Below are positions 1 to 64,000 of a stretch of DNA of 64,000 bases, one piece after another. Each line of letters opens with the position of its first letter. Position 1 is the first letter of the stretch. The stretch spans positions 78,368,001-78,432,000 of the forward strand of contig OZ024740.1 of assembly GCA_964016885.1 (NCBI GenBank), written 5' to 3'. The notes below the pieces were generated by a model that had not been told where the DNA came from, searched no databases, and saw only the letters and a program-made list of their open reading frames with translations. A program made the position numbers and the translations under genes. The DNA is from Eledone cirrhosa. Taxonomy: Eukaryota.

Positions 1-159
1 CGGGGAACCCTTTGATTAAAATAAAATATACTTATCCAAGTACCCCGGGCAATGTAGTTTCAGAATATATATGGTTATGGGGGTCTATCTCCAAAACCAT
101 AGGAGGAGTTCGTGAACAAACAAACAAACAGACAGGAACTACAACTTTATAAATATAGA
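1..159 (-). mobile_element. 5' end of non-autonomous Helitron-like element (runs off window)
   Basis: Minus strand begins A|TCTATATTTATAAAG followed by TGTCTGTTTGTTTG, the same 5' architecture as the element at 55869-56527. Confidence 0.5.
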
Positions 160-273
160 TATATACATATATTTATTGTTAGTACAGATTAAAAGTTTAA
201 GCAATGAATTTCTGCTTCCACCCTAAGCGGAATCATCGAGTCCTCTTTTGGTTTTAGTCTTTGTATTTATTAT

Positions 274-319
<46 letters not shown>

Positions 320-635
320 TTATATACATATATATTAAGTATATATATATTTATATATATATGTATTTATATATATATATATATATATATAGATAATTTA
401 ATATATCAACTAACATAAGCGCACAGATGCACGCCTATGCCAGCAAATACACAGGTTATGTCATAGTACCTAGATTACGTAACTGTCTTTATCCCATTGC
501 AGAAACTAATTAGTTGGAGTGAAAATTTAAGTAAGTAAGCAAAAAATTTTTTTAAATTTTTTAAAAAAGATTTTCTTATTTTACGTCTTTTATATATATA
601 TATGAGTGAGAAAATTTGTTCCGAAATGATTGCCA

Positions 636-848
636 GTGTCCGACGAACCTGCAGTTCTAGAATCAGACAGATCCACACAATGATCGCGTCTCGAGCTGTC
701 CGCGGGCGAAACAATTGTAACACACAATAAATTGAGTCCAGATGCATCAATGATTTTTCGTTTTTTATTATATCACACTCTGCTCTGTAAGAACATAGAG
801 TGCTCAATTGGCATACCGCCTATGGAAGCACCTTAGCTACCATTAAAC
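636..848 (+). repeat. PLE pLTR-like repeat; second copy inverted at 1385-1602
   Basis: Two similar ~210-bp copies in opposite orientation, each ending at (TA)n. Contains the hammerhead 3' half GAAAC-aatt-GTA. Confidence 0.6.
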
Positions 849-944
849 ATATATATATATATATATATATAAGTTATTCCGGGTTGAATAGGAGGTAACT
901 CACGAATGAGACAGTTCTAGTCCTGTAGAAGCTCTTCTATATTA

Positions 945-1072
<128 letters not shown>

Positions 1073-1155
1073 AAAAGTTAAACAAGGTTCAATGAATACA
1101 TCAAATAATGAGTTTTACAACCATCTACTATGTCAGGGTATGTCATGCATCATCT

Positions 1156-1222
1156 TATTTTATCTGATGAGGACGTACTGTTGAACTTAACTCAGTACCT
1201 CTGAAATATGTATAATAAAATA
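1156..1222 (+). ncRNA. Minimal type I hammerhead ribozyme
   Basis: tattttat-CTGATGA-stem II (gtactg/cagtac)-GAAA-tatgta-TA-ataaaata; stem I is fully complementary. Confidence 0.75.
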
Positions 1223-1262
1223 TAATTGATCACAAGAATATCTACTTTGTTAATATTTTGAA

Positions 1263-1383
<121 letters not shown>

Positions 1384-1599
1384 TGTGTCTGATGGTAGCT
1401 AAGATGCTTCCATAGGCGGTATGCCGGTTGAGCACTCTATGCTCTTACAGAGCAGAGTATAATATAATATAAAACGGAAAATCAGTGATGCATCTGAACT
1501 CAATTTATTGTGTGTTACAATTGTTTCGCCGGCGGACAGCTCGAGACACGATCATTGTGTGGATCTGTCTGATTCTGGATCTGCATGTTCGACGGACAC

Positions 1600-1669
<70 letters not shown>

Positions 1670-2268
1670 GTCTTAATATATTTCCCCTAAATTAACATTT
1701 AAGTGGTCTTCCTTTTCCTCCTTCTTACCTTCCTTCTTCTTTAACAATTTTTGTTTGATAATTTATATAGCTTCGTTAAATTAACAATATTCTGAAAACA
1801 TTCTCAATGTTGAACATTTTTTGAATCCACAAATTATTCTAACCTCACAACTTAATATTTCAACATCCTTCGTACCTCATATTTGTTATATAAAAAATCA
1901 ATAATACGCAACTTATTAATATATATAGAGATATTTATATACATATAACCTTTCCTAATGTAATAAGATAAAAATACTTACAACCATAAGACTTCATATA
2001 ATTTATATACCATATTATAACTCATAATATAGGTAACAAATTTTCTCATAAATTAACGTTATTCCTCTCTCTTTCTCTTCCCTCCTTATAATTATTTAAA
2101 TTTTCCATAGCGTCTTTTCAGTTCTTTAATATAAACATAATTTGCATACTCATATTACTAATTTTAAATATCTGACTTTTCTTCTCTCTTCCCTTCACTT
2201 TCCAGGGATAACTTGAACCGTTAAGGTATATTATCTTTGGTCATGTCAAATATTTATATAACATGTTG

Positions 2269-2330
2269 TATTTTATCTGATGATAGCGTACCAACATTTT
2301 TGGTACCCTTGAAATATATATAATAGAATA
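2269..2330 (+). ncRNA. Minimal hammerhead ribozyme in a PLE 3' tail (tail ~1690-2460)
   Basis: tattttat-CTGATGA-gtaccaa/ttggtac-GAAA-tatata-TA-atagaata; same family as 45747-45973. Confidence 0.75.
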
Positions 2331-2498
2331 AATATGGTTTTATAAATATAGTTTCCATTTATTTAATATCATTGAATACTTACTCCAGAAAGCTGTCGAG
2401 TGCTCTGAATCAGTTATAAACATCTATATTTGTTGGATTCCCAACAAATTAAATATCTCTTCTATATATATATATATATTTATTTATAATAATTATTA

Positions 2499-2685
2499 TT
2501 TCTACTTTTGGCACAAGGCCAATAATTACCCCAGTATATTACTGGTACTTTATTTTATAGACCCCGTAAGGATGAAAGACAAAGTTAACCTCGGCGGGAT
2601 TTGAACTCAGATCATAAAGGGGCGTAACTCTATGCTACAAAGCATGGTGTCCGACGCTTTACTGATACTGCCAATCCACCGCCCT
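2499..2685 (-). mobile_element. tRNA-derived SINE family 1 (MetaSINE-like core)
   Basis: A box TGGCAGTATCAG, B box GAGTTCAAATCC, core CTTTCATCCTTACGGGGTC..AAAGTACCAG; homologous to 9388, 10861, 43829 and 47376. Confidence 0.85.
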
Positions 2686-2814
2686 ATAATATTATTTATA
2701 CTTATATATACACTATATATAATTATAAACAGGAAAGGTCAGTAATTCATTACCACCTTATTACCAGTAAGAAAAATAGCTCAATGTAAATACATCAGAT
2801 GTTTTACAGAGCCG

Positions 2815-4949
2815 GAATATAAATTACAGAATAATTAAAGCTATGTTTAAAACATTTTATTGCTGACAATCGTTTCTTCCAAACTTTCGTTTGGAATCAT
2901 CGGAGCACTAGCAAAGTTTAGACATATAATTAACCTCCTATTCCACAGAACAATTGTAAAGATACGTAGATGTTAGTGAATAATAGTGACCTTATTAGAT
3001 CCCAAATGGATATCATCCTTGCGACCCGTAAAACCATAATTGTATTTGAAGATCAATTATGGACCCACAAGGCTACACCTAACAACTTTGACATAATTAT
3101 GGGATCTAGTGACTTGGCGCAGGTCACTGATCTGGTGGGTCTATATCTCTTAAATGAAATTCATAAGAATCTGCCCTACCTCAATGGTGGTTTATACCGC
3201 GACGATGCACTACTACTTATTGACTATAAAAAATTTATTATAGAAAGAACTAGGAAACAATTGCATAAAATATTTAAAAACTTCAACTTAAGCATTACCT
3301 TAGATAAAAACACTAAAGACGTTAACTTCCTTGATGCTACCCTTTGCCTGGACTCTAAAATATAAACACCCTTTCAAAAACCAAACGAAAAACTGCTTTA
3401 TGTAGATACCAACTCTAACCACCCTAAATCTATATTAAACTCAATTACTAAAGGAATATCTAATAGAATTTCTACTCTATCATATAATGAAACTATATTT
3501 AACAGTAATTCCCAATACTATAATGAGGCCTTAGCTCGATCAGGCCATAAAAATAAAATTAGATGTTTATCTATAAAATCACCTAGTTACAACATTATTA
3601 CTCACAATATGGCCATGAATAAAAGTAATAAAAGTACTAGCCACTCTAACTCTAGTACGAAGAGTAATATCAAACTTAATTCGCACCAAAATAAACACCC
3701 CAATAATAATAATATAAACAGAAATATAAACAATACCTCAAATATCATTACAAAAAACAAAAATAGAAGAAGAACTAATACATTTTTCAATCCCCCTTTC
3801 AATCTAAACGTTTCCACCAACTTGCTTAAGGCTTTCTTCTCAATCTTAGAAAAAAATTTCCCAGTCGGCCACAAATAAAAATACCATTAAAATCTCTTAC
3901 TCTACCACACCTAACATCACATACCATATAGCTAGTAGAAATAAAAGGAAGATTAATAATTATTTCCAACTAATTAAATCGCAACAGGGGGTGAACTTAC
4001 ATAACAACATAGTACCAGAGAATTCTAGTAGCAATAATAATAATAGTAATAGCACTAATGAAATTAATAACAATGAGAATGATAATCATTACCCTAATGT
4101 TATCCCTAACAACCATGCATCTACACACCCTATTAACCAGCAAGTAAACAACCAAAATAACTGTAATTGTAGAACAAATAGAACTTGTCCCTTAGCAAAA
4201 AAATGCTTAATCAAAGGCATCATTTACTCATGCACAGTCATTACAAACAACACTTCAAAAACATATATAGGTTTTACTTCGAACTGCTTCAAGACGAGAT
4301 ATAACTCGCATCTCCACACTTTCAAAAATTGCAATCTAGCCAACTCCACTTTTTATCTAACTATATACACTCACTGAAAACTAAAAAGAGACCATATACA
4401 CTTCAATGGGAAGTAATAAATAGGGCCGCATCGTATAAACCACCGAATAAATTATGTAACCTCTGTCTTCTGGATACTCGCACTATAATCTATTCTAAGA
4501 AAATCAGAAATCTTTTCATGTGCCAACACTACCACCGACACTCTTTCCACAACTTCAAACCTAGCTAGACATAACAATGTCAGATCTGGATTCCTCACCA
4601 CCATTAACACTTTACCTCTAGGTTTTATCAGCATATAATTACCCCCACAGCATCACATCCTATGATCAGCTCATTCCTCCACTTTCTTCTTTAATTCCTC
4701 CATAATTATTGTATTAAACTTTTATAATCTTTGTCGCATCCACTGATACTGACCACATCATCTTCACTCTTTAAATATGACACTGTTAATGACAACACTA
4801 ACATCTACATATCTTTACAATTGTTCTGTGGAATAGGAGGTTAATTATATGTCTAAACTTTGCTAGTGCTCCGATGAATCCAAACGAAAGTTTGGAAGAA
4901 ACAATTGTCAACAATAAAATGTTTTGAACATAATTTTGATTATTCTGTA

Positions 4950-4955
<6 letters not shown>
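2815..4955 (+). mobile_element. 5'-truncated Penelope-like element (Naiad-type), degenerate RT + GIY-YIG, with inverted pLTR
   Basis: RT motifs MGSSDLAQVTDLVGLYLL and GLYRDDAL (2970-3365); CNCR..CPL..C and IIYSC..YIG (3991-4377); CNLC..CQH (4329-4568). Stops and frameshifts present. 2815-2978 is the reverse complement of 4796-4955. Confidence 0.9.
4867..4913 (+). ncRNA. Hammerhead motif in pLTR (CCGATGA variant); inverted copy at 2861-2907
   Basis: tgct-CCGATGA-(t)tccaaac gaaa gtttgga(a)-GAAAC-ratt-GTC-a(g/a)ca. Confidence 0.65.
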
Positions 4956-4995
<40 letters not shown>

Positions 4996-5050
4996 CGTTT
5001 CTGAATTTGTTTAGCAAGATTCTTTATCTGAAAACGTGTGTTGAAATCGA

Positions 5051-6275
<1,225 letters not shown>

Positions 6276-6606
6276 CAAAATTAAATTAAATTAAGGGTTA
6301 TCTCCGAGACATGCGCCATATCCACCGTACAATAAGCTCAAAGATTCCAGTGAATAGATCAGAGCATTTTATTGCTGAAGATCCGGGATTTGACTACTGT
6401 GAGTTTACGGATTAATGGTGAAATATATTTCTTTAATGAAATATATACAAAGAAGATTAATCATTTCTAAAAAGGTAATATTTGAAGTTCTAGTTAAACT
6501 TTAATTAGTTACCTACCTAGCTGTGTGTGCTTACACACTTTACGAATTATCCCCTGTGATTTTTTCATGTGTTTATTTTAAATATATATATCAATCAATT
6601 TCTAGT

Positions 6607-6685
<79 letters not shown>

Positions 6686-7427
6686 AAAATTTGCTATGTG
6701 TGCCTTCTTACTCGAAGAAAGTGTTATTAATTGCACGATCTCAAACTTAACTGATAAGAAGTTATTTACGGCTAACACCTTAGGTAGGATAGCCTCCACT
6801 TAACTATGTGTTTTTTATGCAGAAGGTACGCATTGTTAAATTTATTGAATTATTTGTCATATGAAAATCTATGTCATGAAAAACTAGCTGTGGGTGGATT
6901 AAACAAGTAAGGCTGAGTGGTTAAAAAGTTCAATTCCGAAGCATTAGGTTTGCGGTAGATCTCACTCCCAGATATCTTGCTCAAGTCTCTTTACTATATC
7001 TTCTAGTCGATCTGGGCAGGTGGAAACTGTTCGATACCTTGTGTCTCTGCAATTCAAAGGTCCAACTTGCTCACACAAGTTATCAACGTGATTTAACCCA
7101 AGAAGTACATGAAAGATACACAGGTACTCTCAGGTTCCAAATAATGGGGGGGGGGGGGGGGGAGGGTATCGTTAATTTTTCTAGGTTGTCCCCGTTGATT
7201 TTTTTAAAAACCAGAACCAGTCATTTAGTTTACATATTGAATTTTAATAATATCGAAACATGTTCAGAGGTGTCGCTAAGGACTATTTTTTTCATTACGG
7301 CTATAATTTCAAATAATTAACAATCATTTTCGGCTCGACACCTTAAGAATGGTAGCCTTCACTTAACTATGTCTATCTATCTATGTATGTGTGTGTGGTG
7401 GTAGGCGGTATGTGTGCGTGTATTTAC

Positions 7428-7458
<31 letters not shown>

Positions 7459-7500
7459 TGTATGTATGTATGTATGTATGTATGTATGTATGTATGTATG

Positions 7501-8052
7501 GTCGGGTCGTTGGCGACTAAACTGGCAACCCCACCAAGGTTTCTTGGTGAGGAGGGTGGCTTTGGACATCCTGCAGGACTAAAAACAAAACCTGTCAAAG
7601 GGCAAAGGAGCTCTTAAGAGTCAATGGCCATCCTAAATCACCGGGAGAGATGACCCATTAGCCTTTGTCAAGGCAGAATTCTAGGAGAAGGAAAACTCTG
7701 ATATAACACCTGCAACTCTGATGGTATCCAATGATGTTGACTTGTTCTTCTTTTTGGTAAATATCATCTTGGTTAAGAGAGTGGGACTGGCTTTGTGCAG
7801 TGCCTTTGCTCACTATAAAAGCTTCACGGCACAGGCATTGCTTTATATCTGGAGATCTCTCTGCACTTGTCGTCACATGGTACCATGGGCCCAGCACTAT
7901 GTGTCAATAATTGTCACAAGTGTAGTGTTAGTACCAGAGTTTTCAAGTCGCTGGCTGGACTAAAAAGTCACACTCGTTCAACGCATTGGTAGGGGTTCTC
8001 CTACATGGATATAAAGTAGTGGCCGTACTCGAAAACGAGTTGGCAGTCACCA
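7501..8052. repeat. Unclassified GC-richer insert flanked on both sides by (TATG)n
   Basis: Sharp composition change bounded by the same tetranucleotide repeat; no recognisable protein motif. Confidence 0.35.
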
Positions 8053-8127
8053 TGTATGTATGTATGTATGTATGTATGTATGTATGTATGTATGTATGTA
8101 TGTATGTATGTATGTATGAATGAATGC

Positions 8128-8154
<27 letters not shown>

Positions 8155-8159
<5 letters not shown>

Positions 8160-8730
8160 GTATGGGTTTACCGAACATTTATTATAATGTTCGGTTTGTC
8201 TGTTTGTAAACAAACAAACATCCCGAATTACGCCGTACAGTGTTCAGGCAACCATCGTAGCCCTTTTGTTCAACACTGACACAGGAACGATGTACTAGTT
8301 TCAAGCTTATTAGCTATCGTCAGCATCGTATACCTTCTTGCCAGATGATTGAACGTCTGAAAGTATATACTTTCCTTATGCATATTAACGGCTGATCAGC
8401 CTAATTTGCATATCGAGTGAGTTAGTCGGCCGGGCGCACCGGAAACGATAAATGGAAAAGAATGAAACGAAATTTCATTTCTCACTCTTAGTACGACTGA
8501 TAATTAAATGTAAGTATGTATGTATACGTACATACATATATGTTTACAGACGTACAGTAGTATGTATATATATATACATACATGCACATATATATATATA
8601 CGTACGTATGGGTTTACCGAACGTCTGTGTTGAACAAAAGGGCGACGATGGTTTCCTGAACACTGTACGGCGTAATTCGGGCTGTTTGGTTGTTTACAAA
8701 CAGACAAACCGAACATTATAATAAATATAT
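8155..8730 (-). mobile_element. Non-autonomous hammerhead-bearing element with inverted tail
   Basis: 8185-8276 is inverted relative to 8627-8725; 8400-8510 is homologous to 61890-62010. Confidence 0.65.
8287..8329 (-). ncRNA. Minimal hammerhead ribozyme
   Basis: Minus strand: acgatg-CTGACGA-tagct aata agctt-GAAAC-ta-GTA-catcgt. Confidence 0.8.
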
Positions 8731-8920
8731 ATATAATGGGGTGTGTATATATGTGTAAATAATCAATAAGTGTTTGCACTGGCCCATTTTATTAAGGCGT
8801 CAACCAATGAAAATGACAAAAGCGTCTTGGTTTGTGTGTGCATGTATCTGCGCATATATTTTTTTTTATGTATGTATGTATATATATGTGTGTGTGTGTG
8901 TGTGTATGTACATATGTATG

Positions 8921-8967
<47 letters not shown>

Positions 8968-9387
8968 TTTATACGTATATATGAATGTATGTATATATAT
9001 GTGGATGGGTGTCTGTGTGTGTTTACGTATGTATGTATTATGTGTGTGCATGTATGTATGTATGTATGCTTATATGTGATTAGGCGTGTTAGATCCGTGT
9101 TGTTTGGCAGACGACATGTTGGTCGTCTGGTGAGAATTTTAGGGATTGGTAATGATAAGGATTGTCGTCATGTTTCGTCACTGTATTTTCCCAGATTTGA
9201 GCCACACACCTCTATAATAGCTACATAATTTATCAATGAAGTAACAATTTACCATTGGCTGTTCTGTAACGGTTATTTCCATTATATCTTTCAATCTGTA
9301 TTTCTAGTCCCTTAAGAAATGTTTCTCTCTTGGTTGACACGGATCTGGTGTAAATTTATATATGTATTTATAATTTATTTATCATGG

Positions 9388-9600
9388 TTTCTTATTTAGG
9401 CACAAGGCCAGCAATTTTGGGGGAAGGGAAAGTCGATTAAATCGACCCTAGTGCGTGACTAGTACTTTATTTTATCGACCCCGTAAGGATGAAAGGCAAA
9501 GTTAACCTCGGCGGGATTTGAACTCAGATCATAAAGGGCCGTAACTCTATGCTGCAAAGTATGGCATCCGACCCTCTACCGATACTGCCAATCCACCACT
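9388..9600 (-). mobile_element. SINE family 1 (longer-tail variant)
   Basis: Same head and core as 2499; tail GGCCTTGTGCCTAAATAAGAAA. Confidence 0.8.
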
Positions 9601-9930
9601 CTACACTACATTAATAGTAAAATGGGTATTCATTCTGAAGGTTGTTTTGCCACTTATGTAAAACAGGTAGGAACATTAGTACGATAAGCAGAAATAGTTC
9701 CATTTATAACCGAGGTCGGTTGATGCTCTTCCCACCATGTGATTTAACACAGTCAATGAAGGAATAGCTTCACTTATCTTTTAGGGAGAATCAGCCTTAT
9801 TTCACTGTAGCAAAAGATTTTAATGAAAAAGACTAGTATCAATATCCGACTGGACTGTTAACTATTTCTCTCTCTCTCCCCGTCTCCCTGTAAATGTTCT
9901 ACTTATTTGTCTATCTATCTAATATTACTC

Positions 9931-10472
9931 ATCCAGTTGACTGCAGAGTCCATAGAAAGGATCAAACCGCCAGCCTCTTTCAAAAACGAAAGAGAGGCGG
10001 TTTTCCTCTGTACAGTGGCTATGGTGAAAGAAGTTATATGGTGGACGAGATTGAGAAGACTGAGGACAAATGCCTTTCTCTCCGGACAACAATTGATTCC
10101 CTTCTTTAAGTATCACTTTAGAAGGAGAATCAGAGTGGAGAGAGAGGCATTGCACCCCAGTAAATTTACTGAAAGGTGGATGAATGAAGCGAAAATGGCC
10201 TGAGTGATTGGGCCTTCTCTGTTTATAAGCCTGTATGTTAAAGAGGAGAGCAAAAGGAAGAAACAAGCACTTGCACAACACGCTCCTGGAGTTGAGGGTT
10301 GTTCTATCGACGGAGTATTAAACAACCCATTTGTGGCGCCTCCCCTCTATTGGGGATTTCGATCGTTGTAATTGTTTGTTTTTATATTTTTTACACGGCT
10401 GTATGTAAAATCCCCGGCATCTCTTTGTATTGTCCCTTTTTCTTGTGCGCCCTTGTGGCAAATAAAGAAATC
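9931..10472 (+). mobile_element. 5'-truncated Tx1-clade LINE (ORF2 C-terminus + 3'UTR) with ~20-bp TSD
   Basis: ORF 9907-10203 (AESIERIKPP..VIWWTRL..RVERE) matches the ORF2 C-termini below; CTATCTATCTAATATTACTC at 9911-9930 and 10472-10491. Confidence 0.9.
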
Positions 10473-10860
10473 TATCTATCTAATATTACTCCCTTTATAC
10501 TTTCTCTCTCTTGCACCTCTCTCACCACAGTCAACATTTCTCCCAACATTGCAAAATATTTCGGGTAAAAAAGTTCACGAATGGCATTCTCATTTTTTTT
10601 CCATTTTATTCCTCCTCCTCTCCTCATCATCATCATCATCATCATGTCTCTTCTTCTTCCTCCTCCTTCTCCCCCTCCTCCTCCTTCTCATCATCATCGT
10701 CATCATGTCTCTTCTTCCACCTCCTCACCTCCCTTCTCCTCCTCTGCATCTCTTCCTTCTCTTCCTTCTCCACCCCTTCTTTTCATTTTCCAACAGAAAC
10801 AGAATGTCTATTTTCTAAAACTCTATGATCAGTGTTGAGCTGGCGCTAAACAACAATAAT

Positions 10861-11048
10861 TGTTTCTACTTTTGGTACACGGCCAGCAATTACCCAGTGT
10901 ATTACTGGTACTTTATTTTATCGACCCCGTAAGGATGAAAGGCAAAGTTAACCTTGGCGGGATTTGAACTCAGAATGGCAAGGGCCGTAACTCTATACGT
11001 CAAAGCATGGCGTCCGACCCTCTACCGATACTTCCAATCCACCGCCCT
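10861..11048 (-). mobile_element. SINE family 1 with 23-bp TSD
   Basis: AGCTGGCGCTAAACAACAATAAT at 10838-10860 and 11049-11071. Confidence 0.9.
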
Positions 11049-11442
11049 AGCTGGCGCTAAACAACAATAATATCTATTAATCAATGACGACAGTTCTTGG
11101 AAATATAAGCAAGGGAAATTAGCCGAATGAATTTGCCAGAAATGCGGTCGATGCAGTTTCAAAGACACAGACTTTGCAGACTGAAAATAAATTATTTGTA
11201 CTTCTAAATACCGGAATATGCACACCTCATTGCAAACAGCATAAACCTGGAGATATGAAGACTTCAATAGAACCCTCCGCGCGCACACGCACACACACAA
11301 ACAAACAAACACACACACACACACATCCATATATATATATGTATATATATGTGTATATATATATATATATATCTGGTGATTCTATAGACATGTGTATATA
11401 TATATATATATATATATCTGGTGATTCTATAGACATGTTTTA

Positions 11443-11498
<56 letters not shown>

Positions 11499-11535
11499 AA
11501 AGAAGAAATTAAAAGATGGTTAAAAAAGTTCCATA

Positions 11536-11604
11536 TATTTTATTATGCGCATTTCGAAAACAACATCATCCTGGACAAAAATTGTGTTCTCATCAGATAA
11601 AATA
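11536..11604 (-). ncRNA. Minimal hammerhead ribozyme
   Basis: Minus strand: tattttat-CTGATGA-gaacacaa..ttgttttc-GAAA-tgcgca-TA-ataaaata. Confidence 0.8.
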
Positions 11605-11657
11605 AAGTAACATGATATGAGGCCTAAAAACACCTGTGAACAAGAAAGTGTCCAGTC

Positions 11658-11734
<77 letters not shown>

Positions 11735-11834
11735 ATGGGAAGAAAGAGGAAAACTACATGGTTGCACATGGGTTACATATTATAAAATTAGTCCCTCATC
11801 AGTGATTTGCCAACCATCATTGGTATTTCATCGC

Positions 11835-11888
<54 letters not shown>

Positions 11889-11965
11889 GCGATGAAATAC
11901 CAATGATGGTTGGCAAATCACTGATGAGGGACTAAAAAAAACTCATTTTCTAATATATATATATT

Positions 11966-11989
<24 letters not shown>

Positions 11990-11998
<9 letters not shown>

Positions 11999-12255
11999 GA
12001 GTTTTTTTTACAAAATGAAAAAAAAACAAAAAAACGAGACGTCCTACACGAGTGAAAGTATAAGGAAAAAAATGAAGTCGAAAATGCAACTGGAGTCTTT
12101 TTAAGAATATTTATCATCAGATGCGAGAAAAACCACAAACTCTCCATCTCAATTCTACTTTTGAAAAGCATAAGAACTGTAAAACCGGTAAAAGAACCAA
12201 ATAAATATTCTTAAAAAGACTCCAGTTGCATTTTCGACTTCATTTTTCTTTTTTT

Positions 12256-12262
<7 letters not shown>
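11990..12262. repeat. Fold-back PLE-type mini-element; related copy at 53830-54142
   Basis: Internal inverted arms, (TA)n flanks, hammerhead 3' half (G)AAACCGGTA; clear homology to the 53.9-kb copy. Confidence 0.65.
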
Positions 12263-12299
<37 letters not shown>

Positions 12300-12303
12300 T
12301 TTT

Positions 12304-12351
<48 letters not shown>

Positions 12352-12424
12352 AAAAAGATGAAGTCGAAGGCTCTGATACCATCAACACTATAAACACAGA
12401 GCTGGCATATCTAAGAACTGACTA

Positions 12425-12480
12425 ACCGCCTGATGAGGTCATAGCCATTCAATGGCTATCATCGAAATATATATAGCAGT
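12425..12480 (+). ncRNA. Minimal hammerhead ribozyme
   Basis: accgc-CTGATGA-..atagccatt c aatggctat..-GAAA-tatata-TA-gcagt; one stem I mismatch. Confidence 0.7.
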
Positions 12481-12712
12481 AAATAAAGGATTATGAGGTC
12501 ATGCAATTGACTTATGTTTCGTCATTATATATATATATATATCCGTATTGACGGCTGAGAAACGAGTACTCAATACCGAAGTAGAGTTTTAATATTCATT
12601 TTATTAAGGCTAAATAGGGAGTCTTGTTGCTCTGGAGTTTCACCTGTTTATCACAGGGTCATTAATTTGACACACACACACACGCACACACACACGCACG
12701 CACACACACACA

Positions 12713-12794
<82 letters not shown>

Positions 12795-12897
12795 GAGATA
12801 GATATGACCAAAGATTAATATGTTTCGTTGATTATTCAACGAATACAATTTTACAATAGATTAGAAGCACTCGACAAGGGGATTTTCCTGGAGTATT

Positions 12898-13047
12898 TAA
12901 TATTATTCAAAATATTAATAAATAAAAAATATTCTCATAATCAAAATATATATTATATTATACATTGTACCTTTGACATATGTATAATATAATATATATT
13001 TTGATTATGAGAATATTTTTCATTTATTATTATTTTGAATAATATTA
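12898..13047. repeat. AT-rich inverted repeat, ~68-bp arms
   Basis: Arms are reverse complements around a 14-nt loop and end at (TA)n. Confidence 0.75.
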
Positions 13048-13395
13048 TATATATATATATATGTAGATATATATATAGAGAGAGATATATATGTATGTGT
13101 GTGTATCATGCATTGAATACTCCCATGATTAGTGGTCTCCCCGGTCTCAGCACCGCAGACTGTCTCTCTTTATATATAGTTTATCATGGTTGATCCAGTA
13201 GCCTGTTACTCTGGTGTTTCACCTTTGTACTACAGGTTCCTCGGACACTTATACACTGGATGCGTGTAGAGGTAGGGGCATCGTAACACTACATTCTCTT
13301 GAGGTAGATCACCTGGATTTCTGTGAGGTGCAGTTATACAGATGAAGCGACCTAGATTTAGGCATCATTCGGCCACTCTTAGTTCCCTTAAACGC

Positions 13396-13450
<55 letters not shown>

Positions 13451-13813
13451 CTCTTTCTTTCCTTCTTTCCTTCTTTCTTTCTGATATTCCCGTCCTTCCT
13501 CCTTTTTTTCTCTACATCCCTTTTTCTTCTCTACACCTCTTCATTACTCCCTAATTTTCTTTATCTCTTTTTGTGTGCCCCTCTGCGCCTCTTTGACTTT
13601 CTCCTCTTTCTAAACCTCATGGGAATCCAGCCAATCGTCTGCCCCCGCTCAATTTGGCGTTAAACCTTTCCACGCATCAAGTGTCTGTCTATGGAATTTG
13701 TAACAAACAGAGGGAACTCCTGAGTAACAGGCTACAGGATCAGCCTTAATAAACTATTGACCTCTACTATGATACTGAGTACTTATTCTTGCGTTCATCA
13801 ATACTAACAAATG

Positions 13814-13933
<120 letters not shown>

Positions 13934-14626
13934 GAAAAACCACGACAAAGCAAGCTGGAGATAAAGAGGTAAAAACTCGAGCAGAACCCTATTTCGTTCT
14001 TTGAGCTTTCTTTAAAAATCCTTTATAAAAAGATAATTGAGACTTTGGTTGGTGCTGCTCAGTACAGATATGATAGGATATGGGAGGCGGGGTTGTGACT
14101 TGAACAGATTGGTAGTATTATAATTAGCTAATGACCATCATGCAATTCCAGCCTGTCGTTGATGGTGAGCTTTAATATCTTAATTCTCTAATTAATTCTC
14201 ATATTTCCAATATTCTGTTCTGTAACTTTGATATCATATTTACGATAGCTCTATTCTCTAATGCAAGAAACATTGGTACGAATATGTTGTTGTTTTTTTA
14301 TACATAAATACATAAACCCGTTTGACTGAGTCATCTTGGATTGTCAGAAAAATATAGCAGCAATGAAATCAATATCAACAATATATACTTAATTACAGTT
14401 AGTATCAATTAACACCCCCTCCCCAGACGCTTAAAGACAATGTCTTTAATACAGCCAATCAAATATACGTTTAGTTAGAATCCTCATCAATTTGTAATTA
14501 ATACACGACTTAATTATATTTCAGTTACTACTCAGATCTCATTAAGTATATACTTTCTATTCTTTTTGATAAAATTAAAGGCTTCCCTGGTCATTTGTTT
14601 CATCTAAGTCTAAAGTCTATCTGAAT

Positions 14627-14895
14627 CCATAAAGCACGCCAGGCCGGTGCTTATCCAAGTTTCCGTGGTGTGAAGCGACAGAGAGTACAGGACTCCCCCT
14701 CGACAAGATGCCAGCCCATCACAGGCAGGGTTAAACCCCTAGCTATTGTTGGTACTCATTTCCAGCTGAATACAATGAAGCAACGTGAAATGAAGTGTTT
14801 TGTTCAAGAACACAACCTACAACCCAGTCCAGAAATCGAACCCACGACATTATGATCCTAAGTCCAACACCCTTACCACTAGGCCACGTGCCTCC
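14627..14895 (-). mobile_element. tRNA-derived SINE family 2; other copies ~37380-37612 and 63895-64000
   Basis: Minus strand GGAGGCACGTGGCCTAGTGGTAAG (A box) and GGTTCGATT (B box); shared body among copies. Confidence 0.8.
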
Positions 14896-15109
14896 ACATT
14901 TATTTCATACACTCTCAAATTATATCTTATAAATTAAGTTATTTCGAGTACAATTTATTGTTGATGTTGCTGCTGTTTAACCCCAAGTCAACCTTGATTG
15001 CGTAGATCTTTTATTAAAGGCGTTCCAGCGGAGCCCATTTTGTCTTTTATTCATTTGTGACAGCAGTAACATACCACGAAATTTTAACTGACATGCAATA
15101 TACTTTGAA

Positions 15110-15742
15110 AAAGTCATTAATGTTTAAGGCAGGAGGAAGAATTAAGTACAAGAACTGCAGTAACCGGTGCAGTAATGTGCCAGTTTCAGCATACGGTAAT
15201 CAGAAAAAGGGAGGTAAGTATAAGAGCTAAACTCACCATCTTCAATTTGGTATTCGTGCCAACCCTTATCTATGGTCATGAATCTTGTGTAATGACTGAC
15301 AGAATACGATCACGAATACGATCATGAAATGGGGATTCCTCCGAAGGGTCTTTAGAGTAACATTACTCGATACAGTGCGTAGCTAGGAGATCAGGTAGCC
15401 ATACAAGTTAGATATGCTACTTCTTCGAATTGAGATAGTGCACATCTCAGATATTACGGGCATGTGATTAGAATATCTCAGGAAACTATCACAGGACAGG
15501 CTTTACGGGCAAAACCAACCGGCAGGAGACCCAGGGGAGGAGCCCGAGCAAGATGATTGGATAACATCCATGAGCTTGGCTGGTCTTGCTTGGAGATCCA
15601 GCCAGATCAATTGGAGACGGTTGCTTCTGACAGGAGCCGCTGGAAGGAATGTTTGAGGACTTTGCTCCCGCGATCCTCGCAGAAATAAGTGGAAGAAGAA
15701 GAAGAAGAAGAAGAAGAAGAAGAAGAAGAAGAAGAAGAAGAA
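15110..15742 (+). mobile_element. RTE-clade (Expander/Rex3-like) LINE 3' fragment with (GAA)n tail
   Basis: Reads AKLTIFNLVFVPTLIYGHESCVMTDRIRSRI..; degenerate; (GAA)n at 15692-15742. Confidence 0.75.
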
Positions 15743-15743
15743 T

Positions 15744-15787
15744 CAAACTTTCCAGTTAACTAACATCAATGACTGAGACTCAAAGAG
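15744..15787 (+). mobile_element. 44-bp R4/Dong 3' terminus followed by (TAA)n
   Basis: Nearly identical to 36442-36485. Confidence 0.85.
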
Positions 15788-15794
15788 TAATAAC

Positions 15795-15835
<41 letters not shown>

Positions 15836-16085
15836 TTTCATTTATTGGCCACAAGGGCCGACATATAGGGGACAACACAATAGACAGGGACAGTGGGGGT
15901 TTACATAGAGATCGAGTAAGTATAAATAACAAAAAACAAAATAACAATAAAAATACAACAATGAAAGTTCCCCAATAAGAGGGATCACCACCCAGGGTTG
16001 ACTCAAGCACCCCACCAGTCCTGAGCCACCCGACGCTCCTAGGGCACCCGGGAAGGGCACCCCTCTCCTTCTCGAATTCACCAGC

Positions 16086-19000
16086 CTACAGGCGCATGAT
16101 CAGAGTAGGCCCACTCACGCGGGCCATTCTCGCCACATTCACCCACCTTTCAGTAAATGTACTGGGGGGCAGCACTTCTCTCTCCACCCTCACCTTCCTT
16201 TCCAAGTGAAACTTGAAGAAGTTGATGAGGGATTGGCCGAAGAGAAAAGTGTCTGTCTTCAGTCCTTTCAACCTGGTCCACCATGCAACCTCTTTCGCTA
16301 CTGCCACCAGGCAGAGGAAAATTGCCTGCCCTTCCTGACCAAAAGAAGGCGGCGGGTCAATCTTCACTATGGACTCGGACGATAGCCGGATCCGTTCTAC
16401 ACGCGACAATAGCTGTTCGACATAACCCCACAAGTCAGCAATGCACGGACACTGGACGAGTGCGTGCAGAACGGTTTCGTCGCTCTGCGCGCATCTCGGG
16501 CAGGTTCGTCTGACAGCACTTCCGTGCCTGTAGAGTTTATCCCGAACCGGCAGCGCCCCCCGGTAGCACTGCCAAGCGAGGGATTTCTGGAAGTTATCCA
16601 TCGTCCCCGGCTCGAAAGTCCTCCGGAACATACTGGTCAGTTCTACTTCGTTGACGCCCAGAGCCTCTCCTAGTACGTCATCGCACTTGCCCTCCACTAA
16701 TCCTCTATAGAAATCTTGAGTGGAAGTTCCACTGACCGCATTGCACGCCGGGTAGAGGGCAGTGAGAGCCTGGCAACATTCCAGATGCCAGTCGCCCAGT
16801 CTCGGTCTCTTCTTGACCCAGGACTGCAGCTCAGTCAAAGAGATGAGCTGCGGAAAGGCCCGTCTAACAAACGGCGACCACACCTGTTCACCGTTTAGGC
16901 AAAATATCTGGAGATGTCGCAGCCTCAGCGCATGTCTGCGCATCATTAGCCACGGCATGCCCAGCCCTCCACGAAGAGGGTGCTGGCAGCAGATGGACCG
17001 CCTCACCAACGGGACCCGTCCCCTCCACAAAAATTTGAAAAGGAGCCGTTCCAAATTGGCGAGGCGTGGACGGGGGCAAGGCACGACGGTCAGGCGGTAG
17101 TAGATGACGGACGCGATGTACGCGTTCGCCACCTCCGCCCGCCCTTTCAGTGATAGCTTTCTCTCAGCCCATTTCTGGGTGAGGTTGGCTATCCTGCTCG
17201 TCACCTCGTCCCAATTCTTATCCACCTGGAGGTCTGGTCCGAACCAAACCCCGAGCAACTTTACCGGTCCGTCTGTCCAGCGCCCAACGACGCTGTTGGA
17301 CGGCATGGACTTGCCTCTCCAGGTGCCGAGCTGCAAGCCCACCGACTTTTCCGGGTTAAGTTTTGCTCCCGTCAACCTTTCATATTCCTCCAAATGGGTG
17401 CGGATCACCTCGATTTCCGAGGTGTCCGACACCATCACGGTGATGTCGTCCGCATAAGCGGACGCAGCCTTTCTACGTCCCGGTTCGAGCGGGATGCCCT
17501 GCAACAACTCCAGCTTCCGCAGTAGAGGCTCAAGAGTCAATACGTACAGAAGTGAGGAGAGAGGGCACCCTTGACGGACCGATCGAGAGATCTGAAACGG
17601 TTCCGAGAGGTGGCCATTAACTTTGACCACCGAGCAGATGACGCTGTACATTGCAGCGATCCAGCTTCTGAAGACGGGGCCGAAGCCAGCCGCCTCGAGG
17701 ACAGCCTCCAAGTACCGATGGTCGACCCTATCGAATGCTTTCGATTGATCTAAATTGATCAGAGCCCCACCGAAGCCAGGTTTGCACCCAACCCTCTCTA
17801 TGATGTATCGCATGAGGTGGAGGTTGTCGTGTATGGACCTGGTCGGGATTGCGCAAGTTTGCGCCTCCCCAACCAAATCTTTGACGACAAGCGCCAACCT
17901 TTTCGCTAACACCTTGGCCAAAATCTTAAACTCTGTGTTGAGCAGGGTTATGGGCCTGAAATTATCTAGTGTGTCCCTCTTGTTCTCGTCTTTCCTTATC
18001 AGCGTCACTACGCCACGGCTCACAGAACTGGGAATGCTCCCGTTCTGCTGCCAGTTGCAGTAGAGCGCTTCGAGGAGATCGGAGAACAAGTCTGGCATAT
18101 TTACGTAAAGCTCGTAGGGCAGACCATCCAAACCGGGTGACTTGCGACTCGAGCAGCCGACAAGGGCGTCCTGAATTTCGACTGATGTTATCGGCTCTTC
18201 GCAGCGCTCAGCGTCGGCCGTCGAGAGGCGTAGCAAGCCGTCGAGGTAGGGACTGAAGTCCGCCGCCGTCTCCGACTCACCCATCCTCCCGAACAATCGA
18301 GCAAAGTGCTGGCGAAAGGCCTCACACATCTGCTTGGAATCGCTCAGTTCGTGTCCATCTCGATCCGTCAAAGACCGAATTGTGGTTTTATTTCCACGCT
18401 GCGTCTCTGCAAAGCGAGCCCATCGGGCAGCTTTGGTTCCCTCGTTCCTCAGAGCACGCGCCTTAGCTCTGACAATGCAACCTTCGTGTTTCGCATTGAA
18501 GAAATGGTCTAGTGCCATTCTCGCCGCTAGCACGTCTGTTGCAATGCCACTACAAATAGCCTCGTCTAACTTAGCTATCAGCCCCCCCTCCTTTCTATTT
18601 TTCTCTATTGCTACTTCTTTGCTAAATCCTATCGAGGTTGCTCTAATCTCTCTTTTGAGTGCCCCCCACCACCTGTTGTTGACAACCCCCCCTGTCAACT
18701 TTTGCTTAACTAAGTTGTTGACCCGGTCCCTGTAAGCTTTACGTGCCAGAAACGACATGTTTAGCTTCCAGTAGCTAGGTCCTAACCTACGTGTCTTATC
18801 TAGGTCGACCATACAGATCACAAGCTTGTGATCTGAATAGGCAACCGTTTTAAAATGTGGACATCCTACACTATTTCTATCTCTTTTCCTAATGAAAATC
18901 CTATCTATGTACGATCTAGATGACCCTATGCGATTGGTCCAGGTCCATACTGGCGCATTAGGGAAATCTAGTCGGTACCTGTCAGACAGTTGAAACTGGC

Positions 19001-19505
19001 TGATCAGGTACTTGAGGCTTTTGCACCCACCGCTCCTATCAGATACTCCCACACAATCCCAGCGTGCTTCTAAGATGCCATTCCAATCCCCTATTAACAG
19101 TAAAGGGCGAGACGTAAGCAGAAAGTTTTCCAGGCGCCTAAAGAAGTCCGGCCGACCGGCCCCAGTAGGGGCGTAGACGGCCACCAGTCTAAAGGCACCA
19201 CCTTCGCTATTGCTCACGTCCAGGACCACCAACTTTCCGTCAGGATCCCGGAAGATTGACCTTACCTCGAGATCCAGACATTTCCTAAACAGCACAGCCA
19301 CTCCACCTCCCATTCCCGGCCGACTAACAGATGCAAAGATCTGATAATCGTCGAAAATCGGCGCCAGTGCGCGTGTGTCGGAAATTCTGGTCTCGCTGAT
19401 GGCAATTACATCCATTCCTAGTGACCTGAGGTCGTTGAGCAAGTGACCTTGCTTCCAGGGCGACCCCAGGCCACGAACATTTAAACTTCCTACTCTTATG
19501 GCCAT
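16086..19505 (-). CDS. ORF2: APE endonuclease - reverse transcriptase - CCHC finger (1139 aa)
   Basis: SLNVRG, SET, GDWN, SYIDR, SDH; SPGLDG, FRPITLLN, KAFDRV, QGCPLS, YADD; CPRC..ETVLHALVQC. Confidence 0.95.
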   Translation of the reverse strand: MAIRVGSLNVRGLGSPWKQGHLLNDLRSLGMDVIAISETRISDTRALAPIFDDYQIFASVSRPGMGGGVAVLFRKCLDLEVRSIFRDPDGKLVVLDVSNSEGGAFRLVAVYAPTGAGRPDFFRRLENFLLTSRPLLLIGDWNGILEARWDCVGVSDRSGGCKSLKYLISQFQLSDRYRLDFPNAPVWTWTNRIGSSRSYIDRIFIRKRDRNSVGCPHFKTVAYSDHKLVICMVDLDKTRRLGPSYWKLNMSFLARKAYRDRVNNLVKQKLTGGVVNNRWWGALKREIRATSIGFSKEVAIEKNRKEGGLIAKLDEAICSGIATDVLAARMALDHFFNAKHEGCIVRAKARALRNEGTKAARWARFAETQRGNKTTIRSLTDRDGHELSDSKQMCEAFRQHFARLFGRMGESETAADFSPYLDGLLRLSTADAERCEEPITSVEIQDALVGCSSRKSPGLDGLPYELYVNMPDLFSDLLEALYCNWQQNGSIPSSVSRGVVTLIRKDENKRDTLDNFRPITLLNTEFKILAKVLAKRLALVVKDLVGEAQTCAIPTRSIHDNLHLMRYIIERVGCKPGFGGALINLDQSKAFDRVDHRYLEAVLEAAGFGPVFRSWIAAMYSVICSVVKVNGHLSEPFQISRSVRQGCPLSSLLYVLTLEPLLRKLELLQGIPLEPGRRKAASAYADDITVMVSDTSEIEVIRTHLEEYERLTGAKLNPEKSVGLQLGTWRGKSMPSNSVVGRWTDGPVKLLGVWFGPDLQVDKNWDEVTSRIANLTQKWAERKLSLKGRAEVANAYIASVIYYRLTVVPCPRPRLANLERLLFKFLWRGRVPLVRRSICCQHPLRGGLGMPWLMMRRHALRLRHLQIFCLNGEQVWSPFVRRAFPQLISLTELQSWVKKRPRLGDWHLECCQALTALYPACNAVSGTSTQDFYRGLVEGKCDDVLGEALGVNEVELTSMFRRTFEPGTMDNFQKSLAWQCYRGALPVRDKLYRHGSAVRRTCPRCAQSDETVLHALVQCPCIADLWGYVEQLLSRVERIRLSSESIVKIDPPPSFGQEGQAIFLCLVAVAKEVAWWTRLKGLKTDTFLFGQSLINFFKFHLERKVRVEREVLPPSTFTERWVNVARMARVSGPTLIMRL

Positions 19506-19534
19506 GCTGGCAGGATGAATGGGAGAGGAAAGGT

Positions 19535-21445
19535 TTACTTACCTTCCGGGGTCTTGTGAAAGTCGGGTGGTTCGACCTCCATGGTTTGTGGGGTTTCTTT
19601 TGGGAACCCCTTTAATAGTCTTGACGTGGGTTTTACGTTCGGGGTTCCCACATCCCGAGGAAAGCTCTTTCGAATTTCTTTGTATGAAGCGAGCGACATT
19701 CGCATCAGAAGCAAATTATCTGGTACGCGAAATGTGCTCGCTTCAAATGTTTCCCCGTCTTTTTCGATGTTTGTGCTTCGTGCTACATGGGCCATCAATT
19801 CCTTGTTGGCCCTTCTGGCAAGCACGAAGTTTTTAATGTTTTGTTGCTCGGGTTTTATTTGTTCGTGTGATTGTGGTGGTGATAGCTTTGTTAGTGTTGT
19901 TTCTATTGTGTCTGCGTTTGTTGTGGGTGGGGTGTCTGTAGTTTCTGATGTTTGTGTGTCTATTTGTTCTTGTGTCTGTTTAGCTTGTTTGCGTTTGGGG
20001 GATTTTGGTGGTTGTGTTGGTGATGCTGTGGGGAAAATGTTTGTGTGGGTGGTGTGTGTATTTTTTTTTGTGGGGGTGTTTGTGCTTTGTGGATTTCTTT
20101 TTTTTTTGTGTTTTGTTTTTTGTATTTTGGGGGACTTTGGTTTTCCCTCATCTTCACTGCTGGAGGATGAGGGGTCTGTGGCTGTGAGCGTGTTTGTGTC
20201 TGAGTGAGTGTTTATGTTCTTGTTCGTGTGTGTATTTTGGGGGGGAGGGGGAATGGGAGAGCTTTCCTCGTTTCCCCCCTGGGTGTGCAATTTTGGTGGT
20301 TCCATTGTTGACGGTGTTGCTGGTGGTCCTTGTCCCGGCGTCGCCAGCAGTGGAATCTTTCGACCCCTTGCGCTTTTCGGCAGTTGAGGGCAGAAGGCTC
20401 GCAAGTGTGTCGTTTCCCCACAAAGGAAACAATGCGGCCTTTTGCCCTCAGTCATTATATGCAACACCCTCCCGTTTTGGAGGCGGATGTGGTCCGGGAT
20501 TGCTTTTACGTTTTCGGGTCTGATTTGGAGCAGTATCTCCAGATCAACCCCGGACCAGTCGTCCCTGGCAGTTCTCGTTGCCTCTACCGGGACTGTATCC
20601 GTTCCTTCCACGATTACGCAACCCAGGAGCCACCACATATCAAGTCCTGGTGGAATCCTGAGAATGCGCACACGTGCTATTCGTTTTCCCATGTGGGAGG
20701 GGTACATTATAACCTTGCTGGTTTTGCAAGGGGTCATTGAATGCTTCACAGCGAGGGCTTCAGACTTGAACAGCACCGAAACGGTGCCGTATTGCCTGCC
20801 CCTCTCTATGAAGTCTGTGTCCTCTCTGATGTATTTCAGTGCGGCTTCTATATCAGCTTGGGCGATTATCGCTGCCCTCTTTGTCTCTACTGAGATGCAT
20901 CTGAAATGCACCGTTCTTTTTTCCACTGCCTCAATGGCTTCTGCCGGGACAGTTAAGTTTGCCCAGGTCTGCTCTTGATTTATGATTTTCCAGGCCTGGG
21001 CCAACTTTTCCTCTCTGTTGGTTAAGTCGATGCTGTAGCATGGTCTCCTTTTAGCCGCTGCCACAGCAGCGAAGGTGTTCTTGTTGGTGTTGTCACTGTT
21101 GTTGTTCTTGTTGGTGTTGCTGCTGCTATTGCTGTTGTTGTTCTCCCCTGTGTCGTGGTTACCCTCTGTGCTGTTGGCCTTGTTGGTGCTGTTGCTGTCG
21201 CTACTATTACTCTCTGTGCTGTTCGTTTTGTTGGTGCTCTCGCTATTACCACCTTCTGCGCTGTTCGGCTTGTTGGTGTTGGTGTTGTCGCTGTTACCAC
21301 CTTCCGCGCCGCTCGGCCCGTTGGTGCTGGCACTGTCGCTGCTCACATTCGTGCTGGTGGCGCTCCTCGCCTCACCTCTCCTCTCAACGCTCAAGTCGCC
21401 GTTGCACGACAGCAGACCCGCCTCTAGGAGGCGTGGCTCCGCCAT
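19535..21445 (-). CDS. ORF1 (gag-like) with zinc knuckle (636 aa)
   Basis: CFLCGETTHLRAFC (CX2CX4HX4C); low-complexity N/S/T N-terminus; homologous to ORF1 of B and C. Confidence 0.9.
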   Translation of the reverse strand: MAEPRLLEAGLLSCNGDLSVERRGEARSATSTNVSSDSASTNGPSGAEGGNSDNTNTNKPNSAEGGNSESTNKTNSTESNSSDSNSTNKANSTEGNHDTGENNNSNSSSNTNKNNNSDNTNKNTFAAVAAAKRRPCYSIDLTNREEKLAQAWKIINQEQTWANLTVPAEAIEAVEKRTVHFRCISVETKRAAIIAQADIEAALKYIREDTDFIERGRQYGTVSVLFKSEALAVKHSMTPCKTSKVIMYPSHMGKRIARVRILRIPPGLDMWWLLGCVIVEGTDTVPVEATRTARDDWSGVDLEILLQIRPENVKAIPDHIRLQNGRVLHIMTEGKRPHCFLCGETTHLRAFCPQLPKSARGRKIPLLATPGQGPPATPSTMEPPKLHTQGGNEESSPIPPPPQNTHTNKNINTHSDTNTLTATDPSSSSSEDEGKPKSPKIQKTKHKKKRNPQSTNTPTKKNTHTTHTNIFPTASPTQPPKSPKRKQAKQTQEQIDTQTSETTDTPPTTNADTIETTLTKLSPPQSHEQIKPEQQNIKNFVLARRANKELMAHVARSTNIEKDGETFEASTFRVPDNLLLMRMSLASYKEIRKSFPRDVGTPNVKPTSRLLKGFPKETPQTMEVEPPDFHKTPEGK

Positions 21446-22060
21446 GTTTTTTTGAGAAAAAAATTATTTTTTTTTTTTCAAAATAAAGTTCAAATATTTG
21501 GGCCAAAAGGCCCAAATATTATGAGTTATTCCTTCACAGGATACACATTAATGTCTTATAATGCTTCAGCGGTACAAAAAATAAACAATTCCCTACAATT
21601 AATCCTCAAAAAATTGCTTACTCACGGAGCTTCAAAAAACGTACATTCACTTTCGTCAATAATAATAATAATAATAATAATGATTTCTTTATTAACCACA
21701 AGGGTTTACATAAAGTAGACATTAAGGACAGTGCAGGACAATGCAGGACGGTACAAATGGGCATTTCTGCGTGTAAAAAACAAAAACAGAGGATGTAACA
21801 AAAATAACAATGATTTCTTTATTAACCACAAGGGTTTACATAAAGTAGACATTAAGGACAGTGCAGGACAATGCAAGACGGTACAAATGGGCATTTCTGC
21901 GTGTAAAAAACAAAAACAGAGGATGTAACAAAAAATAACAATGAAAAATTCCCCAATAGGGGGAGACTTCGGAGGGACATTTGTGGAGAAAGCCCAGTAA
22001 AAAGCCACAATGACCCTGACCACCAAGGCAAGTGCCCTCTCCCAGTTTTCCACCTTTAAT

Positions 22061-25000
22061 TTACAGATATATGCTCAGAGTAGGCCCATTCACTCGGGCC
22101 ATTCTTGCTTCTCTCACCCATCTTTTAACAAAATGCTGGGAAGAGAGCACTTCCCTCTCTACTCTGATTTTCCTTTTCAAATGAAATTTGAAAAAGTCAA
22201 TCAGAGCATCACCGAAGAGGTAAGTGCTCGTCTTCAGCCCTTTCAAACGTGTCCACCATACTATCTCTTTCGCCATGGCCACCAGGCAGATAAAAACTGC
22301 CTGCCCTTCCCGGCTAAAGGAGGAGGGCGGGGCAATCCTCACGATGGACTCAGATGATAGCCGGATCCGTCCTAAACGCGACAGCAGGTGTTCGACATAA
22401 ACCCACAAGTCAGCAATTTTCGGACACTGGACGAGTGCGTGCAGGACGGTTTCGTCGCCCTGCGCGCATCTCGGACATGCCCGGCTGACGGCACCTCCAT
22501 GCCTGTAGAGTTTATCCCGAACTGGCAAGGCTCCTCGGTAGCACTGCCAGGCCAGAGATTTCTGGAAGTTGTCCATAGGCCCTGGCCCGAAAGTTCTTCC
22601 GAAGAGATTGGCTAGTTGATTTTCGTCGACGCCTAGAGTTTCCCCAAGTACGTCGTCGCTCTTCCCCTCCACTAATCCTCTATAGAACGCCGAGGTGGAG
22701 TTTCCACCGATCACATTGCCCGATTGGTCGAGGGCTCTGAGCGCCTGAAGACATTCCAGTCTCCAGGTGCTCCCTCTCGGTCTTCGCTTGACCCAGGACT
22801 GCAGCTCCGTCAAGGAAACGAGCTGGGGAAACACGCGTCTAGCAAACGGCGACCACACCTGATCACCGTCGAGGAAGAGGTGGAGATGTCGTAGCCTGAG
22901 CGCGTGCCTGCGCATCATCAGCCACGGCATGCCCAGCCCTCCACGTAGCGGGTGTTGACAACAGATGGACCGCCTGACCATCGGAGCGCGTCCCTTCCAC
23001 AAAAAGCGAAAGAGCAAACGCTCCAGCGCAGTCAGGCGAGGCTTAGGACAAGGTACGACGGTCAGGCGGTAGCAGATGACGGACGCGATGTACGCGTTAG
23101 CCACCTCCGCTCGACCTTTCAGGGATAGCTTCCTCTCGGCCCATTTCTGGGTGAGAGAAGCCACCCTGCTCGTCACCTCGTCCCAGTTTTTGTCCGTCTG
23201 GAGGTCCGGACCGAACCAGACCCCTAGCAATTTAACCGGTCCGTCCGTCCAGCGTCCGACGACGCTGTTGGACGGCATGGACCTGCCTCTCCAGGTGCCG
23301 AGCTGCAGGCCCACTGACTTTTCCTGGTTGATCATTGCTCCTGTCACCGCTTCGTATTCTCTTAGTGTAGTGCCGATCGCCTCGATGTGTTTGGCGTTCG
23401 ACACCACTACGGTGACATCGTCCGCATATGCTGATACGGATCTTCCGCATCCTAGTTCGCGCGGGACCCCCCTCAACGTCTCCAGTTTGTGCAGTAATGG
23501 CTCGAGAGTCAATACGTACAAGAGGGACGAGAGGGGACATCCTTGGCGGACCGAGCGCATGATGTTGAACGGTTCCGACAGGTGACCGTTCACTCTCACC
23601 ACAGAGCAGATGTCGCTGTGCATGGCAGCGATCCAGCCTCTGAAGACGGGCCCAAAGCCAGCCGCCCTCAGGACTGCCGCTAGGTAACGATGGTCGACCC
23701 TATCGAAAGCTTTCGACTGATCTAAATTGATCAAGGACCCACCCGTGCCAGGTTCCCTAGCTACCCTCTCTACGATGTATCGCATGAGGTGGAGGTTGTC
23801 GTGGATGGATCTGTCGGGAATGGCGCATGTCTGCGCCTCTCCCACCAGACCACCAACGACAAGCGCCAACCTCTTTGCTAGCACCTTGGCCAAAATCTTA
23901 AACTCTGTGTTTAGCAGAGTTATGGGCCGGAAATTTTCTATGTTATCCCCCTTGTTCGGATCCTTTCTCAGCAGTGCCACCGCTCCTCGGCTCACAGAAC
24001 TGGGAATTCTCCCGTTCTGTTGCCAGTTGCAGTAGACGTCCGCCAAGAGGCCTCCGAACAAGTCTGGCATCTGTACGTAAAGTTCATAGGGCAGACCATC
24101 CAAACCAGGCGATTTACCCCTTGTGCAGCCAGTCATTGCCTCTCTTACTTCAGCGGCTGTTATCGGCTTTTCGCAACACTTCGCCTCAGTGGCCGAGAGC
24201 CGCGGCAGTCCGTCGAGGTAGACACTAAAGTCCATCCCTCTACCCGGCCCCCCGCTGTCCCCGAACAGCTGAGCGAAGTGTCGCTGAAAAGCTTCACACA
24301 TTTGCCCGGGATCGAGTAGCATGCGCCCGTCGTGGTCCACCAAAGACCGGATCGTGGCTTTGTTGCCACGACGCGCCTCCGCCACTCGGGCCCATTGAAC
24401 GGCTTTCGTCCCCTCGTGTCTGAGAGCACGCACCCTAGCTCTGACAACGCAGCCTTCGTGCTTTGCATTGAAGAATTGGTCAAGGGCCAATTTCGCCGCA
24501 AGCACGTCGGTCGCATAAGCGCCTCGTCTAATTTTCTAACTAATTCTCCCTCTGCTCTATTTTTCTCTATTGCTAAAGCCTTACTAAACCTAATCGATTC
24601 TATTCTAATCGCTCTTTTCAGAGCAAACCACCACTTGTTGTTGACGATGGCCCCCGTCAACGCCCGCTTAACTAGTTCGCTAATCCGGTCTCTGTAGGCC
24701 TTGCGCGCTGGTAAGGACGCGTTTAGCTTCCAGTAGCCGGGTCCTCGTCTATGAAGCCTATCTAAGTCAAGCACACAAGTCACGAATTTGTGGTCCGTGT
24801 AGCTGACTATCTTGAATTGTGGACAGCCTATGCTAGACCTATCTATTTCCCTACAAAATACTCTATCTAGATATGATCTGGATGACCCTATGCGGTTTGT
24901 CCAAGTCCACATTGGCACATTCGGGAAATCCAATCGGTACCTGTCAGACAGTTCAAAACGTCTGAGCAGGTTGTTGAGGCTCTTGCACCCTCCACCCCTA

Positions 25001-25470
25001 TCCGCTAATCCCACACAGTCCCAGCGTGCATCTAAGATCCCGTTCCAGTCGCCCACTAACACTAAAGAGCGGGACGTTCCAAGAAAGGTCTCCAGACGCC
25101 GGAAGAAATCAGGCCGCCCTGCTCCTGTCGGGGCATAGACGGCCACTAGCCTGAAAGCTTTCCCGTCTCCGCTGGTCATGTCCAGCACCACCAGCTTACC
25201 CTCTGGGTCCAGGAAGATGGCCCGTATGGCGAGATCCAAACCTCTCCGAAAAAGCACAGCAACTCCTCCACCCGATCCAGGACGGCTGGGAGATGCGTAC
25301 ACATCGTAGCCGCCGAAGATCGGTGCGAAGGACCGTGCTTCGGAGATTCTGGTCTCGCTGATGGCCACTACATCTATGTTTAGTGACCTGAGGTCGTTGA
25401 GCAGGTGACCCTGCTTCCATGACGACCCCAAGCCACGCGCATTTATGCTGCCTATTCTGAGTGAGGTCAT
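22061..25470 (-). pseudogene. Copy B ORF2, one frameshift
   Basis: ORFs 24160-25470 and 22061-24505 join across a ~10-nt deletion at ~24516 relative to copy C. Confidence 0.9.
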
Positions 25471-25505
25471 GTTTAAAATAGAGTGGAAAAGATGGGAAAG
25501 ACCAC

Positions 25506-27602
25506 TTACCGTACTTTTGGTAGAGGAGGGATGGTTTTTACATCCCTTTTCACTTGATCGTCTGGTGAAGGGACCGTTGAATCGTCCCTTCGGCTGGTCG
25601 TCGGCTCTTCTAAGAGAATGTCTGAATATACTCTTCGATTGATGGTTCCTCCTAGGTCCCTGAAATCACCAACTGCGTTGGGGAATTTCGTTTTAATGTT
25701 TGTGTATTGTTTCTGAGCTATTTTTAGCAGTCTTATGTTAGTTGGCGTTTTGATTGGTGCTGGTATTATGTAGTCCTGTTGTGAAATGTCTGTGTGTTCA
25801 ATTATGTAAGTCATTAGTTTCTTGTTGTGTGTGTTTATTGCCGTGCATTTGTTTTTCTGGGGGTGGGGTGTGGTTCTGCTATTTTCTTGTCGTTGTTGCT
25901 GGGTGTGTGTGTTTTGTTGTTGTGTTTGCGATGTTGGTGCTTGTGGTGGTGGTGTTGAAGGTGTTGTTGGCGGTGGGGTTGTCGCCGGTGGTGATGGTGG
26001 TGCTGGTGTGGGTGGTGATGGTGTTGGTGGTGTTGCTGCTGTGGGTCTCTTTGCTGTAGACTTTACCCTTTTCTCATTTCTTTCCTCCCTTTTCAAAGGC
26101 GACGATGCGCTGCTTCTGCGTTTGTGCCTTCTTGCGACCTTTTGCCATCCCTCTCCCACCTCACACTCCATGTCTGATTCTGTGAGGTCGGGGAGGGGTA
26201 CCAGCTCCACTCTTTCACTTGTTGTTGTTGGTGATGTTTGCACTGGAGTCTCTGTTGCAGCTGCATTTGGTATTGCTGTTGTTGTTGTTAATATTTCCAC
26301 TGCTGCTGCTGTTTTTGATTTCCGTGGAGTGGGTATGGGTGCCACGGACCTATCGTTCCTGGTTGCCGCTTGTCCTGTTGCTGGTAGCCGTGGAGCCGGA
26401 TTCGGAAGGAGGGGGGTTTTCTCCTTTCTCAGGGTCTTCTCGTTGCAGAAGGCCCTGAGGTGAGTCTTCGATCCACAGCGAAAGCATTTCGGGCGTTTGC
26501 CCTCAACACTTATGGGCAGTTGAGTGCCGTTATCGAAGTCTATCACATCCGGGATAGCTTCGATGCACTCCTGGTTGGTTTGGATTAGCATCTCAATGGA
26601 GGAGCCGACCCAATCTTCTCTTACTTTTTTCTGTACTTGCAGTACAGTTGTTTTGTCCTCGATTCCGACGAGGACAGACGCGGTCAGCCAAGAAGGGGTC
26701 ATTCCGGGGGGGACGTGGGTCAGTTTGACCCTCACAATTTTTTGCCCGCAGTAGGAGGGCACCAACACCATTTCCTCGCTCCTTAGGGTCACTACTGATT
26801 GGGCCTTTGCCTCCTGGGGTGTGGCAAAAAGTACGTCTACGGTGGCATATTTTTTGCCTCGGGTGATGTGCGTTTTCCGCTGCCACACAGACCCCAAGGC
26901 TTTTTGTATTTGGGCCTCTGTGGCTCTTTCCACCCTACGGGATTTTGTACTTACTGTACGGTACGTGACCGTACAGTGCTCTTGGGTTTCGAAAAATTTT
27001 TCCGCTGCCTTGCAGATTGCTCGGTGTCCGTTCTTTGTCACCATCTTCTTCGCTTCCTCTAATTCCTCATTTGTTATGAGGATTGTTTCCAAGTTTTTCG
27101 CAATACCTGCAAATGAGATTGGTTTTTCTCTGCTGTTGTTGTTGTCGTCAGAGCTGCTGGTACTTTTGTTGTTGCTGCAGGTACTACGACTACTGCCTCC
27201 GCCGCTGTTGCTGTGGTTGTTGTTGGTGTTGCTGCTGCTAATGCTGTTGTTGTTTATGCTGCTGGTGATGCTGTTGCGGCTGCTACTGTTGTTTTCATTG
27301 TCACTGTTGCTGTTGTTATTACGGCTGCTACTGCTATTATTCCTGACGTCAGACGAATGAACTGGGTTTTCGTATTTCCCGCACACCTGTTTCGTCGCTG
27401 TCGTCGTCGTCGTGGAGAAACCTTGCACGCTTTGCACGAGACTTTTCTTTTCTTTCGTCACTTGCGAAAGAGAAGGGAGGGAGAGAGACACATTTAAAGA
27501 AGGGAGGGAGAGAGACAATCTTCTCTCTGCTGTAGTGATGATTGAGGAAGAAGAAGACGGAATGAGTGGGAGTGACGTATGAAATTTCTTTTTCGTAGCC
27601 AT
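25506..27602 (-). CDS. Copy B ORF1 with zinc knuckle (698 aa)
   Basis: CFRCGSKTHLRAFC; uninterrupted frame. Confidence 0.9.
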   Translation of the reverse strand: MATKKKFHTSLPLIPSSSSSIITTAERRLSLSLPSLNVSLSLPSLSQVTKEKKSLVQSVQGFSTTTTTATKQVCGKYENPVHSSDVRNNSSSSRNNNSNSDNENNSSSRNSITSSINNNSISSSNTNNNHSNSGGGSSRSTCSNNKSTSSSDDNNNSREKPISFAGIAKNLETILITNEELEEAKKMVTKNGHRAICKAAEKFFETQEHCTVTYRTVSTKSRRVERATEAQIQKALGSVWQRKTHITRGKKYATVDVLFATPQEAKAQSVVTLRSEEMVLVPSYCGQKIVRVKLTHVPPGMTPSWLTASVLVGIEDKTTVLQVQKKVREDWVGSSIEMLIQTNQECIEAIPDVIDFDNGTQLPISVEGKRPKCFRCGSKTHLRAFCNEKTLRKEKTPLLPNPAPRLPATGQAATRNDRSVAPIPTPRKSKTAAAVEILTTTTAIPNAAATETPVQTSPTTTSERVELVPLPDLTESDMECEVGEGWQKVARRHKRRSSASSPLKREERNEKRVKSTAKRPTAATPPTPSPPTPAPPSPPATTPPPTTPSTPPPQAPTSQTQQQNTHTQQQRQENSRTTPHPQKNKCTAINTHNKKLMTYIIEHTDISQQDYIIPAPIKTPTNIRLLKIAQKQYTNIKTKFPNAVGDFRDLGGTINRRVYSDILLEEPTTSRRDDSTVPSPDDQVKRDVKTIPPLPKVR

Positions 27603-28085
27603 GTTGTTTTTTGTTTAAAATGAAATTTTGGGTACAAAACCCCAATAACTGGTTATTTAACCCCGAAGGGCCAAATAACGGACAGAAAGACCCCTCTCAC
27701 GAGGAGGAGGGTGTCTTTATCAACAATTTGGTTCAAGTTTTAAACAATTTACAATTGTTTTAACGGTTAAAAATTACTATACCTTACAGAGCCGAGCCTC
27801 CGTCAACCATGGCATTCAATAATAATAATAATAATAATAATGTTTTCTTTATTAACCACAAGGGTTTACATAAAGTAGACATTAAGGACAGTACAGGACA
27901 ATACAGGGCGGTACAAATGGGCATTTCTGCGTGTAAAAAAAACAGAGGTTGAAATAAAATAACAAAGAAAAATTCCCCAATAGGGGGAAGACTTCCGAGG
28001 GACATTTGTGGAGAAAGCCCATTAAAAGACCACAGTGGCCCTGACCACCAGGGCAAGTGCCCTCTCCCAGTTTTCCACCTTTAAT

Positions 28086-31051
28086 TTACAGACACATACT
28101 CAGAGAAGGCCCATTCATTCGGGCCATACTTGCTTCTCTCACCCATCTTTCAACAAAATGCTGGGAAGAGAGCACTTCCCTCTCTACCCTGATTTTCCTT
28201 TTCAAATGAAATTTGAAAAAGTTAATCAGGGCATCACCGAAGAGGTAAGTGCTCGTCTTCAGCCCTTTCAAACGTGTCCACCATACTATCTCTTTCGCCA
28301 TGGCCACCAGACAGATAAAAACTGCCTGCCCTTCCCGGCTAAAGGAAGAGGGCGGGGCAATCCTCACGATGGACTCAGCTGATAGCTGGATCCGTCCTAC
28401 ACGTGACAGCAGGTGTTCGACATAAACCCACAAGTCAGCAATGCTCGGACACTAGACGAGTGCGTGCAGGACGGTTTCGTCGCCCTGCGCGCATCTCGGA
28501 CATGCCCGGCTGATGGCACCTCCATGCCTGTACAGTTTATCCCGAACTGGCAAAGCTCCTCGGTAGCACTGCCAGGCCAGGGATTTCTGGAAGTTGTCCA
28601 TAGGCCCCGGCCCGAAAGTCCTTCCGAAGAGATTGGCTAGTTGATTTTCGTCGACGCCTAGAGTTTCTCCAAGTACGTCGTCGCTCTTCCCCTCCACTAA
28701 TCCCCTATTTCTGGGTGAGAGAAGCCACCCTGCTCGTCACCTCGTCCCAGTTTTTGTCCGTCTGGAGGTCTGGACCTAACCAGACCCCTAGCAATTTAAC
28801 CGGTCCGTCCGTCCAGCGCCCGACGACGCTGTTGGACGGCATGGACCTGCCTCTCCAGGTGCCGAGCTGCAGGCCCACTGACTTTTCCTGGTTGATCATT
28901 GCTCCTGTCACCGCTTCGTATTCTCTTAGTGTGGTGCCGATCGCCTCGATGTGTTTGGCGTTCGACACCACTACGGTGACATCGTCGGCATATGCTGACA
29001 CGGATCTTCCGCATCCTAGTTCGCGCGGGATCCCCCTCAACGTCTCCAGTTTGTGCAGTAATGGCTCGAGAGTCAATACGTACAATAGGGACGAGAGGGG
29101 ACATCCTTGGCGGACCGAGCGCATGATGTTGAACGGTTCCGAAAGGTGACCGTTCACTCTCACTACAGAGCAGATGTTGCTGTGCATGGCAGCGATCCAG
29201 CCTCTGAAGACGGGCCCAAAGCCAGCCGCCCTCAGGACTGCCGCTAGGTAACGATGGTCGACCCTATCGAAGGCTTTCGACTGATCTAAATTGATCAAAG
29301 ACCCACCCGTGCTAGGTTCTCTAGCTACCCTCTCTACGATGTATCGCATGAGGTGGAGGTTGTCGTGGATAGATCTGTCGGGAATGGCGCATGTCTGTGC
29401 CTCTCCCACCAGACCACCAACGACAATCGCCAACCTCTTTGCTAGCACCTTGGCCAAAATCTTGAACTCTGTGTTTAGAAGAGTTATGGGCCTAAAATTA
29501 CCTATGTTATCCCCCTTGCTCGGATACTTTCTCAGCAGCGCCACCGCTCCTCGGCTCACAGAGCTGGGAATTCTCCCGTTCTGTTGCCAGTTGCAGTAGA
29601 CGTCCGCCAAGAGGCCTCCGAACAAGTTTGGCATTTGTACGTAAAGTTCATAGGGCAGACCATCCAAACCAGGCGATTTACCCCTTGTGCAGCCAGTCAT
29701 TGCCTCTCTTACTTCAGCGGCTGTTATCGGCTTTTCGCAACACTTCGCCTCAGTGGCCGTAAGCCGCGGCAGTCCGTCGAGGTAGACACTAAAGTCCATC
29801 CCTCGATCCGGCCCGCCACTGCCCCCGAACAGTTGAGCGAAGTGTCGCTGAAAAGCTTCACACATTTGCCCGGGATCGAGTAGCATGCGCCCGTCGTGGT
29901 CCACCAAAGACCGGATCGTGGCTTTGTTGCCACGATGCGCCTCCGCCACTCGGGCCCATTGAACGGCTTTCGTCCTCTCGTGTCTGAGAGCACGCACCCT
30001 AGCTCTGACAACGCAGCCTTCGTGCTTTGCATTGAAGAATTGGTCAAGGGCCAATTTCGCCGCAAGTACGTCGGTCGCGATGCCTTTGCTAAGCGCCTCA
30101 TCTAATTTTCTAACTAGTTCTCCCTCTGCTCTATTTTTCTCTATTGCTAAAGTCTTACTAAACCTAATGGACTCTATTCTAATTGCTCTTTTCAGAGCAA
30201 ACCACCACTTGTTGTTGACGATGGCCCCCGTCAACGCCCGCTTAACTAGTTCGCTAATCCGGTCTCTGTAGGCCTTGCGCGCTGGTAAGGACGCGTTTAG
30301 CTTCCAGTAGCCGGGTCCTCGCCTATGAAGCCTATCTAAGTCAAGCACACAGATCACGAATTTGTGGTCCGTGTAGCTGACTATCTTGAATTGTGAATTG
30401 TGGACAGCCTATGCTAGACCTATCTATTTCCCTACAAAATACTCTATCTAGATATGATCTGGATGACCCTATGCGATTTGTCCAAGTCCGCATTGGTACA
30501 TTCGGGAAATCCATTCGGTACCTGTCAGAGAGTTCAAAACGTCTGAGCAGGTTGGTGAGACTCTTGCACCCTCCTTCCCTATCCACTAATCCCACACAAT
30601 CCCAGCGTCCATCTAAGATCCCGTTCCAGTCGCCCACTAACACTAAAGAGCGGGACGTTTCAAGAAAGGTCTCCAGACGCCGGAAGAAATCAGGCCGCCC
30701 TGCTCCTGTCGGGGCATAGACGGCCACTAACCTGAAAGCTTGCCCGTCTCCGCTGGTCACGTCCAGCACCACCAACTTACCTTCTGGGTCCAGGAAGATG
30801 GCCCGTATGGCAAGATCCAAACCTCTCCGAAAAAGCACAGCAACTCCTCCCCCCGATCCCGGACGGCTGGGAGATGCGTACACATCGTAGCCGCCGAAGA
30901 TCGGTGCGAAAGCCTGTGCTTCGGAGATTCTGGTCTCGCTGATGGCCACTACATCTATGTTTAGTGACCTGAGGTCGTTGAGCAGGTGGCCCTGCTTCCA
31001 TGACGACCCCAAGCCACGCGCATTTATGCTGCCTATTCTGAGTGAAGTAAT
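28086..31051 (-). pseudogene. Copy C ORF2, disrupted
   Basis: Start codon reads ATT; 7-nt duplication at ~30390; ~460-bp deletion at ~28704; nonsense codon at 28452. Confidence 0.9.
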
Positions 31052-31085
31052 GTTGAAAAGGAGTGGAAAAGATGGGAAAGACCAC

Positions 31086-33076
31086 TTACCTTACTTCTCG
31101 TAGGGGAAGGACGGTTTTTCCATCCTTTTCACTGCTTGTGGCCTCCTCAGGAAAGATGTCCTTATAAATCCTCCTGGAGAGTGCTTGTCAGAAGTCTCCG
31201 ATGTCTTTGGGGAATTTTTGTTTTAGTGTCATGTACGTTTTCTGTGTGATGCGAGTGATTTGTATGTGTGGAGGTGGTGTGAATTTTGGGGTTGTTGTGT
31301 AGTCTTTTTCTGTGATGCTGGTGTTGTGTTGGATGTAGTGTAATAATTGCTTGTTGTTCAAATTTAATGCTGTGTAGTGTGTATCGTTTTGGTTGTTTTG
31401 TTTTGTTTGCGTTTGTTGTGGGTTTGTTTCTGTTTCGCATTTTGGTGACTTTTGTGGTGTAAGTGATGGTGGTGTTGGAGTTAATGATGGTGATGGTGTT
31501 GGTGTTTGGGTTGATGGGGTTGGTGATGCTGGTGTGGATGGTGGCATATCTGTCCTAACTTTTTTGTTTCTTAGTTTATTTGTTTCCCTCTGTATTTTGT
31601 TTTTGGAGGGGGAAGGAAGAGAATTTTTTCTTTTTTGGTTTCTTTTTTTTTTCCGGATATCGTTTCCCACTCCTCGTCGTCACAATCTGTCTCCAGTTGT
31701 GATAGGCCGGGGAGTGGAAAATCCTCCACAGGCGTTAGTTTTGGTTGTGGCGTGGTGGATGGTGTAGGCGCTGGTGCTAGTTCTGAAGCGTTGGGTGGTG
31801 GTGGTGTTGGTTTTGCTGGTGGTGGTGGTGGTGTTGGTTTTGCTACTGTTGCTGGGGTTGTTGCTGTTATAGTTGCTTCTGTTGTTGCTGCTACAGTTGT
31901 TGCTGCCATCTCTGCTACTGGTGGTGTTGATGGTTGTGTCACTGGGGTGGGTAGTAGAGGTGGCCTCAACCTTTTAGCCTGAGGGAAGAAAGCCCTTAGG
32001 TGGGTTCCTTCACCACAAACGACACACCTAGGTCTTCTGCCCTCGACAATTACCGTGAGGTGGCTGCCGTCAGTGAGGTCTATTACCTCTGGGATCTCCT
32101 CAATGCTTTTTTGGTCCGCTTGGATCAGGAGCTCCATCCCAGATCCGGACCAGTTCTCCTGCTTTTCTTTTGCTATTGCTATTATTTTTGTGTTGGCTTC
32201 GATGCCGGCGAGGACAGCCGATATTAGCCAGGGAATTTCGATGGCCGGTGGAACGTGGGTCACCCTGATATTTACGAGTCTCTGGCCACAATAGCTTGGG
32301 ACGAGTGTGAAGTCGTCACTTCTTAATGGGGCCATGGAGCGTTCTCTAGCCTCCTCTGGTGTTTCAAAGAACACGTCCACGGTTCCATACTTCTGCCCAC
32401 GTCTGATGTGGGTTTTTCTTGCCCACACATGTCCCAAAGCTTTTTGGATTTGGGACTCGGATGCCCGTTCCACTCGGCGCGATTTTACATTTATCGTTCG
32501 ATACGACACGGTGCATAGGCGCCGATGCTCCATTTTATTAGGGGGGGGGCTGACTCTGTACCCATCTTTCTTTACCATTTGTTTGGCATTTTCTAAATCC
32601 TCCTGAGTTACCGTAAATGCTTCGAACTGTTTTGCTACTATTGCAAAACTGAGGGTCGTTTTTATAATGTCATTGTTGTTGTTGTTGCTATCGTTATTTG
32701 TGTTAATATTAATTTTAGTTTCAGTTGTGGTGGTGGTGACGTCAGTCGTCTTTGGTGGGGAAGAGTCCATTTTGCTTGATTTCATTTCGACATCACGAGT
32801 TAATTTATTTTTTTCTTCTTTTGTTTCTGTTGTCGCGGTGGTGGTGGGGGTGGTGGTTGTCGCGGTGGTGGTGGTGGTGGTGGAGGCTTTAACACCTGCA
32901 GTCATTGGTAATGGCGGGAAATGAATGTCTGCCTGAGACAAATTTAAAATATTGCTACTGCTTATATTTTTTTTTGTATTGGCAAACGTAGTAACATTTA
33001 CAATGGTGGTGTCGGTGTGAGGTGTTAATTTGTGAGGAAGGCTTTCAGCTGCTTGGTGCAGAGGTGAATTAGCCAT
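31086..33076 (-). pseudogene. Copy C ORF1, disrupted
   Basis: CVVCGEGTHLRAFF knuckle; frameshift in a homopolymer at ~31645; TGA at 31188; frame resumes LSRRIYKDIFPEE..PLREVR*. Confidence 0.85.
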
Positions 33077-33263
33077 TTTTTTCAAAGAAATTTTTTGATA
33101 ATAATAAAAGTTTAAATTTTGGGCACAAGGCCGCAATCTTTTTGGGAAACAATGGACACCCAACAGTTAACAATAAAATTTTCCATAAATGACAATTTTT
33201 AACAAACGGAAATAACAAACCTTTGCGGAGCTCACGATGATACGATTTACTACGTAGGTCGCC

Positions 33264-33325
<62 letters not shown>

Positions 33326-36300
33326 GGTATGAAGTCCTGGGAAACAGAGTTAACATCAACTGGAGAATCCTTGGGAAGCGTGAAGATCAAGAGAGGTATC
33401 TTCCAGGGGGATAGTCTGTCCCCTCTGTTGTTTGTCCTTGCCCTGATGCCCCTGACCAGTGTATTGCGAAAAGTGAGAGCAGGATACAGAGATACGGCCA
33501 CTGAGGAGATGAATGCTGACGGGCTAGGACAAGATTTGGTAGATATCCTAAACTTAGTGGTAGATGAATTGAACAATGATAGTGGGAGACCTATGAACCT
33601 AAGATTTGTAGACAGGAAAAAGTTAAAAGAAACAACAGCTAAGGTAAACAAAGTCATCCCATACCTTGAGGCGAGGAGCCTTCACCAGTGCAACAATATC
33701 CTCAAAGCAACAGCAAATACGGTGAGGAAACTACTTGGTATAAAAGCGAGAGGAAACAACAGACAAGAAAGAGCAGAGCCTTGGTGGAAGAAACGACTGA
33801 GTGGTCAAATCAGGGAAATGAGAAATGACATTGGAAAGCTTGAGTCCCTACTGAATGGGACACTAAAAAACATAGACACTAAAAATAGACTGGAAATAAA
33901 GTACAAAACTAGGATGAAAAAGCTAAATATTATCATAGAGGAACTGAAGTAACGCATTGTAGCAAAAAGTGCAAAAATCAGGCGATACGAGAACAGAGTC
34001 AGCCAGTATAGACAGAACCGCATGTTCGACAATAACCAGAAGATGCTGTTTGGACAGCTTGAAGGGAAAGAAAGAGGCAACGACTTGATCCCTGAGGCGG
34101 AACAAACTAAAACATTCTGGAGAGGAATATGGGAGCAGGATGTTAAACATAATGACCAGGCAGTGTGGATTGAGACAGTACAGAAGGAGATCAGTGAACA
34201 GGCACGCCAACAAACTGATTTGAGTATCACAGTTGAAACTCTTAAGGGGCAGGCCAAAAAACTAACCAACTGGAAATCACCTGGCCCAGATGGTGTGCAG
34301 GGGTATTGGATTAAAAACATAACATCCCTCCACCCGAAACTGACAACCATGTTCAATGACTGCTTGATGTCAGGTGAGGTACCAGAGTGGTTGACAAAAG
34401 GTACCACAGTTCTGATAATGAAAGACCGAATCAAGGGTAATGATGTTACCAACTATAGACCTATCACATGTCTGTCCGTAATGTGGAAACTGTTGACAAG
34501 CATTATGTCTGAGGAAATCTACCATCACCTCCACACAAACAACTTGTTACCGGACGAACAGAAAGGATGCCGAAAGAAGTCACGTGGTACAAAGGACCAG
34601 TTACTTATTGATAAGATGGTAATGAGGAATTGCAAGAGGAGACACACTGGTCTTGCCATGGGATGGATAGACTACAAAAAGGCATTTGACATGGTGCCTC
34701 ATTCTTGGATCACCAAAAGCCTGGAGATCTTCAAGGTGGCAGATAACATCAGACAGTTGTTGGGCAAAAGTATGAAGTCCTGGGAAACAGAGTTAACATC
34801 AATTGGAGAATCCTTGGGAAGCGTGAAGATCAAGAGAGGTATCTTCCAGGCAGATAGTCTGTCCCCTCTGTTGTTTGTCCTTGCCCTGATGCCCCTGACC
34901 AGTGTACTGCGAAAAGTGAGAGCAGGATACAGGTTGGGAAAGGGAGGGCTTACCATCAATCACCTCCTCTTCATGGACGATCTTAAGCTCTTCGGGAAGA
35001 GTGAGAAGGAGTTGGATGTGCTTGTTGACAATGTCCGTATTTTCAGCAATGATATATGTATGCAATTTGGTATTAGTAAGTGTGGAGTCATTGAGATGAG
35101 GAGGGGTAAGTTGAGCAGAAGTAACGGAATCCAGATACCAACAGGTGAGATGATAAAAGAAATTGACTCTGAAGAAGGATACAAGTATTTGGGCGTTCTG
35201 GAGGCTGATGACATCAAGAACAAAAAAATGAAGGAATTGATAAGAACTGAATACCTTCGGAGAGTAAGGAGCGTATTAAAGTCACATCTGAACAGTAGGA
35301 ATGCCATAAGTGCAGTAAATTCCCGAGCTGTGTCTATTATTAGGTACAGTGCGGGAATTCTGAGATGGAATGTTGCTGAACAAAAAGAAATGGATAGGAA
35401 GACTAGGAAGCTATTGACTATCTACAATATGTTCCACAAGAGGAGTGATGTCGATAGACTCTACTTAAGGAGATCTGAGGGTGGAAGAGGTCTTATCAGC
35501 ATAGAGGACTGTGTTCAGATGGAGAAAAACAACCTACACAAATACGTGACTGATAGTAAGGAGCCAATGCTCAGAGCTGTACTGAAGGAGAGGACAATAG
35601 GCCAGGGGATGTCCAAGGAGGAAATAACATCAAGGAGAAAGAGCAGCCTTCAGGGAAAACCCCTTCATAGTACCTTCTTTGAGAAAACTGAATTTAGAGA
35701 TCCACAGACATGGAACTGGTTGAAAAGAGGAGACCTTAAAAAGGCTACAGAAGGAATGTTAATGGCTGCGCAGGAGCAGGCCCTCAAAACGAAGTGGTTG
35801 AAACACCACATTTACAAGGAGGAGGCTAGCCCACTGTGCAGGATCTGTGGAGAGAGAGAGGAGACTGTGGCTCACATTGTATCCGAGTGTAAACACCTAG
35901 CCCAGACTCACTATAAGGGCTGGAGACATGATGTGATGGGCAGGGTGATCCACTGGCACCCATGCAAAGTAAACAATTTACCACATTCTGAGAAGTGGTA
36001 TGAGCATAAGCCAGAGGCGGTGATAGAAAACGATCAGGTGAAAGTGCTGTGGGATTTTAGGATACAGACAGACAAGAAACTGGAACACAATAGACCTGAC
36101 CTGGTGGTTTTGGACAAAGAAAAAAGATCGTGTCTGATTGTGGATGTGGCCTGCCTATTCGACACGAGAGTGCAAGAGAAGGAGAGGGAGAAAATTAACC
36201 GATACCAGGACTTAAAGTGGGAGGTAAAAAGGATTTGGAACTGCCATGAAACCAAAGTGATCCCGATTGTCATAGGCGCACTAGGGACTATCTCAAAAAG

Positions 36301-36484
36301 TTTCCAGGGATGGTTAAAGAAAATTGGCCCCTTCACGCTTTTTGGAACGCTTCAAAAGGCATGCTTGCTGGGAACAGCAAGAACCCTCCAATACGTCCTG
36401 AATATCTGAGGCTGCAGGTAGTGGCTTGATATTCATCTCAACAAACTTTTCAGTTAACTAACATCAATGACTGAGTCTCAAAGA

Positions 36485-36485
<1 letters not shown>
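33326..36485 (+). mobile_element. R4/Dong-clade LINE family 1, 5'-truncated (RT - CCHC - REL endonuclease)
   Basis: WKSPGPDG, YRPITCL, DYKKAFD, LFMDDLKL, CRICG..HIVSEC, RHD, RPDL; in-frame stop at 33950; (TAA)n on both sides. Confidence 0.95.
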
Positions 36486-36516
<31 letters not shown>

Positions 36517-37099
36517 TTTATTCACGCCTAGTGAAATAAATGATAAGAAGAAAAACTTCAATAATAGTATTATTTTTAAAAAATACAATTTCGATACTCC
36601 ATCATCTTTAATTTAGAAATACATTATCTGATATACTCTTTTTTAAGACGGTATAGTATGTAAGCTTTTATTTGAGGGAAATTTGGCTCTTATTTTCAAA
36701 AGGGCGAGGGATTACTAAAGAGCTCTCTCGATGGCTCGTCTTTACCTTGTTTTCTTTTGTGGGAAAGTGTATTGTTGTACTGGAACTTAATGTCTTCATA
36801 GGCATCTCTTCACCAGGATAGGACGACAGTCTCGTGTATATTTTCTCCAATATAATTTGAGCAAGTATGTGCTCATCAAAACGTGTCACTAACATGTACT
36901 TACGATATAATTTAAGGTTGGCAGAGTCCCGTGAGGTAGAATATTTGATGTAGTGGGTATCACTGGCTGTTCTCCGTGACGATGCTTTCGCCATCTTGTC
37001 CACGGGTAGCAACTAGGATACATTGTCTAGTCAAGAGTGTAGTTTTTCATTTCCCTATTTCCTCCTTTTTTCAGTTTTTCTTCCAACGTCATAATACCA

Positions 37100-37740
37100 T
37101 AATATTATTTCTAATTTAGACACAAAGCCAGGAGAGGTAGGGGAGGGAACATCTAATTATATCGACCCCGGAAGGATGAAATATAAAGCTGCCCTTGAAA
37201 CGATTTGAACTCAGAACTAAATACCACAAGGCACACGATTCTGTCACTGGCTTTCTCTAATACAAACAATATTGATTCCTAATTTAGACAATATTGGGAA
37301 AAGAATGAAGTTGATTAATTCAGTACCAATACTTATCGAAAAAAGAATCTAAAGACTGTCCCATGTCTGGAGGCTTACTAGGCTGGTGATTATCCCGGTT
37401 TACTTGACACGGCTTAGTTTACAAGACTCCTCCATGGACAGGACACCAGTTTATCGCAGCTATTACTGGTACTGGTTTTCAGTTGAGTCTACTGGAGCAA
37501 CATGAAATGAGGTATTTTTCTCAAGAACATAACACACAACAATGTCCAACATTCGAAACCATGATACTATGATCATAAATTCAACACCCTAACCACAAAG
37601 CCACGCGTCTTCACAGTACTTTATTTTATCGACCCTGGAAGGATGAAAAGCAAAATTGACCTCGGCAGGATTTGAACTCAGAATGTAAAGATCGAGAAAA
37701 AAAATACTACAATGGAATTTTGCCTTAGTACCATAATATT
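37100..37740 (-). mobile_element. Cluster of degenerate, nested SINE family 1 and 2 pieces
   Basis: Core ATCGACCC..AGGATGAAA at 37160 and 37628; a family 2 copy interrupts the second. Confidence 0.65.
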
Positions 37741-40149
37741 GAAAATCAGTGATAAGATGGTTGGTGCGTTTCGTGTGAAATCTTCTATTTAATCGCTATG
37801 GGTGTTTAAATATTCAAAGGGAACCGTTACTTTGCACGCTTCATCACTTACTAACAAGTACTAACCAGTGTTGTCAGTGAAGCGAGTAGTTCCACATATG
37901 AAGATACGCTGCCATTAAAAGGCCATTCCTCTGAGATTCCGACAAGATGGAATTACAATTTAGCTTCGTAATAAATAAGAAGGCAAAGAAAGAGAATGTA
38001 TAAATGAAAGAAGAAACGAAACAAGTTTGAAAAAGTAGAGAAAGTCTTGTAAATAATTCAAATCACTTCCTTCGCTGATGAAAGTCTGTGTTGTTGGGGT
38101 CGGAGCTGGGTATGAAAAGGAGGAGTGTTGAAGTTACTTTTAGACAATGTGACGTCTAGTTTCGTTTTCAGGAGACTGTATATATTATGAGGAAGGGCAG
38201 CGACTAATTACTGAGAAGTGGTACACTGATTGCAGGGTTGTGGTAACATTTCCGAACAGTTACACAGGGACAATGAAGTAAAATGTAAGAAAATAAACTA
38301 AACATATTTAGACAAGATTTTGGTGGGTAGGGTAGTTTGTTGGGTAGTTGTTTGGTTGGGTAGCTGGTTGGTTAGGCAGTTGTTTGGTTGGGTAGTTGGT
38401 TGGATAGTTTGTTTGGGTAGTTGGTTTGGTAGGTGTTTGGTTAGGAAGGTGTTAAGGTAGATTGTTGAATAGTTGTTGGGTAGTTGTTTGGGTAGCTGGC
38501 TGGTTAGGTAGGTGTTAGGGTAGTTGGTTGTCTAGTTGTTTCGCATGATTAGTTTATTGGATTATTAACTGATTGATTGGGTGTTTCATCGATTGATTAA
38601 GCGTTTGCTGGCTTATTAATTAGTTGGTTGATCGGCTAACGGAAATAATTCAGTATTTAGTTACATCCCTCTACAATCCGAGTTCAAATACAATTTATGC
38701 TTCTTTTCTTCGTCATAGCTTTGGGGTCGTTAAAATAAATACCAATAATGACAGACGTCCTTCCAAGTGGCTATAAATTTCAGTAACAAAATGTTACCTT
38801 GAGCCAAGCGTTTTCTTTTTAAACCGACATTAGAATGTAAAGGGCAGTTGCGGTGGAGTGAAAGAATTGCCAGAATTAAGTCCCTTTACAATTTGAATTC
38901 AGTTCTCATCCGTGTTTAAGTACTTTTAATACAACAGGACTGTTCAGACGAGATTACCTTGCCTTGGAAATTTGCGACTTTATGACTTTATCCAAAGACT
39001 AATGTTGTTGTTTAGTCACAGATATGCCCGTGCAAAGCTGTTAATAGGCCCTAGTACAGACCTGTCAACTCTCCTCGCAGGACGGGGAGATCTCCCACCC
39101 CAAAATGGGTGGGTGAGAGATGTCTTCTCTTGTGAAAATGGGTATAGCTTTCATTATGTAAAATCTTCCCATTTTGCCTCATTTCTTCCCGTTTTGAGGC
39201 ACCTTTTTTCATGGTACTCCCCGTTTGGGTTTTTAGAGATTGGTAGGTCTGCTAGTAAGATACAAAATGTAGGTCCCTAAAGCTGGTAAAAGGCACAGGC
39301 CAGATGTTAAATGCCCCCCCCCCCCTCCCCTCCCCCCCACACACACACATCTTAAGTTGGTAAGAGGTTCAGGCCAGATATTAAATGTAGGTCCTATTTC
39401 AAACTGCTCACTAAGTATCTTAGCAACCAGTGCCAAATACATATGATTTATGTATGGTTTATAAATACATATATTTACATTTAACGTGTATGATGTAGAC
39501 CCCTATCAAAACTGGCTCTCCTGTCCCCTCTAGTCCGGCCTGGACCTAGCTAAGTTTCTATCCGGCAGAGATATTCTCAAAGGCATTCTCACCACGACAG
39601 TCCCATTATTATGTATATCATGGAGTAGAGTCCATTGTGTCCTTTCTTTCTAGTAATTTGAGGGATATTTAGCTGCTATCTATAAGAAGTTGATCATATG
39701 AGGCCCCGCCGCTGGCTCGGTAAAATTAATGTCAAACTGCAAGACAAATCTCTCCTCGCAGAAACATCTACGTGGCTGGGAACAACCAAATTCTCCCTCA
39801 AATTACAACATGCCGTAAAAAGGGGGTAATAGACTAGATAATGTAGTTTAAATAAACTACATTATCGAATGTATTATTATCTGAAAAAAAGACGGGATGA
39901 TCATGCTTGGAACACCTTTAACTATATGTCTGTGGAATTAGAACTGGTTAAAGAACAACATGAATATCAATATTGATGTCCCCCAATAGTGAGTGGCTGG
40001 CAAAATTGGTAAAGTCTTCTTCTTCTTCTTCTTCTTCTTCTTCTTCTTCTTCTTCTTCTTCTTCTTCTTCTTCTTCTTCTTCTTCTTCTTCTTCTTCTTC
40101 TTCTTCTTCTTCTTCTTCTTCTTCTTCTTCTTCTTCTTCTTCTTCTTCA

Positions 40150-41774
40150 ACCACATATTCCAAAATGTTTACTATCCCAGAGAAAAACTTCCCGCCAAAC
40201 CATAAATACCATCAAATTTTAAATAGATCAACTGTCAAATTTTCCTACTCCACTACCAAAAATATACAACAAAATATAAGTGCGTACAACGCATGTAAAT
40301 GTAAAAAAAACCCAAATATACCACCAACACATCAAACCAACCATAATACTAAAATAAACCGCAACAAACCACCATCTCCTTCACCTATAACAAGTCGAGT
40401 AAATTCCACACCAAATTTGACTAACTCCCCTGATATAATATTCACGAATGGTTGTAACTGTAGAATCAAAAGAAATTGCCCATTAAATGGAAATTGTCTT
40501 ATTAATAACATAGTCTATAAATGTAAAATTAGCACTAAGGAATCCACTTATTCATATATAGGAGTTACGTCTAACCAATTTAAAGTAAGATTTAATACCC
40601 ACAAACATAGTTTTAAAAATGCCGCATTAGCTAATACAACATCCTTGGCTGAAACAATTAATAATTATAGAAAGAAGAATATCGATTACAACCTGACCTG
40701 GAGTGTGCTCAAAAGGGCCACTCCTTATCAAAATAACAGATACGAGTGTAGGTTATGCTCCCAGGAACTTTTTGAAATCATGAAATCTAAGGATATCCTA
40801 TTAAATAAGCGACAGGAATTAATTATACCTTGCAATCATAGAATTAGAAGAACCTTCAAATATTATAAACCTAATTAATATACACCTTACACTTATATTT
40901 TACATATTATTATAATTAGTTTTTTTAATTTAGTTAACCTATAATTAGTACTTTACTACAGAAAACTTCATAATTTTATTTCCCTCTTACAGCTCTCTTT
41001 TCCTAAAATTAATACCTAAAAGTATACCTAAAATTAATTTAATTTCCTGTTATGAATCTAGATTCCTTGTAGTTTATATAAGATTGGTATTTCTCACTAC
41101 TACCCTTATCCCAAAATTTGACACTCCTTCGTTTTTAACAACACTCTTTAATAACATCTAATTCTTATTTATCACATTCATATGAATTAATATACATTTA
41201 TCCCTATAAGTATACCTATCAATTAATTTAATTTCTTGTTATAGATCTAGATTCCTTGTGGTTTAAATAGGATTGGTATTTCTCACTAATACCCCTACCC
41301 TAAAATTTTATTTTCCTTCGTTTTAAACATTATTCTTTAATAACATCAAATTTTCGTGTACCCTTCACTGGCTTGACCTCTTTTCATCCCTAAAGTATTC
41401 TTTTCATTCAAAGTATTCTTTTCATTCAAAACATAAGTCTACACTCCTCTACCCCTAAATTAAATTTCTACTACCACTATTCTATCAACTTGACCTCTAA
41501 CTACTTTTCTATTGGTCAATTCAAAACCTGTTCCCCAACAGACCTTTTATATTAAATCTTTGTTGGGTTTTTTCAATAAACAAATCTCATCATTTCTGAA
41601 GACAGCATGTATATGTGAAGGTATGTATATTTCCTCTGATAATTTGTAATATTTTTACATAGATCTATATGATATACATACCAACACACATATACATCCT
41701 AGAAACGATCGTAAAATGATGAATTTTTTAATATAAGGAACTTGTTCTTTGTTTTTATTTCATTGTTTTTATTA

Positions 41775-41780
<6 letters not shown>
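40150..41780 (+). mobile_element. Naiad-type PLE 3' fragment (GIY-YIG + 3'UTR/pLTR)
   Basis: CNCRIKRNCPLNGNC, IVYKC..YIG..FKVRFNTH, CRLC..LNKRQEL..CNH to stop at 40878; ~185-bp tandem duplication in the UTR; preceded by (TTC)n, followed by (TA)n. Confidence 0.9.
41587..41722 (+). ncRNA. Hammerhead ribozyme with extended stem II
   Basis: tcatcattt-CTGAAGA-..atgtatatgtg..cacatatacat..-GAAAC-gatc-GTA-aaatgatga. Confidence 0.8.
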
Positions 41781-41851
<71 letters not shown>

Positions 41852-42112
41852 TCTGGCATTACCACCAAAGAGGTCCGACGAGCCATTGATTACAGAGTCG
41901 GGCTAGATCGATACAGATCGAACCTTGAGCTGATCAATAGCAAAACGCGCGTCACCAACCAATAAACGTAATGAAGGAGTAACCACTCGTCCTTGTTTTA
42001 TTTTATTATACTAGACTCTGTCTAGCTCTACACCTCGATACCGACATGAACCTAAACATCGAGTGCTCACCCGGGTGAACTTACAGTTACTCCGAGTTAC
42101 ACTCCCTGGATG

Positions 42113-42231
<119 letters not shown>

Positions 42232-43828
42232 ATATATTTCGCTATCCCCAAACCAGCTAACATGTTTTTCAGATTAGCAGCCCCTCCTCTATGCTTGTCT
42301 ACCTAATGACCACCATCCTCAATGATCAAAACCTAATGACGCCCCGACCTTCATACTTTCTATTCAACATAACCACCACCTGCTCGCATACACCCTGCTA
42401 TTAAACTGTTAATTCGATAATTAAGTTTAAATATTTTTATGTGATATGTGCTCACTTTGAAATCGTTATTCTCACTTTGACCTGAGATGTACTCACTTTG
42501 AAATCGATATTCTCACTTTGAAATAACATGTGCTTATTTAGAATTCTACAAAATCGAAAACAAGTCTGTTTTTTCAATCACTACCTCTCACCCGCTCCAC
42601 ACTACCACCCCACAGCCAGACCGTTTAATATCTTTTCACTTAACTTTGTCCCCATCCTCGACCGTCACTGTCACCAAACACAACCCCCACCCCAGAACAC
42701 ACCCTAAAACTCCCACACCAGCTATACGCCTCCCATTAATAGAACTCACAAATAAACAAACAAGTATGCGTTTTTAATTATAACCCGACCATACCTTACC
42801 CTGCTCTACATTAGACAGTCATTACTCCACTGGTTACCATTTTAATTTCATTTCACTTAAACCTTTTTATTTCTTCCCAGCCGTCATCGTCTCTATATCC
42901 AAACAACTTTATATATTCTTCAACCCATCAGCACACACCTAAATACCCCCACATTAACTCATATCTACAATACGGATTCAGAAATGATGCACTAAATGCC
43001 TATAAATAAAAATGTTCTTAAATTGAAATTTCCCTTTTAGTTGGAGAACGGTAAAAAGCCTAGCGGCAATTGTTAGCTTCTCTCAAATCAAAGAGGGAAT
43101 GGCATTCGGTATATCAACCATTAATTTAATTATCCAAATTCATGACATTAGCTCATTTGAGTTATTTCCCTTGGCTTTTTATATGTTTTTTTTTTTTTAT
43201 TCCGGTACTACATAAGTCTATTTTATTTGTATAAAATTCTGATCAGCAATTTTGGTTAGACTCTCTAAAATGCTGATGAGGATTAATAGAGCAAAACATA
43301 TCTATATTGCAAACGCAAATCAGAGTTTCCTACTACTAAGCATGTACTCTTGGGTCCCAAATATGGAGGGGGGGGGGGTGTCAGTAATTTTTCTAGGTAG
43401 TCTTCGTTGATTAAAAAAAAACAAAACAGAATTACTCGTTTAGTTTATATAATGAGACCCAACCCATCCTATTTATTTTATAACGTACGAGATTTCTAGT
43501 AATGTACTTTTATTGTCATGTATAATGTTTTTTAATGTCTGAAGGAAATTAATTGTCGCAGGAATGCCACCACATAATGTAGAATTTCGCTGGAGATAGA
43601 TTAGCAAAATTTAATAAGCGGGAGGAGGGGGTGATTATTCGAGACTCGAGAGTACAGAGAGCAGTCAAACATTAATTTAATAAACACACCGTAAATGTGA
43701 ACAGAGTATATGTAACATTTTCCGAAGAAAGAAGTGGTATTGAACTTGAAGTCTGTGGTGGTACCAAAAATATTTAAAAGCACGTATCTCTAAGTTCTCA
43801 TTAATACATAACTAATAGAACTAATAAT

Positions 43829-44025
43829 TGTTTCTATTTTTTGCACAAGGCCAGCAATTACCCAGTCCATTACTGGTACTTTATTTTATCGACCCCGTAA
43901 GGATGAAAGGCAAAGTTAACCTCGGCGGTATTTGAACTCAGATCATAAAGGGACGTAACTCTATGCTTCAAAGCATGGTGTCCGACTCTCTACAGATACT
44001 GCCAATCGACCCCCCTAATCTACCC
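43829..44025 (-). mobile_element. SINE family 1 with 18-bp TSD
   Basis: ACTAATAGAACTAATAAT at 43811-43828 and 44026-44043. Confidence 0.85.
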
Positions 44026-44743
44026 ACTAATAGAACTAATAATATATATACCATATACCTCCGGTTGGTGCGAGCAACGGCTAAAAAAAGTCGTTGGGAC
44101 ACGTAAATAAAGGGGACGCGAGGGTAAACAAACAAAATGGTGAAGCAACAGAAAGTGAGGAAGAAGGAGACAAATCCCAGATTTCTATGAATTTAAGTTC
44201 GGTGAAATCGTGAACGAGAGAATAAAGACCATCAAACCTGGTTGAAATGTGAGCAAGGAAGGAATTTCGCACAGGTCTAACGGGAGGAAGAAGGGGTCTG
44301 GTCTGCGAATTCGGTAAACATAAGTTCTGTGAAATCGTAGACGAGAGAGAAATAATTCCGACCAGCTTGGCCGAGAATGTGAGAGAAAAGAATTACTCAC
44401 AGGTCAAACGGGAAGAAAGAGGAGGAGGAGAGGTAGTGACAGAGAATGAGTGAGTGAAGGGTGAGGAAGAGGCTAACAGAGAGAGAGACTGCTAGAAAGG
44501 GTAAAGATACATAGAACGAAAAAGACGGTGTAGCAGCAGAGGAAAAAATATGTGTAAATATGATAATAAGGGCGCTGCGGAGTTGCAAATGGGTTACATA
44601 TGAAAAAAGTTTGTCTCTCTGTTAGCCTCTTCCTCACCCTCATCTTCGATTCATACCTAATATAATTATATTCACTGATCAACAGTGAAACATATGTAAT
44701 ATATAATTAAATATGTATATGATGCAACACTGATTCTTTGTTC

Positions 44744-44802
<59 letters not shown>

Positions 44803-45570
44803 TATATTGGTAAACGGAATAGAAAATGCTGACAAATTGTTCACAGTTGAAAAATGGTTTAATTAGAAATAAAAGAGTATTAGTAATTGTATGGGTTAGT
44901 ATTCAGTTGTGGTTTTAAGTTTTTAAGTTTTTACCGGTTGCGCATTTCTAAATGCTTTTCAAAAATAATTTTGAGATAGAGTGTCCGTGTTGTTTGCTCT
45001 GATCTGATTAGTTTTGGGAATTCTACCTGTTTTTATGTTAAAAAAGTGGCTCCAGCGCTACTTTGGTGTTGCAAAAATTCTTGTGGTCAAAACAATTTTG
45101 ATTGGTCGGTAGAGGTCATGTGAATGTAAAAAATTGATTTTGCGCCAAGACTGTTTTGACCACAAGAATTTTTGCAAACAACAAGTAGCGCTGGAGCCAC
45201 TTTTTTAACATAAAAAACAGTCTTGGCGCAAAATCAATTTTTTACATTCACATGACTTCTACCGACCAATCAAAATTGTTTTGACCACAAGAATTTTTGC
45301 AACACCAAAGTAGCGCTGGAGCCACTTTTTTAACATAAAAACAGGTAGAATTCCCAAAACTAATCAGATCAGAGCAAACAACACGGACACTCTATCTCAA
45401 AATTATTTTTGAAAAGCATTTAGAAATGCGCAACCGGTAAAAACTTAAAAACTTAAAACCACAACTGAATACTAACCCATACAATTACTAATACTCTTTT
45501 ATTCCTAATTAAACCATTTTTCAACTGTGAACAATTTGTCAGCATTTTCTATTCCGTTTACCAATATATA
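44803..45570. repeat. Near-perfect inverted repeat, ~350-bp arms
   Basis: 44803-45156 is the reverse complement of 45215-45570; the loop is a direct copy of 45277-45343. Confidence 0.9.
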
Positions 45571-45621
45571 ATAACTTGTGTGTTACACCTCTATTTTTTT
45601 AACTATATATATATATATATA

Positions 45622-46015
45622 TGCAAAAGTTATATTTAATTTGTTGGGATTCAACAAGCTTAAAAGTTTTATAACTGATATAAAGCACTCAACACTTTAT
45701 TGGAGTAAATATTCAATATATTAATAATGGATTATAAAACCATAATTATTTTATTATATATATTTCAAGGGCAACCAAGGTTAATTTTGGTGCGCTTTCA
45801 TCAGATAAAATACAAAATTTGTTTTATAAATGTTGACATACCCGCGACCCTCCAACCGTCAAGGTTGTTTTTCTGCCGGTATGTCAACATTTATAAAACA
45901 AATTTTGTATTTTATCTGATGAAAGCTCACCAAAATTAACCTTGGTTGCCCTTGAAATATATATAATAAAATAATTATGGTTTTATAAATAAAGTTTCCA
46001 TTTATTAATATATTG
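45622..46015. ncRNA. Fold-back pLTR with two divergent hammerheads (45747-45812 minus; 45908-45973 plus)
   Basis: Both arms read tattttat-CTGATGA-..accaa..ttggt..-GAAA-tatata-TA-ataaaata. Confidence 0.8.
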
Positions 46016-46023
46016 TATATATA

Positions 46024-46617
46024 TATAATAAAGGAGTGAAGAATAACATGGATAAGCTATACAATAGGGTTTATTCCAAGTATTAACAAATGTTTCATTG
46101 GCTCGGGGTGTCTAAAAATCGCTATTTAAAATCGAATGTCAAAGCAGCACCACAGATAGCCATTTTTTAGACACACCGAGCCAATGAACCATTTATTAAT
46201 ACTTGGAATAAACCCTATTGTATAGCTATCCATGTTATTCTTCACTCCTTCATTATTAATACTCTAGGAACTGCTTACCTAGGAACTGTCTGAAATCGGC
46301 CACCCAAACACCACAACTAAATAAACATCTCGTCGAGTCAAACAACGCCGCACGTTAGAATTATCCACTGTACAGATAACTCACAACCTCTACTTGGACT
46401 ACCTTATACGATACCTCGTTTGCTTAAATATATATATATACACTATAGGCCATTCATTGAATTACTAGTGGTGGTACCATATGACTTCTCAATGCACGCG
46501 TATCTTTCTGTGTGTCTGCTCTGTCTGTCCAGGAAAAAAATATCAGTTTTCAAAAACAATGTTCCTGTAACAAGACCCCCGATAACGATGTTTCCGGGTC
46601 GAACCCCACCAAAAGTT

Positions 46618-46663
<46 letters not shown>

Positions 46664-47037
46664 AAGAATGAAGAGTAGCATGCTTGGCTGGACAATAAGG
46701 GGCTTTATTTCAAGTACTGACAATTGTTTCATTGATCAGGTGAGTCTAGAGGTTACTAATCGCTTGAAGTTGCGTCACTCTATCTCCAATGCATTATTTA
46801 CCACTGATCAACACATCAGTACTTGAAATAAAGCCCCTTATTGTACAGCCAACCATGTTACTCTTCATTCTTTCACTATTATTACTCCAAGTATAACCTG
46901 CATAGAAATTACCGCGAACTCGCTGCATAACTATGGAAGCATCTTGTTGAGTCAAACGAAGCCGTACGTTAAAACTATCCACGACGCAGAGTACTCACAA
47001 CCTCTAACTGGATTACCTATAACGATAACTTGTTATC

Positions 47038-47040
<3 letters not shown>
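46024..47040. repeat. Two related fold-back PLE-type mini-elements (46024-46425, 46658-47040)
   Basis: Each has inverted arms plus a homologous unpaired tail; hammerhead 3' halves GAAAC-attt-GTT and GAAAC-aatt-GTC; (TA)n flanks. Confidence 0.7.
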
Positions 47041-47088
<48 letters not shown>

Positions 47089-47160
47089 AAAATTGAACGG
47101 GAACAAAACAGAGAGGCAGTACGAACAAAGGTTTATTAGTTTCACGCTCTTGAGAGTGGG

Positions 47161-47234
<74 letters not shown>

Positions 47235-47235
47235 C

Positions 47236-47354
47236 TTCATTGTTAAATTAGTCTTGCCATTGTGCACTTTTACTCGACCTTATCGTAAACCCCCACTGTT
47301 CCTGTCTTTGTATTGTCCCCTACATGTCGGCCCTTGTGGCTAATAAATGAAATC
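47236..47354 (+). mobile_element. Tx1 (A-like) 3'UTR fragment
   Basis: Matches the reverse complement of 15834-15920; ends AATAAATGAAATC|(ATT)7. Confidence 0.85.
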
Positions 47355-47375
47355 ATTATTATTATTATTATTATT

Positions 47376-47562
47376 GGGCGGTGGATTGGCAGTATCGGTA
47401 GAGGGTCGGACGCCATGCTTTGACGCATAGAGTTACGGCCCTTGCCATTCTGAGTTCAAATCCTACCGAGGGTAACTTTGCCTTTCATCCTTACGGGGTC
47501 GATAAAATAAAGTACCAGTGATGCACTGGGTAATTGCTGGCCTTGTGCCAAAAGTAGAAACA
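47376..47562 (+). mobile_element. SINE family 1, full-length, inside (ATT)n
   Basis: A box TGGCAGTATCGG, B box GAGTTCAAATCC; (ATT)n on both sides. Confidence 0.9.
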
Positions 47563-47593
<31 letters not shown>

Positions 47594-47594
<1 letters not shown>

Positions 47595-50045
47595 AGTTGC
47601 ATTTATCTTGCTTTATGTTCATACGAGTTATCACCAAGTCACAACCAGTGACCTCAAGAGACAACAAGGTCCGCCATGTTCAAGAAAGAACATACATACT
47701 CACACATGCATCTTTAGTGTTTAGACTTGTGATGTACTTATATTGACAGAATCTTCCTTAGTATATGGGCAGTTCACATTAGCACTATCTTTTGTATTTC
47801 TCCTATACGCAGGTTTCCTGGGATTTGCGATAAGTAATCATTAGACCCCTTAGGTATCATTCCTAGAGCGCCTACAACCACTGGTATTGTTTTAGTTCTC
47901 AATTTCCACATTTTTCCAATTTCTATCTCCAGGTCCTTATACTTGCTCAATTTTTCAAATGTTTTTATCGATACATTCTTGTCTATTGGAACGGACATAT
48001 CAATTAGCAGGCATACCCTCTTTTTAAAGTCCTTCAATATTATATCAGGTCTATTTGCATCTATTTTTCGGTCTGTTTGGATGCTAAAGTTCCACAAGAT
48101 TGAGATGTGATTTTTTTCAAGTATGGGAGGTGGTTGATGCTCCCACCAATTCTTTTGATGGGGCAGGTCAAAATGCTTATACATTATCCAATGTATGTAT
48201 TGTGCAGCTCTGTCACGCCTGTTTAGGTATTCAGTTGGAGCTATAGGACTGCACATTGAAATTATATGGTCAATGGTCTCTGGTTGTTTTTTACATACAC
48301 GGCATAATGGGCTGCATCCATTTTTTATTATGTTGGCTTGGTAATTTTTTGTTGGCAGACACTGATCTTGTGCTGATATAATCAGTCCTTCAGTCTCCGA
48401 TTTCAGTCCAGAGGATGCCAACCACTGATGGGTTAAAGTTTTGTCAACATCAGGATTGTTAGCTCGTTCTGGGTATTTTCCATACAGAGGCTTTTCTTGC
48501 CATTTCTTAGCCAGTTTCTGTAGCAGTTCTTTCTTTGCAGTTACTTTTACCTGCTTTGCTTTTTCTGTGTTTTCCATTTCAGCAGTAAATGGGACTTCTG
48601 AAATGTGTAGTCCATTACTGTATCTTTGTGCATCTTTTGTAATGGAGTATGATCTTTTGATGCTTTCGTGTTTCAAAACGAGTTTGATCATCCAATCATG
48701 TGATTTCCTTAGATATGTAGATAATCCAATTGTTGCAGTTTTCAACGCAATGTCTAACTGGATTAACCCACGTCCTCCTTCTTTCCTAGGGAGATATATT
48801 CTATCTGTATCTGCCTTAGGGTGATGCATTCTGTGTATGGTTAAGAATTTTCGAATTTTTGTATCGAGCCTACGGATCTCTGTGCTTGACCAGTTGATGA
48901 CATTGTAACTGTAGGTTACTACTGGTATGGCAAGCGTGTTTATGGCATCGATCCTATTCCTTGCATTCAATTCCGTTCTTAAGATTGCTCTTACTCTGCG
49001 GTAACATTCCTTCTTTATCCATTCCCTCATTGTCGAGTGCTTGATTCCGTCTCCTTCACAAACACCTAGATATTTGTAAGTTTCCTCTTGATCAAGTTCT
49101 CTTATCACATTCCCTCGATCAAGATTAATGTCTGAACTTTTCAGCAGCTTTCCTCTGGTGAACGTTGCTTTGGCGCATTTATCTAGTCCAAACTCCATTT
49201 TAATGTCATCACTGAACTGCTCCACAGTGGATAATAGCCCTTACAATTGTTCATCATTTTTTGCAAATAGTTTCAGGTCATCCATGTAGAACAAGTGATT
49301 AATGGTTTTGTCATAGACTTTATATCCATGTTTTGTTTCATTGAGCATTTTATTTAATGGTATAAGTGCGATGCAGAATAAAAGCGGTGATAAAGAGTCA
49401 CCCTGAAAAATTCCACAATTAATATTAACTTCTCCAGCTTCCAGTGATTTTGTTTCACTATTCAAAAGGAGTGTCGTTTTCCATGTCTTCATACTGAATG
49501 ACAAAAACCTCCTGACAACGGGGGATATTTTGAAAATCTCTAAACATTTTTCAATCCAACTGTGTGGCAAACTATCGAATGCTTTTTTATAATCTATCCA
49601 AGCAATTGATAGATTTTTGCGTCTATTATGACAATCTTCCAGTATCATTTTGTTAACCAAAAGCTGATCCTTACAACCATATGAGCCTCGTTTACACCCT
49701 TTCTGCTCAATGGGAAATAGGTCATTTGTTATCAGGTGGTCATATGTATATTCAGTTAGGACTGATGTTAAAATTTTATACATTGTGGTCAAGCAAGTTA
49801 TCGGTCTGTAATTTTTGGGATTGTTTGTCTCATCATTCTTCGGAAGCAGGAATGTAATGCCGCTAACTAGCCATGATGGTATCTTTTCTGGCTCCTTAAC
49901 TATTTCATTGTAAAGTTGGGCTAACAGCTCATGAGACTCTGTGAAGGCATTTATCCAAAAAATTTGTATTTTGTCTTTTCCTGGGGATTTCCATTTGCTG
50001 GTTTTTCTTAGAGCCAAACGCAACTGTTCAACTGTTATATTTTCC

Positions 50046-50046
<1 letters not shown>
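47594..50046 (-). mobile_element. R4/Dong-clade LINE family 2, 5'-truncated, with nonsense codons
   Basis: ORFs 49241-50023 and 47774-49225 are in frame; GIFQGDSLSP, FYMDDLKL, CRVC..HIISMC, RPDI; distinct 3'UTR; (TAA)n flanks. Confidence 0.92.
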
Positions 50047-50085
<39 letters not shown>

Positions 50086-50095
50086 GTTATTGTTA

Positions 50096-52602
50096 TTCCT
50101 TGAATCTCAGTCATTGATGTTGGTTAACTGGAAAGTCCGTTGGATTGAATATCAAGCCACTACCTGCAGCCTCAGATATTCAGGACGTATCGGAGGGTTC
50201 TTGCCGTTCCAAGCAAGCATGCCTTTTGAAGCGTTCCAAAAAGCGTGAAGGGGCCGATTTTCTTTAACCATCCCTGGAAACCTTTGGAGATAGTCCCCAG
50301 TGCGCCTATGACAATCGGGATCACTTTGACTTCATGGCAGTTCCAAATCCTTTTCACCTCCCACTTTAGGTCCTGGTATCGGTTAATTTTCTCCCTCTCC
50401 TTCTCTTGCACTCTCGTGTCGAACGGGCAGGCCACATCCACAATCAGGCACGATCTTTTTTCTTTGTCCACAACCACCAGGTCAGGTCTATTGTGTTCCA
50501 GTTTTTTGTCCGTCTGTATCCTAAAATCCCACAGCACCTTCACCTGACTGTTCTCCATCACCGCCTCTGGCCTATGCTCATACCATTTCTCAGAATGTGG
50601 TAGATTGTTTACTTTGCACAGGTGCCAGTGGATCACCCTGCCCATCACATCGTGTCTCCAGCCCTTATAGTGGGTCTGGGCTAGGTGTTTACACTCGGAC
50701 ACAATGTGAGCCACAGTCTCCTCTCTCTCTCCACAGATCCTGCACAGTGGGCTAGCCTCCTCCTTGTAGATATGGTGCTTCAACCACTTCGTTTTGAGGG
50801 CCTGCTCCTGCGCAGCCATTAGCATTCCTTCTGTAGCCTTTTTGAGGTCTCCTCTTCTCAACCAGTTCCATGTCTGTGGATCTCTAAATTCAGTTTTCTC
50901 AAAGAAGGTACTATGAAGGGATTTTCCCTTAAGGCTGCTCTTCCTCCTTGATGTTATTTCCTCCTTGGGTATCCCCTGGCCTACTGTCCCCTCCTTCAGT
51001 ACAGCTCTGAGCATTGGCTCCTTACTATAGGTCACGTATTTGTATAGGTTGTTTTTCTCCATCTGAACACAGTCCTCTATGCTGATAAGACCTCTTCCAC
51101 CCTCAGATCTCCTTAGGTAGAGTCTATCGACATCACTCCTCTTGTGGAACATGTTGTAGATAGTCAATAGCTTCCTAGTCTTCCTATCCATTTCTTTTTG
51201 TTCAGCAACATTCCATCTCAGAATTCCCGCACTGTACCTAATAATAGACACAGCTCGGGAATTTACTGCGCTTATGGCATTTCTGCTGTTCAGATGTGAC
51301 TTCAATACGCTCCTTACTCTCCGAATGTATTCAATTCTTAACAATTCCTTCATTTTTTTGTTCTTTATGCCATCAGCCTCCAGAACGCCCAAATACTTGT
51401 ATCCTTCCTCAGAGTCAATTTCCTTTATCATCTCACCTGTTGGTATCTGGATCCCGTTACTTCTGCTCAACCTACCCCTCCTCATCACAATGACTCCACA
51501 TTTACCAATACCAAACTGCATACATATATCACTGCTGAAAATACGGACAGTGTCAACAAGCACATCCAACTCCTTCTCACTTTTCCCGAAGAGCTTAAGA
51601 TCGTCCATGAAGAGGAGGTGATTGATGGTAAGCTCTCCCCTTCCCAACTTGTATCCTGCTCTCACTTTTCGCAGCATAATGGTCAAGGGCATCAGGGCAA
51701 GGACAAACAACAGAGGGGACAGGCTATCTCCCTGGAAGATACCTCTCTTGATCTTCACGCTTCCCAAGGATACTCCAGTTGATGTCAACTCTGTCTCCCA
51801 GGACCCCATACTCCTGCCCAGCAACTGCCTGATGTTATCTGCCACCCTGAAGATCTCCAGGCTTTTGGTGATCCAGGAATGAGGCACCATGTCAAATGCC
51901 TTTCTGTAGTCTATCCATCCCATGGCAAGATCAGTGTGTCTCCTCCTGCAATTCCCCATTACCATCTTATCAATAAGCAACTGGTCCTTTGTACCACGTG
52001 ACTTCTTTCGGCATCCTTTCTGTTCGTCCGGCAACAAGTTGTTTGTGTGGAGGTGATGGTAGATTTCCTCAGACACAATGCTCGTCAACAGTTTCCACAT
52101 TACGGACAGACATGTGATAGGTCTATAGTTGGTAACATCATTACCCTTGATTCGGTCTTTCATTATCAGAACTGTGGTACCTTTTGTCAACCACTCTGGC
52201 ACCTCACCCGACACCAAGCAGTCATTGAACATGGCCGTCAGCTTCGGGTGGAGGGATGTTAAATGTTTAATCCAATACCCCTGCACACCATCTGGGCCTG
52301 GTGATTTCCAGTTGGTTAGTTTTTTGGCTTGCCCCTTAAGAGTTTCAACTGTGATACTCAAATCAGTCTGTTGCTGTGCCTGCTCACCGATCTCCCTCTG
52401 TACTGTCTCAATCCACCCTGCCTGGGCATTGTGTCTAACATCCTGCTCCCATATTCCTCTCCAGAATGTTTTAGCTTGTTCCGCCCCAGGGATCAAGTCG
52501 GTGCCTCTTTCTTTCCCCTCAAGCTGTCCAAACAGCATCTTCTGGTTGTTGTCGAACATGCGGTTCTGTTTATACTGACTGACTCTGTTCTCGTATCGCC
52601 TG

Positions 52603-52603
<1 letters not shown>
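50096..52603 (-). mobile_element. R4/Dong family 1 copy, 5'-truncated, open frame, A-to-G-rich
   Basis: Collinear with 33978-36485; uninterrupted frame to the stop at 50172. Confidence 0.95.
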
Positions 52604-52661
<58 letters not shown>

Positions 52662-52672
52662 CATTGTTATTA

Positions 52673-53317
52673 CTCTTTGAGACTCAGTCATTGATGTTAA
52701 TTAACTGAAAAGTTTGTTGAGATGAATATCAAGCCACTACCTGCAGCCTCAGATATTCAGGACGTATCGGAGGGTTCTTGCTGTTCCCAGCAAGCATGCC
52801 TTTTGAAGCGTTCCAAAAAGCGTGAAGGGGCCAATTTTCTTTAACCATCCCTGGAAACTTTTTGAGATAGTCCCTAGTGCGCCTATGACAATCGGGATCA
52901 CTTTGGTTTCATGGCAGTTCCAAATCCTTTTTACCTCCCACTTTAAGTCCTGGTATCGGTTAATTTTCTCCCTCTCCTTCTCTTGCACTCTCGTGTCGAA
53001 TAGGCAGGCCACATCCACAATCAGGCACGATCTTTTTTCTTTGTCCAAAACCACCAGGTCAGGTCTATTGTGTTCCAGTTTCTTGTCTGTCTGTATCCTA
53101 AAATCCCACAGCACCTTCACCTGATCGTTTTCTATCACCAACTCTGGCTTATGCTCATACCACTTCTCAGAATGTGGTAAATTGTTTACTTTGCATAGGT
53201 GCCAGTGGATCACCCTGCCCATCACATCATGTCTCCAGCCCTTATAGTGAGTCTGGGCTAGGTGTTTACACTCGGATACAATGTGAGCCACAGTCTCCTC
53301 TCTCTCTCCACAGATCC

Positions 53318-53318
<1 letters not shown>
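52673..53318 (-). mobile_element. R4/Dong family 1 short 3' copy
   Basis: Nearly identical to 35840-36485; (TAA)n flanks. Confidence 0.95.
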
Positions 53319-53354
<36 letters not shown>

Positions 53355-53774
53355 TTTCAAAGTAAAAGGTGTCATGAATGATACAAAATCAAACATCAAA
53401 CATATGTCTTGTCTCTAAAAACAGCTCAAGATAGCGAGCCTTAATCATTATAAGAAAGTGAATGTAATATATTCATACACACATAACCTGTATTGAGTGA
53501 GATTAGATAATTTTGAAATTCTCTCACTGATAATCCGTTTCAAAATATCTAATTTTGTCGTTATTTGGTGAAATGTATTCTGGTTTTGTGGAGAATACAT
53601 ATAAGGGAAATACATTGATCGTTATCAGGTATGTTGTTTCAAATTTTTTATTAAATTTAATAAGGTTCTCAACGAATTATGTAATCTTACTTTCAGTGCA
53701 GATTGACTCTAGTCTTAAGCTTTGATATACCTTAGTGCGCACTTATGTGTGTATGAATATATTTCATTCACTTT

Positions 53775-53837
<63 letters not shown>

Positions 53838-54142
53838 GTGAGGTTTTTTTTACAAAATGAAAAATAACCGAGGTGTCCTACACGAGTGAAAGTATAAAGA
53901 AAAAAGATGAAATCGAAAATGCAACTGGAGTCTTATTTTTTTTTAAAATGTATATATTTATTTGGTTCCTTTACCGGTTTCGCATTTCTTCTGCTTTTCA
54001 AAAGTAGAGTTGAGATGGAGGGTCTGTGGTTTTTTCTCACAGATGTGAGAACTGCGAAACCGGTAAAGGAACCAAATAAATATATATATATTTTTTTAAA
54101 TAAGAGTTCAGTTGCATTTTCGATTTCATCTTTTTTCCTTAT

Positions 54143-54175
<33 letters not shown>

Positions 54176-54643
54176 CAAATTTTACGAATGCAGATTCGGT
54201 GTGCAGCTAAGCACTCAATGGAGAATATTACCCCAGAGTTATAACATTACGTTTAGACAGCTTTGCAAATCAAATACAGCGACCGATAATCGGGCCGCAT
54301 TGCCATAGCGACGAAAAAAACTGAACTCAGGAAAAAATTTGACTGACCTGGACCGCCACGTAGACATGAAATGCAACACATAACGTATAGCATACAATAT
54401 ACACCACATATAACATACATCTCCGCTAGGTTTCTATAAATCCGAGATCGACAAATTCCACTTGCAGGGGTCTGCAAGTTAATGGCTTTTGACGACAGAA
54501 CAAAGGAGTTTACTTCGCCAACAAGTTTTTCGTTCTATTCCTCAACGGGTGTATTTTCTAGCAGTAAACTTCGCTAGAGACACGTGGTTTTCCCAAGGGG
54601 AGGTAACCCCCGTTTTGGCGGTCAATTCGAATATATATATATA

Positions 54644-55516
54644 CTAGCAGCTGAGCCCGGTTGCACCCGGGGCCACTTTTTATTAAGTTAATAATTTGTA
54701 AAATATTATTGAAAGTTTATTATAAAGAAGCAATTTCAGGAAAAAAAATTAAAATATGTACTTGGGGCTGTTTATTAACAGCGAAATAGCAATGTCGATG
54801 ATATGCAAGTTTGAAAATGCAGATTATGAAGGTTTGTATGATAGTTTACACTTTGATTGCCCTGGTCAGCAAGAGGGGCCTCTATATATTAGACGTTTAT
54901 TAGAAGAGGCGGAAATAACTAACCCCAGTATTAGAACAGGGGTTTCGCAATGTAAGGGTTTTATTTCTTTTGTTAGAAAACAGTGACCTTTTTCGGTTTG
55001 GCATTTCGTAAAATTGACTTTGAAAAATACTACTTACTATTAGTGGTGGTTAACATGTATTAGAATTAAAATAAAAACACGCGTCCCTTCTTCGCAATTT
55101 AAGGGTTTTATTTCTTTTGATGTAAAACAGTGACCGTTTTCGGTTTGGCATTTCGTAAAATGGTACTGCAGAAACGATTTCATAAAACAGTACTGTATGT
55201 TAACAGCGAAAGAACGTTGTGTTTGATATGTTATGAAAAAATTGATGAGTTTAAAAATTTGTATGAAATTCGGAAAATAACTCATCCAAGTATTAGAACA
55301 GGGGGAAATAACTCACCGGAAGCGATAGTAAATAGACCGTTTGGGGGCCATAGGGACCACATTTTTCAAGTTAGAGATTTGAAACCTCGTCTATTTGCTT
55401 CCTTGGCACTTTTTACATAGGTGTGTAAAATTTCATGTCTGTCCCACCACGTCTACTACCACTTAACCGTGCACATCTGAATTCCAACCACCACCATTTC
55501 ACAAATATATATTAGA
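54644..55516 (-). mobile_element. Non-autonomous Helitron-like element
   Basis: Minus strand A|TC ... hairpin GCCCGGGTGCAACCGGGC ... CTAG|T. Confidence 0.65.
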
Positions 55517-55868
55517 TATATATATTCTTTTTTTTTTTGCTGCAATTTTGGGACAATAGCAATACTTCTGTGATAAGGCTCCCTTTGATCATATTTCGAC
55601 GAAGTCGTACCGAAATGAAATATATTTTTTAAAATATTGTATTTCTTATTACTTTCATTATTGCATATTTCCGTTCATTTATGCTTTCATGACTGTATAT
55701 TTTTGATCTGTATTCCTAGTTAGCTAAAAGTAAACTCAGAAAGTTTTTCATCATGTTTTCCAAGTTCATGTTGATAATGAGAAATAGCAATCAGGATAAT
55801 GACATAGACTTTCTACGATTGCAGTTTGTCTAGATTGAAGTTAGATACTTGAGTTCTCTTATCGAATA

Positions 55869-56527
55869 CTAGCAGTAAAGCCCGGCGTTGCTCGGGGTCG
55901 CTCAGTAGCTGTGTTAAAGTTAAAATGTTAAGTTTCTTTTTTGGCTTAAAGTCTGTCTGCACGACTGTCTGTCTGCACGCCTAACGAAATTTACAGATAC
56001 ATATATTTTAAATAAACTTATATAATTTTTGCTTTTTTTTACGAAATATTTGCTTGTTTTACGTAGTCTTTAAATAGACTTGTTTTCAAGTAAAAATATT
56101 GTTTTAAAAGGCTTTTAAATGGAAATGAAGCAAAACGGAAGCTTAGTGTTCGAACTGATGAATTTTGCAGGTCAAAATTTTGCTGGCTCGACAACTGTTC
56201 GTGTATTGTGTTAATGTCATTTTAAACGCTGAGAAAGCCAGCGTAATTTTTTTAATTTTTGCACGCAGAAAATGTAAACAGAACGTAAGACGCTCAATGT
56301 AAACAGAACAAAGGGAAATAACTCGTCACTTACGCTCAAAAATCGATACATTAGATTCGATTTCGTCACATAGGGTGGGTCAATTTGAAATATTTTTTTC
56401 CGAAGACTTCGCTAGTGCTCAATATACAAGTATAGCAATTTCGGTGCAATTCCGTCAGAGATTCTAAGAGGAGATGTGTGCCAAAAATCGATAGACAGAC
56501 AGACAACCACAGCTTTATATATATAGA
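55869..56527 (-). mobile_element. Non-autonomous Helitron-like element
   Basis: Minus strand A|TCTATATATATAAAG..(TGTC)n ... CCCGAGCAACGCCGGG..CTAG|T. Confidence 0.75.
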
Positions 56528-56543
56528 TAATATATAATATATA

Positions 56544-56678
<135 letters not shown>

Positions 56679-56826
56679 GACAGACACAGACACACACACA
56701 CATATATATATATATAGTTAAAACTTGGACGGGAACAAAAACAGAGAGGCAGTACAAATAAGAGTTTATTAGGTTCACGCTTTTGAGAGTGGGGGAGGGG
56801 ACATATTTATATATATATATATACAT

Positions 56827-56897
<71 letters not shown>

Positions 56898-57040
56898 AAT
56901 GAAAAATGGCGTGCTGCGTTGTTGCAAATGGGATACATATGAATAAAATTAGAATAAGAAGACAGGACTGTCCGTCATCAGTGATCTTCCAGCCATCATT
57001 GGTATTTCTTCGCATATATATACATATATATACATATTTA

Positions 57041-57233
<193 letters not shown>

Positions 57234-57564
57234 CCACAACAGTTAGTTCACCAGAGAATAAATGTTTCACCTTCACACACACACACAACTGTATGTGTGT
57301 GTGTGAATTTAAACACACCACACGCAAATATATACATGTATATATAGATATTATACAAGAACACCCCTTCACAGATGGATGTTGTTTATACATTTAAGTG
57401 GTTTCATGTATACACATATACCTTGCTGCTATATTATACCACATCACATATATTACATGACAGATATGTACTTTATACTCTTGCTTGTGTATATAACTAG
57501 GCTCGGATACAATCTCTCTCTTCCCCTCTCTCTCTCTCTATATATATATATATGGGTGTGTGTG

Positions 57565-57640
<76 letters not shown>

Positions 57641-57718
57641 TTTTTATATTCTATATATATATATGTATATACATCAAAATTCCTCTACTGCAGTTTCAAA
57701 GCGTAATATCAATATCAA

Positions 57719-57786
<68 letters not shown>

Positions 57787-58045
57787 AGACACCATATATA
57801 TTTCGGTGGGTACCTGGTACCTACTGGGGGTATCTATATCATTTATCTTATTCTCCTTAATGTAGAGAAAAAATGTTGTATCATGCTGCTATTTCTAGCA
57901 GCATGAAATATCAGTGAGTCTATAATTCCCGCTTTTTCTAACGATCCAATAAGTGTGTGGGTCATTTTAACGGCTTGATTCATTCACTGGGCAGAGGGTG
58001 ATATATCTACATGTATACGGACTTATGTCTGGTAGATTTGGAAAA

Positions 58046-58125
58046 GCCATCTGAAGAGGTATATCTTTCCATTGGAAATTCTCTGAATTTCCAATCTTTT
58101 GATAAGCGAAACCGTCGGTCATGGC
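58046..58125 (+). ncRNA. Minimal hammerhead ribozyme
   Basis: gccat-CTGAAGA-..attggaaatt ctctg aatttccaat..-GAAACC-gtc-GGTC-atggc. Confidence 0.8.
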
Positions 58126-58195
58126 ACTAGAAGAGGTAAATATTTAAATCGTATTTTAATTTATTTGAAAGATTATTTAATGTTTACTTGTTCCG

Positions 58196-58262
<67 letters not shown>

Positions 58263-58433
58263 TCACACACTTATAAACCCTTCCTATTTAGCAGGAAATA
58301 TTCGCTACACACATCCTGTCCTAACACAAGTTATATGATTCATATGACTTAATATTCAGTCACCAAATTTTAGTTAGATACAGTAATGCTGTATTCGATT
58401 CTTTGAAGTCACCTGTTATTCAACAAAACCACC

Positions 58434-58502
<69 letters not shown>

Positions 58503-58924
58503 ATTTTTCTTCTCTCTCCCCATCTCTCTTTCTCCCTTTCTATCTCTTCCATATATATATTTTTGAAAAGGGAGTAAGGTTCTATACAAAACAGGTTATA
58601 GATAAAAAAAAGTAGGATTGGAAACAGCATGGAAATATATTTAAAGAATCTGTTTTTCTTTTTTTATTCTTTGATCCGTCAAAGTGACATTATTGAAAAA
58701 ATGAGAACATTTTGTTTTAAAGTAAAAATGAGTTTTACAAAGTAAATAAAATATATAAACTATTACCGGTTTTTATGTAATACACCTAATCAAATATTAA
58801 CTATTATAATTGAAAAGAATTAAAAAAGAATTAAAAATTAAAAATTCAGTGTTGAAGGTCTGTTCATCTTTCTTGTTGGGAGGAAGACTGGGTCTAAAAA
58901 GAACCTTATATATAGAGAGAGAGG

Positions 58925-58981
<57 letters not shown>

Positions 58982-59149
58982 CGTGACTTTTCACAGAACA
59001 AAAGTTTTTTTAGGGAGAGGAATTTATCTGTATATATGTGTGTGTATCTCAATTGTGTTTAAGAACTGGTCAAGTGTTCAGTTGTGGGTGGCGAAGAGGG
59101 AAAATGTAAGCTAGGGACAATTGCTTTAGGGGAGAGATATATATAGGAT

Positions 59150-59735
59150 TTTTACCACCTCCGACTTGGACGAGTTGACCTAGAGGCCGATTCCTGCCAG
59201 GGCAGGAACCACCGATTGTAGGTTATGGCAGACAGTCTCTACGGGCCCGCCCAGCGTAGCATCATCCAGGTACCAAACGTTGAGAGGGGCCGTGATACTT
59301 CGGGCAATGTGGTCTATACCAAGGGCAAACAGGTGGGGACGCAAAGGGTCACCCTGTTGGACCCCAGGGCCGAAAGTATGCCCGTATCAGCAGCAAGGAG
59401 CATGCTTGGGGCTCCATATGGTAGGTAGGCCAGCGGGTAGGCAGAGGGGATCGGATGGGGCAGGCATCGAGCAGATCGTACGGGCGCATGTCAAGCTTGA
59501 CAATGAGGTGCCTGGAGTCCCTGGCTGCTGGTTCCGGTGGGCAGCTGTTGAAGAACTGCCTGACTGCATGTGCGGCCCCCTCACAGCCACCGGACACGCC
59601 GACACCCAGTTAAACAGTACTGAACTCCTCACCCAGTTCAGGTGTTATGGACTTGCAGACCACCTTAGCAGCCAGCCTCCAGAAGACAATACCCAGAGCG
59701 ATGGAGCGTATGCCACTATCTTTCTTCTTGAGATA
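59150..59735 (-). mobile_element. CRE-clade non-LTR RT fragment
   Basis: KKDSGIRSIALG..RLAAK, GGCEGAAHAVR, VKLDM, QGDPL, NVWYLDDATLGG; frameshifted. Confidence 0.75.
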
Positions 59736-59818
59736 GTATTGTAAAAGAATTTCTATTTTAGCAATATGTTTTGAGAGGGTATGAGTGTGTATGTGTGAGT
59801 GCTTATATATATATATAA

Positions 59819-59881
<63 letters not shown>

Positions 59882-59969
59882 CGTGTGTGTGTGTGTGTGC
59901 GTGTTTGTCTTATTGTAAGTGTGATGGGATCAAAACTTAGAGAAATATTTTAAGGAAAAGAAGAAAATG

Positions 59970-60009
<40 letters not shown>

Positions 60010-60186
60010 TGCTTTTGTAATGTGGTGTGTGTGTTTTAGTTTGTTTGTTTGTCACAGGTATTTTTGTGGTGCGTAATTTAAAAAAAAACACATTATAGTA
60101 TTAGTGATGGCTTTTAATCAGGAATTTGGATAGAGGTTATTTTTGGAAAATCTGTGTATAAATAATTTCTTTTTTATTTCGTGGTG

Positions 60187-60241
<55 letters not shown>

Positions 60242-60429
60242 AAGTATATGTGTGTATATATATATACACACACGCGTGTATGTGTGCAAATGTATCGATC
60301 TGTCTATATATGCGTGTGCTTAATCACACGCTAAAATCATTGTTCGCAAGAAGGCTTCTGATCGAGCGGACTGGATGGTCATTCCAGTCTAGGACATAAC
60401 GTCTTTTATTAGGCTACTATATATATATA

Positions 60430-60911
60430 TCTAAACTATAATAAAGTAAGGAGCGCGGGACTGCGCACGGTTTATAATTTTTTATCCCCTTAGTAAAATA
60501 AATTGGATTACTTTGAATAAATAATGAATGAATATTAGATAATTTATCTACTAAATTTCGTGGCTGTTCATTAAATATATTTTATTACTTATTTAAAGAT
60601 TCACTTCTTTAAAATGTTCAAATGGCAACACTTTCGGTTAGCGATCGCTTAAATAAATATTCATATATTTCCATCACTAATTTTCTCCTAATGCAGTTTA
60701 TATATAATATCGTCTTTTTTTATGTATCATGGATTACGTTACTGATTACATAAGACAGTGTAACGCAGTCTTCGTTCAATTTCTGTGTATATTGTCAATT
60801 ACGATTTTATTTGATGTATCATATCTACATGCATATATACTTGCGTATAATATCAATATACACACTACACATGCTAGCAGAAAAGCACCCGAAAGGGTGG
60901 TTTTTCTGCTA

Positions 60912-60912
<1 letters not shown>
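60430..60912 (+). mobile_element. Non-autonomous Helitron-like element in (TA)n
   Basis: A|TC start; 3' hairpin CTAGCAGAAAAGCACCC-GAAA-GGGTGGTTTTTCTGCTAG|T. Confidence 0.65.
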
Positions 60913-60963
<51 letters not shown>

Positions 60964-60968
<5 letters not shown>

Positions 60969-61077
60969 AAAAGTTTAACCCCGACGGCAGAGCTCAAGCC
61001 GTTTCGACGGCTATTTCTGTACTGAAATAGCCGTCTAACGGCTTGAGCTCTGCCGTCGGGGTTAAACTTTTTCCTAT
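60964..61077. repeat. GC-rich hairpin, ~54-bp arms, 6-nt loop
   Basis: Arms are reverse complements with about 3 mismatches; (TA)n-bounded. Confidence 0.8.
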
Positions 61078-61153
61078 TACCCACTCTACTACCCTAAGAA
61101 TTGAGTACTCTGGTTCGTTATGGTCCATCTAGTTCCTTACCACACCTCCTTCG

Positions 61154-61225
<72 letters not shown>

Positions 61226-61465
61226 AAGGTATATATTGAGTTAGAAACTCAAAGTTGTCTCTTACAATTAAATAGCTCAAAGAAAGAGGTTTTTCTGAGC
61301 CGTGTAATATAACTGAATGTAAAAGAGAGATAAACACAGATATAAAGATATGTGCGTTTAAATCGTAAGGGACCAGATTCGTTAGAGTGAAAAAAATACT
61401 AACTATGAACAATAGGGTTTGCCAGACTCAATTTAAAATAATAAATCAAGAAAAGAAAAATGCAA

Positions 61466-61536
<71 letters not shown>

Positions 61537-61541
<5 letters not shown>

Positions 61542-62518
61542 AATTAAGTTAAAGATGTACATCCATATATGTATACTGAAATACTAGTATGTATATGAAT
61601 ACACACACGTATACATATGTAGATGTACCAAGTTTTTTCACTGGTCACTTTACTGTGAGTGGCCAGCTATTCTGTATGTAAACACACAGACAAACCGGTT
61701 TTTAGAGTCATACTGGTTTTTGAGGAAACACCTTTCCTCTATTTTCCAGAAAGCCAGACAAGGAATATTGAACTAGTTTCGTTGTTGTTACAACTCATCA
61801 GCAATATTTACCTATCTTCCGGCCTCATAAGAGAATCGTAAAAGCACATATCGTTATATGCTTTTTCTATGAAAATTAGTAGTGGGCAGACTAATTTGCA
61901 TAGAGTGTGAGTAAGTACCGGTTCAACGGAGACGATAAAAACAAATAACGAAACGAAATTAAATTTCGTTTCGTTTGTAACTCACTTTTGTATGACTGAC
62001 GCTTAAACAATTAAGTTAAAGATGTACATCCATATATGTATACTGAAATACTAGTATGTATATGAATACACACACGTATAGATATGTAGATGTACCAAGT
62101 TTTTTCACTGGTCACTTTACTGTGAGTGGCCAGCTATTCTGTATGTAAACACACAGACAAACCGGTTTTTAGAGTCATACTGGTTTTTGAGGAAACACCT
62201 TTCCTCTATTCTCCAGAAAGCCAGACAAGGAATATTGAACTAGTTTCGTTGTTGTTACAACTCATCAGCAATATTTACCTATCTTCCGGCCTCATAAGAG
62301 AATCGTAAAAGCACATATCGTTATATGCTTTTTCTATGAAAATTAGTAGTGGGCAGACTAATTTGCATAGAGTGTGAGTAAGTACCGGTTCAACGGAGAC
62401 GATAAAAACAAATAACGAAACGAAATTAAATTTCGTTTCGTTTGTAACTCACTTTTGTATGACTGACGCTTAAACAGAGTTACAAACGAAACGAAATTTA
62501 ATTTCGTTTCGTTATTTG

Positions 62519-62525
<7 letters not shown>
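61537..62525 (-). mobile_element. Tandem 467-bp dimer, one hammerhead per unit (61764-61808, 62231-62275); retrozyme-like
   Basis: Units 61537-62003 and 62004-62470 with 2 visible mismatches. Minus strand: aatattg-CTGATGA-gttg taacaa caac-GAAAC-ta-GTT-caatatt. Inverted 49-bp cap at 62477-62525; (TA)n on both sides. Confidence 0.85.
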
Positions 62526-62558
<33 letters not shown>

Positions 62559-63377
62559 CTACCGAGATCCTACTCACTCATGTTATTAGGGACTAGTGCT
62601 TGTAATATTTTGCTTTCTCTATGTGCTCATAACATATAACTTTTTCTTAATTTCTTAAATATTTTTAATTCTTTTTAAATTTTTAATTTTATTATATTAT
62701 TATATTATTTTATTATCTTATTATCTTTTATTATCTTAGTATTTTTTTATTTATTTTATTTTATTTTATTTTATTTTATTTTTTATTTTATTACTTTTCA
62801 TTATATTTTATTAATTGTTTTTACTTTACTTTATTTTAATTTATTTTATTTTATTTTATTATCTTTATTATTTTTATATTTTTTATTTCTTTATAATAAT
62901 TTATATTATGTTTTAACCTTTGCCTGCATTTTTTTATGTATTTTTTATGTATTTTTTATGTACTTTTTTATGCTTTTGCACTTTTTGCTTTTACATTCTG
63001 TATTTTTTGTGTGCCATCTACTATATCTTCATCTTGTTGAATCCGCTTGTGCCTTAACACTTAGCAGAGATGCTTAACAACCCCAGCATGCACCTCTTTG
63101 TTAGCCATCCCCAATCTCCCTATCTTAATTTCGATTGTTCGTGTGACTAGGTTTTTGTGAAGCTTATACTCAATACTGTATTTATTAGGCTCTGAGGATA
63201 TCTGCCAAAAGGTGAGGATGAAACATTGTAAGTGAATAAAGACTGTTTGAGTATGTAAGCGCTCTTTGGTTTCTTTTGCATATAACGGCTCTGTTCTTAT
63301 ACATTGAGCTATCACAATACTGCCATAATACAGTACGGTGCGTGTGTGGTTTATGCACATACGCTCTGTGCTTTACG

Positions 63378-63438
<61 letters not shown>

Positions 63439-64000
63439 CAAAACATGATTAGGATTAAATAATATATACTCAAATCTACATGCATAAAAACGTTCAACCA
63501 CAGAGATTTGCCAAATAAATTAATGAAATCACAACTATCTGGATCTTTACTACAAATGCGACCATTTTTCAGGGCGAACTTAAAGAAAGTGAGAATATAA
63601 GTACAAAGGCCCCACTAGATCATGCTCTCCGGACAACTATCGGTCAAACTAAAAGACTAATAATGGGTTTTAGAATTGTATTCCTCTAAACAAAGCTAAA
63701 TTTCCCCCCGAGTAGGTTATATCAGACAGTCAGTGCAAACGGGTTAAATTTCTACAGTTTGAATGTAAAATTACACTCTCTTTACTTTAAAAAAATTACT
63801 ATTTCAATGCGTCGATCGAATTTTGTCAAATCGGACCGAGAAAACAATGTTTCGGTTGGTCTTTCCAATTGCTAATATAATCTATCGGTCGCAACTCCAA
63901 GTAGAAGGAGCAACGTGAAATAAAGTGTCTTGCTCAAGGACATAACGCATCGCTCGCTCCTGGAATCGAAATGACAACCTCACGATTGCGAATCCAGTTC

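Follow-up and report, generated by a model that had tools for sequence, protein, structure and literature searches.

The window analysed here, a 64-kb stretch of the Eledone cirrhosa genome, is rich in microsatellites and other repeats. One mixed AAT tract (array 1) contains three L1/Tx1-type elements, referred to as A, B and C, which lie head-to-tail on the minus strand with their 5' ends intact, together with insertions of the Dong/R4 type. A second array, an old relative of the three elements and copies of a SINE are found elsewhere in the window (Table 1).

Table 1. Repeats, elements and spacers in the window (positions are those of the whole stretch).
Feature	Position	Strand	Remarks
5'-truncated old relative of A, B and C (relic; element 9931-10472)	9910..10491	+	has the A/B/C 3' terminus
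SINE copy	10838..11071	-	exact 23-bp duplication starting ATTATT in SINE sense
Array 1, mixed AAT tract	15744..36516
Dong-like 3' UTR stub, 44 bp, plus start of TAA/CAA tail	15744..15794	+	5' flank (GAA)17, not (TAA)n
(AAT)13 between Dong stub and 3' end of A	15795..15833
L1/Tx1-type element A, 5824 bp	15834..21657	-	5' UTR, ORF1, ORF2, 3' UTR
(AAT)8 spacer, exactly 24 bp	21658..21681		5' flank of A
Tandem duplicate of B 3' end, 130 bp	21682..21811	-	one substitution, one 1-bp indel
L1/Tx1-type element B, 6006 bp	21812..27817	-
(AAT)8 spacer, exactly 24 bp	27818..27841		5' flank of B
L1/Tx1-type element C, 5422 bp	27842..33263	-
(AAT)20 tract, 62 bp	33264..33325		5' flank of C and of Dong-like copy
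Dong/R4-type element, 5'-truncated	33326..36485	+	RT, CCHC, PD..D restriction-like motif
(TAA)10	36486..36516		right edge of array 1
SINE copy	43811..44043	-	exact 18-bp duplication starting ATTATT in SINE sense
A-like 3' stub, 120 bp	47235..47354	+	91% over 87 bp; 5' (AT)n, 3' (ATT)7
(ATT)7 spacer, 21 bp	47355..47375		between stub and SINE
SINE-like 188-bp repeat	47376..47562	+	ATT both sides in SINE sense
Second R4-type family, 5'-truncated	47594..50046	-	41% aa to Dong-like copies; (TAA)n both sides in sense
Dong/R4-type copy, 5'-truncated, open frame	50098..52602	-	(TAA)n both sides in sense
Dong/R4-type 3' fragment	52662..53317	-	99% like 33326 copy; (TAA)n both sides in sense

Coding state and kinship of the elements

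An earlier note on this DNA had described three full-length Tx1 copies of a single family. Three minus-strand elements with APE and RT domains are indeed present, each with an ORF1 and a 5' UTR (187–215 nt), but B and C are broken and the only intact copy is A (breaks: 0 in A, 1 in B, 4 in C). Both frames of A are open, ORF1 (21445-19535) with a CCHC knuckle and ORF2 (19505-16086) with the order APE-RT-zf. In B, ORF1 (27602-25506) is open and ORF2 (25470-22061) has one frameshift near 24515, while in C ORF1 is broken near 31575, and ORF2 has lost 461 bp in a deletion near 28707 and also shows one stop and a frameshift near 30400. One of the ORF1 breaks in C lies among runs of the base A and could be a sequencing error.

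The idea of a single family did not survive comparison. A and B are 77% identical at the nucleotide level in ORF2; B and C reach 96% in ORF2 and the 3' UTR, with 5' UTR/ORF1 halves that cannot be aligned as DNA. None of the three 5' halves is in fact alignable as DNA, the ORF1 cores share 34–53% of amino acids, and C carries private deletions. Judged from sequence, A, B and C are two or three families rather than one, and the A/B divergence and the different 5' halves of B and C point to separate insertions. Tandem duplication of one family is ruled out by the same two features. The broader proposal, which attributes the stack to tandem duplication, unequal crossover or assembly error, could appeal to the 96% likeness of B and C and to the 130-bp tandem duplication in B, but the distance of A from B, the unlike 5' halves and ORF1 cores and the private deletions of C make it very improbable.

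Pfam matches in ORF2 to Exo_endo_phos, RVT_1 and zf-RVT correspond to an N-terminal APE, an RT and a C-terminal zinc-binding domain, and the catalytic motifs are present in all three elements (in C split by the frameshift). The closest solved relative is human L1 ORF2p (PDB 8sxt, E 6.6e-56), aligned through APE and RT over residues 4-852, against E 1e-21 for an R2-type protein, a coarse test given that other APE clades are scarce in PDB. The 19–21-bp duplication of the relic at 9.9 kb falls in the L1-group range of ~10–25 bp. By domains, by closeness to L1 rather than R2 and by duplication length, A, B and C can thus be placed in the L1 group, as far as sequence can tell. A tree with 10 relatives joins them with P0001 in one group (99/100). 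The Tx1 label is putative; no named Tx1 reference was present among the 24 homology hits. In Tx1 elements, ORF1 carries RNA-binding domains and a CCHC knuckle and differs from the ORF1 of mammalian L1. Here the CCHC is found in A and B and is degenerate in C; a Pfam search of ORF1 gave no family at cut-off, and the look-alikes in the Atlas (zf-CCHC and ZCCHC3-type RNA-binding clusters, 0.91–0.93) are a lead only. We found no literature linking ZCCHC3 with Tx1.

The hairpin of the endonuclease domain is known to affect target recognition in R1Bm and TRAS1 (PMC1919474). In A it aligns to L1 without a gap. Two gaps are needed against 2v0r, which we take to be a Tx1L-loop chimera, so that A does not have the Tx1L-length hairpin (two residues longer than L1), although loop length is not a clade-defining feature. 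The loop is identical in A, B and C even though the endonuclease domains of A and B are 72% identical, and it differs from the longer loop of all nine outside relatives with the domain; other endonuclease segments are conserved between A and B to the same degree. A single-sequence fold of the domain (pLDDT 37) was set aside. At the 5' ends, a search for RNA-gene heads or ribozymes with Rfam over the whole window gave no match at gathering score; there was no tRNA, and the 5' UTRs folded no better than shuffles.

In both families of the second element type an RT is followed by a CCHC and a PD..D restriction-like motif, there is no APE, and the 5' ends are missing in all copies. Pfam matches of the PD-(D/E)xK type were weak and below cut-off (E 0.04–0.1). 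Among the best 120 of 2284 homology hits none had an informative name. We take these to be Dong/R4-type elements by the likeness of their motifs and by their target; the RT-CCHC-PD..D order and the insertion in (TAA)n in sense are those of the R4 clade (Dong). The copy at 33326 has one in-frame stop and begins with 164 bp that repeat part of its own RT region (34770-34932).

Flanks, spacers and the origin of the ATT repeats

In sense orientation the flanks of the Tx1-like elements read (ATT)n in one phase and those of the Dong/R4-type elements (TAA)n, as had been claimed. An (ATT)n 5' flank is found in 3/3 full-length Tx1-like copies (8, 8 and 20 units) and in three of all five, the exceptions being the relic at 9.9 kb and the stub at 47.3 kb, and four of the five have an (ATT)n 3' flank in one phase. 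For the Dong/R4-type copies of the window, (TAA)n is present on the 5' side in 4/5 and on the 3' side in 5/5. Read along the repeat, each of the five Dong/R4-type insertions runs in the direction opposite to A, B and C; strand and phase agree at all six array junctions. The split is significant (Fisher p 0.029 for 5' flanks, 3 vs 4; 0.008 for 3' flanks, 4 vs 5) in tables restricted to flanks within the repeat, which drops three rows on the 5' side and the relic on the 3' side. In the host background (ATT)8 occurred upstream at 0/70,558 stranded positions and (ATT)4 at 2, values that are low by construction since the arrays were masked. All of this comes from one window, and A, B and C from a single tract.

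The ATT repeats belong to the target and are not a tail, as the earlier note had also held: all three full-length copies have ATT on the 5' side, and the relic, with the same 3' end and an exact duplication (9910-9930 and 10471-10491), has no ATT tail and sits in a TATC-like repeat. A templated ATT tail is ruled out by this copy. Since the relic lies outside (ATT)n, the lineage is not confined to it, and specificity is not strict, two of the five copies being without an ATT 5' flank; across the lineage the preference is loose rather than absolute. Three of five copies, in one window, is above the 20% criterion for target preference of PMC4494074. The extension of the orientation rule to the array at 47.2-53.4 kb is likewise partial, because its Tx1 part is a 120-bp stub with an (AT)n 5' flank that supports the 3' orientation only.

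Could the tract be a sink for insertions in general, AT-rich and in open or neutral chromatin, with no sequence targeting, its ATT runs made by slippage or as tails and its equal spacers coincidental? Microsatellites and repeats do fill the window, two Tx1-like copies lack (ATT)n on the 5' side, and equal spacers would occur by chance about once in 14 cases. We consider this improbable in view of the tailless relic, the single strand and phase at all six junctions and the perfect orientation split between the two element types. In addition, the window has far more (AT)n, (TG)n and (AC)n than (ATT)n tracts, yet among the five Tx1-like copies only the 47.3 kb stub touches one.

The A/B and B/C spacers are both exactly (AAT)8, in agreement with the initial description, while the 5' spacer of C measures 62 bp, not 24; the A/B spacer adjoins the 130-bp duplicate and not the terminus of B itself. 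Two equal spacers have a chance of ~0.07, rising to 1 in 3 when the possible duplication lengths are 18, 21 and 24 bp, and taken on its own the exact 24 is weak evidence. Under uniform nicking, spacers that are both ≤24 bp have a chance of 0.08 or 0.02 for tracts of 13 or 20 units, a test that loses all power for a tract of just 8 units. Duplications within a pure repeat are not directly visible, and we read the spacer upstream of A as its putative target-site duplication. The lengths fit: spacers of 24, 24 and 21 bp stand against visible duplications of 18, 19–21 and 23 bp in the window, which also bears out the 18–23 bp given before. Decay runs in the order C > B > A, as a growing stack predicts, although the B/C asymmetry is only borderline (19 vs 8 amino-acid changes, p 0.052; CpG 10 vs 3, p 0.09; all substitutions 49 vs 37, p 0.24). 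No duplication flanking whole arrays or an RTE-like piece was found in the 64-kb window.

In both measurable copies of the SINE the duplication starts exactly at an ATTATT run; no clean duplication was found at two other near-complete copies. SINE and Tx1-like elements have a 3' hairpin in common, backed by covariation among related sequences from which the structure itself was derived, and its stability showed no excess over shuffles (z -0.67 to 0.40). A first local alignment of the SINE with Tx1-like ends was unconvincing because many positions of the window scored equally high. In an end-anchored test, with ends placed by eye and one base of slack, four of five SINE copies matched the relic at 17–18/24 (background 0/70,038), with a modest 11–16/24 against A, B and C. 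The common hairpin and the duplication length suggest that the SINE is probably a passenger of the Tx1-like elements; we found no SINE/LINE pair of such a kind for octopus in the literature.

How the target may be chosen

Target-primed reverse transcription is established for LINEs. On balance we favour a small L1/Tx1-type lineage that prefers (ATT)n, nicks at the edge of a run and stacks behind the prior copy. The APE domain would nick the AAT strand at or beside the edge of a run of ATT. Reverse transcription would begin at the 3' end of the element, recognised via the small hairpin there, and ~8 repeat units would be duplicated by a second nick ~18–24 nt onward. Where the run starts at the 3' end of an older copy, the new copy would come to lie one duplication length behind it and leave a fresh edge, so that the stack would extend on its 3' side, C first, then B, then A. 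Dong/R4-type elements would use the opposite strand of these tracts for priming, and mixed arrays with the two types back to back would result. Opposite nicking by two endonucleases had been proposed before; opposite orientation does imply priming nicks on opposite strands, but it says nothing more about the enzymes, and pairing of RNA with the target as selector of the strand is a live rival.

In its full form this rival supposes a loosely AT-preferring endonuclease, as in mammalian L1, with the RNA picking the site; target and orientation would be inherited from the flank of the source copy via copied AUU repeats that pair with the nicked AAT strand. An AATAAA poly(A) signal lies 6–7 nt from the element end in 5/5 Tx1-like copies; an RNA transcribed from a source copy in (ATT)n would therefore have AUU repeats at its end. 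The 130-bp duplicate is joined to B via a single ATT at an internal stretch resembling ATT, which re-priming by pairing predicts, the relic has the same terminus with another repeat as target, and annealing of RNA to target is reported for SART1 and R1Bm (PMC7265360). Against it, the endonuclease hairpin is identical in A, B and C, spacers near one duplication length suggest that little or no AUU was copied, endonuclease swaps between TRAS1 and SART1 alter the target (PMC7265360, PMC1919474), and the relic, whose endonuclease is lost, may have had a different specificity. We give it a real but clearly minor probability.

A bolder version, which we think doubtful, lets the RNA carry the target choice altogether. 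A source copy would pass on its own repeat via a short read-through 3' end, giving ATT- and TATC-homing branches from one enzyme, with the 5' half swapped freely and the machinery lent to a very common SINE via the common 3' hairpin. If true, ATT tracts would be self-renewing landing strips for APE and restriction-like elements in opposite directions, and much of the clustering of insertions in the genome would stem from them. Because both ORFs of A are open, whether enzyme or RNA pairing sets strand and site is directly testable.

Comparison with known systems

If the favoured reading is true, the list of Tx1-type targets gains (ATT)n, and the tract offers a natural pair of unrelated endonucleases on opposite strands of one three-base repeat. 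Kibi in (TC)n, Koshi in (TTC)n and crocodilian Tx1 families in (TTCC)n/(TTTC)n (PMC4494074) are likewise two-ORF, APE-bearing L1-group elements with a microsatellite preference; what differs is the (ATT)n target and the invertebrate host. The passages of that paper on these families do not give (ATT)n as a Tx1 target, and its supplementary target lists may bear on novelty. The SINE has a counterpart in SINEU, associated with Tx1-Mar (PMC4494074), and in SINE/LINE pairs with common 3' ends (PMC3747384): SINEU is moved by a Tx1-type element with a common target preference, whereas the link here comes from one window, through a common 3' hairpin and a common duplication length. Should it hold, the likely mover of an abundant SINE would be named.

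Human L1 ORF2p resembles the ORF2 protein here in its APE plus RT and in endonuclease hairpin length. L1 nicks T-runs and ends in a poly(A) tail, whereas the elements of the window show no tail, their ORF1 is of the CCHC type and their 3' hairpin is conserved. Dong, DongAg and DongBg, the last from a mollusc, insert in (TAA)n (PMC3812793, PMC3774820), and their repeat and sense reading match the Dong-like copies here; on this side nothing is new except two R4-type families in one tract. In Octopus vulgaris, Dong-R4 and L1-Tx1 are listed as recently active, in a portion of text without a word on targets (PMC13282606).

Keno (Tx1 clade, APE) and Utopia (restriction-like endonuclease) both insert in U2 snRNA genes (PMC4640811), an APE and a restriction-like element on one target, with tandem insertion reported for Utopia; there the two have a common 3' flank, the same orientation and an RNA gene as target, in contrast to a microsatellite and opposite orientations here. 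TRAS1 and SART1 enter (TTAGG)n in opposite directions (PMC7265360), again two elements on one simple repeat, but both are R1-clade APE elements at telomeres, whereas here the endonucleases are unrelated and the repeat interstitial. Each ingredient has a precedent in Kibi/Koshi, Keno/Utopia or TRAS1/SART1, and the window appears to show a known type of site-preferring retrotransposon with a new target, not a new kind of system.

Composition of the array

The repeat types in this AT-rich eukaryotic DNA, dense in microsatellites, are similar to the octopus set of Dong-R4, L1-Tx1, RTE and SINEs in the available parts of PMC13282606 and PMC8967140. Tx1-like and R4-like copies (labels given by likeness, not by placement among named clade members in a tree) were collected by self-comparison and translated search of the window and then set in sense orientation.

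Coordinates of array 1, from left to right, and of related copies in the window
Feature	Position	Strand	Remark
RTE-like 3' piece + (GAA)17	15692-15742		left end of array 1
Dong-like 3' stub	15744-15794	+
(AAT)13			between Dong-like stub and A
Element A	15834-21657	-
(AAT)8			between A and 130-bp duplicate
130-bp tandem duplicate of B's 3' end	21682-21811		joined via one ATT
Element B	21812-27817	-
(AAT)8			between B and C
Element C	27842-33263	-
(AAT)20			between C and Dong-like element
Dong-like element, 5'-truncated	33326-36485	+
(TAA)10			right end of array 1
Tx1-like relic	9931-10472	+
A-like 3' stub	47235-47354	+	second array
Second R4-type family	47594-50046
SINE-like copies	47376-47562, 10861-11048, 43829-44025, 2496-2684, 9387-9597

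The feature is real, though only partly as first described. The earlier note had reported three full-length copies of one Tx1 family in a single tract; A, B and C do share one (AAT)n tract, but they belong to more than one family: a single family is ruled out by the 77% identity of A and B in ORF2 together with the unalignable upstream regions of B and C. Such divergence requires three separate insertions; a duplication or assembly error is very improbable. Each element starts with a G and carries a 5' UTR of ~190-215 nt, an ORF1 whose single CCHC knuckle is degenerate in C, and an ORF2 encoding APE and RT domains, followed in A and B by a zinc-binding domain. The top solved relative is human L1 ORF2p (E 6.6e-56), and all three belong to the L1 group.

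B and C are 96% identical over ORF2 and everything 3' of it, while B 25550-27817 and C 31130-33263 have unrelated 5' UTRs and ORF1 cores of 53% identity (A/B 38%, A/C 34%). Between B and C the 5' half has been exchanged or quickly replaced, with the switch point just ahead of ORF2. Two sequences recur in the otherwise unlike 5' UTRs: a short motif, G-rich/CCCAAA, located 30-60 nt ahead of the ATG (about 21490-21510, 27625-27640 and 33115-33135), which in C is similar to the 3' hairpin motif, and the word GCTCYG at +26 to +33.

Several other features were observed. The Dong-like element opens with a 164-bp second copy (33326-33489) of its own RT region (34770-34932, 97.5% identical), which suggests a template jump by the reverse transcriptase. 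At 15150-15742 lies a decayed 3' piece, presumably RTE-like from the appearance of its translation, whose (GAA)17 tail directly adjoins the Dong-like stub; no duplication was found around it. A 242-aa frame following (TCT)44 at 40015-40878 had no Pfam match and resembles the GIY-YIG terminus of Penelope-like elements. A tandem duplication at 61537-62476 (period 467 bp, 99.6% identity) is very recent or an assembly artefact, and 59180-59700 (-) holds a decayed G+C-rich reading frame with an RT-like YLDD word.

Flanks, orientation and the origin of ATT

Three of the five Tx1-like copies, namely all the full-length ones, have a 5' flank in (ATT)n, finishing in ATT before the first G; on the 3' side four of five are flanked by (ATT)n, all sharing one phase. 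R4-like copies have (TAA)n at the 3' flank in 5/5 cases and at the 5' flank in 4/5. The orientation split is perfect among flanks lying in the repeat, the only ones entered in the tests (Fisher p 0.029 for 5' and 0.008 for 3'), which bears out the claim that Tx1 sense strands read (ATT)n and Dong sense strands (TAA)n. That the tract is a passive insertion sink is improbable. The second R4-type family (41% aa identity to the Dong-like copies) shares tract and orientation with Dong-like copies of the second array.

Whether ATT is target or merely tail is decided by the relic, an old copy truncated at its 5' end that is 73% like A in ORF2, ends in the same 3' terminus, lacks ATT altogether and has an exact 19-21 bp duplication. 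The lineage thus has no ATT tail, a tail origin is ruled out, and the ATT at the array junctions, including the 5' flanks of all three full-length copies, comes from the target. The relic sits in a TATC-like repeat, so the lineage also inserts outside (ATT)n. A second miss is the stub, with (AT)n on its 5' side; hence the second array (47.2-53.4 kb), said to follow the same rule, does so in 3' orientation but not at the Tx1 5' flank. The (ATT)n preference of this small L1/Tx1-type lineage is real but loose.

Spacers, order of insertion and strand choice

Both spacers are exactly (AAT)8, as claimed, and near the 18-23 bp duplications in size. Their equality by itself is weak evidence (chance about 0.07, rising to 1 in 3 for duplications limited to 18, 21 or 24 bp); their size is more telling. 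Besides the relic, two SINE copies have duplications of 23 and 18 bp, both starting exactly at an ATTATT run, while two further SINE copies showed no clean duplication; the stub-to-SINE spacer is 21 bp. Under uniform nicking, two spacers of <=24 bp have a chance of 0.08 in a 13-unit tract and 0.02 in a 20-unit tract, a test without power if the tract had 8 units. The elements run opposite to the Dong-type elements and are probably stacked by target-site duplication.

With a first nick at the edge of the ATT run, a new element would land one duplication length behind the previous copy's 3' end, and the oldest copy would be expected 5'-most in sense. Break counts agree with this order: none in A, one frameshift in B, and four in C, one in ORF1 and three in ORF2, where a stop and a frameshift accompany a 461-bp deletion. 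Substitutions lean the same way at borderline significance, C having 19 against 8 in B at the amino-acid level (p 0.052) and 49 against 37 at the base level (p 0.24). Two observations run contrary to edge nicking: the spacer 5' of C measures 62 bp, and what adjoins the spacer between A and B is the 130-bp duplicate, not the original end of B.

Position, orientation, phase, separate origin and absence of a tail are established. LINEs insert by target-primed reverse transcription, so the priming nick lies on the AAT strand for Tx1-like and on the ATT strand for Dong-like elements. The proposal that two endonucleases nick opposite strands therefore holds for the priming nicks; that the endonuclease itself selects strand and site would be a further step. 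Enzyme-led nicking at the run edge is somewhat probable, favoured by an endonuclease hairpin loop that does not vary among A, B and C and differs in 9/9 outside relatives having the domain, although other endonuclease segments are equally well conserved between A and B. This loop affects recognition in R1Bm and TRAS1 (PMC1919474, available in part). Less likely, though a serious candidate, is that RNA pairing selects the site, transcripts with a few copied AUU units annealing to the nicked AAT strand. In 5/5 copies 6-7 nt separate the poly(A) signal from the element's end, so transcripts may carry such units; similar annealing is described for SART1 and R1Bm (PMC7265360, in part), and B's 130-bp duplicate, with its one-ATT junction, looks like re-priming by pairing. 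The conserved loop counts against it. Slippage is another reading of the duplicate.

A probable passenger and known systems

A 188-bp SINE-like repeat is present as five near-complete copies and two fragments. Its 3' end matches the relic at 17-18/24 bases in 4/5 copies, a level that none of 70,038 background words attains, and A, B and C at 11-16/24. An alignment on a 4-bp stem and five-base loop accommodates all eleven ends; in it 90% of cells pair (slid controls 15-53%) and 3/4 pairs change on both sides, the sequences being related and the structure read from them; hairpin stability was not above that of shuffled sequences. These ends, the matching duplication lengths and one copy that lies 21 bp behind the Tx1 stub and faces the same way make it probable that the SINE is moved by the Tx1-like lineage, as a LINE-SINE pair seen in one window.

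In the parts available of PMC3747384, PMC4758252, PMC8869645, PMC3706591 and PMC9004415 and the other papers cited, we found no Tx1 family targeting (ATT)n and no mixed Tx1/Dong array; a prior description in sources such as Repbase, Dfam, Kojima and Fujiwara 2004 or the PMC4494074 supplements is possible. In the available text, Dong occupies (TAA)n in silkworm, mosquito and a snail (PMC3812793, PMC3774820), Keno, an APE element, shares a target with the restriction-like element Utopia (PMC4640811), and TRAS1 and SART1 insert oppositely into one repeat (PMC7265360). Tx1-clade families in microsatellites include Kibi in (TC)n, Koshi in (TTC)n and crocodilian families in (TTCC)n and (TTTC)n (PMC4494074, in part). 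The lineage of A, B and C works like Kibi and Koshi and may be related to them.
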